Below, piece after piece: positions 1 through 64,000 of a stretch of DNA of 64,000 nt (positions are counted from its first letter, which is position 1; every line of letters starts with the position of its first letter). The DNA comes from Mustelus asterias (lineage: Eukaryota). Where the stretch lies: NCBI RefSeq assembly GCF_964213995.1, contig NC_135829.1, positions 6,696,001 through 6,760,000 of the forward strand, written 5' to 3'. The notes under the pieces were generated by a model. The model was not told where the DNA came from, did no database searches, and was given only the letters and a program-made list of their open reading frames with translations. The translations under genes and the position numbers were made by a program.

Positions 1-544
1 GCGGCCTGTCCTGCAGTAGGTCACAGAACAGCAACCAACAAGGGGAACCATGGCTGACTTCTTTCCCTCTTGCCTCATGTACCTTAGCCCCAAGTGCCAA
101 AGAATTCCCCCTCCCCTCTGTAACAGTGTCTTTTCTTTATCATTTTTCTGCAACCACCATTTTCTGTCCTGCCTGTGTAGGATACTGTTTTCAGACAGAT
201 AGCTGCAGAATTCAGACTGCTCGATGACCCATACCCACCCCACCAGGAACTGGATCGATGCCACCCATATTCACTTCGTAGAAAGGATGTCCGAACATTT
301 TGCCTCAATGGACCACTTGGTTGGATCCAATCGAGTCCTGTGGGGTCACATTATCAAGATGAGATTTGCCTGCTCTTTCAATGCCAACGTTTCTTTCAAT
401 ACATATTATTTTTGGCAAAGATCTGAGCTCAGTTCCTCCTGAATCAGAAGGTTTTTGTGTTGGAGCTTCGCCCCAGAGACATGGGCTCATACACGTTGGC
501 ATTCTGGTGTAGCCAAAGCAGGAGTGGCAAAATGGTGCATTTTA

Positions 545-850
545 GGGCGGCACGGTGGCACAGTGGTTAGCACTGCTGCCTCACAGTGCCAGGGACCCGG
601 GTTCGATTCCCGGCTTGGGTCACTGTCTGTGCGGAGTTTGCACGTTCTCCCCGTGTCTGCATGGGTTTCCTCCGGGTGCTCCGGTTTCCTCCCACAGTCC
701 GAAAGACGTTGCTAGTTAGGTGCATTGGCCGTGCTAAATTCTCCCTCAGTGTATCTGAACAGGCGCCAGAGTGTGGCGGCTCGGGGATTTTCACAGTAAC
801 TTCATTGCAGTGTTAATGTAAGCCTACTTGTGACTAATAAACAAACTTTA
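545..850 (+). mobile_element. HE1-like tRNA-derived SINE, alternative-tail variant (type B)
   Basis: A box TGGCACAGTGG, B box GGTTCGATTCC, V-domain-like core, tail ...GAACAGGCGCC...TGTGACTAATAAAC. Confidence 0.85.
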
Positions 851-1878
851 GCATTCCTGTATGCTTATGAACCAATGCATTTGTTGCATTATCCTATGAC
901 ATATTAAGAGCATAGCATTCCTCTTGTGTTCTGGCCTCAAATATTCTCGGAGCCAACGCTATCATTTATTCTCATCATAGCTGTTTGTGGAATTGTGCTG
1001 GAGACAAAGTGGCTACAACATTTAACTCGCTGCAGTTCAGTTGATCTGCGAGATTTTGAAACATATATAATTTTTTTCTGTCGGTTCTGTGTAATGTTAT
1101 TGTTCCTGAGAAAGGCAACTATAAGTCTTAAAAATAAATTCACTGCCGTGGAAGGTGCAGGCGAGAGATGAGAAGAGAGTTAAGCGACAGTAGGAACCAA
1201 CTACGATTTAAACCCAAGCTTTGTCCTTCGACCTTTTGTTCATATTTATCTCTCTCATTTTAAACCTTTGGAAGTTTAAATTTTTTTAATCTCCCCCAGT
1301 CACCTCCTCATTTGTCAAGTTGCTTCGAAATAGTCATGCAATTTTGGGGGTTTGGGGGAAGTTGACCAGTCACCGCGTCTGTTGTTATTGGTGACTGGAA
1401 CTGTGTGTATATCCTAAATAAACAGGTCAGTTCAGTTTTTTTTCTTCAACTTGCAATAGCAGTTCAGCTCTGTCTCCAAGCTCTTCTTCAAGTATTCTGG
1501 CCAAGAATTAACTGGTTGTACATGACTTGAAAAGAGCAGATTTCTTTAAATGCAATTTGTTTCCTGGAAGTGCTGATATTATGTCAGACTGGAGTTCTAC
1601 AAGTAGCAACCCTTATTTTCCTGAATGTCACTGTGGACTAGTTCCATGGGTTCTGGGGAATGTCATTGCCACTTTATCCTGACACACTGTTATAGTCCCA
1701 TAAATACAGCCCTAATAACTTTTTCTAAGAACAATCACTATAGCTCTCCAAGATATTGTCCTTCTTTTGATGGGCTTAATAAAATGTGTTTATAACCTAC
1801 ATAGATCATAAGAAATTGGATCAGGAATAAGTCATTCGGCCCCACGTCCAAAAACTTAACGACCTCAGCCTTGAATTA

Positions 1879-2170
1879 AGGCGGTGGCGCAGTGGTTAGC
1901 ACTGCTGCCTCACAGCGCCAGGAAGCCGGGATCGATTCCCTGCTTGGGTCACTGTCTGTACAAAGTCTGCACATTCTCCCCCGTATCTGCGTGGGTTTCC
2001 TCCCACAATCCAAAAGACATGTTGGTTAGGTGCGTTGGCCGTGCTAAATTCTCCCTCAGTGTACCCGAACAGGCGCTGGAGTGTGGCGACTAAGGGGTTT
2101 TCACAGTAACTTCATTGCAGTGTTAATTAAGCCTATTTTTGACACTAATAAATAAACTTAAACTTAACTT
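1879..2170 (+). mobile_element. HE1-like SINE type B
   Basis: same head and tail as 545-850. Confidence 0.8.
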
Positions 2171-2181
2171 AATGACTGAGC

Positions 2182-2406
2182 AAAAATTTTAAACTTCCAA
2201 AGGTTTAAAATGAGAGAGATAAATATGAATAAAAGGTCGAAGGACAAAGCTTGGGTTTAAATCGTAGTTGGTTCCTACTGTCGCTTAACTCTCTTCTCAT
2301 CTCTCGCCTGCACTTTCCACGGCAGTGAATTTATTTTTAAGACTTATAGTTGCCTTTCTCAGGAACAATAACATTACACAGAACCGACAGAAAAAAATTA
2401 TATATG
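2182..2406 (-). repeat. Inverted copy of local sequence 1062-1285 fused to the 5' end of a CR1 LINE
   Basis: reverse complement of 1062-1285 with about 3 differences by eye. Confidence 0.92.
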
Positions 2407-3562
2407 GATTTCAGTAAGGCATTTGACAAAGTCCCACATGGCAGGTTGGTTAAGAAGGTTAAGGCTCATGGGATACAAGAAGAAGTGGCTAGATGGGTGG
2501 AGAACTGGCTTGGCCATAGGAGACAGAGGGTAGTGGTCGAAGGGTCTTTTTCCGGCTGGAGGTCTGTGACCAGTGGTGTTCCGCAGGGCTCTGTACTGGG
2601 ACCTCTGCTATTTGTGATATATATAAATGATTTGGAAGAAGGTGTAACTGGTGTAATCAGCAAGTTTGCGGATGACACGAAGATGGCTGGACTTGCGGAT
2701 AGTGAAGAGCATTGTCAGGCAATACAGCAGGATATAGATAGGCTGGAAAATTGGGCGGAGAGGTGGCAGATGGAGTTTAATCCGGATAAATGCGAAGTGA
2801 TGCATTTTGGAAGAAATAATGTAGGGAGGAGTTATACAATAAATGGCAGAGTCATCAGGAGTATAGAAACACAGAGGGACCTAGGTGTGCAAGTCCACAA
2901 ATCCTTGAAGGTGGCAACACAGGTGGAGAAGGTGGTGAAGAAGGCATATGGTATGCTTGCCTTTATAGGACGGGGTATAGAGTATAAAAGCTGGAGTCTG
3001 ATGATGCAGCTGTATAGAACGCTGGTTAGGCCACATTTGGAGTACTGCGTCCAGTTCTGGTCGCCGCACTACCAGAAGGACGTGGAGGCGTTAGAGAGAG
3101 TGCAGAGAAGGTTTACCAGGATGTTGCCTGGTATGGAGGGTCTTAGCTATGAGGAGAGATTGGGTAGACTGGGGTTGTTCTCCTTGGAAAGATGGAGAAT
3201 GAGGGGAGATCTAATAGAGGTGTACAAGATTATGAAGGGGATAGATAGGGTGAACAGTGGGAAGCTTTTTCCCAGGTCGGAGGTGACGATCACGAGGGGT
3301 CACGGGCTCAAGCTGAGAGGGGCGAAGTATAACTCGGATATCAGAGGGACGTTTTTTACACAGAGGGTGGTGGGGGCCTGGAATGCGCTGCCAAGTAGGG
3401 TGGTGGAGGCAGGCACGCTGACATCGTTTAAGACTTACCTGGATAGTCACATGAGCAGCCTGGGAATGGAGGGATACAAACGATTGGTCTAGTTGGACCA
3501 AGGAGCGGCACAGGCTTGGAGGGCCGAAGGGCCTGTTTCCTGTGCTGTACTGTTCTTTGTTC
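2400..3562 (+). mobile_element. CR1/HER1-type LINE, 5'-truncated, open RT C-terminal ORF
   Basis: YMDFSKAFDKV, GVPQGSVLGPLLF, KFADD, RPHLEYCVQFWSP; 3' UTR with hairpin and TTCT microsatellite tail. Confidence 0.95.
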
Positions 3563-3835
3563 TAACCCTCGAGGTAAGTGCAATTCTGTCCTTGATTTCA
3601 TACTTCCATTATGTATTCCTACTTCCACATTTGTAAGGAAAAATGCCGGTGTACACTTGTCATGCTGTAACTACACCTTATTTAATATGCATGAGTTTAT
3701 ATTATGAAGAATAGACATAGTAATTTATAATAGAAATGGTAGGTACATACAAATTTTAAATTTTCAACATATGACTTAGATTTGTATTTAACCATCCTTG
3801 TCTACACTAATGTAGTTCTTTCTGTCTATTCTTAG

Positions 3836-3991
3836 CTATGTGGTGTATACTGGACTCACTGACAAGTTGTATGGCTGTTTCCTCTCCATACAAGGGCCTG
3901 TTGACGAACAACCTAAAGTTGCCTCTTTTCTACAAAATGTTACAGCCCTGCTGCACAGTATGTGTCGGCTTTGCTTTGCTATTGTCAATCG
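3836..3991 (+). CDS. SCAPER: SCAPER internal coding exon (first in window; upstream exons lie outside the window)
   Basis: ttcttag|C...AATCG|gtaagt; 156 nt, phase 2 to phase 2; translates (S)YVVYTGLTDKLYGCFLSIQGPVDEQPKVASFLQNVTALLHSMCRLCFAIVN(R), matching my recall of vertebrate SCAPER SYVVNMGLIDKLCACFLSVQGPVDENPK. Confidence 0.93.
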
Positions 3992-5538
3992 GTAAGTGAT
4001 TGAGTCATTTAACAATGTCTGTAACTTTTCTCCAAATGCGTAGCAGCTTGTCAGTTCAAGTTCTTCCAAGTTTCAGATTCTTCCATAGATAAACTCCGCA
4101 TAGCCAGTGGTGAAGGAGGTGAGGGGGTGGGGGATGAGAATCGTAGCGGGTGAGGGCGGACCATACAAAGGTTCGTTGACCTCAGGTGGGATTTTCAGGT
4201 TTTGGGGGCGGGTGCGGCTGGGAAATCCCGCCCCAGAAGTCAATCTTAACTCAATTTCAGATTTATTTACAAGGTGAAACTCTACAAATGTACAATTTCA
4301 TACTCTTCAACCAGTGTCAATAAGTGTCTCTTTATATGTACTCAAGTAATTATCTAATGAATGCCTACCATCTGTATAGCCTCAACCTAAATTTATACTA
4401 TTAACATGAATATGTCTGGTACAAATCTGACTCACAGCTATCGCTTTAATGAATCCTGATCATCTATTGCCCTCTTCCTGTCCCACTATTTTGACCTCAG
4501 ATCCCCCTACCAAGACTACTTCCAAGAGGCTTGACTTCACTAGTTATTTCCACATCCTGAGCCCAACAGCATTGAAGATGATTGTTCTGTCATTTTGCTG
4601 CCCTTATTCAGATCAGCTGATTTAGCATAAACCAGGAATTTATCCCAAGAAGCTCTGTTGAGGTATATTAGATAGTGTCTTTATCCACTTGGCCGCTGGG
4701 AGAGAATAAGAGGCATTTGTTTAGGGGTTTTCTGTAATAACTTTCCATACAGAAACAATAATAAGCGGCCACAACTGTATTATCTTAATAAAGTACAGAG
4801 TTATTTAGTCACCCTACAGTTAGTTTGCCCCCATGTTTTGATGAGGTGTAAATGTAGCTGTTTCCCAGCAGTTTGAAGTATTTTGTTCAAAGCAATTCCA
4901 AATGTTGATTGTAAAGTAGCCAAAGGTTATTCAACAAGTATTCTGGTTGTTTTGTATAGGTGAAAGTATGATCGATGCGGCGGCCTCTTTCATTGATATT
5001 GTCATGTTTATAAATAATGCACAGACAAAGAACAAAGATCACATTCCAACCACTCATTTGTATGAAAATATTTACTCTGCAGGTTTAAGCCCGGTGACAT
5101 AATAATAATAGATAGAGTAGCAGTTACAATACCAATAGTATGCCTGGTGATTTAAACACATGCTACGCATGCCATGTTCTACTTAATGCAATTTCCTCTC
5201 TTGAGTGCTTTGCTTTTTTTAATATTTTGCCAGCTCTCTCCTTTCTTGAAGGAGGTAACTCTTTGGAAAGTTCTGTTTCATGAAAACTAAGTCATCCAAC
5301 AAGCACGTGGTAATTCGTCCAAGCAACTATGCTATATGTGTAAACCTCGTTGTTAAGTGTTGGCAGGCAGTTCAATCACGCTGCTTTCACCCAAGGTCTG
5401 CGCACACACTGCAACATTGGATTGTGATGAGGAACTTTGGTTGACTTTTCCCCTCTGTATCCCAGTGGTGTGGAGACCAGCTGTAGAACCAGTCCTTTTA
5501 TAAGGTTTATTCATCAAATGTGGATGACACTGACTTCG

Positions 5539-6200
5539 GGGCAGCACAGTGGTCAACACCACTGCCTCACAGCGCCAGGGACCCAGGTTCGATTCCCGGT
5601 TTGGGTCACTGTCTGTGCAGAGTCGGTACGTTCTCCCCGTGTCTACGTGGGTTTCCTCCGGGTGCTCCGGTTTCCTCCCACAGTCCGAAAGACATGCAGG
5701 TTAGGTTGATTGGCTACGCTGAATTGATCCTAGTGTCAGCGGATTAGCAGGGTAAATATGTGGGGTTACGGGGATAGGGCCTGGGTGGGATTGTGATCGG
5801 TGCAGACTCAATGGGCTGAATGGGGCGGCACGGTAGCACAGTGGCTCCAGGGACCTGGGTTCGATTCCCGGCTTGGGTCACTGTCTGTGTGGAGTTTGCA
5901 CATTCTCCTCGTGTCTGCGTGGGTTTCCTCCGGGTGCTCCGGTTTCCTCCCACAGTCCAAAGATGTGCGGGTTAGGTTGATTGGCCATGCTAAAAATTGC
6001 CCTTAGTGTCCTGAAATGTGTAGGTTAGAGGTATTAGTGGGTAAATATGGAGGGATATGGGGGTAGGGCCTGGGTGGGATTGAGGTCGGTGCAGACTCGA
6101 TGGGCCGAATGGCCTCTTTCTGTACTGTAGGGTTTCTATGATTTCTATGAATGGCCTCCTTCTGCATTGTAAGGATTCTATTCTATTCTATTCTATTCTA
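5539..6200 (+). mobile_element. HE1 SINE (CR1 tail) with a second HE1 nested at about 5822-6149
   Basis: two heads and two tails; TGAATGG duplicated at the nested junctions; (TTCTA)n end. Confidence 0.85.
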
Positions 6201-6734
6201 TTCCAGTTGTATTCATTGCTCACTCCTCGTTGCCCTCAACAAGATGGAGATGGGCAGCTTTCTGGAACATCTTTGTGGCGATAGTGTTCTCATAATAGTG
6301 TTATGGAGGTGATTCCTGAATTTTTGACCCAATGGCAACAAAGAAAGTGCAATATATATCCATGTCAGCCTTGAGGGAAACTTGGGGGTAATGTTATTCC
6401 CATGATATTAGAAAACTTGTCCTTCATGCTAGGAGAGGCAGTTGGGCAAGGAGTGCTGTTAAAGTCAGTTTGGTGAGTGACTGAGAACTGTTCCCAGTGG
6501 CATCAGTATCAGGGAGTAAATTTCCTCCTGTGGTTCTCACTACACCAATGCTTGGTTATTTTTTGCAGAAATTGGATGTATGCATTGCGTGTTAGAAGGC
6601 CCCCTCAGATTGTATGAATGTTTTTTAAAATGTAAAAATGAAGATAAAGTTGTGATCTACAGATAAATGTTCATCCACAGTTATCCACTCTTCAGTGAGT
6701 GTCTGACATGTATTTGCCTCTCGATTGCCCATTC

Positions 6735-7490
6735 ATTTACAAGGATGATACCAGAACTGAGAAGTTATACCCATCAGGAAAGATTGATCAGGTTGGAGCT
6801 GTTTTCCTTTGAGGGGCTGACCTGATAGAGGTCTTGAAAATTATGGAAGGATTTGGTAAGATAGATGTAGAGTGAGGGTTACCACAACTTGGAAGAGAGA
6901 CCAAACCAGGTGCCATAAATGTAATAGTCACTAATAAATTAAATACGGATTCTTTATCCATAGAAAGTTTAAAATCTGGAACTCATTCCCATGAGGACTA
7001 GCAGAAGCAAATAGAATGGATGAATTTAAGAGGAAGCTGGATAAACACGGGATATAGGAACAGAAGGTTATGCTGATAGGGGTACCAAGAGTCTTATGTG
7101 GAGCATAACGTGGGTGGCGCTGTGGCACAGTGGTTGGCACTGCTGCCTCACAGCGCCAGGGACCCGGGTTCAAATCCGGCCTCAGGGGTCACTGTCTGTG
7201 CGGAGTTTGCACGTTCTCCCCGTGTCTGCGTGGGTTTCCTCCAGGTACTCCGGTTTCCTCCCACAGTCCAAAGATGTGCGGGTTAGGTGGATTGGCCGTG
7301 CTAAATTGGCCCTAGTGTCAGGGGATTAGCAGGGTAAATATATGGGGTTACGGGAATAGGGCCTGGGTGGGATTGTGGTCGGTACAGACTCGATGGGCCG
7401 AATGGCCTCCTTCTGTACTGTAGGATTCTATTCTATTCTATAAATATGGACTATTTGAGCCAAATGGCCTGTTTCTGTGCCGTACATTCT
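6735..7490 (+). mobile_element. Old CR1 3' fragment interrupted by an HE1 SINE (7112-7440)
   Basis: degenerate RMIPEL..ERL..GDLIEV frame; HE1 head/core/tail inside the 3' UTR. Confidence 0.75.
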
Positions 7491-9239
7491 GGGCAATTTT
7501 GGTATTTTAAAAAGCTGCAGGGAAAAAACAGCAGCAGTGTACAAGATTCTAAAGCAGCCAAAATATTTTTTACTCTGGCTCTACAGAAAGCAACACTCCC
7601 ACCACAGGCGTTAACCTGAATTCCACCCTTTCAACACACTGCAGGTGGACAGTTATACATGCTCACAATATTACAGCTGTTCCTTTTTTTGTGTATTTGT
7701 GGTTTGAGCTTGACCTCCACATTATAAAGTAGCTAGTTTCGTGTCAGCTGTTAATCAACACTTTGCTATTATCACATTGGTGATTGCACTTTGCGTCAGT
7801 CACACATCAACTTGAGCTGTGATAAACAATCCAGCACTGACTTTCCTCATGTCCCAGTAGGTAAAACTGACATTCAACCAAGCCAAACTGACCAGAGGAC
7901 TAACCTAATAAGTTAACTATGCTCAGCCTGGGCAGCAGTGGAGGCACAACAGTTGGCCTCAGTGCCCTGGGATCGAGAGGTAGCAATTAGTTACCTGTCC
8001 TTGCCAATTACGAATAGCCTGTGCGAGCACTGGGCAAGGACAAGATTGTTCACGTATGTGGTGGCCTTCGCAGTCAAATAGTTTGCTGACACTGGGCTAG
8101 GCTACTACAGTAAAATGAAAGTGACTTGTCCAAGGTAGTGTGAGAAGTGCAAAGGGCAAGCACTGTCCTTAAAAACATCAAAGCACACAATAGGACACTT
8201 ACAAAGGGAGAACATTGGAATAAGGTTTAAAAACAATTCTCTTCTTTTCCCTTTTAAATGGGGTAGTTAATACGGTAACTGTAGTTCATCCACATTCCAA
8301 CAGTCAGTGAAGCTTACCTTACAGCAGAAGTCTTGATAAAGTCAAAGCTTATCTTGCCTGTACTTACATATCCATTCCAGTATATAGATTAAAACCACTG
8401 GAGGGCAATTGTTAATGAATTGTATGTTTTATATTGACTGGTGTTCTGTTTGTTTTGAGTAGCTGAGATTACATGGACAATATTGAATATCTGGAAGTGA
8501 TTACTGATCGAGGGGTTCCCGTGATTTATGTGTAGAGGATAAATGGATACCTGGGAATAATTGCAAGTCAGTAATGTAACCTCAGCCTCAGATTTGTACA
8601 GAGAATAAAAGATACCTGGAATTCATTACAATGTAATCTAATCTCAGTCTCGCCATGTAAACAACAAATGCTAATTCTGTGTGGTTTATAACCATCATTT
8701 GAACCCTAAAATTAGATTACTCCCTATCAAAATAATTCTATGGCATTGCCTCTTTTAATATATGTATCATTCTGCAAAGATTTCTTTTCTTCAATTTTCT
8801 TTCCTCTTCTGCTGAAGTCTGACTGGAATATGGCTCAATTGAAAGTTGCAGTCAGCCAGGTACCTGCTTAAGACCATTCTCCATGTGTAAGCAAGAAATC
8901 TAGTAATAATGAGTTAAGGAGCCCATTATTGTTGAAGAAGTTGACTTTTCTACTTGTGTATTTATCTTGGTTGATTTTGTACAAAGGTTTCCATGTTAAC
9001 CACCTCTGCTATAACCTGATAGTATTAACAATATGGCCCAAAGGTCTGTTTGTTGTCATCTTCCTTTCACTTGCAACCTTCTATCTTTCCCCATTTATTG
9101 GTTGGCTGTTGCCAGAATTGAAATTTTCTATTACTTCTTCTCGTAGCTAAGAATTATCAGTCATAGTGACCATGCTAAAGGTAGCTCTTCCCCAAACTTG
9201 TTATCATTCCTTCTGATTATTGCTCACCCACATCACCTG

Positions 9240-9725
9240 TCATATCCAATTCTGGTCACCACACTAACCAGAAGGACGTGGAGGCTTTGGAGAGAGAGTG
9301 CAGGAAAGGTTTACCAGGATGTTGCTTGGTATGGAGCTATGAGGAGAGATTGAATAAACTAGTTTTGTTCTCCCTGGAAAGACGGAGGCTGAGGGGCGAC
9401 CTGATAGAAGTTTATAAAATGATGAGAGGTACAGATAGGGTGAAGAGTTGGAAGCTTTTTCCCAGGGCAGACATGACAATTACAAGGGGGCACAAGTTCA
9501 AGGTAAGGGGGGGGAAAAGTTCAGTGGAGATGTGTGGGGAAAGTTTTTTACACAGAGGGTGGTGGGGGCCTGGAATGCGCTGCCAAGTGAGGTGGTTGAG
9601 GCAGTTACGTTAGCCACATTTAAGACTTATCTTGATAGGCATCTGAACAAACGGATAAGCGGTTGGTTTAGATAGGTAAACGTGTAGGCTTGGAGGGCCA
9701 AGGGACCTGTTCCTGTTCTTTGATC
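9240..9725 (+). mobile_element. CR1 LINE 3' fragment, frameshifted
   Basis: QFWSPH, ALER, LFSLERRRLRGDLIEVYK, FFTQRVVGAWNALP. Confidence 0.9.
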
Positions 9726-9790
9726 TTTCTTTGTCTCCCAGTAGCCAACCTTCAGTATTCACCTTCAAGTTCATAGTTTCTAGTTTTAGG

Positions 9791-9955
9791 TCATAGTATT
9801 AACCCATAGTATTAACCCATAGTATTATACCCATAGTATGGGTCTCCCCTCCATCGTTACCCTCCTCCAGGCTCACTCACCCTCCATCGTTACCCTCCTC
9901 CAGCCTCATCCCCCTCCATCGTTACCCTCCTCCAGCCTCACTCCCCCTCCATCAT
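9791..9955 (+). repeat. Compound minisatellite: (CATAGTATTAACC)x~3.5 followed by a ~35-bp unit (CCCTCCATCGTTACCCTCCTCCAG...)x3
   Basis: tandem units read directly; abuts a short CR1 3' tail at about 9955-10045. Confidence 0.85.
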
Positions 9956-10189
9956 AGTGGGATAGCTTGATCTTGGTTTCAGACAAAGCTCAGCACAACA
10001 TCGAGGGCCGAAGGGCCTGTACTGTGCTGTACTGTTCTATGTTTTCTCCCCATCTCTCTTGCAAGTGCTCATTTTTGTGAGGGTACAGTTCCCTGGTCAC
10101 CCACAGTTTCCACCGCCCCGCTCGCCAGTGCTTCACCAGAGGAAAAACACTTCAAATTGAGCCTAGACAGTGAGTACTGACAACCATAA

Positions 10190-10565
10190 GCATAAAATCT
10201 GGGACTATACAGCACTGAGGGAATGCTGCTCTTTTAGAGGTTCCATCTTTCAAATGAGACATGAAACTGAAGCCCCATCTGCCTTCCCAGGTAGATTTAA
10301 AAGACCCTTGATACTATTTCGAAGAAGAAGTAGGGTGAGTGTTGGGGGGGCCTGTTCTTCCCGATGCTCTGGCCAATACTTATCTCTCGATCGACATCAC
10401 TAAAAAAACAGATTATCTGGTTGTTATCATATTGCTGTTTGCAAAACTGTTGTGTGTGCAAATTAGCTACCGTGTTTCCTTTATTGCAACAGTGACTGTA
10501 CATCAGAAGTACTTTATTGGCTTTGGGACGTCCTTCATTCATGAAAGACATTATATAAATGTGAG
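10190..10565 (+). mobile_element. DeuSINE/SacSINE1-like SINE
   Basis: core GCAAATTAGCT.CCGTGTTTCC...CAGTGACT and L2-like tail ending ATATAAATG; similar copies near 42480, 45005, 46450, 49560, 57130, 59070, 61850. Confidence 0.6.
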
Positions 10566-11119
10566 TTCTGTCTGTAAATGCACGTCTTTGTGCTCTGTCT
10601 TTTTTTAAAAGGTGATTTCACAGCGGGTTGGTATCACTCCCGCCCTGTTATTACAGCAAGCTGGCATTAAACAAACGTAAATTCCCATTCGAAGCCCATC
10701 AAACAAAACTTCGACGTGTTAATCTGAAACAAAGCCTGGATGAGTGACATCAAGTGTTGGCCCCTGATCCTTTATGGCTCCACTAGAAACAGCTGAGTGC
10801 TGACTGACCTTGCAAGTGATACAATGGATGACGCTGGGTAGGGCAGGGCTCTGAAGAAAGGGTATTTGACTTACTCAGGCTTGTTCCGTAAAGTCAGGAT
10901 CTGCTCCTTTTATGTTTTGCCAGGACTTTAAAAAGTAGCTGTTGCGACATTTGAGATAAACTTGAAAATGTTGTTTACTTGGTAGACTTGATCTATGGTG
11001 TTAAAGGCTTTCTCCTTTTAAAGGGGAAATGTTCAACTGGCGCGGTGGTTGAGAAACCATGGCTTGCCTTATTATGATGTGGAGATGTTATCTCCTTATT
11101 ATCTTGCCTTATTATCCCA

Positions 11120-11480
11120 TGGCCACTACTCCTGGTCACTATCCTGGGAAAGCAACTCGCCAGAGCTTCTTCAATAGCGTCTTCCAAACCTGTGACCTCT
11201 GCCACCTCGAAGGAGAAGGGCAGCAGATTCATAGGATAGCCTGCAAGCTCCCCTCCGAGCCACTCACCATCCTGACTTGGAACTATATCGCCATTCCTTC
11301 ACTGCCGCTGGGTCAAAACGCTGGAACTTCATTCCTAACAGCACTGCGGATGCACTTGCACTACATGATCTGCTGCAGTTCAAGAAGGCAGCTCGCCACC
11401 ACCTCCTCCAGGGCAGCTAGAGATGGGCATAAATGCTGACCTGGCTAGTGATAGCCACACCTCATGAAATAATTTTTAAA
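11120..11480 (+). mobile_element. LINE 3' fragment ending GGGCAGCTAGAGATGGGCATAAATGCTG
   Basis: 3' tail shared with the SINE family at 30340 and 56130. Confidence 0.55.
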
Positions 11481-11604
11481 ACTACCAGTGTTGGTGATTG
11501 AAACGGAAACCATGCCAACATCGAAGACTAGATCCAATTAGTATCTGAAGGAAAGGGGAATAAAGGGATATGAAAATGGGACACACAAATTCGATTAGAT
11601 TGAA

Positions 11605-11930
11605 TGGCCAGCATGGTGGCACAGTGGTTAGCACTGCTGCCTCACAGCTCCAGGGACCCAGGTTCAATTCTTGCCTGTGTGAAGTTTGCACATTCTCCCA
11701 GTGTCTGCATGAGTTTCCTTCGGGTGCTCCAGTTTCTTCCCACAGTCCAAAGATGTGCACATTAGGTGGATTGGCCATGCTAAATTGCTCCTTAGTGTCC
11801 CAAGATGTGTAGGTTAGATGGATTAGCCATGCTCAATGTGTGGGGTTATGGGGATAGGGTGGGGGAGAGGGCCTGGGTTAGACACTCTGTCAGAATCGGT
11901 GCAGACTCGATGGGCCGAATTCTATGATTT
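11605..11930 (+). mobile_element. HE1 SINE
   Basis: head, core and CR1-like tail. Confidence 0.8.
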
Positions 11931-12404
11931 TATTGCCTGTGCAGTATAAACGCCAACATAGACTTTTTGGGCCATATGGCTTATTTATAAGTTGTGTTTT
12001 TATGCACATGTGCAAACCAGCGAATGGAAAATTTGGGCTTAGTTGTAACATACGTTGCAGAAAAATAGGGTAGTGCCGTCGAGGGATACACATGAAAGAT
12101 GATGAGTTGGATAAAGTGTTTTTGATCTGTGGATGTTGGTGAAACTTCAGTACCTTCAGGAGAGTTGGGGAGATAATAGGTGCAGAAAAAGGAAATGTAT
12201 CGTGAAGAAACATTTCAGACCACATGAACTCACTCCTGAAGATGGTAGCTGGAAACAGACTCAAATGGAGAAAAGTTAAATATGCAGAAAGGGGGTGTTC
12301 TGATCATGTAAATATTATTTTTTGCATGCTAAGTTACTTTTCTCCTTCAAATGCAAAATAATGTTTACTTTTCAACTACAACTTTTAATCAACAAATTAT
12401 TAGA

Positions 12405-12925
12405 CCATAAGTCCTAGGAGCAGAGTTAAACTACTCGGCTCAACTGCTCCTCCATTCAATCATGGCTGATATTTTTCTCATTCCCATTCTCCTGCCTTTT
12501 CCCCATAACCCCTAATCCCCTTATTAATCAAGAACCTATTTATCTCTGTCTTAAAGACACTCAATGACCTGGCCTCCACACCACTCTCTGGCTGAAGAAA
12601 TTCCTCCTCATCTCTGTTTTAAACGATCGTCCCTTTAGTCTGAGGTGGTGCCCTCTGGTTTTAGTTTTTCCTATTAGTGAAAACATCCTCCCCTTGTCCA
12701 CTCTATCCATGCCTCGCAGTATCCTGTAAGTTTCAATAAGATCCTCCCTCATCCTTCCAAACTCCAACGAGTACAGACCCAGAGTCCTCAACCGTTCCTC
12801 ATACGACAAGACCCAAATTGACCCAACCTCTCCAATTTATCCTCATAGCTACAGTTGTTTATCCCTGGAAGCATTCTTGTGAATCTCCTCTGTACCCTCT
12901 CCAGTGCCTTCACATCCTTCACATG
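12405..12925 (-). mobile_element. CR1 3' fragments (younger copy inserted into an older one)
   Basis: SYEERLRTLGLYSLEF..DLIETY and KDVKALERVQRRFTRMLPG frames. Confidence 0.85.
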
Positions 12926-13014
12926 AGGAGAATTTTTTTTATAACGCAGCACACTGTTATGACTACAGTCTGAAGAGATAGTGGAAACAGACCCAGTAGT
13001 AGCTTTCAAACGGA

Positions 13015-13299
13015 AATTGAATATGGACAAGTGTAGGAATGTGGAGAAAGAGCAGTAGACTAAGACTAATAGTTTGTTTCTTTCAAGCACCTTGGGCTGA
13101 CTGGCCGCTTTCTGTACTGCGTGACTCTATAATCCATACATTAAATAAATTGAATATGGACAATTGTAGGAATGTGGAAAAAAGATTAGTAGATGAAGAC
13201 TAATAGTTTGTTTCTTTCAAGGAGCCAGCACAAGCACCTTGGGCTGAATGGCCTCTTTCTGTACTGCGTGACTCTATAATCCATGCATTAAATAAATTG
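13015..13299 (+). repeat. Tandem duplication (~135-150 bp units) of an old CR1 3' UTR
   Basis: AAATTGAATATGGACAA...GTGACTCTATAATCCAT.CATTAAAT occurs twice in tandem. Confidence 0.88.
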
Positions 13300-13389
13300 T
13301 TTCACAAAGAGGTAAACCTCGTGATCTATGGGGAATTGTAACTCCCCAGTATGGCTCCACCCTGATCAGTTAACCTGTTGTCTTGGCAG

Positions 13390-13627
13390 ATCACAAGGTA
13401 TATTTGAGAACAAAAGGCAAGACCCCACGGGTCTGATCGCGGCACTGCAGTCTACCGAGCTGGTTGGTGTTCTCAACATGCTTTACTGCATCCTCCTTCA
13501 CGGTGCAGTCCCGGACCATAACATCACCACGCCGGCAGAAACGTACCCGCAGCACACCATCCATGTTGCAATCCAGAGCCTTCGCTTCCTAAACAGTTTC
13601 GCATTTTTGGATCTTCCCACTTTTCAG
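13390..13627 (+). CDS. SCAPER: SCAPER coding exon
   Basis: ggcag|A...TTTCAG|gtgagt; 238 nt; SQGIFENKRQDPTGLIAALQSTELVGVLNMLYCILLHG...AIQSLRFLNSFAFLDLPTFQ; phase matches the preceding exon. Confidence 0.95.
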
Positions 13628-15101
13628 GTGAGTTGAGTTTCATTAACTGTGAATTGCAGATCAACAGAAATACTAAGTACCTGAAAGTATGACCGTTTCT
13701 GGAGTTCAGATCTTTCCTTTTTATTAAATCCATGAGTATATCAAGACTAGAATGAGCTAATTGTTCTGGTACAGTTCCAAAGATTAGATCAATCTCGGTG
13801 TCTAAACTATTAGGTGTAATGCTGAATTATATGGGTCAGAAATGTTCCAGTTTCATACCTTGATCTGTGTTACAATAGCTGATTGCTGCTTCGCTGGGGG
13901 TTATAATTGGCCTCCAGAACTCTAAACGAGGAAGCTCAGCTGCAACTTATGTGATCTTGCAGGAAGTGCATTTGGTAACCCATTCAATCCATCAGGGCTT
14001 TTACGTTATTCAGTTAGAGCATGGCTGATCTAACCCATTCAATATTCAATACAAGGCTATGGGCCAAGTGTTGGAAAATGGATGAGAATGGTTAGGTTTG
14101 TTTTTGACTGGTGTAGATGGGCTGAAAGGCCATTTCTGTGCAGTTAGACCTCTTTGACTCTTTAAAAAAAAAAGTAATTTAATTGTCCCTCACTGAAATC
14201 CTATTGACAGCTCATAATGTCACCTATTCTGTAACTATACCGTGGGGATTTGAAAGCACTGATTCTGTTCACTCTCTGGTGCCAGTGTGGGTATTAAACA
14301 AGCTCCAGATTTCTCTGCTGTGCTGAGCTGTGGAGCCCTGAGGAAACACAGGGTCATCAATAAGCAGTTGTCCTCTTGTACACAAACATTCAAGGCCTCT
14401 GCCTTCCTGCTATCATTAAGGGTTAGTCTTGGGGCACTGGGTCAAAGTACAGGGTGGACAGGAGTAATTAAAACGAGAGCCAGAGCCAAGCATACTTTGA
14501 GTGAGTAATGAAGGTGCACTCCCTAGCTATTTGAGTAAAAAAAACCTTTGATTCATTATTTAGAGAGATACATGATAAATAGTACTATTTCATTTATAAA
14601 GATATATTGCATCAGGCATCTAAAAAATAGTGCTAATTGAATAAGGTCCCTAATGAATAAACATGTTTGCCATAAGCAAGCCCCTGTACCTTAACCAGGT
14701 TTCAGAAGCCCAGTATGATGGCTGCTAACCTGTCATTGCCAAGTTTCTTCCACTCTAGAAGTCAACTTTACGGATCTTTATTCTCCTCCTCTTCCACAAA
14801 TCCACTGAGTGAGCTCCTGACTTGTACATCGCTGCATGCACATCACTGCATGCACCATCGCTGCATGCACCATCGGTTTATCTGACTCCAGATTGCTGCT
14901 TCCTCACTGCACCCAGTGTCCATTTCCCATTGTTGCACAGTATTTCAACCACAGCATTCCTGCCCTCTGGAATTCTGCTCCCAAACCACACTATAATCTA
15001 CCGAAACCTCTTGAACTCTGCCTTTAGTCCGTCTCCACTTCACTCTCCTAAATATCCTTCCTTTATTGCTTTCTCTTTCTTTATAATGACTTAAATCAAA
15101 G

Positions 15102-15441
15102 ATCATAGAAACCCTACAGTGCAGAAAGAGGCCATTCGGCCCATCGAGTCTGCACCGACCACAATCCCACCCAGGCCCTACCCCCTTATCCCTACATATT
15201 TACCTGCTAATCCCTCTAACCTATGCATCTCAGGACACTAAGGGGCAATTTTAGCATGGCCAATCAACCTAACCCGCACATCTTTGGACTGTGGGAGGAA
15301 ACCGGAGCACCCGGAGGAAACCCACGTAGACACGAGGAGAATGTGCAAACTCCACACAGACAGTGACCCAAGCCAGGAATCGAACCCAGGTCCCTGGAGC
15401 TGTGAAGCAGCAGTGCTAACCACTGTGCTATCTTGCCGCCC
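15102..15441 (-). mobile_element. HE1 SINE
   Basis: full-length copy on the minus strand. Confidence 0.85.
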
Positions 15442-15768
15442 CTTATTTAAGATGCTTATTTAGGTGCATTACCCTGTGCAAGAACTGCAATAGTGCCGTT
15501 TGGGCCTATTATGCAACCTGCTGCCAGCTGCATCCAAAACTGCTCATACTCAATCACTACCTTTGTGTAAATCACCTGAGCATGTTTGAAACGTGAACTG
15601 CTGTATAAGTGCACATTGCCCCTGCTGCTACTGTGAAATCTGGTTATGGAATGCTTGCGAACTGTTGAAGTAATGCAGTGCGCTTCCCATGACCGCTCGG
15701 TGCAGCACTGACTCATTTGGACCAGAAGATCCCTGGCTTTATTCATAGTCTTTGCTGGGTTAGTTGAC

Positions 15769-15872
15769 ACAATAAGGGTTTTAACAACACCAGGTTAAAG
15801 TCCAACAGGTTTATTTGGTAGCAAATACCATTAGCTTTCGGAGCGCTGCTCCTTCGTCAGATGGAGCGGAAA
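15769..15872 (-). mobile_element. Penelope-like element family A, single short arm
   Basis: CAACACCAGGTTAAAGTCCAACAGGTTTATTTGG shared with other copies. Confidence 0.8.
15828..15864 (-). ncRNA. Minimal type I hammerhead ribozyme motif
   Basis: minus strand: ccat-CTGACGA-aGGAGCagcGCTCC-GAA-AGCT-A-atgg. Confidence 0.7.
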
Positions 15873-16494
15873 TGACAGAGCAGCAGTAAAGGTGCGACAA
15901 TTGGCTTCAACACCCCTCAACTAGGAAACATCACCCAGAAAATTCTATTTCCTAAGCACTGTCCAATGATACCTATTGGAAGGTATCACACGTGTAAGCA
16001 TTTGGTGCGGACAGAACCGGATGCTGTCAAGTTGCACTCATTGTGTTGCCTGGCCGGACATGCAAAATATAGAATCTCCACTCAGGAATCATTAGAAGCT
16101 AATTGATGCCTCTAGAACCATATCGCAGAAAATCAGTGCTTTCAAAGGTGTAGGGAAGGTAGAGATAATAAGGGGAGGGGAGAAAAAAAGTAACTGCAGA
16201 ACAAAATGAAAAATCAACCAAATACGTGAATAACAATGGAGCTTCTCTAATTTCCTTATTAAGATGAATGTGTTGGTTTGGAATTTGTGTGGCTGAGCTA
16301 TTGAGCTATTGATAAATCACTCGCAAATGTGGACGTGAGCTTCCTTATTCAGCTGGGGCAATGCTCAACTTTCTCTCTCTCTCTCTTTTCCCCCCCCCCA
16401 CTACCACCCCCCCCCCCCCAAAAAAAACCCTCTCTCTTTCTCCACCCCCCCCCCCCCCAAAAAAAAACAATCTGCATCCTTTTCTTTCCATTAG

Positions 16495-16644
16495 GCTGTG
16501 TGTGGTGCTGAGGGCCTCTCCCTGGCATTCCGCCATATTGTCAGCTCACTGCTGTGGTACTGTTACCATCATACCTGTGAGGACCTGCTGCATGAGGTCA
16601 TCGTCTGCGTGGGATATTTCACCGTAAACCATCCTGACAATCAG
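16495..16644 (+). CDS. SCAPER: SCAPER coding exon
   Basis: cattag|GCT...AATCAG|gtaagc; 150 nt; AVCGAEGLSLAFRHIVSSLLWYCYHHTCEDLLHEVIVCVGYFTVNHPDNQ. Confidence 0.96.
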
Positions 16645-16964
16645 GTAAGCAATAATTACAGGGCAGTGAGAACACAAAAGAAAAGAGTGACAGCCTCCCC
16701 CATCAGCTGGTAACAAAATGCCAACTGCAGTTTTAGTTTAAAAGATTGCTGTGACATTTTGAACCGATGCTGCAAGGAAATAATTGTTTTGCTATAATTT
16801 CTGTTGATAGTTTTTTATTTTCAATATTCATCATTTTCACTTTCTCTCCTCAAGCAAGTTTCTTTTTGTTAATTGTTTTTCTTATTTATAAAACAAAAAG
16901 GGTTCATCAGAATTCTAAACGTTTCTCAGGAAGCTTGGAATAAACCAGAGTTTTCATTTTGGTT

Positions 16965-17255
16965 TGATTTGATTTATTATTGTTGCATGTATTAGTATAC
17001 AGAGAAAAGTATTGTTTCTTGCACGCTATACAGACAAAACATACCGTTCATAAAGAAGAAAATGAGAGAGCGCAGAATGTAGTGTTACAGTCATAGCTAG
17101 GGCGTAAAGAAAGATCAACTTAATGCGAGGTAGGTCCATTCAAAAGTCTGATGGCAGCAGGGAAGAAGCTGCTCTTGAGTTGGTTGGTACATGACCTCAG
17201 ACTTTTGTATCTTTTTCCCGACAGAAGAAGGTGGAAGAGAGAATGTCCGGGTATG
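16965..17255 (-). mobile_element. Rex1/Babar LINE 3' fragment
   Basis: LKSSFFPAAIRLLN frame; (ATCAA)n tail. Confidence 0.75.
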
Positions 17256-18252
17256 TCATATTTACCTCTCCAGGAATACTTGTATTTACCCAACAACTTT
17301 TAGAATTCAGAATATACCAAAGCACGGTACATGAAGCATTTTCAATCATGATCAAATGTCATTGAAATACATCCTTTTTTCTTGGTTAAAATGTTATGAC
17401 AACTTGCCTGAATAATGGAGTTTGATTTGTACTAAGAGCCCCAGTGACACACGGTCCTGGACCAGTGCCTATTCAATCACTGACGTTAATTCAGTCTTCC
17501 GGCACTCTAACCCCTCCAAATTCCTCCAAATAGATTGTCCAAGCATGCTATAAATATAAACACATATGGCCTTATCAAGGCTCATGGTGGGAAAGGTAGA
17601 GTTGAGGATTGTCATATCCGACCAATCATGATTTCATTGAATGACGGAGCGGACTCGACGGGCCGAATGGCCTACTTCTGCTCCCACCTCTTATGGTGCA
17701 AAGAAAGTTTAAGAATGCATAGAAAAATTTACCATAGTTATTTTAATTACGCTGTTTCACTTTTATGTATATATGCATAAACCCACAAATCTTAGATTTG
17801 CTACAGCACAGGAGGCCATTCGACCTGTCTTGTCTGCATTGGCTCTACAGACAGGCAATGCCGTTCCCCCGCCGTCTCCCCATAAGCCTGCACATGCATT
17901 CTTACTTTTCAGACTATAGTCCTCTTCTCTCTCGAATGCCTCAATGGAACCTGCCTCCACCACACTCTCAGGCAACGCATTCCACATCCTAACCACTCAC
18001 TAAGTGAAAAGGTTTCTCCTCCCGTCTGCATTGCTTTCTTTGCCAATTATTCACGTGAAAATAAAGATGAAGACATGACAAAAACAAAAAAATGTACAGC
18101 TTGTAAAATGTGAAAGGGATGCTTCTGTAAATAGAAAGGATTATATAATGGCAGATTACAGATAAACTGATATTCAAAATCTAATCCATTTACGTCTGTG
18201 GGACAAATTTCCTATCTTTTTTAAAAACTTGATCTTTGCTCAGCTCCATTTC

Positions 18253-18537
18253 AGTGGTCAGCACTGCTGCCACACAGCGCCAGGGGCCCGGGTTCGATAC
18301 CCGGCTTGGGTCACTGTCTGTGTGGAGTCTGCACGTTCTCCCTGCGGGGGTTTCCTCCGGGTGCTCCGGTTTCCTCCCACAGTCCGGAAGACGTGCTGGT
18401 TAAGTGCATTGGCCGTGCTAAATTCTCCCTCAGTGTACCCGAACAGGCGCCGGAGTGTGGCGACTGGGAGATTTTCACAGTTACTTCATTGCAGTGTTAA
18501 TGCGAGCCTACTTGTGACACTAATAAAATAAACTTTT
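18253..18537 (+). mobile_element. HE1-like SINE type B
   Basis: head, core and alternative tail. Confidence 0.8.
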
Positions 18538-19819
18538 CTAAACTTGAGCTAAAAGCACTATGCAGGACGAAAAACCCAGTTCAGATTAGTACTTTGAAGG
18601 CAAAGCATGATTCTGTTCCCTTCCTTATGAAGGTGGGATATAAGCCACTATATAGTTTTACCTGGTGTATTTTAGTGGGACTTTTTAAGATGTTGAGGGA
18701 CTGGGTGAATTCACTGTACTTGTTCACATTAAATTGCAAGAGCAGGTTAAGAAGAATAAGTTCAAGTGAGTAAAAAAGGTACATTTAGAACAATGTGTTG
18801 GCATTTTTCTTCACGCAACAAATGACAATGCAGAGAATAGAGTGCCAGGAGCAGGAGTTGGAGTGAAAATCCTGGTATCTTTTTAAGAAAATTGGATGCT
18901 AAAATGGGTAGATTGTAGGATTCTTTTGGATGGGCGTATTAAAATTGACTAAATGGCTGTCTTTATCTGTAGTGTGTTACGTTTTCACAGGGGATTTCCA
19001 CAGTAACTTCATTGCATTGTTAGTGTAAGTCTACTTGTGACTAAACAAAAAAATAAAAGTTGAATTGCGTGCAATGTAGATTGAAGAAGTTGTGCTAGAT
19101 TAATGGGATTTCTTTCCAGTTAACCAAACAATCCAGATTGCAGAAAAAAGACAGTGTTTTAACAATGACATGAGTCTTTTAATTAGTTCCAACCCGTCCA
19201 GGACAGACATGTCGTTGCCTGTACTATGTAACTGCCCAATAGTGGCTTTGTATTTCTCTGGCTCCTGATGAATGAAAACATTCATAAACATTCAGGCCAG
19301 CAGATTGACTTTGGATGCGAATCCCAGTTTGCACGGGTCAGTGAGCTTTGAAATCCGAGTCTTTAGTCCATTTCCCTTCAAGTGGTTCAAGTCATCCGTT
19401 GAGCTCAGTAATTAACACCCATACAAATCTATATGCCGTTCTGGGCTAAACGTGAAAGGAAACTTGACTGGATTTCTGCTTTTCCTATTTAAAATATTTT
19501 CCACTCCCTCCTTCTAAGTGCCACACTCGGTCACCAAATAAATATTACATGACAGAGAATAGATGGACGACCACAACTGGGGCAAACTGCTTAAAGAGTT
19601 TTGAATGGACTTACTTTGCATTAAGTTGATCTTTCTCTACACCCCAGCTATGACTGTAACACTACATTCTGCACCCCCTCCTTTCCTTCTCTATGAACGG
19701 TATGCTTTGTCTGTATAGCGTGCAAGAAGCAATACTTTTCACTGTATACTAATACAATAATAAATCAAATCAAATCGAAGAACATGGCAATCGTGTTGGT
19801 CAAACTCAAATAGAGTTAT

Positions 19820-20345
19820 AGTCATAGAGGTTTACAGCATGGAAACAGGCCCTTCGGCCCAACTTGTCCATGCCACCCTTTTTTTCTTTAACCTCTAAGC
19901 TAATCCCAATTGCCCGCATTTGGCCCTTGTCCTTCTATACCCACCTTACCCATGTAACTGTCTAAATGCTTTTTAGAAGACAAAATTGTACCCACCTCTA
20001 TTACTACCTCTGGCAACTTGTTCCAGACACTCACCACCCTCTGTGTGAAAAACTTGCCCCTCTGGACACTTTTGTATCTCTCCCCTCTCATCTTAAACCT
20101 ATGGCCTCTAGTTTTAGTCTCCCCTCCCTTTGGGAAAAGATATTGACTATCCAGCTGATCTATGCCCCTCATTATTTTATAGATCTCTATAAGATCACCC
20201 CTCAGCCTCCTACGCTTCAGAGAAAAAAGTCCCAGTCTATCCAACCTCTCCTTATAACTCAAACCATCAAGTCCCGGTAGCATCCTAGTAAATCTCTTCT
20301 GCACTCTTTCTAGTTTAATAATATCCTTTCTATAATAGGGTGACC
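19820..20345 (-). mobile_element. CR1 LINE 3' fragment
   Basis: VQKRFTRMLPGL..SYKERLDRLGLFSL..FFTQRVVSVWNKLP. Confidence 0.9.
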
Positions 20346-20919
20346 ATAAATGATGATGTTATGTTGCTCTTATTGCTTAGAAGTGGAGGCCCATGTTATA
20401 CAAGTGCTGCTCCCTTGTTTCATCTCGTACTGAGTAATCAGGAGTGGGGGCTGAAGGTTTGCGCTGTTATCGATAGCAGTTCTCCAATAGATAGACAATG
20501 TAAATCCAGGACTCTGTTGTTTATGCCTCTGAGCAGCACATGTATCATGAGGAGTTATCGGCAACAGCAAATTATTAGAAAATGTCTTTTTTAAAGAAAA
20601 GTGGCCAAAAAAGTAAAATATTAACTTTACTCAACTCGATGAATAGCTCGCACATGAACATAGGGAGCCTCGTCAATACACAAGTTAAGAGCCACATAAA
20701 ACTCTGGTCTAATGATCATGTTCAAGTTCTGGTCTTGAAATGGCTTTCCATAAAAGAAACTTTTAAAATTCCACATGTGCTACAATAAGTATCAGGTACT
20801 TGAATAAAGAAGCATAATACAACTGAAGTCTAATCTCAACTGGGAGGAATATTCCTGCTACATGAGGTTAGCTTTCAAAGATTATACACAGTCCAGTTTA
20901 CAGTAAAACTTTTTATTTT

Positions 20920-21825
20920 TGATTTGATTTATTATTGTCACATGTATTGGGATACAGTGAAAAGTATTGTTTCTTGTGCGCCGTACAAACAAAGCATATC
21001 ATTCATAGAGTACATGGGGAGAAGGAAAGGAGAGAGTGCAGAATGTAGTGTTATAGTCATAGCTAGGGTGTAGAGAAAGATCAACTTAATATAAGGTGGG
21101 TCAGTTCAAAAGTCTGACAGCAGCAGGGAAGAAGCTGTTCTTGAGTCGGTTGGTACGTGACCTCAGACTTTTGTATCTTTTTCCCGACGGAAGAAGGTGG
21201 AAGAGAGAATGTCCGGGGTGTGTGGGGTCCTTGGTTATGTTGGCTGCTTTGCCGAGGCAGCGGGAAGTGTAGACAGAGTCGATGGATGGGAGGCTGGTTT
21301 GTGTGATGGACTGGGCTACATTCACAACCCTTTGTAGTTTCTTGTGGTCTTGGTCAGAGCAGGAGCCATACCAAGCTGTGAGACATCCAGAAAAGATACT
21401 TTCTGTGATGCATCTGTAGAAGTTGGCAAGAGTCGCAGCGAACATGCCGAATTTCCTTAGCCTCCTGAGAAAGTAGAGGCGTTGGTGGAGGAACCAGGAC
21501 AGGTTGTTGGTGATCTGGACACCTAGAAACTTGAAGCTCTCGACCATTTCCACTTCATGTAGGTGTAGACAGAGGCATGTTCTCTCCTACGCTTCCTGAA
21601 GTCGATGACTATCTCCTTCATTTTACTGACAATGAAGGAGAGATTATTGTCGTTTCACCAGTTCACCAGATTCTCTATCTCATTCCTGTACTCCGTCTCA
21701 TCGCTGTTTGAGATTCGATCCACCACGGTGGCGTCAGCAGCAAACTTGAAAATCGAGTTGGAGAAGAATTTGGCCACATAGTGGCAGGTGTATCAGGAGT
21801 ATGGTAAGGGGCTGAGGACACAACT
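20920..21825 (-). mobile_element. Rex1/Babar LINE, 5'-truncated
   Basis: KFADD remnant, VESFKFLG, QRLYFLRRLRKFG, TNRLKNSFFP; (ATCAA)n tail. Confidence 0.85.
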
Positions 21826-23063
21826 TTGATCGTGCTGTATAATTGAGCAGATCACACCCCCTGCCACCACACAGATGTTGGAAATTGGCGCCCAATTCAG
21901 AGCACCTAATTATTTCTATTTAAATTATTTGCCATATTTCCACCAGATTGTGAATTTTATATCAATCGAGCTTTACTTGTACTTAGAAGGTAAAATTTGG
22001 TGACTCGTCTGCTCATATAGGAGCGGGTGAATGAGGATTGTGGTGTTGGAAGTGCCCAATGTGTGATTTGTATCACTGCAAATACAAGCTACGAAATGAA
22101 TAAAAACGACTTCAGTGTTTGATCCTTCACTACCTAGCTATTAAAGTTTTGACACATGCAAGACTCATATTAATCCATTTTAATAATGCAAAACTTCCAG
22201 TATCCTGAATGATGCTGTATCCCAAAACCCTGATTCTTCTGAGGCTCCTAGCGAAAGCCCTTGTCTCTTAGACCTATAACCCTGATTCTTTCTAATTAAT
22301 ACATTCCTGCTAATTAATACATTGGTACTGAAACCACCAATTTCCTTGTGGGAAAGGTGGGGGAGGGCCGGAGGGCAGATGTCACTTATAACCATAGAGA
22401 AAGGTTTGTAACTATGGGCATCAGGAAGCCTTAGCTGCTGCCAAACAATTAAGAAACTGCCAAGCAAGTTTTTGCTTTTAATCAATTGGACCACTGCAGG
22501 GTTGAACGTTTCACAGAGGGAAGACCGGAGTGGAGGTGGTGGGTGAAGTGACGAACCTGCCTTTATTTCTCGTATTATGAGCTACAGACACAACTAGTCA
22601 ACTTTCAACATGTCTAATTTGAACACCGCGTTCTTGCTCTTCAGTTGCTTGAAACGTGTTAAAAAAAAATTTTGGCACATCTCTTGAGCAGAAAATAATT
22701 GAAGTGTGCAGCTGTATGCATGTGATTGCAGCTACTTATACCTCTCAGCTTATTTTCTCATTGAAGGTCTCTTTCAATGGTAACGTGTGTAAATAACAGC
22801 TAAAATCCTCACCCTTTGAAATAAGCAGAAATGCAGCATACCATAACTTTTTAAAAAGATTCCTGACATACAATAATCCCCGAATGTCGAAATTTATTCC
22901 CTTGGCAGAGGCTGAATCACATCTTTCTTGTCAAGGATTGATTTGGGGGGTTTTTTCTTCCACGACTGCATTTAACTATAACCAATAAGGAAGAGACTTT
23001 TCATGTAGGTTATACGGAAATAAATTGCAAGTCAAAAGGGTACCAGATGGTGCAGTAGTAAGA

Positions 23064-23107
23064 AGTCTGTGCTTACCCCAGTCCAACGCCGGCATCTCCA
23101 CATCATG
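23064..23107 (+). mobile_element. Penelope-like family A minimal insertion (tail only)
   Basis: CTGTGCTTACCCCAGTCCAACGCCGGCATCTCCACATCATG flanked by the 12-bp direct repeat GCAGTAGTAAGA. Confidence 0.8.
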
Positions 23108-23206
23108 GCAGTAGTAAGATACAGAGACCAAAGTGTTTCTAGTCCCTATGTGACCTGTGCTGCAGTAGCCTTTCTCAGCTGTAGGATTCTGTAGAAGCCT
23201 CTGGCT

Positions 23207-23411
23207 TTGATTTGATTTGATTTATTATTGTCACATTTATTAACATACAGTGAAAAGTAGTGTTTCTTGCGCGCTATACAGACAAAACATACCGTTCATA
23301 GAGAAGGAAAGGAGAGAGTGCAGTCATAGCTAGGGTGTAGAGAAAGATCATGAAGGTCCATTCAAAAGTCTGACAGCAACAGGGAAGAAGCTGTTCTTGA
23401 GTTGGTTGGTA
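23207..23411 (-). mobile_element. Rex1/Babar 3' fragment
   Basis: same tail as the 20920 copy. Confidence 0.75.
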
Positions 23412-25999
23412 AGAAATTGAATTAAAGCGTTGTTAGAGAGTTTAGAAGAGTTAAAATGAAGTTTTAGAAGCATAGAACGAGAGTAAAAAATAGAATTAGA
23501 AGGTATGCTGGGCACACTTGCAAGAAGTCGCCTCGCCATCTTGGAAAAAGAAGAACAAACATATGAAATACTCATGGCTTTTCCCCGTGTTTATGTTGCT
23601 TCACTCGTTGCTTTACCAAGCTAACAGATAGTTTAAACCTGCCATAGATAGATTCTACTTCTATTACAACTCCATTGATAATATGTTTCCATTGATCTTT
23701 CAGATAGCCCACTTTGATTTTCCCTCACCTTTTTGTTTCTTTTTCATCTTGTCCGCTTAAGAATTTGTTAACTATCAGCTTTGGCAGTGCTCCTTGGCTC
23801 AGTTACACACCAAAGACAGAGTTGCAACATATAATTCTTCATTGAAGAACTCCCAGATTGCAATCAGACATTTCTGCTGACTATGTGGAAATTCATTCCA
23901 GTTTTCTCCCCGTTTCTTTGCTACTGTTCCCTTCAGAACAGCGGAGGCAAGAAGCATTGCTTATTGATCCAGGCTGGAAAGTGAATATGTGGAACGTACA
24001 TTTTTATTCAATATATAAACATTTTATATAAAAAAATATTATTCTAGTCCCTCTTAAAATGGATATGTTCATGAATTATATTCCTCTTTTTTTCTGTGTA
24101 AATGTTCAGTGGCAAATACTAAATAGCTAATGTTATTTTGTCAGTGAAAAATAATAAGTGATAGAGAAACTTTAGGTATTTCTACTTTCTCTGAGTGGTG
24201 TTGTACGGGCTCAGCACGTCAGCCAGGTGATAATCGAGACATGGTTGCTTGACGATGACTCATTCATAAAATGACTGCCTGTTTACCTACCAAAGGGTGA
24301 ATTAATCCATCTAAACTCATCTATGTAGAAAACAAAGTCGTCTTTCCTTTACAGCAACAACCACAACTTTCATTTATATAGCATCCTTTTCATGCAGTGA
24401 AAGCATCCTGTGGCTTTTTACCGGAGCACTATGAAGCAAGTTTGATATTGGAAAGAGATATTAGGACAGGTGACCAAAAGCTTGATCAAAGAGGCCTGTT
24501 TAATTGTCTCCTGAATGACTCCCAATTTTTGCTTGCAGTACATTGCATTTTCCTGTGCTGATTGCTTTTCATGTGAAGAACTCACATTTCAAAGTTTGCC
24601 ATTTACCAATTTAAACCAGGGCCACCGCGACCTACTATTAAGGCTTATCTTGAAATTGTGCACTGGATTCACCTTCTCCATAGCAATACATCAAAACTTT
24701 TTTAAAATTCCATTGTAATCAATAAGTAGAATGAAACACAGATGAAACGGAGATGGTGTATTCCTTTTTCTTTAAACTTCAAAGTAATGATTCAAACATG
24801 AGAGCCATCCTTGGTAAATTTCACCCATAATAATATGAGATTGAAATCTGGGATTTAAATTTCAGGGACGTTTGTTTCCAGTTCTTTACAACAACCCTTT
24901 TCTTCAATGAGTGACTGACACGCATTCCATTAACAGCTCAGCGTTAGTTTTCCCGTAGTAGTCGCACTTGCCTATTCAACCCTCCCCTCACCAATCTCCA
25001 TTGGCTCCTTATCTCAATGCATCAACACCAGTGTTCTATGGACAAACCCTTCTGTGGCTGTGTTGCTCCCTAGCTCTGCGACCTCCTCCAGCATTGTGCC
25101 TAAGTTTACTTCTCTGCCCTTCCAACTCGCATTGGCCCATTGCCTGTTCTACCATCAGAGCCATCAGTCTTCTAGCCACCACAATCTTGGCACCCCTTTG
25201 CTAGATCTCATTCCCAAAACCCTCCCCTAAACTGACTTGTTCCATAGTACCTTCAACCCCTCTCTTAATTTCACTTCCACACATTGAGGGTTTGACTCGT
25301 TCAACTGTGAGGAACCTTGGGGTGTTTGTTTTTGCTAACGGTACTGTACAATTGTAAGTCGATACCAACACAACTATACAATGCTTTCTCCCCTCGCTAC
25401 CACCCCCCCACCTCATTTCCCCTCCCTGCTAGATCTCTCAGTATCACACATCCTCCTCAGTCTATGAGCTTGGCTACAGCTCACTTTCTATAACCATTGC
25501 CTTGGGGTTGAAGAACAAATCAACAGATAGTGAGATGGATCCAGTAAGTTTTTTTCTCCCCCTTTCTGATTCTCTGCTGTCATGGATTGCATTCTACCCA
25601 TTTGTCTTTATCTCAGTTTCCATCATTTATTTGGGGGGGTGGGGGGCAAGGCTGATGAGATGTATGACCCCTTTTACATTAGTACACTTGCACTCTTTGA
25701 TGTTCAATGTTTTTAAATACGTCATGGCCTCTGATAGAGTTAATCAATCAGTGGGCCGTTTTAATACAGAATGAATCATAGGAAACACCAGTAAGTGGAG
25801 TCATGTCATTCTAATGTACGAAAATCCAAAAAACTTTGTGCTTGCCCTAAGTTAGCATGTCTGCTCAGAAAAATTTTCAATAGCATAAAAGAGAAGATCA
25901 AACAAGATTCTAAGGCAGATTATAATTATAAGTTAGCAATTTTACTTCATTTTTTAAAAACCCTCCTCATTTATAGTGAAGAAGTTGAAGAAGTATATT

Positions 26000-26484
26000 G
26001 GAGCAGCATGGTGGCACAGTGGTTAGCACTGCTGCCTCACAGCGCCAGGGACCCGGGTTCGATTCCCGGCTTGGGTCACTGTCTATGTGAAGTTTGCACG
26101 TGCTCCCCGTGTCTGCGTGGGTTTCCTCCGGTTTCCTGCCACAGTCCAAAGATGTGCGGGTTAGGTGGATTGGCTATGCTAAATTGCCCTTTAGTGTCAG
26201 GGGGACTAGCTAGAGTAAATGCATGAGGTTATGGGGATGCTGTCTGTGTGGAGTTTGTACATTCTCCCTGTGTCTGCATGGGTTTCCTCTGGGTGCTCCG
26301 GTTTCCTCCCACAGTCCAAAGATGTGTGGGTTAGGTTGATTGGCCATGACAAATGATCCCTTGGTGTCAGAGGGATTAGCAGGATAAATATGTGGGGTTA
26401 TGGAAATGGGGCTTGGGTGGGATTATGGTCGGTGCAGATTCGATGGGCCAAATGGCCTCCTTCTGCACTGTAGGGATTCTATGA
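26000..26484 (+). mobile_element. HE1 SINE with an internally duplicated core
   Basis: core CTGTCTGTGTGGAGTTTG...GGGGTTATGG occurs twice after one head. Confidence 0.8.
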
Positions 26485-28365
26485 TAAGTATGTATTGCTG
26501 TACCAGAGATTACTGAGTTTGATTAATGCTATCAATGTCATGGATTTGCTTTGGCCACAAGATATTGCAAGTTATATAACAAGGTATTGGTAGAAGTATG
26601 ATTTCCTTCCTGTTATTAATCTGTAACTATTTGTTTTGAAACATTAAAAGTATCCATTCCGAAGCTCTTCAGATATTACAGGTTTGATAGCCTTAGTTCT
26701 GAGAGTTACCCCAGCAACTTCAATGGATATGCCCCCACTGCCTTCTACACTGAGTTAACTGGTCTGGAGCAACAGGTAGGCTTCTGTGATTTTAAAGAAA
26801 CTCACTTGGGTTCACACCGATAACAATCTAACAATCGTTGCTGGGTAGGGCTTTATCTGGAGATCTCTGCTGGGTGGTGCGATATCTAAAAGCCCCTGGT
26901 GGGTAGTGCGCTTGTAGCAATATCAGCTGATGAATGGACTTGGCTGAAAAGTCGTCCATGGTCAAATGCCTCTCATTGTCTCGGCCAAACATTTTCCCTG
27001 TGTGATCCCATTTTAAAAACCCACACTTTGTGTGACTCCAGAGTGAAAATTTGACGGGATATAAGAGTTGCAGGGTGTGGGTTGGGCTTCAGCTGCTGGG
27101 TGTGGGAATGTGAAGTTGAGCGCAGTGGGAAGTTTAAACAGCAGGATATGCTTCTTTTTAAAACACCTTTCACAGCCATGTTTTGAATCAAATCAAATCA
27201 AAAGAATCACAGACCTATTGCAGCTCAGAAAGAGGCCATTCAGCCCATCGTATCTGCATCATCTCTCTGAATGAATAATCTCCCACCTGCTCCGCATAAC
27301 CCTGCACAAGTAACGGTCTAATTTGCTTCTGAATGCTTCAATTGAACCTGCTTCCACCACACACTCAGACTGTTTATTCAAAGCATTGAATAGCTAAGGC
27401 GTCGGGGAAACCATCTTTCATTAATGCCCCCTCCTTTCATTTTGCAATTCTATCAATTTAAAATTGCAGGTTGTTTGAAGCTAAAAGCCAATTTCATATT
27501 TCAGTGCTTCCTCAGCACAATATCAAAAAAAACCCATTAAGCTATTTAATGAGTTACTTCCGCTGGTTTCCAGCAGTCAAGGTGCATCAGCCAAGAAGAG
27601 TGTAAAAAAAATAATAGGATCCCATTAAGATATTGTTACTCCAAAAGTGATAAAATAATCCAGCAAAGTGTCAGCATGCCAGCAAAAAGCATCATATTAC
27701 AGCAGGAGCTTGGTAACAAACCCAGGCTGCTGGGTTATGGCCAATGCCTTTTGCTGGAGACCAGTGGAAGTGGAGATCAGTGATCCCATTCTAAAGTTAT
27801 TTGATGCTTGCTGTACTATGCTTCCCAACCACTTCCAACAGACACCTGGGTGTATAAAATGCAACAAGTACTTTTTTTTTTTACTTTGCAACCAGATTTT
27901 TATTTTTGCATTATTGTGTCTTTCAACCGGTGCCAAATTTAATTTCCAAGTTCTGCTATTAGTGGTTTAATTTCAAGCTGTCTTCACTTCAGCATGGTTC
28001 TGTTGCTCCTTTTATCATCTCGCAGTCAAATGCCTCACACCTGTGTAATTCATTCCAACTAGGAGTTTGTGGTGATGGGAATCATGAAGTTAGACCCATA
28101 TCCTATTGTTGCTTGCTGTTAACACAAATTTGTTTATTAATAAGAGGTGCATGTCTACAATTAACATTGTAATTTCCATTTCCCTGCTGCATTATGTACA
28201 ATGTGTATTTTGTTCACATGGCAGCTGTGGTTTGAAGAAAATATACATGCAAAGCCACCAGTTTGTTGAAAACGATTAGAAGTTACCAAAGTACTGCCTG
28301 TGGGATACTTTATCTTTAGTTATATAAGTCAAAGGAGATCTAACTTATTTTGAATTCAATACCAT

Positions 28366-28661
28366 GGGGCGGCACAGTGGTTAGCACAGCTGCCTCACAG
28401 CGCCAGGGCCCCAGATTCAATTCCCGGCTTGGATCACTATCCATGCGGAGTTTGCATGTTCTCCCCGTGTCTGCATGGGTTTCCTCCGGGTGCTCCGGTT
28501 TCCTCCCACACTCCAAAGATGTGCAGGTTAGGTGGATTGGTCATGCTAAATTCTCCCTCAGTGTACCCGAACAGGTGCCAAAGTTTGGCAACCAGGGGAT
28601 TTTCACTGTAACTTCATTGCAGTGTGAATGTAAGCCTACTTATGACTAATAAATAAACTTT
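28366..28661 (+). mobile_element. HE1-like SINE type B (type-A-like body, type-B tail)
   Basis: CCAAAGATGTGCAGGTTAGGTGGATTGG joined to TTCTCCCTCAGTGTACCCGAACAGG. Confidence 0.8.
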
Positions 28662-29039
28662 GTTACACAAGTCTGCACAGAGTTTTCTATCAATTGACAA
28701 TTGTATTGCAGCACTGTCCTTGTAGTAAAATGTGTATCTCTGGAAAGAGGAACAGCAGTCTTGCAAGTTGAATTTTATATCTTTTCTCCAGAGGTAAAGA
28801 GCAAAGGTCTGATGCTGGCATGCTCACTGACAGCTCTGTTATTTTATTCTTGAATCCAGACTGTTAAATGTCATGAGGGCAACTCATATAAACCGCATTT
28901 TTGTATTTATTCATGTGATGTGGGTAGAACTTGCAAGGCTCCATTTACTGCCCATTCCTAGTTACTGTGAGCAGGTAATGGGCCTTCTCCTTGAACCATT
29001 GTGGTCCTTGTGTTGTCAGTGCTATCATGAAGGTATTAG

Positions 29040-29210
29040 CCATGATGTGGAGTTGCCGGTGTTGGACTGGGATAGGCACAGTAAGTAGTCTCACAACACC
29101 AGGTTAAAGTCCAACAGGTTTACTCACCTGTTGAAGGGGCAGCGCTCTGAAAGCTCGTGCTATCAAATAAACCTGTTGGACTTTAACCTGGTGTTGTGAG
29201 ACCACTTACA
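29040..29210. mobile_element. Penelope-like family A fold-back element
   Basis: inverted arms; TSD ATGAAGGTATTAG (29027-29039 / 29211-29223); mutated hammerhead at 29125-29159. Confidence 0.85.
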
Positions 29211-29334
29211 ATGAAGGTATTAGGTGTGAGGATTCCATGATTTTGGGCCCACTGATAATGAAAAAACAATGATTTATATCCAGGACAGGATGATGTAGGC
29301 CTGGAATTTGCCTGATAATTTTGTTTTGTCCTCT

Positions 29335-29586
29335 GGTCACTGTCTGTGTGGAGATTGCACGTTCTCCCCGTGTCTGCGTGGGTTTCCTCCGGGTGCTCCG
29401 GTTTCCTCCCACAGTCCAAAGATGTGTGAGTTAGGTTGATTGACCATGCTCAATTGCCCCTCAGTGTCTGGGAGATTAGCAGGGTAAATAAGTGGGGTTA
29501 TGGGGATAGGGCCTGGGTGGGATTGTTGTCGTTGCTTGATGGGCCAAATGGCCTCTTTCTGCACACTGTAGGAATTCTATGATTCT
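29335..29586 (+). mobile_element. HE1 SINE, 5'-truncated
   Basis: core and tail. Confidence 0.75.
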
Positions 29587-30039
29587 CAGTGTAGAGCCTG
29601 TAGGCTGGGGGGGGGAGGCAATGTCAAAGTAAACTTACTGCATTACTACAGCGCATCGTTTAGTTGCTAGAACTTGCTTGGTCAAAATTCGAGAAGCCCT
29701 TACCTAGCATTGTGGAAACACTTGAATGACAAAACCTGCAGTGGTTAAAAAGATAGCCTACCATCACCTTAAAGGTGGGAAATATATGCCAACATTGCTA
29801 GTGATGTCAGTATCACTAGAATTTGGTGTTCTAAAAGCTACAATAGCCCCTCTGTTCCAGTGTTGCTAAGTCATTCAGCAGTATGAATTAATTTGATGCC
29901 AGGGTATCAGTTTTTATTTAAATTTTAGTTCTGTGTCTGAGAAAGAATATTTTATTTTAACTGTATCCTACTTATTGCTAATTTCAGGACTGCTTTAGAT
30001 ACTCTCTGAACTTTTTGTTGGCCACTTTTATAGCCCATG

Positions 30040-31520
30040 ATAATAATAGGTTTTAGTGGAGATGGCATCTTGCTGTTCAGCTTCAATGAGGGAGGAAATT
30101 GTAGAACGTAATGACCAAACAGCTGAAAGTATAGCCGCCGGTATTTGGGTAACGGAAGCGATGATGCACCAGGTGTCAGAATCTGAGGAATGGAGAATTC
30201 TCTGCTCGGGTGAGAAGCTGTAGGCCTGGAGAAGGTTACATGGGGGGAGGACAAGGCCATGAAGAGGTTTAAACGCAAAGAAAAGAAGTTTAAATTTGAG
30301 ACACCGGGAGACCAAGAGCCAATGTAGAGCTAATGGGAGATGATGGCATAGGGGTAATGTTGGTGGACTGGTAATCCAGAGATCCAGGCTGGGGACGAGG
30401 GTTCAAATCCCACCATGGCAGCTGGTGGAATTTAAATGCAATGGATAAATCTGGAATTTTAAAGCCAGTCTTAGTAATGGTTACTTTACCCAGCTTGACC
30501 TTCATGTGATTCCAGACCCACAGTAATATGGTTGATTCTTAACTCCCCTCTGAAATGGTCACCCAGTTCAAGGGCAATTAGGGATGGGCAACAAATGCGG
30601 ATCTTGCCCGCGACGCCCACATCCCATGAAAGAATAAAAAGAAATGGGATAATGTGATCGGCCTGTGGAATTTGTTGCAGGATAGAATATGGACAGAAAT
30701 GTTTTGGATCGGCTGAAATTTAAGTAGGAAGGCTGGCCAGAAGAACACTGGAATACCTGAATCTTGGGGGACCAAAGACATGGAGGAGAGTTTCAGCAGC
30801 AAATAAACTGAGGCAAATGCTGAGATGAGAAAAGTTGCATGTCGAACTAGGCAGTGTTTATGATGCAGATTTGGAGTTGGAAGTTTGGATGAGATTCGAA
30901 AAGGGTGCTGAGGTTTCAAGCAATCTGGTTCAATCTGAGACTGGCTGGGGAGGCGGAAGACAGTCATCGTCTGGAGTATTATTGTCTGGCTGGAGCAGAA
31001 GGCAGTAACTTTGATCTTCAGTATTTCAGTTCCGGCTCACCCAGGACTGGACGTCAAACAAACAGCCTGACAGCGCAGAGTTTGTATCACCAGCACACAA
31101 GTGGATGCTGACAACATGTCTGTGGATTGTGTCACCAAGGGGAGCACAGAGATGAAGAGGTGAAGTGAAGGATAGATCCTTAAGGAGCATCAAAGATAAC
31201 GAGTGACAGGGCTGGGAGTGAAGCCCTTGATTACTGCATATGATCTGACGAGGAACAAATGAGTAAGGATAACTCCACCAAGTTAGATATTGAAGGAAAC
31301 ATGATAATTGTGTCATCAGCTGTGTCAAATGCCAAGGAGGACAAGTGGGGATAATACAACACAGGCAAAGAGAATGAGTATCATTTTGGACAAGGTTTCA
31401 ATGCTGTGGGGAGCATGGAAACCTGATTGAAGAGATTCCCACACAGAGTTGTGACTGATGTGGGCAAAGATTTGACAACTTATTCAAGGACTTTGGAGGC
31501 AAAGAGAAGCCGGAGATGCT
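30040..31520 (-). mobile_element. Degenerate L2-type LINE interrupted by a tRNA-derived SINE (30340-30640, +)
   Basis: degenerate RT frames (HLCAGDT, related to YADD; LKFKLLFFAFKPLHGL); the SINE has GGTTCAAATCCC and tail GGGCAATTAGGGATGGGCAACAAATG. Confidence 0.6.
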
Positions 31521-33030
31521 TGGTGAATTAATGAATGAATGACATTTAAAATTGGTCACACTGCTGTAATCTCAACAAGACATGCTGTAACCTTTTACAG
31601 TGAAACTTCAATTTCTGCACAAGATGATTAAGTAAGCAAAATTGAGGCTTTTCTATTTTTTCCCCCAGTCACTAAATATTATGAAATGATGGCATTCACA
31701 GCCCTCATAACACAATCAGTGAGCCTAAAATATGCCACAAAGCATTCCTTGCTTTCCTTCTGAGCGTGCAACTTGTGGTGGTTTGGAGCAAAGCCCGAAG
31801 TCACACAGTAGCCCAAGGATTATTATGTGAGCAGGTTGGAGCACTGCATAATTAGCTTGTAAGCATGCTCCACTGAACTGCAATCTGCCACAGTTGGTGT
31901 CTTTTAGCTAAGTGAAAGAGGTCCCATGATGTCGAGCGTAGATTCAAAAGGGAAAACTTTGTAATAAGAGTAATGTCCTTTATCATGCTAGAGTTTTTTT
32001 TAGCACTTTTAAGGGCAAATTATGGTTCCTAATTAAATTTTTGTGGCCTTAATTAAAGAATCTGCTTGGGTTTTACGATGGTTCCGTTACACTTTCCACT
32101 CTGCTGTGATTTAATTATTCTGATGAATGCAATTAGTATGCTAAGGCAATTGTTCATTTCATTTGCATATTATATTGGATAATTGGATGAAGCTGGAATG
32201 ATTAAATTACGAGAATGACAGATGAATCCGCTTTTGTTCAGGACAAGAATTAAGTTTGTAAGAATGACCACAGTGGGAATTGGTGACCTTAGCATATTCA
32301 TTAAAAAAAATGCATATTGTTAATTTGTAAAAGTGTTGCTAGGTGCTGACTGCGTAGCCCTTGATCTCAGCTGGCAACCAAAAGCAGCATATTTTTCACG
32401 TCCCTCCTGTACCCAGTTGTTAAAGAATTATGTGGCAACTTCATTTTTCAAACTTTCTTAACTAATGATAACGCACAGGCGTTACAGAACTAAGCAGCGA
32501 TAAACCAACGAGTGCAAAAAGATAATGCCCTTTATTGTTTGTCAAAGTACTGCTCAGTTAGGGGCTGAACCACAGCTCAGATCCTCGTTTAGGTTAGTTG
32601 ATTCCAACGAGGGTAACATTGGGATGATACACTTAGCAATGCCCTTCAGCTGGTGAGGCGCAACATTGATCAGTGCTCTCACTGCTAAGTTGTGTGTGCT
32701 AAGCGCAACTGTAAGCCCTCATGTTTGATTAGCCATCTGATATTCAGCGCATTGGCTTACAGATGTCCAAGATAACAGGCAGCTGCTGGCACCCTTGGGA
32801 CCATATCCCAGCAAGTGTCGACACCCCTAGCGAAAGCTCAGGAGTAACCAACAAGTGAGAGCAGCTTAATTGGAGAGTACAGTTTTTAATTTTAAATGAA
32901 AATGGGTAGTTTTGTTTTGCTTTTATGACAACTCCACATATATCGAGGGCTCATTGGCAGAGGTTAATATATAGGTTGACAGGTATTAAACAATCAAGCC
33001 AGCAGCTTTGAACATCACCTTCATGTAGGT

Positions 33031-33360
33031 GGGCACGGTGGCACAGTGGTTAGCACCGCTACCTCACAGTGCCAGGGACCAGGGTTCGATTCCCGGCTTG
33101 GGTCACTGTCTCTGCGGAGTTTGCACATTCTCCCCGTATCTGCATGTGTTTCCTCCGGGTGCTCCGGTTTCCTCCCGCAGTCCAAAGATGTGCGTGTTCG
33201 GTGGATTGGATATGCTAAATTGTCCCTTAGTGTTAGGGAGACTAACTAGGGTAAATGCATGAGGTTATGGGGGGATAGGGCCTGGGCGGGATTGTGGTCA
33301 TGCAGACTCGATGGGCCGAATGGCCTCCTTCTGTACTGTAGGGTTCTATGATTCTATGAT
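33031..33360 (+). mobile_element. HE1 SINE
   Basis: full length. Confidence 0.85.
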
Positions 33361-33830
33361 GTACAATCCAATTCATTAAAATTTCCTGGAGGACACCTCT
33401 CTGCTAATTGAATGACAATAGGTATTGTGCTGTGGCCAGAACTACATCCATTAGTTCAAAATCAGAATAACTCTTCCTCCTGTCTGCCAACCACCCTCAC
33501 CCACCACTTAGAGCAACTCGCATTTTAAAGCACTGTCTTGTCTCGGAGTGCTATACAAGCAAGAAATGAGAAGATCAAGTGGGAAAGGAGCAAGATTGTG
33601 AGGACAAAGCGAGATTGGCAATGATGCTCTGACTGCCTTCTAGAATCGCAGAATAATAAGAACAGCAGATCTGGAGGCAATTCAGCCCACTGAGTCTGCC
33701 CAGGTTATTTCCGCACTCCTGCTCCCTCTCCATATTCCCATAATTTTTATTTCTTCGGAAGGTACTGGGATATGGAATAATGAAAAATGTAAAAATAGAT
33801 TGTGTTTTCTTTTGCCTATTTAAAAAAAAA

Positions 33831-34488
33831 GGGTGGCACGGTAGCACAGTGGATAGCACTGCTGCCTCTCAGCGCCAGGAACCCGCATTTGATTCCCAGC
33901 TTGGGTGACTGTCTGTGTGGAGTTTGCACGTTCTCCCCGTGTCTGCGTGGGTTTCCTCCGGGTGCTCTGGTTTCCTCCCACAGTCCAAAGATGTATAGGT
34001 TAGGTGGATTGGTCATGCTAAATTATCCCTTAGTGTCAGGGGGATTAATCATAGATGAATCATAGAATCCTAAAGTGCAGAAGGAGGCCATTCGGCTCAT
34101 CGAGTCTGCACCGACCACAATCCCACCCAGGCCCTATCCCCATAACCCCATGCTTTTACCCTAGCTAGTCCCCCTGACACTAAGGGACAATTTAGCATGG
34201 CCAATCCACCTAACCTGCATATCTTTGGAGTGTGGTAGAAAACCGGAGCACCCGGAGGGAGTCCACGCAGACATGGAGAGAATGTGCAAACTCCACACTG
34301 TCAGTGACCCAAGCCAGGAATCAAACCCAGGTCTCTGGCCCTGTGAGGCAGCAGTGCTAACCACTGTGCTGTCCATATTTAGAAGGGTAAATGTGTGAGG
34401 TTACGGGGATAGAGTCTGGGTGGGATTGTGGTCAGTGCAGGCTCAATGGGCCAAATGACTCCTTCTGCACTGTAGATTCTATGATTCT
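33831..34488 (+). mobile_element. HE1 SINE with an inverted HE1 nested at about 34055-34372
   Basis: outer copy split between the core and GGGTAAATG tail; inner copy is reverse complement. Confidence 0.8.
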
Positions 34489-34595
34489 AAGATTGATTAA
34501 TTATTTAAAAATAGACCATGTTTCTGAATCATTGGCTTCAGTGCACAAGAGAATGTTGTAGAGGAAACAGAACCTTTCTAATGGCTGATACTTTC

Positions 34596-34745
34596 CATGA
34601 TGTGGAGATGCTGGCATTGGACTGGGGTAAACACAGTAAGAAGTTTAACAACACCAGGTTAAAGTCCAACAGGTTTATTTGGTGGCTTTTGCTACCAAAT
34701 AAACCTGTTGGACTTTAACCTGGTGTTGTTAAACTTCTTACTGTG
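34596..34745. mobile_element. Penelope-like family A fold-back element (no ribozyme)
   Basis: near-perfect ~55-bp hairpin; TSD TGATACTTTCCA (34586-34597 / 34744-34755). Confidence 0.88.
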
Positions 34746-36099
34746 ATACTTTCCACGCAGTGCTGATGAATACCGATCTGCACTATGATTCCATATTACA
34801 CGGGCGGGTGTCCAGGTTTTCCCTCCACCCTCTGGAAGCCACTGGCCCTTGCTGGAGTGTGATGTATAGGTGCTGTGATCGCTCTGGTATGTCACCCCGG
34901 TAGCCATTTTCCATGTGCAAGTTCAGACAGTAAGCCTCAGCAGACTCATTTGCTAAACGCAATCCTGCTCTCTTCAAACAACCTCATCCTCTTTCTCCAG
35001 CAAAGGTTACTGCATAATGATCATCTACTGACTAATTCCCCTCCCTAGCTGAAGGATATTTGTAACCTCACCATCTGTTGTCTCATCTGAGGTCAGCTAC
35101 TTCAACTCAAGCCAGGGATCAAATTTGAGACCCTCCTGATCTATACAGCTCTGCACGACGTACTGTATTTGCCCCTGAATTCATTATGAATCTGCATATT
35201 GATCCTTAAGTCATGTTAAATATTTTACTACAGGGAGACTATGACCCCCTCCTGTAAAAACTGAAATGTAGTTCTTTGTTAACCTGGTGGTTCCTTGTTC
35301 TTCGCGCCCCTTCCCCTCCCCCACTAAAAGGACTTTATCTTGTCAGTAACATGCTGGAAAAATATTCGTGCAAGTTCCAAAAGGTTACATGAACCTTACT
35401 ATTTCGAACGTCTGGAACAGCCTTTGCATCTCAACGCTATAATGTAAGCACTGGCGGAACAATAAAGCAATGTGGAATTGACCTAAGAGCAGGAACAAGG
35501 CCCAATTTGTGACATATTCTGCTGATTCAGTGCCTCTGCCTTCGGTTCTGTTTATCCATGTACGGGAGGAAATAATGCAGATCTTGCATCTTTAAAGCAA
35601 AACAGTCTTCCAGCAAGTATGAAAAATCCTTCCCATTTGACGTTAACCCCTGTCCTTTGCCTTCAAAGAATCTCTGACATTAATGTATTGCTTTACACGC
35701 TGCGTCTGTTATGTGTTGCTTTGTGTTAACAGCGGAAAGAAGCTTTTGCCGTCTGCGGCAGTACTGCAAAATAATACAACTCGTCGAAAATCAAATTTAA
35801 TTATTTGCAAACTTCTAAAGGCAGTTTCCCTAATCATTTGAAATTATATATTAGGCATAGATTTTTTTCCAAATTATTTGGATAGACAAGTGGATAAAAG
35901 AGACGGGTCTGAATTTTTAGGATGGCAGGAGCTCAAGTCTCACCGTCCGGATGCGGGCCCACTGCCGTTTTACACTTGAATAGCGTTGATTGGCAGCAGA
36001 TAGGACTCCCATCCTCACTTGGACACAAGTCCTACCTTGGAGAGCTGTCAGCTAATAAGATTGGCTGACGACTCTTCAGCCCATCCTGGCACAGCGCTG

Positions 36100-36835
36100 A
36101 TTTGATTCGATTTGATTTGGTTTATTATTGTATTAGTATACAGTGAAAAGTATTGTTTCTTGCGTGCTATACAGACAGTCATAGCTAGGGTGTAGAGAAA
36201 GATCAACTTAGTGTGAGGTAGGTCCATTCAAAAGTCTGACGGCAGCAGGGAAGAAGCTGTTCTTGAGTCGGTTGGTACGTGACCTCAGACTTTGGTATTT
36301 TTTTCCCGACGGAAGAAGGTGAAAGAGGGTACGTCCGGGGTGCATGGGGTCTGTAATTATGCTGGCTGCTTTGCCAAGACAGTAGGAAGTGTCGACAGAG
36401 TCAATGGATGGGAGGCTGGTTTGCGTAATGGATTGGAATACATTCACGACCTTTTGTAGTTTCTTGCAGTCTTGGGCAGAGCAGGAGCCATACCAGCCTG
36501 TGATGCAACCAGAAAGAATGCTTTCTATGGTGCATCTGTGAAAGTTGGTGAGAGTTGTAGTTGGCATGCCAAATTTCCTTAGTCTTCTGAGAGAGTGGAA
36601 GCGTTGGTGGGGCTTTCTTAACCATAGTGTCGGCATGGGGGAACCAGGACAGGTTGTTGGTGATCTGGATACCTAAGAACTTGAAGCCCTCGACCATTTC
36701 TACTTCGTCCCCGTTGATGTAGACAGGGGCATGTCCTCCACTACACTTCCTGAAGTCAATGACAATATCCTTCGTTTTGTTGACATTGAGGGAGAGATTA
36801 TCGTCACTGCACCAGTTCACCAAATTCTCTTTCTC
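36100..36835 (-). mobile_element. Rex1/Babar LINE, 5'-truncated
   Basis: LVNWCSDDNLSLNVNKTK, FKFLG, FHRCTIESILSGCITGWYG. Confidence 0.88.
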
Positions 36836-37646
36836 ATCCCAGAAGAGGCACTGCAGCAACGTGCCTGGGACTTTCAGGACATGGAGGCCGGGTAAATGGC
36901 AGGAGTTCTGGTGAGGAGAAGATAGGCCCCCCCACCCCCAACCTTCTCACCCAAGCTGTAAGATTGAATTTTTTTTGGATTTCCCATCCTGGTCTACCAG
37001 TTTAAAAATTGAGGCTGGGCAGGAAAAGGCAACTAAGTAGCCGTTAAATTGCCACTAAGGACCATCATAGGGCAAAGGTGGGCTTCTCCTCCAAAGCCCT
37101 GCCCGCCGCAATGTAAAACCAGGCCGGGGCGGGTGGGTTCTGGAATCCCGTACGTGCAATGTCTTGCAGTGTTTGGATATTAAGATTGTAGCATAATTCC
37201 CAACAGAGCAAATTTACAATGTCAGGTAGGTAGTGTGGTATCATGTCAAAATCAACCAAGCTTCCCGGAGCAAGGCAGCAGAGAATATCTTCCAACCATC
37301 ATTATAGGCAGTCCATGTATTGGAACAGACTGCCTGCCCAGATTCTTGTTTTAGGTGGTGGTGTGTTGTGTAAAGGAGTTTTAAAGAAAGTAGAGGACAC
37401 ACACAAAAAATAAAATCCATTTGTGAAAGAATGTTGATCGGGGCTCCGTCCCTGGGAGAGCTGAATTGTTCAACTGGTTTACAAAATGAGAGGGTTAGGT
37501 GAGAGCGGTGGTGTTTCACCACTTGCCGCTCCCCATACTTCTGATGGGGTGGCCTGTCTCTTTTTGTTCCATCGAAAGCTGGCCCACTTCACATTTGTGC
37601 TTTGAGATATTTGAGCTATAATTGCTAGCTGAGCATCTTTGAAACA

Positions 37647-37925
37647 GTAAAGTAAAAGTTTATTTATTAGTCACAAGTAGGCTTACATTAACACTGAAAT
37701 TAAGTTACTATGAAAATCCCTTAGTCGCTACAGTCTGTTCGGGTCAATACACCTAACCAGCATGTTTTTCAGAATGTGGAAGGAAACCGGAGCGCCCGGA
37801 GGAAACCCACGCAGACACGGGGAGAACATGCAAACTCCACACAGACAGTGACCCAAGCCGGGAATCGAACCCGGGTCCCTGGTGCTGTGAAGCAGCAGTG
37901 CTAACCACTGTGCTACCGTGCCGCC
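37647..37925 (-). mobile_element. HE1-like SINE type B
   Basis: minus-strand copy with alternative tail. Confidence 0.8.
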
Positions 37926-38623
37926 TCCAAGACTGCCAGGTTTAAAACAGCCTGCGTGGATACCCTTCACTCTGGACTTACTGCTCACAAATACTCCAAC
38001 TGAAATATCATTTTGAGCCAGAATTCAAAGCCAACCTCTCCCTTTACACGTTTAGGGCAAAAAAGGCAATTGGAGGCCTGTCAGGACGTAAAATTATCTG
38101 AGCTTTCATACAGCAAATAAAACTATAAATTTCATAAATCTGTTGCTTCCATAATTTTTTTTTGTTGTCTTTGGCCTACAATTGGCAGCTATGCACAGTG
38201 GTCTGATTTAAATCAGAAGCTTGCTATTTAAGGGATCTTTGTTGCAGACATGTGCCCAATAACCCTGATGGGACATAGTAAACATTGGTTGCAACAGCAA
38301 GAGCTTAATCAGTAATACTGGGCTGAAACAACCCTCTACTGAACTCAAAACACAGCCACCTACCCACGGACCATAAGCAAGCAAGTAGGGCAAAGTTCTG
38401 GCTTATAAAGATTCAAAAACACTGCATCAAAGTGCTCAAACTTGAGGTTGACGAGTACCAGTTGAGTTCTTCATGTGTTGCGGATGGGGGCAAAACAAGT
38501 AATATTTTGGCATATGCGTAGGGATCCCCCATTACAACATTATAGATAATGTGATCGCAAGAAAGTGCCAAAATGCTGTGCCAATAACAAGCTGGAAGAA
38601 GTATGCTCTAACTATAATAGCAG

Positions 38624-38822
38624 TGATGTGGAGATGCCGGCGTTGGACTGGGGTGGGCACAGTAAGAAGTCTCACAACACCAGGTTAAAGCCCAACAGGT
38701 TTATTTGGAAGCTTTCGGAGCTCTGCCCCTTCATCAGGTGAGACTCACCTGATGAAGGAGCAGCGCTCTGAAAGCTCGTGATTCCAAATAAATCTTTAAC
38801 CTGGTGTTGTGAGACTTCTTAC
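38624..38822. mobile_element. Penelope-like family A fold-back element with two opposed hammerheads
   Basis: TSD ACTATAA(T/A)AGCAGT (38611-38624 / 38821-38834); hammerhead on - at 38709-38740 and on + at 38746-38780. Confidence 0.88.
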
Positions 38823-39641
38823 TATAAAAGCAGTTTCACACGCCTTTAGATTTCTGACCAGAAAAGGTCACTCCTCCTGTCTGAATTATTTTCAAATGGC
38901 ACATTTTATCTTTGAACATTTCTGCCTTTGATAATACTTCTGTATCATTTGATAGATACAGATCATTTGATCCATCCTAACTCACCCACCCATAAAGACA
39001 GTACAAACCTCCATAACATTGTTCAGCTACTGTGGCCACCAATTTCATATCTATGTGACGATCTCAGTTCTAATTCTTCCTTTCACTAATTTGAACCTTG
39101 ATCAACTTGTCCTAATCTGATGGTTTATAGAGTTTGGATGTATCTTTTCTATCCTATTTTCTGTCTTTTACACCTCTTTCAAGTCTCCAAAAATACCCAT
39201 TTGGAGGCTGAGAAGTTTGAATCTTGGAGTTTATTCATCAACACCCGAAGAAGGACTTCAAGTCATGGTGTTGATCCCAAAGTGACCCCACTGCATTTTC
39301 CAGAATTGACGTTGCGAGGATGGACTTCCAGTGGAGTCCACCACTGCAGCCAATGAAGTTGTATGGTCCTACAGCAGTTGAAATGGGCAATGTCAGATTT
39401 GAAAGACATGGCAGGGAGAAAGGTATGTCACTGTCTCTGCATTCAGAGTAACTGGGAGAAGCTAGAGCCTCCAGCATTCCGTAAGCAACCCTTGGTGTTT
39501 GCTCCCACAACCGCCATCATCATCACCTGTTTCCTAGTTGCCATTCCAATAGGCAGAGGCAGAAACTGGGCAAACCATTTGAGACTAAGGACTTTGTTAG
39601 CAGGATGGGAAACCCCACCCTCTCTCAAACAGCTTAGAGAG

Positions 39642-41129
39642 AGGGCGGCTCGGTGGCACAGTGATTAGCAGTGCTGCCGCACAGCGCCAGCGACCCAGTT
39701 TCGATTCCCAGCTTGGGTCACTGTGTGGAGTTTGCATATAGAACATAGAACATAGAACATTACAGCGCAGAACAGGCCCTTCGGCCCACGATGTTGCACC
39801 GACCAGTTAAAAAAAAAACTGTGACCCTCCAACCTAAACCAATTTCTTTTCGTCCATGAACCTATCTACGGATCTCTTAAACGCCCCCAAACTAGGCGCA
39901 TTTACTACTGATGCTGGCAGGGCATTCCAATCCCTCACCACCCTCTGGGTAAAGAACCTACCCCTGACATCGGTTCTATAACTACCCCCCCTCAATTTAA
40001 AGCCATGCCCCCTCGTGCTGGATTTCTCCATCAGAGGAAAAAGGCTATCACTATCCACCCTATCTAAACCTCTAATCATCTTATATGTTTCAATAAGATC
40101 CCCTCTTAGCCGCCGCCTTTCCAGCGAAAACAATCCCAAATCCCTCAGCCTCTCCTCATAGGATCTCCCCTCCATACCAGGCAACATCCTGGTAAACCTC
40201 CTCTGCACCCTCTCCAAAGCCTCCACATCCTTCCTGTAATGTGGGGACCAGAACTGCACACAGTACTCCAAGTGCGGCCGCACCAGAGTTGTGTACAGTT
40301 GCAACATAACGCTACGACTCCTAAATTCAATCCCCCTACCAATAAACGCCAAGACACCATATGCCTTCTTAACAACCTTATCTACTTGATTCCCAACTTT
40401 CAGGGATCTATGCACACATACACCTAGATCCCTCTGCTCCTCCACACTATTCAAAGTCCTCCCGTTAGCCCTATACTCAACACATCTGTTATTCCTACCA
40501 AAGTGAATTACCTCACACTTCTCCGCATTAAACTCCATCCGCCACCTCTCGGCCCAACTTTGCAACCTGTCTAAGTCTTCCTGCAAACTACGACACCCTT
40601 CCTCACTGTCTACCACACCACCGACTTTGGTGTCATCAGCAAATTTGCTAATCCACCCAACTATACCCTCATCCAGATCATTAATAAATATTACAAACAG
40701 CAGTGGCCCCAAAACAGATTCCTGAGGTACACCACTTGTAACCGCACTCCATGATGAATATTTACTATCAACCACCACCCTCTGTTTCCTATCCGCTAGC
40801 CAATTCCTGATCCAATTTCCTAGATCACCCCCAATCCCATACATCTGCATTTTCTGCAGAAGCCTACCATGGTGAACCTTATCAAACGCCTTACTAAAAT
40901 CCATATATACCACCATATAAATCCATATATATTCTCCCCGTGTCTGCTTGGGTTTCCTCCCACAGTCCAAAGATGCGCAAGGTTAAGTTGATTGACCCTA
41001 GTGTCAGGAGGACTAGCAGGGTAAATAAGTGGGGCTACGAGGATAGGGTCTGGGTGGGATTGTGGTTGGTGCAGACTTGATGGGCCGGATGGCCTCCTCC
41101 TGCAATGTAGGGATTCTATGATTTCTATG
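39642..41129 (+). mobile_element. HE1 SINE split by a CR1 insertion
   Basis: GAGTTTGCAT | insertion | ATTCTCCCCGTG rejoins the SINE core. Confidence 0.85.
39740..40930 (-). mobile_element. CR1/HER1 LINE, 5'-truncated, open ORF
   Basis: VVYMDFSKAFDKV...KFADD...YCVQFWSP; (ATGTTCT)n tail. Confidence 0.95.
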
Positions 41130-41744
41130 AAAGAGTGCATCCATTTCCTGGGCAGGAATCCTGTGGATGCTTCCCTACCCAATTTCCCTCCATTCTGTGC
41201 CCTGAACCACCTGAAAAAAGGGTTTAAAAAAAAATTGTGACCAACCTTTACATGTAATTTATAACCACAAAGTAGCAAATAAAGCCAAGATTGACTTGCA
41301 TATGGAGGAGTCCTGTGCTAGTGCTTGATGCTTTCACTCTAGATCATCATAACTTGCAGCAACGTAAACTGCCGAGATGCTTTTTTCAAAACATCCCAAG
41401 GTCGTAAGCCAAGCTATTGATTCATTGCAGTTTGGCAGAAATATATCCAACTGTCCTTTTCTACCATCACCGAACCCCAACCCACTAAAGAAATACGCTT
41501 TACCACTTACTAAAAATGCTGGAATGAAAAGAGACTCTATCTGTACAGCTGTATAGTTTTGATCTGACTGCACCATAAGTAGCGCACTTACAATTATTTC
41601 CATAATCCGATATACTTGCCATTTTGACAGCGCACAGCTTGGGATTTTAGTTTATTGTCACCTCATGAAACAAGAATGCTTCACTGTCATTTCTTTTTGC
41701 TGTGCTTGATCAACTGCGCAAAGTGTTGCTGCGGTTTAAGCATT

Positions 41745-42020
41745 TTAAGTTTATTCATTAGTCACAAGGAAGGCTTACATTAACACTGCAATGAAGTTGC
41801 TGTGAAATTCCCCAAATATCCATACTCCAGCGCCTGTTCGGGTCAACGCACCTAACCAGCACATCTTTCAGACTGTGGGAGGAAACTGGAGCATCCGGAG
41901 GAAACCCACGCAGACACGGGGAGAACGTGCAAACTCCACACAGACGGTGACCAAGCCGGGAATCGAACCCGGGTCCCTGGCGCCGTGAGGCAGCAGTGTT
42001 AACCGCCACCGTGCCGCCCC
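41745..42020 (-). mobile_element. HE1-like SINE type B
   Basis: minus-strand copy. Confidence 0.8.
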
Positions 42021-42539
42021 TCATCGGTACAAAACCTTAACATTGCACTGTAGTAATTGTCATTTACGGATCATTTTAAGGCAGGATGGGACTTTGTGCC
42101 AAGTTCAGACCAGATGGATTTTGGAAATGGTTAAATCCAAGCTGGAGTTCCGATGTTTCATAACATTAACTAACGTCCCCACATTGAGAGACAGGAAAGG
42201 GGAGTTTTCATTTTTGGTACCTGGTTTACATTGTAGAAATTACTGATGCAATGCCAGATGGGTGGCAACTCATGTTAAAGAGATCTCAACATCTGCTGTT
42301 GTATCCCTCATTTCTCCTTCCATCCAATTAAATTATTCTCAGCTGTTTCCATTCCTTTCATCGGAGCACACTGTTTACTTAATAGAGCTTCCTAGATGTA
42401 GCCATGCTTCTGCATTTTGATGAAAGCCCCTCCAAGTTTATTTTCTGAAGCTAGGGTTTTCAAATGCCATGTGATGGGAGGCAAGAAATAACGACCTGCA
42501 TTTATATAGCGCTTTTCACAACTGCTCGATGCCTCAGAG

Positions 42540-42839
42540 TGTTAGAATGTAACCAGTGACAACTTTTGTATTGGATGCAATGTGACCAATGGTAACAAGA
42601 TGCAAGGGTCAGTTGACCCAGTAAACCATGGAACCAATTACAGAATGATGTAATAGTCAGCTGACTCACTATAAATAAGAACCTGTGTAGAATTGTGGAG
42701 AGCTTGGAGTGGCCCAGGGTGAGGCCCCAAGTTTGGAGTAGTGATGTTTCTTTATTAAACCCTTTCTTTGATTTATAAGTTGGAGTAAGTTTTGTTATAT
42801 TTTTATTGTCTGCAGTTGAAAGTTACTTCTGATGAGACA
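42540..42839 (+). mobile_element. Solo LTR (300 bp) inserted in a DeuSINE-like element
   Basis: TGT...ACA termini; 5-bp TSD CAGAG (42535-42539 / 42840-42844); CCAAT x2, TGACTCA, TATAAATA, ATTAAA. Confidence 0.8.
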
Positions 42840-44690
42840 CAGAGTGCTTTAGAGCTAATGAAGTATAATCACCATTGTAATACAGGAAACTCAGCAGCTA
42901 ATTTGCACACAGCCAACTCCCACAAACTGCAATGTAATAACGACCACACTATCTGTTTCTTTGTGGTATTGATTGAGCGATAAATATTGGCCCCAAGACA
43001 CTGGGAAGAAACTTCCCCCGTTCTTCTTTGAAATGGAATAATGGGATCTTTTATTTCGATCTGACGAAGCAGATGGCACTTCAGTTAACGTCTCACTTGA
43101 AAGTCGGCACCTCAAACAGTGCAGCAACCCCTCGACGTTGCGTTGACTTAGATTTTGTGCTTGGGTCTGTCAGCATTCCCCGTTAATTAACTGAGAGCCA
43201 GAGGGATTTTCCTGCAACTTGGGACCCAATGTTGGACCCTTAAATATTCCAGCAGATATCTCTTGAAAATCAGCTGCAACCAATTGTTCAAATGCGATAA
43301 TAGCAGCAGGAAATGCAGTGGCATGATTTCCCCACAGTTGCTGGCAGGGAGAAACATCCTACATCCAGTCACTTGACCTTAATGAGTGAGCCACAGAACT
43401 TGTAACCAGAGTATTGAGAAACGGCTAAGGAAAACATTGCCAGTAATAAAATTAAGAGAATAGTATTGCAGTAATGATGAGACCATTGGGAGGTTCACTT
43501 TTGTTAAGTTCTTCACTCAGGGGGGCTTTCTTAATGACCATTGCTGCTTCCTCTGGGCAGACACACTTCCCAAGTATACCTTTGAGATCATTTTACCTCT
43601 TGTGGTTCCCAAAGGTCAGGTTGAGCGAACAACCTAAATGCACGTCCAGGGAATGTGCACATCCATTCTGTGGTTTCCAATTCTGGTTGGATGTATCGCT
43701 GGAGGTTTGATTGTTGAGATAAGAAATATTGCTGGAGCCCTTAACACCGGGAGAAGTTGGAAAGGCCAAGTGGAAAAGTAGGCCTACCCAGGTACCAACC
43801 ATAGCAAACTGATTCATTTTAATTTGATGTTGTCCCTGGGTCAGGAACGAGCAGCATTAGGTCAATTCAAATGCCACTGTCGTAAATGTGGTGTCTCCTT
43901 TATTTATTTGCCATTGGACAGGTCAGTCAACTCTCTGGGTGTTGCAAACTAGAAGAGGACAAAGCCAGGTAGTTGACTGACGATTTAAATATTAACAAAT
44001 ACCACATAATCTCAGGATTTAATGGCAATTGGAGGCTTATTTTCCAAAGTTTAGACTGTCCTAGGAAACGCTTCAGATTTAACAGATGTGAAGCAGTGTT
44101 TTCCTGACCTGCACCCCCCCCCCTTCCCCCCAGCCGATAGGTACATTGGCTATGCTGAATTCTCCCTCAGTGTACCCGAACAGGCGCCGGAGTGTGGCGA
44201 CCAGGGGATTTTCACAGTAACTTCATTGCTGTGTTAATGTAAGCCTACTTTTGTGACACTAATAAATAAACTTTAAAACCTTTCCCAGGTCACACGTTGT
44301 TCTGAGTTCAAAGAAAACATGGGGAATCTGTTCTCAGGCTCAATGCTGCTGTATAATAGGCTGCTAAAGATGCCACTAACTAACCTTTGTCACACACTTT
44401 CACACTCTCTCCTCCGCTCCTTCCTCCAAAATCCAGAAGTAAAGGGAAGTTAACGCAACAGACTCCTGAAGCCAGTCTCTACTCTCTCCGTGCAGCTACC
44501 ATCTCCTACCACTAGATTGGCCTGCTGATCCGCATGGTCACATCATAACTTCACTCATGCCTCCTGAGGGAACTTTATTTTGACCTGCAATGGGCAAAGC
44601 CACAGACAGTAGTTCGTATGAAATTTAATTGTAATGGGTAACAACGTTTATTTTAATGTCTCCACTAAAATAGTGAATTGAATAATCTCA

Positions 44691-44950
44691 CAGCACTGCT
44701 GCCTCACAGCGCCAGGGACCCGGGTTCGATTCCCGGCTTGGGTCACTGTCTGTGTAGAGTTTGCACGTTCTCCCCGAGTCTGCGTGGGTTTTCCTCCGGG
44801 TGCTCCGGTTTCCTCCCACAGTCCGAAAGACGCGCTGGTTAAGTGCATTGACCCGAACAGGCGCCGGAGTGCGGCGACTAGGGGAATTTCACAGTAACTT
44901 CATTGCAGTGTTAATGTAAGCCTTACTTGTGACTAATAAATAAACTTTAA
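44691..44950 (+). mobile_element. HE1-like SINE type B
   Basis: core and alternative tail; a further tail fragment lies at about 44140-44275. Confidence 0.8.
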
Positions 44951-45216
44951 CTTTTGAGCTTCGGAGCTCAAAAGTTCCCATTCCATAAAAAGAAAAGAAA
45001 AAAATTCTACTCTTATAACACTTTTCACAATATCAGGAGGTCCCAGGCCACTTTACAGCCACTGAAGTAGCTTTGACATGTAGTCACTGGTGTAATGTAG
45101 GAAACACAGCAGCTAATTTGTGCTCAGCAAACTCCCACAAATTATAACAAATGACCAGATAACCTGTTTTACCTATGTTGGATAAATATTGGCCAGAGTA
45201 AAATTCCCTGTTATTC

Positions 45217-45507
45217 TTAGAATCTCTACAGTGCAGAAGGAGGCTGTTTGGCCCAATGAGTCTGCAATAACCACAATCCCACCCAGGCCCTATCCCCATA
45301 ACCCCACGTATTTACCCCTAGCTAGTCCCTCTGACATTAAGGGACAATTTAGCATGGCCAATCAACCTAACCCGCACATCTTTGGAGTGTGGGAGGAAAT
45401 CGGAGCACCCAGAGGAAACACACGCAGACATGGGGAGAATGTGCAAACTCCACACAGACAGTGACCCGAGGCCGGAATTGAACCCGGGTCCCTGGCGCAG
45501 TGAGGCA
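45217..45507 (-). mobile_element. HE1 SINE nested in a DeuSINE-like element (about 45005-45700)
   Basis: host sequence resumes on both sides. Confidence 0.75.
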
Positions 45508-45777
45508 CTTTCTAAATAGCGCCATGGGATTTTAAATGTTCACATTAGGGAGGGTTGGGTTAATGTCTTGCCAGAAAGACATCTCAGTGCAGCACTCCTT
45601 CAGCGCTGCTTCAGGAGCATTGTCCTAGAGTACATGCTCAAATCTCTGGAGTGGTGTTTTAACCAATAACAGCTAGCATTTATGTAATACCAAGCTGCCT
45701 GACCGCTGCATTGCCAAGCTAAAGTTGACAGTGTGCTAAATGACATATTAGGGCAGGAGATCAAAAGCTTGGTCAAT

Positions 45778-45980
45778 GACGTGGAGATGCCGGCATTGGA
45801 TTGGGGTGGACACAGGAGTCTCACAACACCAGGTTAAAACCAACAGGTTTATTTGGTAGCCCGAGCTTTCGGAGCGCTGTCCCTGATGGGGCACTCACCT
45901 GATGAAGGGGCAGCGCTCCGAAAGCTCGTGCCAGCAAATAAACCTGTTGGACTTTAACCTGGTGTTGTGAGACTACTTAC
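45778..45980. mobile_element. Penelope-like family A fold-back element
   Basis: TSD CTTGGTCAATGA (45768-45779 / 45980-45991); intact hammerhead on + at 45896-45930. Confidence 0.88.
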
Positions 45981-46681
45981 TTGGTCAATGAAGTAGGCTT
46001 TAAGGAGCATTTTAAACAGAATGGAGGGGTGAGAGAACATTAGGGAAGGAATTCCGGAGCTCTGGTGAAGGTGCTGCTGACTAAGAAACGACTGAAAGCT
46101 GATAATGTTAACCTAACTTGATGTGATAAATCCATATTGCATTAATATCATTTGTGCCCAGCTCAATTTTCACAAAAGCAATAAATATCCTACAGATGTG
46201 AGTACACCGTTGCAAAAAGAAAAGCTGCCAGATTTCATGGTGTTTTTTTCAGCATTGAAGTCACGTCATATTCAATTTATCATTACTCGCTGGCACATTC
46301 TGAAACCTAGTGTTGAAAATGTTCTTATGTTTCATAGTTTGGGTGGGAATGTGTCAGATTTTATGGACTGTGCAGGGCAACAATTTGCACTTAATGGGCT
46401 GCCATCATGCACTTCGAGATTCAGAATTAAACACTGATTAAAAAGGTAGGACTTGGACTTCTTTAACACCCTTCACCACTTCAGGACACCCCGAAGCACT
46501 TAACAGCCAATTAAATACTTTTGAAGTGCAGCCACTGTTATAATGTAAGAAACGCAGCAACCAATTTGCGGACAGCAAGGTCCCATAAACAGCAATGTGA
46601 TAATGAGCAGATAATCTGCCTTAGTGATGTTGAGGGATAAATATTGGCCGGGACTCGGGAGAACCTCCCTCCCTCTTTGAG

Positions 46682-46822
46682 ACAGTAAGAAGTCTCACAA
46701 CACCTGGTTAAAGTCCAACAGGTTTATTTGGTAGCACAAGTTTTCGGAGCGCTGCTCCTTCATCAGGTAAGTGGAGAGTTGGGTTCACAAACAGGGCATA
46801 TATAGACACAGATTCAATTGCG
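46682..46822 (-). mobile_element. Penelope-like family A single arm
   Basis: ACAGTAAGAAGTCTCACAACACC...; degenerate hammerhead. Confidence 0.75.
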
Positions 46823-46909
46823 ATATAATGCCCAGCTCAGAGGTATATTTATCACATAAAGATGGAAATATGTTGTACGTCATTGCGTATCTAAAATATT
46901 AAGAACGTT

Positions 46910-47208
46910 TTAAAGCTTATTTATTAGTGTCACAAGTATTAATACAGCAATGAAGTTACTATGAAAATCCCCTAGTTGCCACACTCTGGCGCCTGTTCGG
47001 GTACACTGAGGGAGAATTTAGCACGGCCAATGCACCCTAACCAGCACGTCTTTCGGACTGTGTGAGGAAACCAGAGCACCCGGAGGAAACCCAATCAGAC
47101 GGGGAGAATGTGGAGACTCCGCACAGACAGTCACTCAAGCTGGGAATCGAACCCAGATCCCTGGTGCTGTGAGGCAGCAGTGCTAACCACTGCGCCACCG
47201 TGCCGCCC
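46910..47208 (-). mobile_element. HE1-like SINE type B
   Basis: minus-strand copy. Confidence 0.8.
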
Positions 47209-47387
47209 AGACAGGCTCATAGTTCAGGCACAGGCTTTCGGGCAGTTCTAATTTAAGATCGCTGTTGAAACAGTAATTTCTCTTTCTCTATCCAAGGCCC
47301 TGCATATTTCCCGTATTTTCTTTGGTTGTTTAATTCTCCTCCGAATTTAAATGTGGCTGACACATGCTGATATCACCGGCATGAACT

Positions 47388-47722
47388 TAGAAATCTTAGA
47401 AACCCTACAGCACAGAAAGAGGCCATTCGGCCCATCGAGTCTGCACCGACCACAATCCCACCCAGGCCCTACCCCCATATCCCTACATATTTACCCACTA
47501 ATCTCTCTAACCTACGCATCCCAGGACACTAAGGGCAATTTTAGCACGGCCAATCAACCTAACCCGCACATGTGGGAGGAAACCGGAGCACCCGGAGGAA
47601 ACCCACGCAGACACGAGGAGAATGTGCAAACTCCACTCAGACAGTGACCCAAGCCGGGAATCGAACCCAGGTCCCTGGAGCTGTGAAGCAGCAGTGCTAA
47701 CCACTGTGCTACCGTGCTGCCC
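47388..47722 (-). mobile_element. HE1 SINE
   Basis: full length, minus strand. Confidence 0.85.
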
Positions 47723-50700
47723 AAACTCTAGGCCCTTTTCCTACTACTTCACCCTTTGAACTGTGGCATTGACTGTTGGTGAGCACGGAGAACATATCTC
47801 AGGTTCAGAACCTGATCCAGAGTCCACTTAGTGTTTTTCAAATAGGGAATCACTGGGAAATGCTTCGGAGCAGTTAACCTGCTTGATTTTTTTTTTCACA
47901 TTTTCCTTGTTATTTTCTGGACTTCATTTTTCCAGAATTTGTAGTTTTGTTTCTTCTAATGTCCCGTGAGTAAATCACTGCTTGGGCCTTAGTGTCTCGC
48001 TCAGTGTGTGCAGTGCGAAACTGTGTATTACACATTGCTGCTCGCAATATATTACAACCCTTGGCAGTAGATCTCTCGTCCTCGTGCCTAAAACTTGGGT
48101 TTGTTTACTTGCATTCTTACAACTCAAGTACATCATCAGTGGGGCCATATATTCTGCTGCAGTTGTTAAAGAAACCCTTTGAAAGAAATCTTGTAAAAAA
48201 CCCTGCAATTTATGTTGTCGCGGGCTCCTCTGTTTCATCCAGCACCTCTGGCTTTAATTTGGGTGCTGGTCGACGTGAGTGCTTGTGCCTGGAAAGTTTG
48301 TGTTTTGCCAATCCACAATTTACAATCCTGAGCTGCAGTTTTACAGCACCTCAAGGCCTATCCCGGCCTACCTCCCAGGCTGAAGAAAGGCGGTTCTGAG
48401 GGAATTTATGTTCCCTTATTGTTCATTGGTAATCAAGCTAACCTGGGAGTGATTTGATTTTAATATCAGTTAGTTGAATTTAATGACTTGATTGAAAAGG
48501 TTTTGTGGAGCTAACAGGATGTGGGCACAGCAAAGTTCCATTAGTGGTATTGCTTCATTTCTTAATGTGCGCAAGTCTCTCTGTAAACTTGGCCTGCTTT
48601 ATGACAAGCCCCATTAGTCTAAACAGTCTTACTCTTGGACTCGGCTAAGCTGATGAGAGCAGTGATAAGAAAAACGAATGGCGACATCATTGGAATTTTT
48701 TTTTAAAGCGTCTTCTGAAGCATCCTTTCCCTCCTCCCCGCCCCCTCCCCCAGCACCCACTTTTCCCGGCTGTTTGCTTTTTAACATACGCATTGGGATG
48801 ACTGGGCCCGCATTCCACATGCAGCAAACTGACACTGTATTCCGAGGAAGGGAGTGGTGGGGGGGAATTAATTGTGTACCTCTGTGCCTTTGGAGACCAA
48901 GTCTATTCATGCGTCATTAGGTTCAGTCAACTTGGCTGCTAAAAGGTTGGGGTGGACGGCGGGGGGAGGGGGAGGCTGATGGGGCCACTGGAGAATTCTA
49001 ACAGTCTGTTCATCTCAAGTGAATACTTCTTTCTCCTCTCTAAAGATTCACTTATTTGTGGTCTATAATGAAACGCCAATGGAAATAACCTTGCTGCAAC
49101 ATTTCTTGCCATCTTTAAATTGTAATAAAAACTGAACGTTTGGTTCCTTTTTCTCTCGCTTGGTGGCATTTAATACCGGCCTGGCCACATACCAAACTCT
49201 GCAGTAAGTTGAAGGTGGGGTTTGAAAGATTCCAGTTTGGAGCTTTGCTGTGGTGTGGAACCTTGGTGCAGGGAGCTCGCTGCTGGATGATGGTCGAATC
49301 GCGAAGGTTTGTCCGGGTACCTGGGAAAAGGGTTGGGGAGAATCAGCCAAGGTTCCCACTCCTGGCTTCTGTCCAGTGATCCTCCCCACCCTCTCTCCCC
49401 CCCGCCCCCCAACCTGTCGTCGAGCGCAGGGGAGGCAGAAAACTCCCAGCCTCACTAATCAATTTGTACGAGGCTTGGTGAGCTGCTCCAGTGTAGCACA
49501 AATCATTGTGAAAAAAAACTGAAGCATTACTGATGGTGCATAACTTCAACACGTATTAACATTATCCTTCAACCGACATCAGACTGACTATCTGGACATC
49601 ATCGCGTTGCTGTTTATGGGAGCTTGCTGTGCGTAAATTGGCTGCCGTGTTTCCTTTATTACACCAGTGACTACACTTCAGTGGATTTAACAGGAGCTAA
49701 CAGCTGTTAATTCAGCACAGTTGCTATGCTGCTGGACTGGTAATCCCAAGGATTAGATGATTAACCCAGAGAAGCGAGTTCAAATCTCACCATGGCATGG
49801 GGAATTTAAATTCACTCAATGAAATAAATCTAGAATACAAAATTGTCAAGAAAAGCCATCGGATTCATTTGTGTCCTTTAGGGGAGGATATCTGCCATTC
49901 CTACTCGGCCAGGCCTGTATGTGACTCCAGGCCAACAGCAATGTGGTTGACTCTTAAATGTACTCCAAAATAGGCTAGCAAGTCACTCTGTTATATTTAG
50001 GAAGGCAACTTACCACCGCCACCACCTTCCCAAGGCAGTTAGCGATGCAAAACAAATGTTTGAGACATAAGTGCCCCTCTAATATTTGACCATGGAGAAC
50101 ATCGCAGCCGAATCCAAGTTGATTCCAGCGTGTCACTTGGATAAGCAAACCCTGACCGATTCTCCACATCCCACCCCAGGGACACACAGGCCAGCTCGAG
50201 CAACCCAACAGTTGACGAGGACTAACGTGACACGGGTAGTGGATGGAACCTGGAGATTCCATTTTGTAACAGCTAGTGGAACTGTTACTAAAAATACAAA
50301 TTAGCCCGAGGCTCCGTAAGGGTTATTGTAATACAGAATAGGACATTCCAGAGCTGTTTCCTCTGCCACGTCATACATGATCTCTGACCTTCCTAGGTTG
50401 AAGCGGTCACTTAGAGGTAACCACTTCTCTCCTACTCTGACATCTGTGTTGTCTCGTATCCCATTTCAGTTGCCTTTGACACAGTGCTAAACAGTGTGAG
50501 ATGCTACACACGTACTTGTGGCTGTGTGTTTAGCTAATCTGTTTTATGGCATTTTCTGTTAGTCCAACCTTGTAATGCAAATGTTTAGAAGGTTTTACAC
50601 ACACTGCACCAGCCGACTCGAAGGTATGGGATACCTTCACGCAGCTATGAATTTACCTGGAGATGGAAAGGAAAAGTAGAAATCTGGTATAAAAATAGAA

Positions 50701-51257
50701 GCTGTCGGAAACACAAGGGTGGGAGCATTGTTTTGAAAGCGAATGATAGGTTGTGATGAAAGTTCCCACCTGAAACATTAACCTACCTTTTCCTTCAGGC
50801 GCGAGCAGATCTGCTGTGCGCTTTTATCATGTTTTTGCTTTTATTCTGTTTGCACTTGCTTCCTTTTTCTCCCACACAACTTAATCCTTTATGGTCCGTG
50901 CAGGGAGCCTAGTCTTCAGGTGAAGTACAGCAGGGGATAATTAGACATGGGACCTGCAGACATAATTAAATCCCTACCTTAAAGGCATACATTAGGTCCT
51001 TATTCCTGCATAAAACTTTGATCTCATGACAATATTTACTATCAAGAAGTAGTGCTTACAACCATTTGAAAAGCGGTGTTGGTTGGGGCATTCAAATTTC
51101 TCTCTGGCACATGCTGAGGTGCTGAGAGGGAAAATGGAGGGGCTACAGCAACACCACTGGTGGGAGGCTGTAATGACAGTGTGACAAGTTTACATTATAA
51201 ATGTGTACATAGGCGTTTTGAATGGAGAAAATTAATTCTAAACTGCAGCAGTAGTTT

Positions 51258-51568
51258 TAAGTTTAGTTTAAAAGTTTATTTATTAGTGTCACAAGTAGGC
51301 TTAACATGAACAGTGCAATGAAGTTACTATGAAAATCCCCTAGTCGCCACACTCCGGTGCCTGTCCGGGTACACTGAGGGAGAATTTAGCATGGCCAATG
51401 CACCTAACCAGCACGTCTTTTGGAGCGGGAACCCGAGCACCTGGAGGAAACCCACATCGATACAGGGAGAATGTGCAGACTCCATATAGACAGTAACCCA
51501 AGCCTGGAATCGAACCCAGGTCCCTGGTGCTGAGGCAGCAGTGCTAACCAGTGTGCCACCGTGCTGCC
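51258..51568 (-). mobile_element. HE1-like SINE type B
   Basis: minus-strand copy about 100 bp upstream of a SCAPER exon. Confidence 0.8.
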
Positions 51569-51673
51569 ATGCAAATGCATGATTTTTAATCAATTTTAGA
51601 TGTGTGCATAATACACTCTGTTTTACTGGTTTTTACCCCACTTTATGAACATAATATTTCCTTTGATTTCCAG

Positions 51674-51865
51674 GTGACAGTGCAATCAGGCCGCCATCCC
51701 ACAGTCCTTCAGAAGCTCTGCCAGCTGCCTTTTCAGTACTTTAGTGATCAACGGTTGATCAAAGTCCTGTTCCCAACACTAATCACAGCTTGTTACAACA
51801 ATCCGCAGAACAAGGTCATCTTGGAGCAGGAGATGAGCTGCATTCTGCTAGCTACCTTCATCCAG
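51674..51865 (+). CDS. SCAPER: SCAPER coding exon
   Basis: ttccag|GTG...ATCCAG|gtaagc; 192 nt; VTVQSGRHPTVLQKLCQLPFQYFSDQRLIKVLFPTLITACYNNPQNKVILEQEMSCILLATFIQ. Confidence 0.96.
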
Positions 51866-52695
51866 GTAAGCGTTATGTGTCTGCTTGGATAGTGGGACTA
51901 TATTCACGAGCCTGCGTTGCAGTTCTTTTCCTGATACACACACGTGGTTTCATTATCAATTTACACTGCAAATCTTTCATTAACACCGCATTTTTGCACT
52001 GAGGCAAAGTTTGCGGCATAGGTTGGTAACAATGGCTGCCCACATCTAACTTTGAGCACAGTAAGAATACTTTGAGGGTGGAGTGTTTGACTTTTCACCA
52101 GCTGCAGGATAACTCCTGCTCTCTCTCTCAAAGGGAATTTTTAGACTTTCATGAGCACAGGAGCTGAAAGCCAGCTGTCCACCTGACTATTTGATAACAT
52201 GAAAATGTAACCTGTAATTTGAATACTGATAAAAGCTGCACATGTGCGGAACTTGGCTGTGCTCAAGCAAGTAGGGCTGGGGCGCCAGCAATGTAAGTTA
52301 GTGTCAATAGTGGTAACTGCATAACACCAACGCCGCTGCGAGTATTCTGTACCAAAGTGCTACAGGACTAGTACAGACATGAATCATACACAGAGGAGGG
52401 AAAGGCTTGCAAATGCTGAGAAGTATCTGTGGGAACACTAACTGCAGTGAGAATACTGCCGGTCTGCGTGTTATGATCCAAACATTGGCACTGTCATTTT
52501 AAAAGATCATTTGATTTGGACGTTTAGTACTTTTCAGCTTACTTCAAATATTAAACATATTTTGCATCCCCAAATTAGGAATAACAACAGACAAAGGACA
52601 GTTCACCTGTACCTCGGGCAGATATCATCAGAGAGTAAAACCTTACTCTTAGTCACAGATAATAGACTTAAATCTCCGAACTTTAAACCTAAATC

Positions 52696-53347
52696 ACTTC
52701 CCGCTGCCTCGGCAAAGCAGCCAGCATAATCAAGGACCCCCACGCGACCCGGACATTCTCTCTTCCACCTTCTTCCATCAGGAAAAAAAGATACAAAAGT
52801 CTGAGGTCACGTACCAACCGACTCAAGAACAGCTTCTTCCCTGCTGCTGTCAGACTTTTGAATTACCTCACATTAAGTTGATCTTTCTCTACACCCTAGC
52901 TATGACTGTAACACTACATTCTGCACTCTCTCCTTTCTTTCTCTATGAACGGTATGAAAAACGAGAACCAGAGGGCACAAACTCAGGCTAAAGGGACGAT
53001 CCTTTAAAACAGAGATGCGGAGAAATTTCTTCAGCCGGAGAGTGGTGAATCTGTGGAACTCTTTGCCGCAGAAGGCTGTGGAGGCCAGGTCATTGAGTGT
53101 CTTTAAGGCAGAGATAGATAGGTTCTTGATTAATAAGGGGATCAGGGGTTATGGGGAAAAGGCAGGAGAATGGGGATGAGAAAAAAAATCAGCCATGATT
53201 GAAAGGCAGAGCAGACTTGATGGGCCTAGTGGCCTAATTTTGCTCCTATATCTTATGGTCTTATGGTATGCTTTGTCTGAATAGCGCTCAAGAAACAATA
53301 GTTTTCACTGTATGCTAATACATGTGACAATAATAAATCAAATCAAA
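52696..53347 (+). mobile_element. Rex1/Babar 3' fragment interrupted by a CR1 3' fragment (52957-53265)
   Basis: GGTATG duplicated at the CR1 junctions; (TCTTATGG)n CR1 tail; (ATCAA)n Rex tail. Confidence 0.8.
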
Positions 53348-53384
53348 TAGGCAAGGAAGACAATGCAAAATTCAAAATAAGTTC

Positions 53385-53900
53385 CACTACAAGCTCACTG
53401 ACTCCCATAGTTACCTTGACTATACATCCTCATGCATCACTTCCGGCAAGGGCTTTATTCCATTATCACATTTTCTCCATCTCCACTGCATCTGTTCTGA
53501 TGATTTTCATACCAATGCTACTAGTATGTCTTCCTTTGGACTCAACTGATGATTCCCCCCCCCCCGCAATTCCTGGAAGCCCATCTCTCCTCACCACAAT
53601 AGACAAGACCCTTTATCACATCTGCTCCATTTCCTGTGCTTCTGCTCTTGCCCCTTCCCCTCACTCCCAGAAATGCAATCATTTTCTTCTTGGTCTCACA
53701 TCCCACCCTACCAGCCTCCACATTCAACACATCATCCTGTGCCATTCCGTCACCTTCAGCATGACGCCACCACCAAACATGCCTTTCCCTCCCCCTCCTC
53801 TCTCAGGACTCTGAAGGGACCCTAACCTCGGTGATTTCCGTATCCACTCCTCAATCACTCCCAACACCAACTTCCTGCACTACTTTCTATCCAAATTGCA
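53385..53900 (+). mobile_element. Degenerate Penelope-like RT C-terminal fragment
   Basis: HYKLTDSHSYLDYTSS resembles the PLE YxKPTDxxxYLxxxSxHP motif; frameshifted downstream. Confidence 0.65.
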
Positions 53901-54162
53901 AGACGACATATTGCTCTAGAAAAACATGCCGAGTAAGATGTTATTCAAGAACAGCATGCGACACTCAACCGCTCAGTTCTAGAATGTGTGCCACTGTGCA
54001 ACAGCACCTTGATGTGAAACAATGTACTTTGTGGACAGGGAGTCTGTAACCAGGGTTAGCACAAAGTGGACAGAGGGAGAAAAGTAGACAGAACCAAACG
54101 TGGACAGTAAAAGATTCATATAATTGATGTAATTACTAAATATGTTTTTTTTTTAAACATAG

Positions 54163-54214
54163 GATTTTGCTCAGAGTTTGAGTCAGTCTGACAATAAACC
54201 TTCTCAACCGAGGG
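54163..54214 (+). CDS. SCAPER: SCAPER penultimate coding exon
   Basis: poly-T tract, catag|GAT...AGGG|gtaagt; 52 nt; DFAQSLSQSDNKPSQPR, phase 1 end. Confidence 0.9.
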
Positions 54215-54306
54215 GTAAGTATCACGCAATCGCTCTCCGTGCACTTGTCCTGAATAATGACAGCATCAATGTTCTGTTTAACAATTTGTTGTTGTTCCCA
54301 TTGCAG

Positions 54307-54413
54307 AGAAGGCCCCTGTAGCTCAAGACTACCTTGAATTCTCCAACCGGTTCCCCCGTGAGATGTGGGAGGATGCTCGGAAGTTTTTTTTAAACAAAGA
54401 GACAGTTTGTTAA
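54307..54413 (+). CDS. SCAPER: SCAPER last coding exon to the stop codon
   Basis: ttgcag|AG...TAA; (E)KAPVAQDYLEFSNRFPREMWEDARKFFLNKETVC*; resembles the recalled SCAPER C-terminus QDYLELANRFPQQAWEEARQFFLKKE. Confidence 0.93.
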
Positions 54414-54740
54414 GGATAAAATAAAAAGGGGGGAAAAGTACTCAACATCACAAAACATTAATTGATTTAAAACCTAGTCTTGTAATTCATCCACTGACAT
54501 TATGTTCTAGAATGTTCTTATATTTGATTTGCACAAATTGTATATAGTCCCTGTTGTACATATGATCATCATTGTAATCACTTTTTGACAATTTTTTAAT
54601 GTGAACCTTTCTAATGTATGTGCATATAGAATAACTCATTAGTTTTGGTTGTTTAGGGTGATACAGCAGTCCCCTGTGGAGTTCATCAACTAATTTTATT
54701 TATTAGAAGTATATCGGTGACTCAAATATGCTGATGACCC

Positions 54741-54746
54741 AATAAA
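54741..54746 (+). terminator. Probable SCAPER polyadenylation signal
   Basis: AATAAA about 330 nt after the stop, at the end of an AT-rich repeat-free 3' UTR, followed by a TGTGACTGTG GU-rich stretch. Confidence 0.6.
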
Positions 54747-54835
54747 ATTATTTATTTTCATCTGCACCAATGTGACTGTGCTGAGTATATGCTGAGATAT
54801 GTAGCCCACATGGTTCCACCAGCCTGTTTATACAA

Positions 54836-55159
54836 TCATAGAATCCTTACAGTGCAGAAGGAGGCCATTCGGCCCATTGAGTCTGCCCCAGACACAATCC
54901 CACCCAGGCCCTATCCCCATAACCCCGCATATTTACCCTGCTAATCCCTCTGACACCAAGGGATAATTTATCATGGCCAATCAACCTAACCTGTACATCT
55001 TTGGACTGTGGGAGGAAACCGGAGCACCTGGAGGAAACTCACGCAGACACGGGGAGAACATGCAAACTCCACACAGACAGCTACCCGAGGCTGGAAATCG
55101 AACTCGGGTCCCTGGCGCTGTGGGGCAGCAGTGCTAACCATTTGCTGCCTTGCCGCCCC
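54836..55159 (-). mobile_element. HE1 SINE
   Basis: full length, minus strand. Confidence 0.85.
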
Positions 55160-55261
55160 TAAATAGGCCATTAAATATGGGTCATGGCTGATCTTTGGCT
55201 TCAACTTCACTTTCCTGCCACTCCCCAGTATTTCTATGTTCCCTCCAGGAGGCTAAAGCTC

Positions 55262-55993
55262 GGTCTGTGCTCAGTCAGGACCCTGACCTTCCTGGTTGCT
55301 TGCCATTTTAACACACGATCCTGCTCCCATGCCCACATGTCTGTCCTTGGCCTGCTGCAATGTTCCAGTGAAGCTCAACACAAACTGGAGGAACAGCATC
55401 TCATCTTCCGGCTCGGCACCTTACAGCCTTCCGGCCTCAACATCGAATTCAACAACTTCAGATGATTCGCTCTACCCCACCTCGACCCCTTTGTTTTGAT
55501 TTAATTTAATTTTTTACTGTTGTCTAACTTTTATTTCTTTATTGTCTTTCCTCATTTTACTTCACCCCACCCTTTCCCCCTACTTCATCCCCCCTCTCTT
55601 ACCTTTTCTCCCCTTTTGCTTCCCTTTTTCTAAATTTTACCTCTCTCCCATCCATTCCTCCTCCCACCTCCCCCCACATCTTCATCTGTCACAGCTTACC
55701 CACTGATTTTAGTTTCTCTGCCGTTTGGCCATTCACACCTTCTATTCTCTCTGTGGGCTGCCATTAGCAGCCTTTTCCCCTACTTTCTGTGGCTATGACT
55801 CATGTTTCATTCCCTCCCCCTGCAGTATAAATACCTCCCACTTTCTATGGCTTTCAGCTTTGACAAAGGGTCATCTGGACTCGAAGCGTCAGCTCTTTTC
55901 TCTCCTTACAGATGCTGCCAGACCTGCTGAGATTTTCCAGCATTTTCTCTTTTGATCTCAGATTCCAGCATCCGCGGTAATTTGCTTTTATTT
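55262..55993 (+). mobile_element. Penelope-like element family B, 5'-truncated (GIY-YIG C-terminus, pyrimidine-rich 3' UTR, hammerhead remnant)
   Basis: VACHFN..HSH-like..EQHLIFRLGTLQPSGLNIEF; TSD AGGC(T/C)AAAGCTC (55250-55261 / 55994-56005). Confidence 0.85.
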
Positions 55994-56129
55994 AGGCCAA
56001 AGCTCTGCCTATCCCAGCCTTAAATAAGTTCAATGCTGGTGCATCAAAAACCCCAGAAGATTCCAGAGATTGGCAAACCTTTTAACGAAGAAATACCTCC
56101 TCATCCTAAATGATCCTTATCCTGAGACT

Positions 56130-56458
56130 ATTTTTCTATTTATTCATTCGTGGTACATGGGCGTCGCTGACTGAGCCAGCATTTATTGCCCATCCCTAGT
56201 TGCCGTTGTTCAGAGGGCAGTTGAGACTCACATGTAGGCCAGACCAGGTAAGGATGGCAGATTCCTTCCCTAAGTTAGTGAACCAGATGGGTTTTTCCGA
56301 CAATGGTTGCGTCAGTAGATTCTTAATTCCAGATATTTTTCACTGAAATCAAATTCCACCATCTGCCGTGGCGGGATTCGAACCCAGGTCCCCCAGAACA
56401 TTAGTTGAGTTTCTGGATTAATAATCTAGTGATAATACCACTAGACTATTGCCTCCCC
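56130..56458 (-). mobile_element. tRNA-derived SINE (same family as 30340)
   Basis: GGTTCGAATCCC B box on the minus strand; shared tail. Confidence 0.65.
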
Positions 56459-57460
56459 CCCATATTCTGGATTCCCCAACCAGGAGCAAGAGCTTCTGTG
56501 TCTACCCTGTCAAATCATTTCAGAATCTTATATGTTTCAATGATGCCACCTCTCATTCATCTAAGCTCTAGGGTATGTAGACCCAATTTACTTCAAGCCC
56601 GTAGCCTCCATGTGCATTATTCCCAAAATGTGAGTGAACCACGCTGATCTTAATGTATTTCTTTACTGGCTGGGAGAGCCTCTGGTTTTCCTCCCACAGT
56701 CTGAAAGATGTGCTGGTTAGATACATTGACCCGAACAGGCACCGGATTGTGGTGACTAGGGCAATTTCACAGTAACTTCATTGCATTGTTAATGTAAACC
56801 TTACTTGTGACTAATAAATAATGCACACATCAATTGCCCAACCCTAGTAATCATGCAAAGCTGCTGGGTTTTATAACAGGCTCACTGGGCTACTTCAGAG
56901 TCCTTTGAATTTCAAACCATTAGGCATAGACTTAGAATCAGGTGTCGACCAGACTGAATAGGGAGGCCAGATTCCTTCCCTGAAAGACGTCTATGAACCA
57001 GTTGATTGTGAACAACAGCTTTCACAGTCTTCTAGCAGTTATGGCCAGAACATGCCAGGTGGGGTTCTAACTGGCAGCTTCTGGGTCATTAATCCTGTAC
57101 CTTAACCACCTTGGTAAGAAGGAAGAGATTTTTCTATTTATGGAGTGCTTTTCATGATCAGCAGACATCTCAAAGCACCGTTACAAGCCAATGGAATAAT
57201 TCTTGACGTGTAGTCACTGTTGTAATGTAGGAAACACGGCAGCTAATTTACTCACAGCAAGTTCCCACAAACAGCAGTGTGATCATTACTGCATGATACA
57301 ATGTTTTTTTAGGATTAATGCCAGAGTCACTGAGTGTATAGTGAATAAGTTAAATTCTGCTCCAGGATCTGGGATTTCAGGATTTTTACCAAAGCTTTTA
57401 GAGGATATTCTGAAATTCCATCCAATTTCCACAAACTAGTGCCCCTGATCTTTAATGATC

Positions 57461-57990
57461 ATGATGTGGAGATGTCGGCGTTGGACTGGGGTGGGCACAG
57501 TAAGAAGTCTCACAACACCAGGTTAAAGTCCAACAGGTTTATTTGGAATCACGAGCTTTCGGAGCGCTGCTCCTTCCTCAGGTGAGTGGAGAGTTGGGTT
57601 CACAAACACAGCCTATATAGGCTAAGATACATTTGCAAGATAATGGTTAGAATGCAAGTCTTTGCAGGTACAGACAGTGCGAGTGGAGAGAGGGATAATC
57701 ACAGGTTAAAGAGGTGTGAATTGTCTCAAGCCAGGACAGTTAGTAGGCTTTTGCAAGCCCAGGCCAGATGGTGGGGTTACACAATAGTGTGACATGAACC
57801 CAAGATCCCGGTTGAGGCCGTCCTCACGCATGCGGAACTTGGCTATCAGTTTCTGCTTAGCGATTCTGCGTTGTCGTGTGTCTTGCAGGCTGTCTTGGAG
57901 AACGCTTACCCGAAGATCGGAGGCTGAATGCCCTCGACTGCTCCCCAACAGGAAGGAAACACTCCTGCCTGATGATTGTCGCACGCATGA
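57461..57990 (-). mobile_element. Penelope-like family A, single 5'-truncated arm with tail
   Basis: HSASDLRVSVLQ..QKLIAKFR..GLNRDLGF; TSD TTAAT(G/A)ATCATG (57452-57463 / 57991-58002); hammerhead on - at 57550-57584. Confidence 0.88.
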
Positions 57991-58552
57991 TTAATAATCA
58001 TGCAATGCTTAAGATTCAGAATTATCCTCAATTGTTACTGAACGTAAACCTTTCTGCATCATCGTTCCAACCTGTGTGTGTCCAGGTCTTGGTCTTTTAC
58101 CTGGTTCACTCAGTGGACCAGGCAAATGCACCAAAGCGGTTGTTGTATTTATTGCGACTGAAAGCAGAATCCCCCTCTTATTTTTGTGACACAGAGCCCT
58201 GGATCGCAGTGACATGTTGTTCTGTAGGATGCAGGTCTGTGCCTCCAGCCTACCCATGACAGAGTTCCCAAGCTCAGCTCCAGGTGGGAAGCACAGGTCA
58301 GTTTTCCCCAAAAGTAAGGAAGCCGAAGTCAGAACAATGTAGGTTGAGCTGGATTTCCGCTGAAGGGGCAGAAAAATCTAACACGATGTACTAGAACAGA
58401 GAAGACACCATTCAACCCCACAAGGCTGTCTATTTGTGACCAATTAATTCCACACCGCATCTACCTTATCACCAAGTTACAAGAGAATTGTCAACTAAGG
58501 CTGGTGTCCAGGGTAAATGACACATGAATTTTGAGAACAGATTATGTGAAGG

Positions 58553-59345
58553 TTAGAACCATAGAATCTCTACAGTGAAGACGGAGGCCATTTCGAGTCT
58601 ACACTGATTCTTCGACAGAAAGTCTTACACAGGCTCCCCCCACCCCCTCCCTGTAACCCCGCACATTTAACATAGCCAAACCACCGAACCTGCACATCTT
58701 TGGACACTAAAGGGCAATTTAGCATAGCCAATCCACCTAACCACATCTTTGGACACTAAAGGGCAATTTAGCATAGCTAATCCACCTAATCTACACATCT
58801 TTGGAGTGCAGGAGGAAACCGGAGCACCCGAAGGAAACCCTCGCAGACATGGGGAAAACGTGCAGACTCCGCACTGACTGTGACCCGATGCCAGAATCGG
58901 GCCCGAGTCCCTGGTGCTGTGAGGCAGCAGTGCTAACCACTGTGCCGCCGTAAGTGAAGAGAGGAAAAAATGCATTAAAATGGAAAATAAATCTTCGTTT
59001 GAAAATATAAAATGGAAGAAAAAACATGTACGATTTCTCTCCGCCTGGAGCTCAGTATTGAATAAATTCAGAGTTGCATTTATATAGCACCTTTCACAAC
59101 CTCAGGACACCACAAAGCCACTTACAGCAAACAAAGTACTTTTGAAATGTAGTCACTCGTTTCAAAGTAAGAAATGGGCAGCCAATTTGCACAAAGCAGG
59201 ATTCCACGGTGATAAAAACAGATGCTTTTTTTCTTGTGATATTAGTTCAGCGATAAACATTGGCCAGGGGAATGGAAGAAACTCCACTGGTCTTTAAAAG
59301 TATTGCCTTTGGACCCTTTACATCCATTGAGAAGACAGATGGAGC
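58553..59345 (+). repeat. Local segmental duplication copy 1 (HE1 on -, unique spacer, DeuSINE-like)
   Basis: unique spacer TAAGTGAAGAGAGGAAA...GGAGCTCAGTATTGAATAAATTCAGAG recurs at about 61724-61850. Confidence 0.85.
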
Positions 59346-59609
59346 CTCAGGTTTAACGTCTCACCCAAAACACAAGGAACAGATTTCATTTCTAGCTCAC
59401 AGACGTTAAGTACCCAAGAGATATAGTGCTGAAACATACAGATGCAGCGACATGCTGGTTTGATGCCTTGTCCGTGCTGATTTCAGGCAGGGCAGAGATG
59501 GACGGCCACAGTATTAAAATTGGATCTTACCTCTCTTGAGACCAGATAAGCAAACAGAGATGAGAGAAGCCAGAATAGTTATCTTTGGAGCAGAGGTTAT
59601 GGGGAGATT

Positions 59610-60667
59610 TAGAACCATAGAAAATTACAGCTCAGAAACAGGCCTTTTGGCCCTTCTTGTCTGTGCCGAACCATTTTTTGCCTAGTCCCACTGACCTGCA
59701 CTTGGACCATATCCCTCCACACCCCTCTCATTCATGAACCCGTCCAAGTTTTTCTTAAATGTTAAAAGTGACCCCGCATTTACCACTTTATCCGGCAGCT
59801 CATTCCACACTCCCACCACTCTCTGCGTGAAGAAGCCCCCCCTAATATTCCCTTTAAACTTTTCTCCTTTCACCCTTAACCCATGCCCTCTGGTTTCTTT
59901 CTCCCCTAGCCTCAGCGGAAAAAGCCTGCTTGCATTCACTCTATCTATACCCATCAAAATCTTATACACCTCTATCAAATCTCCCCTCAATCTTCTACGG
60001 TCCAGGGAATAAAGTCCCAACCTATTCAATCTCTCTCTGTAACTCAGCTTCTCAAGTCCCGGCAACATCCTTGTGAACCTTCTCTGCACTCTTTCAACCT
60101 TATTTACATCCTTCCTGTAACTAGGTGACCAAAACTGTACACAATACTCCAAATTCGGCCTCACCAATGCCTTATATAACCTTACCATAACACTCCAACT
60201 TTTATACTCGATACTCTGATTTATAAAGGCCAATGTACCAAAGGCACTCTTTACGACCCTATCCACCTGTGACGTCACTTTTAGGGAATTCTGTTCAACT
60301 GCACTCTTCAGAGTCCTACCATTTACCCTGTACGTTCTACTTGGTTTGTCCTTCCAATGTGCAATATCTCACACTTGTCTGCGTTAAATTCCATTTGCCA
60401 TTTTTCAGCCCATTTTTCTAGTTGGTCCAAATCCCTCTGCAAGCTTTGAAAACCTTCCTCACTGTCCACTACACCTCCAATCTTTGTATCATCAGCAAAC
60501 TTGCTGATCCAATTTACCACATTATCATCCAGATCATTGATATAGATGACAAACAACAATGGACCCAACACCGATCCCTGCGGCACACCACTAGTCACAG
60601 GCCTCCACTCAGAGAAGCAATCCTCCACAACCACTCTCTGGCTTCTTCCATTGAGCCAGTGTCTAAT
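59610..60667 (-). mobile_element. CR1 LINE, 5'-truncated, with internal deletion
   Basis: GVPQGSVLGPLLF, KFADD, RPNLEYCVQFWSP; inserted in an older CR1. Confidence 0.92.
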
Positions 60668-60729
60668 TTAAAAGAGATGTTCAAAATTACAAATAGTTTT
60701 AATAGAATAAGTAAGAAAAATAGAATAAA

Positions 60730-61035
60730 CAGTCCAAAGATATGTAGATTAGATGGATTGGTCATGCTAAATTGTCCTTTAGTGTCCAAAGATGTGTCGG
60801 TTGAGGGGATTGGCCATGCTAAATTGCCCCTTATTGTGCAAAGATGTGCAGGTTAGGTGAATTGGCCATGCTAAATTGTCCTTTAGTGTCCAATGTAGAT
60901 TAGGTGGATTAACCATGGTGAATGTGTGGGGTTACGGGAATAAATCGGGGTGGGCCTGGCAAGGTGCTGTTTCGGAGAGTTGGTGTAGACTCGATGGGCC
61001 GAATTGCCTCCTTCTGCACTGTAGGGATTCGATGG
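60730..61035 (+). mobile_element. HE1 fragment with an internal ~55-bp unit repeated about 4 times
   Basis: (GTCCAAAGATGTG..GGTTAGGTGGATTGGCCATGCTAAATTG.CC.TTAGT)n. Confidence 0.75.
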
Positions 61036-62062
61036 TTTCCACCAGCAGAAGATCAGTTACCTGAAGACAGAAACTTAAGGTCACAATCAAAAGAACCAGT
61101 CCTATATGAGGGAGCATTAGGCAACCCTCTCCACTGCGAACCAACTATAGAAAACAATGGTGCCCATTGCATTTGGCCAATCCTCAGGCTTGGCTGGGAT
61201 ACAGGCAGTCTGACTGACTGATGATAGAGGAGAACTTGAGTGAGGAGAGAAAGGGGGTGGCCGCTATCTATTGAGCCGCACCCCAACAAAAGCTTGTGCT
61301 ATGTAGACAGGCATAGAATTTATAGATATGTGGGAAGAAATTACAAGTTTATAATCCAATTGTAAGATCCACACAGTTCAGAGCGATTTGTGAATCCCTC
61401 TTCTGAGCAATAATGAATAGAATGTGTAGTCATAGAATCCTACAGTGCAGAATAAGGCCATTCAGCCCATTGAGCCTGCACCAACCCTCTGACTGAGTAT
61501 CTTACCCAGGTCCCAACCCCCAATCTATCCCACACATTTACCATGGCTAATCCACCTAACCTACACATCTTTGGACTGTGGGAGGAAACTGGAGCACCCG
61601 GAGGAAACCCACGCAGACACGGGGAGAACGTACAAACTCCACACAGTCACCCAAGGCCAGAATTGAACCTGGGTCCCTGGTGCTGTGAGGCAGCAGTGCT
61701 AACTACTGTGCCACCGTGCCGCCCTAAGTGAAGAGAGGAAACATTACATTAAAATGGAAAATAAATCTTCCTTTGAAAATATAAAATGGAAGAAAAAACA
61801 TGTACGCTTTCTCTCTGCCTGGAGCTCAGTATTGAATAAATTCAGAGGTGCATTTATATAGCACCTTTCACAACCTCAGGAACATTACAGCCAATGAAGT
61901 ACTTTTGAAGTGTAGTCACTTGTTTCAATGTAAAATGGGCAGCCAAGTTGCACAAAGCAAGATTCCACATGATAAAGACATGATTTTTTTTTGTGATGTT
62001 GGTTGAGCGATAAACATTGGTCAGGGCATCAGAGGAAACTCCACTGGTCTTTAAAAATACTG

Positions 62063-63191
62063 ATGGTAGCCATGATGTGGAGATGTCGGCGTTGGACGGG
62101 TGGGCACAGTAAGGAGTCTCACAACTCCAGGTTAAAGTCCAACAGGTTTATTTGGTAGCACAAGCCACTAGCTTTCGGAACGCTGCTCCTTCGTTAGGTA
62201 AGTGGGAGTTCTGTTCACAAACAGGGCATATAAAGACACAAACTCAATTTACAAAATAATGGTTGGAATGCGAGTCTTTACAGGTAATCAAGTCTTAAAG
62301 GTACAGACAACGTGAGTGGAGAGAGGGTTAAGCACAGGTTAAAGAGATGTGTATTGTCTCCAGCCAGGACAGTTAGTGAGATTTTGCAAGCCCAGGCAAG
62401 TCGTGGAGGTTACAGATAGTGTGACATGAACCCAAGATCCCGGTTGAGGCCGTCCTCATGTGTGCGGAACTTGGCTATCAGTTTCTGCTCAGCGATTCTG
62501 CATTGTCGTGTGTCGTGAAGGCCGCCTCGGAGAATGCTTACCCGAAACGTTACCGGGTACACGGTACATACTCTTGCAACTCGGCCAACGTTGTCTACCT
62601 GATACGCTGCAGGAAAGGATGTCCCAATGCATGGTACATTGGGGAAACCATGCAGACGCTACGACAATGGACAAATGAACACCACTCGACAATCACCAGG
62701 CAGGAGTGTTCTCTTCCTGTTGGGGAGCACTTCAGCAGTCATGGGCATTCAGCCTCTGATCTTCGGGTAAGCGTTCCCCAAGGCGGCCTTCACGACACAT
62801 GACAGCGCAGAGTCGCTGAGCAGAGACTGATAGCCAAGTTCCGCACACATGAGGACGGCCTCAACCGGGATCTTGGGTTCATGTCACACTATCTGTAACC
62901 CCCACGACTTGCCTGGGCTTGCAAAATCTCACTAACTGTCCTGGCTGGAGACAATACACACCTCTGTGCTTAACCCTCTCTCCACTCACATTGTCTGTAC
63001 CTTTAAGACTTGATTACCTGTAAAGACTCGCATTCCAACCATTATCTTGTAAATTGAGTTTGTGTCTTTATATGCCCTGTTTGTGAACGCAACTCCCACT
63101 CACCTGATGAAGGGGCAGTGCTCCGAAAGCTAGTGGCTTGTGCTACAAATAAACCTGTTGGACTTTAACCTGGTGTTGTGAGACTTCTTGT
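62063..63191. mobile_element. Penelope-like family A, long fold-back element with GIY-YIG endonuclease fragment
   Basis: YSCNSANVVYLIRCRKGCPNAWYIGET..EHH..GEHF (GIY-YIG with CCHH); arms about 62105-62546 and 62762-63189 are inverted; TSD TTTAAAAATACTG (62050-62062 / 63192-63204). Confidence 0.92.
63101..63135 (+). ncRNA. Minimal type I hammerhead ribozyme motif
   Basis: cac-CTGATGA-aGGGGCagtGCTCC-GAA-AGCT-A-gtg. Confidence 0.7.
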
Positions 63192-63420
63192 TTTAAAAAT
63201 ACTGCCATTGGATCCTTTATATCCAGCTGAGAAGACAGATGTACAAGCCTGTGGGCGATGACAAGAATTCAGGTGTTCTTATCTACTTTAGCGAAGTTTT
63301 ATAATTTCAGGATATAATTTATGTTTCCACGCTAACTACACATCACTAAAAAATCTTGCATATGTGCACAAATCCTGTTGCCATGAGCATTACGGAATTT
63401 TAATGTTAATGTTAACATCT

Positions 63421-64000
63421 AGCATTAGGAACAAAAGAGTTGTCAGGGAGAAAATCGGACCTCTCAGGGACAAAGGAGGGGAATTATGCTTAGAACCCAA
63501 GGGAATAGGGGAGATCCTAAATGAATACTTTGCATCGGTATTCACGAAGGAGAGGGGCGTGTTAACCGGGAGTGTCTCGGAGGGAGGTGTTGACCCGTTA
63601 GAGAAAATCTCCATTACAAGAGAGGAAGTGTTAGGTTTTTTAGGGAACATTAAAACTGACAAAGCCCCAGGGCCTGATGGCATCTATCCTCGACTGCTCA
63701 GGGAGACGAGAGGTGAAATTGCTGGGCCTCTGACGGAAATCTTTGTCGCTTCTTTGGACACGGGTGAGGTCCCTGAGGATTGGAGGATAGCTAATATGGT
63801 CCCGTTGTTTAAGAAGGGTAGCAGGGATAACCCAGGAAATTATAGGCCGGTGAGCTTGACGTCCGTGGTAGGGAAGTTGTTGGAGAGGATTCTTAGAGAC
63901 AGGATGTATGTGCATTTAGAACGGAACAATCTCATTAGTGACAGACAGCATGGTTTTGTAAGAGGGAGGTCGTGCCTTACAAATTTGGTGGAGTTTTTTG
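63421..64000 (+). mobile_element. Young CR1/HER1 LINE, 5'-truncated, ORF2 running off the window
   Basis: stop-free frame: EILNEYFASVFT..KAPGPDGIYPRLL..VPEDWRIANMVPLFKKG..NYRPVSLTSVVGKLLE..QHGFVRGRSCLTNL. Confidence 0.93.

What the first reader, a model, noticed from the sequence alone, without database searches (positions are those of the whole stretch)
15828..63135. Minimal hammerhead ribozymes with palindromic stem III and covariation among copies
Seen: stemI-CTGANGA-a-stemII(GGAGC/GCTCC)-GAA-AGCT-H-stemI occurs at 15828(-), 38746(+), 45896(+), 57550(-) and 63101(+), with damaged copies at 29125, 38709(-), 46735 and 62166. N7 varies (T, C, G) and H17 varies (A, C), as the hammerhead core permits. 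Stem I covaries: cac/gtg in most copies, ccat/atgg at 15828. Established: PLEs carry minimal type I hammerheads in which helix III is replaced by a palindromic tetranucleotide and which are thought to cleave as dimers. Inference: the + strand copies at 38746 and 45896 sit in the SCAPER pre-mRNA intron in sense orientation and could cleave it.
Basis: partly seen in the sequence, partly recalled or inferred. Interest (0 to 1): 0.7.

Follow-up and report, generated by a model that had tools for sequence, protein, structure and literature searches.

The report
Shark Penelope hammerheads inside SCAPER
These motifs are real copies of a small RNA motif already known from Penelope-like jumping genes, carried here by a hugely abundant shark element; they are predicted to be folded shut inside the SCAPER transcript and unlikely to cut it, but the places where the element's genomic copies begin likely record both where its RNA starts and where the ribozyme cuts it.

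Summary
They lie in the terminal repeat (pLTR) of one shark Penelope-like retrotransposon with Neptune/Nematis-type motifs, present in at least 174,699 copies. This is the minimal hammerhead of Cervera and De la Pena 2014. The stem I change is one subfamily-level event, not many. The core carries no shared variant in 38 columns, while private mutations hit core and flank at similar rates: selection acted on the master elements and is not detectable on inserted copies. The SCAPER inference is not supported: both intronic sense copies are predicted to be locked in hairpins with their own upstream antisense twins, lie 7 kb apart, and one has lost the G10.1-C11.1 pair. The fresher point is where copies begin. 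In subfamily A, 24 of 62 begin 4-8 nt before the core, often after an extra G: likely the start of an uncut RNA. In subfamily C, starts exactly at the cut site are about three times those at two nearby positions (787 vs 282 and 239) and look like run-off ends; A and B show no clear peak. The scan noted both patterns before on other DNA. No RNA data were available.

The parts
15828..15864 (-). Intact minimal hammerhead, subfamily B (stem I ccat/atgg, N7=C, H17=A), in a short pLTR fragment (about 15768-15868); antisense to SCAPER, intron 13627-16495
23067..23107 (+). Isolated 41-nt tail fragment of the same element, no ribozyme
29041..29209 (.). Head-to-head insertion: antisense tail plus pLTR end (29041-29122) and a sense copy starting at 29122 with a damaged hammerhead (A6 to U, C11.1 to U); 13-nt target-site duplication at 29027 and 29211
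34596..34745 (.). Head-to-head insertion without a ribozyme core; the sense copy starts near 34682, at the cut site (if A2-type) or 2 nt past it (if subfamily C); 12-nt target-site duplication
38624..38742 (-).
38743..38823 (+). Sense copy, subfamily A, starting 6 nt before the core; hammerhead 38746-38780 with G10.1-U11.1; predicted to be paired throughout with 38624-38742
45776..45879 (-).
45892..45981 (+). Sense copy, subfamily A, starting 7 nt before the core; intact hammerhead 45896-45930; predicted to be paired with 45776-45879; 12-nt target-site duplication around the pair
46682..46830 (-). pLTR fragment with hammerhead whose palindrome is broken (AACT), antisense to SCAPER
57460..57981 (-). 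5'-truncated element: end of the endonuclease frame, full pLTR with TATATA (57619-57614), intact hammerhead 57584-57550 (N7=G), AATAAA and tail; 3 kb past the SCAPER stop codon
62071..62546 (-).
62547..63189 (+). Sense arm: GIY-YIG endonuclease fragment (open frame 62425-62802), pLTR with TATA-like word near 63067, intact hammerhead 63101-63135 (subfamily A2, H17=A), AATAAA at 63148; predicted paired with the antisense arm; 13-nt target-site duplication; past the SCAPER stop codon
3828..54410 (+). Last six coding exons of SCAPER (about 3828-3992, 13382-13627, 16495-16650, 51665-51865, 54163-54219, 54306-stop near 54410); host context only

Best explanation
The motifs are minimal type I hammerheads in the terminal repeat of one very abundant shark Penelope-like retrotransposon, and the copies in this window are truncated insertions that likely do nothing to the SCAPER transcript. 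How it works, step by step. Shown: the motif sits about 90-100 nt upstream of the start codon of an RT plus GIY-YIG reading frame and just upstream of AATAAA; copies end at two fixed points (32-38 nt before the ATG, and at the ATG), are usually short, often head-to-head, with 12-13 nt target duplications; the core is invariant across four subfamilies while stems change in pairs. Inferred: a TATA-box promoter in the pLTR starts the element's RNA about 6 nt before the core, so the hammerhead is the extreme 5' end of the mRNA. Inferred: reverse transcription starts inside this RNA near the ATG and mostly copies uncut RNA, which is why most copies keep the whole motif. Inferred: the ribozyme cuts only part of the RNA, as a dimer through AGCU/AGCU and probably with help from the element's protein, removing the cap end; in subfamily C a few percent of insertions appear to be copied from such cut RNA. 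After insertion the copies likely decay neutrally, and sense copies in head-to-head pairs are predicted to be locked in hairpins.
For: [quoted passage not shown] Selection in masters: 0 of 38 core columns against 20 of 128 flank columns carry an allele shared by three or more copies (p=0.008); H17 is G in 1 of 167; stem II paired in 100% of cells and stem I position 2.1/1.1 is C-G in 15 and U-A in 7 of 22 chosen sequences. No clear selection on inserted copies: singletons 11 of 1155 core cells against 61 of 3851 flank cells, p=0.16. 3' ends: 110 and 117 of 279 in two clusters, as in PMC11167929. RNA start: 24 of 62 subfamily-A copies begin 4-8 nt before C3, with a cliff beyond -7 (23 rows, then 1, of 100 listed, hand tally), a TATATA word 32 nt upstream and an extra G in 72 of 100 listed rows, 34 of 49 after removing rows explained otherwise (hand tally; binomial p 1.5e-8 against 0.30). 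Cut site: 13 of 64 nearby ends fall in 4 of 49 positions (p=0.002); subfamily C genome-wide 787 at the cut against 282 two bases 5' and 239 three bases 3'; 36 of 100 listed cut-site rows show snap-back onto the neighbouring A-run and the next letter is C in 38 against G in 12 (hand tally). Hairpins.
Against: No RNA evidence of any kind was obtained. Subfamilies A and B show no clear peak at the cut site (hand tallies: B 8 plus 3 ambiguous at the cut against 4-19 at other positions of 100 rows; A 3 at the cut against 2-7 at neighbours, about half of the 100 rows being other subfamilies). Subfamilies A2 and C keep a TATA-like word but show only a weak start peak (3 of 40 and 4 of 94 at -8 to -4), so the promoter reading does not explain everything. 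The extra G also appears at cut-site ends, so it may mark any run-off end rather than a cap. Only three positions were counted genome-wide, and the three-mismatch filters pass T-rich snap-back junctions unequally. The predicted active dimer (-15 to -21 kcal/mol) is less stable than two separate monomers (-19 to -26) or the best inactive dimer (-26 to -38). The singleton rate in the core is 0.6 of the flank; the test is weak and does not exclude mild selection. PMC11167929 found no RNA-seq reads at the cut site of a lizard element.
Confidence: 0.8

Rival explanations
1. The sense copies at 38746 and 45896 act as ribozymes in the SCAPER pre-mRNA and cut the intron, alone, with each other or with element RNA in trans.
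For: Both lie in sense orientation in the 35-kb intron; 45896 has an intact core; PMC11167929 reports protein-assisted cleavage for a related element; the retrozyme preprint reports depletion of tandem hammerhead repeats from introns in Xenopus.
Against: Each is preceded by its antisense twin, which is transcribed first; predicted mean pairing of the core to that twin 0.89 and stem II probability 0.0. 7.15 kb apart. 38746 has G10.1-U11.1. The only sense copy with a free core (29125) has A6 mutated. Active dimer not favoured. Orientation counts inside SCAPER are too few to say anything (core-bearing copies with an intact anchor: 3 sense, 6 antisense).
Confidence: 0.04
2. The motif is kept for a non-catalytic job (protein-binding or promoter/initiator element at the RNA's 5' end), and the pile of starts at the cut site in subfamily C comes from reverse-transcriptase stalling or junction microhomology rather than cleavage.
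For: The start peak coincides with the 5' strand of stem I; no clear cut-site peak in A or B; catalytic mutants did not affect insertion in vitro in PMC11167929; minimal hammerheads cut poorly in vitro (PMC4209133); many junctions are fold-backs.
Against: Variation follows catalytic rules exactly (free N7, H17 almost never G, invariant core); the excess is at the scissile bond, not at the 3' foot of stem I (239 at +3); cut-site junctions use 0-1 nt of homology and carry extra C, as run-off ends would.
Confidence: 0.3
3. The hammerheads cut tandem transcripts twice, the unit circularises, and the circle is the main template (the proposal of PMC4209133).
For: Would explain copies that run from the tail through the ribozyme into the 3' end of the reading frame; conserved palindrome suits a dimer.
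Against: A hard 5' boundary upstream of the core in subfamily A needs a linear uncut template; copies that start at the cut site need a linear cut one; no scar at the ligation point beyond subfamily variants; read-through transcripts from host promoters explain long copies as well.
Confidence: 0.12
4. The resemblance to a hammerhead is chance in a repeated sequence.
For: The hits are copies of one repeat; Rfam finds nothing.
Against: All core positions, the extra base after A9, G10.1-C11.1, the palindrome and paired changes match the published minimal motif, in the expected place of the expected element.
Confidence: 0.01

Closest known systems
Minimal hammerheads (min-HHR) in pLTRs of metazoan Penelope-like elements (Cervera and De la Pena 2014, PMC4209133; parts 1-2 of 4 of the text read, supplement file 2 searched by terms, file 1 not searchable)
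   Same: Type I core, no true helix III, palindromic 15.1-16.1, unpaired base between A9 and G10.1, G10.1-C11.1, short stem I, location in the pLTR, mostly single or opposite-strand truncated copies, families with compensatory changes.
   Different: Sharks are not mentioned in the parts read or in supplement file 2 (0 hits); stem II is 5-6 bp rather than 7-8 bp as in Schistosoma; copy number here (at least 13,886 for one tight pattern; about 175,000 pLTR ends) exceeds the 4,000-9,000 reported for coelacanth and Xenopus.
Poseidon element PAc of Anolis carolinensis (Frangieh et al. 2024, PMC11167929; parts 1-2 of 4 read)
   Same: Two internal start sites of reverse transcription that define a 30-40 nt tail; hammerhead at the pLTR-ORF junction; uncut RNA as the main template.
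   Different: In PAc the ORF starts inside the ribozyme and priming is 111-118 nt into the ORF; here the ribozyme lies about 90-100 nt before the ATG and priming is at or before it. That paper found no reads at the cut site; here subfamily C has an excess of genomic starts there. This element has the linker zinc finger that Poseidon lacks.
Neptune/Nematis clades of endonuclease-bearing Penelope-like elements (Craig et al. 2021, PMC8557442; passages read)
   Same: C-terminal GIY-YIG with two cysteines in the core, CX2-5CxxC linker, DKG motif, inverted 5'-truncated copy, one-sided tail.
   Different: No tree against named members was built, so Neptune and Nematis are not told apart here.
Non-LTR retrozymes (bioRxiv 10.64898/2026.07.22.740005; part 1 of 5 and passages read)
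   Same: Type I hammerheads, PLE-derived, reported in one cartilaginous fish.
   Different: Retrozymes are head-to-tail tandem repeats; none of the window's copies is in a tandem array.
Full-length LINE-1 insertions with an extra 5' G from the cap (PMC11702581; passages read) and TATA/Inr in Adineta Penelope pLTRs (PMC3846280; passages read)
   Same: Sharp 5' boundary with an extra G; TATA word upstream of a TCAC-type initiator.
   Different: Here the extra G also appears at cut-site starts, so it is not specific for a cap.

Membership tests
Minimal type I hammerhead of metazoan PLEs | Core C3-U4-G5-A6-N7-G8-A9, G12-A13-A14-A15.1, U16.1-H17 | tested here: met
   5 intact window copies; 11 mismatches in 1155 non-CpG core cells; H17=G in 1 of 167
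Minimal type I hammerhead of metazoan PLEs | Helix III replaced by a short palindrome | tested here: met
   AGCT in 155 of 167
Minimal type I hammerhead of metazoan PLEs | Unpaired base between A9 and G10.1, and G10.1-C11.1 pair | tested here: met
   Extra A invariant (0 mismatches in 121 cells); G-C in 21 of 22, G-U in the 38746 copy
Minimal type I hammerhead of metazoan PLEs | Stems I and II supported by compensatory change | tested here: met
   4 of 10 pairs with two-sided change, 0 of 500 shuffles as high, slid controls 0-1; related sequences, so few independent events, and 17 of the 22 rows were picked as recurring haplotypes with intact cores
Minimal type I hammerhead of metazoan PLEs | Located in the pLTR of a PLE | tested here: met
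Minimal type I hammerhead of metazoan PLEs | Self-cleavage as a dimer or with protein help | not testable with these tools
   Only indirect: excess of genomic starts at the cut site in subfamily C; predicted active dimer not the most stable state
Canonical type I hammerhead (Rfam models) | Match to an Rfam hammerhead model; stable helix III and loop-loop contact | tested here: not met
   0 hammerhead matches among 12 at E up to 5
Endonuclease-bearing Penelope-like element | Single ORF with RT and C-terminal GIY-YIG bearing two cysteines in the core | tested here: met
   892-aa frame in L061, RVT_1 E 3.5e-6 (below curated cut-off), motif scan. The local Pfam copy did not hit the endonuclease; many relatives carry PF01541 (that this is GIY-YIG is recalled)
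Endonuclease-bearing Penelope-like element | pLTR, inverted truncated copy, one-sided 30-40 nt tail, target-site duplication | tested here: met
   clear 12-13 nt duplications for 4 of 8 window insertions, a 7-nt exact word for a fifth, none convincing for 3
Neptune/Nematis clade | CX2-5CxxC zinc-finger-like linker between RT and EN | tested here: met
   CX4CxxC in L061 and 6 of 6 other long copies examined
Neptune/Nematis clade | RT phylogeny with named members | not tested
   No named reference sequences were fetched
Non-LTR retrozyme | Head-to-tail tandem repeats with a hammerhead in each unit | tested here: not met
   No such array among 7 tandem repeats in the window
Domesticated intronic hammerhead (as in human RECK; recalled, also named in a legend of PMC6155905) | Single locus conserved across species with a fold able to cut as a monomer | tested here: inconclusive
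   Fold in context is not met; conservation at the orthologous site in other species could not be examined

The most novel reading that the evidence does not exclude
The genome holds a fossil record of the two 5' ends of a Penelope-like element's RNA: the transcription start just before the hammerhead (subfamily A) and the hammerhead's own cut (subfamily C, which also has the longest stems). If so, a minimal PLE hammerhead does cut in the germ line, cut RNA can be reverse-transcribed and inserted, and the ribozyme is a switch that removes the cap end of the element's mRNA about 100 nt before its start codon.
Probability: 0.55. Interest if true: 0.55.

Novelty: new member of a known kind. Interest (0 to 1): 0.3.

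Why it matters
The finding as stated is a known feature in a new host, and the proposed effect on SCAPER is unlikely. What could matter is that the in vivo activity of minimal PLE hammerheads is an open question (low activity in vitro in PMC4209133; no reads at the cut site and no need for cleavage in PMC11167929). With about 175,000 copies, this shark family lets 5' ends be counted at single-base resolution, and the counts name the subfamily and the haplotypes to test. A cut that removes the cap close to the start codon would also link to the report that self-cleavage can drive cap-independent translation (PMC13725137, abstract and passages read). I found no paper reporting such a genomic footprint or shark PLE hammerheads in six searches of the held library; subscription papers and unseen supplements may hold them.

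Tried and rejected
Rfam scan: no hammerhead match. Pfam on three window fragments: 0 of 3 matched. Public sequencing runs: no RNA holder listed, only contigs; no reads or contigs were laid, so expression, the extent of the SCAPER 3' UTR and the state of the insertion sites in related sharks remain open. A general cut-site footprint in all subfamilies: rejected, not seen in A or B. The extra G as proof of a cap: weakened, because it also appears at cut-site starts. Splicing as the cause of the sharp start in subfamily A: rejected, there is no AG acceptor before it on the sense strand, and copies keep several bases beyond the antisense donor-like word. Core versus flank mismatch as proof of selection on inserted copies (11 of 1155 against 113 of 3463): rejected, since it mixes master-lineage variants with private ones, the stretch 3' of the cut is equally low (15 of 2044, partly because of the anchor used to pick loci), and singletons alone give p=0.16. 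Orientation bias in SCAPER: too few copies. Rows dropped: loci chosen by the hammerhead pattern (L001-L010) or by the endonuclease (L041-L070) were left out of the 280-copy sample; 8 of 280 lacked enough flank or alignment (272 used); the conservation test used the 122 copies reaching at least 45 nt before the core; 8 of 100 rows and 2 of 100 were set aside as mutated full-length copies or internal deletions; 51 of 100 rows were set aside as explained by the inverted copy, mutant full-length or ambiguous. Part of the sample (C1 loci) was chosen around exact matches of the downstream anchor and so leans to young copies.


Full report
1. Observation. The five intact motifs and four damaged ones are at the stated places. 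A relaxed hammerhead descriptor gives 6 hits in the window against 0.01 on average in 200 shuffles, but all hits are copies of one repeat. Stem II is not uniform: GGGGC/GCTCC at 45896 and 63101, and a G-U in place of G10.1-C11.1 at 38746. Rfam finds no hammerhead among 12 matches up to E=5, as expected for a form without helix III.

2. Host context. A 66-aa exon matches SCAPER of sharks at 97-98%. Shark SCAPER maps six exons on the + strand, the last ending near 54410. So 15828 is antisense in one intron; 29125, 38709, 38746, 45896 and 46735 lie in the 35-kb intron 16650-51665; 57550, 62166 and 63101 lie 3-9 kb past the stop codon, with AATAAA-type words at 54420, 54741 and 55170 before them. 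Whether the 3' UTR reaches them is unknown.

3. The element. The 63101 copy is continuous with a GIY-YIG fragment. That fragment has 55,158 first-look candidates in the genome. One locus, L061, holds an inverted pLTR, an 892-aa open frame and a direct pLTR with hammerhead, AATAAA and tail. The frame has an RT match, a CX4CxxC linker and two cysteines within the GIY-YIG core, the marks of Neptune/Nematis elements in PMC8557442 (passages); relatives in other sharks are 81-91% identical. A 28-nt pLTR word occurs 174,699 times, and a tight hammerhead pattern 13,886 times, with 0 for reversed controls. In a sample of 280 copies from 1.65 Mb picked without regard to the ribozyme, 3' ends fall in two clusters, 32-38 nt before the ATG (110 of 279) and at the ATG (117 of 279), the two-start pattern described in PMC11167929. 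Four of eight window insertions have clear 12-13 nt target duplications.

4. Covariation and selection. Four subfamilies emerge: A (cac/gtg, N7 mostly U, H17 mostly C), A2 (H17 mostly A), B (ccat/atgg, N7=C) and C (N7=A, 6-bp stem II, H17=U). On 22 chosen sequences, 4 of 10 pairs change on both sides and stem II is paired in every cell; the rows are related and most were picked for recurring intact haplotypes, so this counts few events. H17 is G in 1 of 167 and the palindrome is AGCT in 155 of 167. Alleles shared by three or more copies occur in 0 of 38 core columns, 20 of 128 flank columns (p=0.008) and 12 of 22 free columns (N7, H17, loop II), whereas singletons are 11 of 1155 against 61 of 3851 (p=0.16). 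Inference: the fold is selected in the elements that keep copying, not measurably in inserted copies.

5. The SCAPER idea. Folded in their natural context on the pre-mRNA strand, 38746, 45896 and 63101 pair with their upstream antisense twins (MFE -133, -144 and -895 kcal/mol; stem II probability 0.0; mean pairing of the core to the twin 0.89, 0.89, 0.96). The twin is transcribed first. The one sense copy whose core is free, 29125, has A6 mutated. Even isolated, the active dimer is predicted less stable than two monomers for all six sequences tried, in line with the low activity in PMC4209133 and the need for protein in PMC11167929. I put cleavage of SCAPER at about 4%.

6. Where copies begin. 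In subfamily A, 24 of 62 copies begin 4-8 nt before C3 (p 5e-16 against a flat spread); three of the window's sense copies do (29122, 38743, 45892). A genome-wide list shows a cliff beyond -7 (hand tally of 100 rows: 25 at -6, 23 at -7, 1 at -8, 8 at -9). A TATATA word lies 32 nt upstream of the A at -6, like the TATA/Inr noted in Adineta pLTRs. The base before that A is G in 72 of 100 listed rows, and in 34 of 49 after setting aside rows explained by the inverted twin or by mutation (hand tally); an extra G marks full-length L1 insertions. Inference: the RNA starts at the 5' edge of stem I, and these copies came from uncut RNA. Against: A2 and C keep a TATA-like word but have weak peaks (3 of 40 and 4 of 94 at -8 to -4); B has lost it and has 3 of 76.

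7. The cut site. In the sample, 13 of 64 nearby ends fall at -1 to +2 (p=0.002), mostly in C (4 of 94 exactly at 1.1). A first genome-wide list gave 12 of 100 rows at the C cut against 3-8 at the other C-only positions (hand tally). Whole-genome counts with matched patterns give 787 at the cut, 282 two bases 5' and 239 three bases 3', about 3.0 and 3.6 times after correcting for base composition; part of the 282 are the opposite strands of cut-site junctions, and the 239 include A2-type copies. Of 100 listed cut-site rows, 27 run straight into TTTT and 9 do so after one or two extra C, a snap-back that uses at most one base of homology, and the next letter is C in 38 against G in 12 (hand tally); at -2 there is no such excess (C 11, T 17). 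These look like run-off ends at a defined RNA end that coincides with the scissile bond. Against: no clear peak in B or A (hand tallies); only three positions were counted; stalling of the enzyme at a structured site is not excluded; the extra G here weakens the cap reading in paragraph 6.

8. Mechanism, committed. Shown: position of the motif, subfamily rules, two 3' start points, the two 5' piles, predicted hairpins. Inferred: a pLTR promoter starts the RNA about 6 nt before the core; reverse transcription primes near the ATG and mostly copies uncut RNA; a minority of RNA is cut after H17, as an AGCU/AGCU dimer and probably with the element's protein, losing its cap end; some cut RNA is copied too; inserted copies decay. 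What the cut does for the element (end processing, translation switch, circle formation) is not shown; a translation role is a lead from PMC13725137 (abstract and passages).

9. Comparison and novelty. The motif meets every sequence feature of the minimal PLE hammerhead of PMC4209133 and fails the canonical Rfam and the tandem retrozyme definitions. Sharks are not named in the parts of that paper I read or in supplement file 2 (file 1 could not be searched); the 2026 retrozyme preprint sampled one cartilaginous fish. Six searches found no report of a genomic cut-site footprint. The scan's own notes report the same element, the capped-start reading and the cut-site footprint on other DNA of this and other sharks; my counts were made before or in the same turn as the first look-up, and those notes are not independent support.

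Noticed in passing
window 38735-38743, 46764-46772, 57579-57587 (+ strand): The antisense strand of the hammerhead's 5' edge reads as a consensus 5' splice donor (CAG|GTGAG, CAG|GTAAGT). Antisense copies in introns, such as 38709 and 46735 in SCAPER, offer cryptic donors on the host strand; this may matter more to host genes than cleavage.
   Followed up: no
L107 (two sites) and L023; L021 and L030: Separate insertions share the same downstream flank in another repeat, which suggests a preferred landing site or duplication after insertion.
   Followed up: no
window 63148-63153 and all pLTR copies: AATAAA lies only 10-20 nt after the cut site and about 45-55 nt after the inferred RNA start, an arrangement like the R region of an LTR; insertions extend 50-90 nt beyond it.
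   Followed up: partly
subfamily C, e.g. L086:9467-9511 (-): The least diverged subfamily has a 6-bp stem II with several G-C/G-U variants and a stem I that can extend across a small internal loop; it is the one with the cut-site excess.
   Followed up: partly
window 1062-1286 and 2182-2406: A 225-nt inverted repeat at 99% complementarity, 895 nt apart, enclosing a SINE copy; possibly the ends of a young DNA transposon.
   Followed up: no
window, more than 20 copies, e.g. 544-849, 33027-33245: A very abundant SINE-like family with a tRNA-like head in both orientations, and long RT-like frames at 2350-3492, 39834-40982 and 59682-60667 (the label CR1-like is recalled, not tested).
   Followed up: no
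window 34634-34743: Weak Rfam microRNA matches (mir-649, mir-3015, below gathering score) are only the hairpin of the inverted pLTR pair.
   Followed up: yes
window 13014-13299: A 147-nt tandem duplication just upstream of a SCAPER exon.
   Followed up: no
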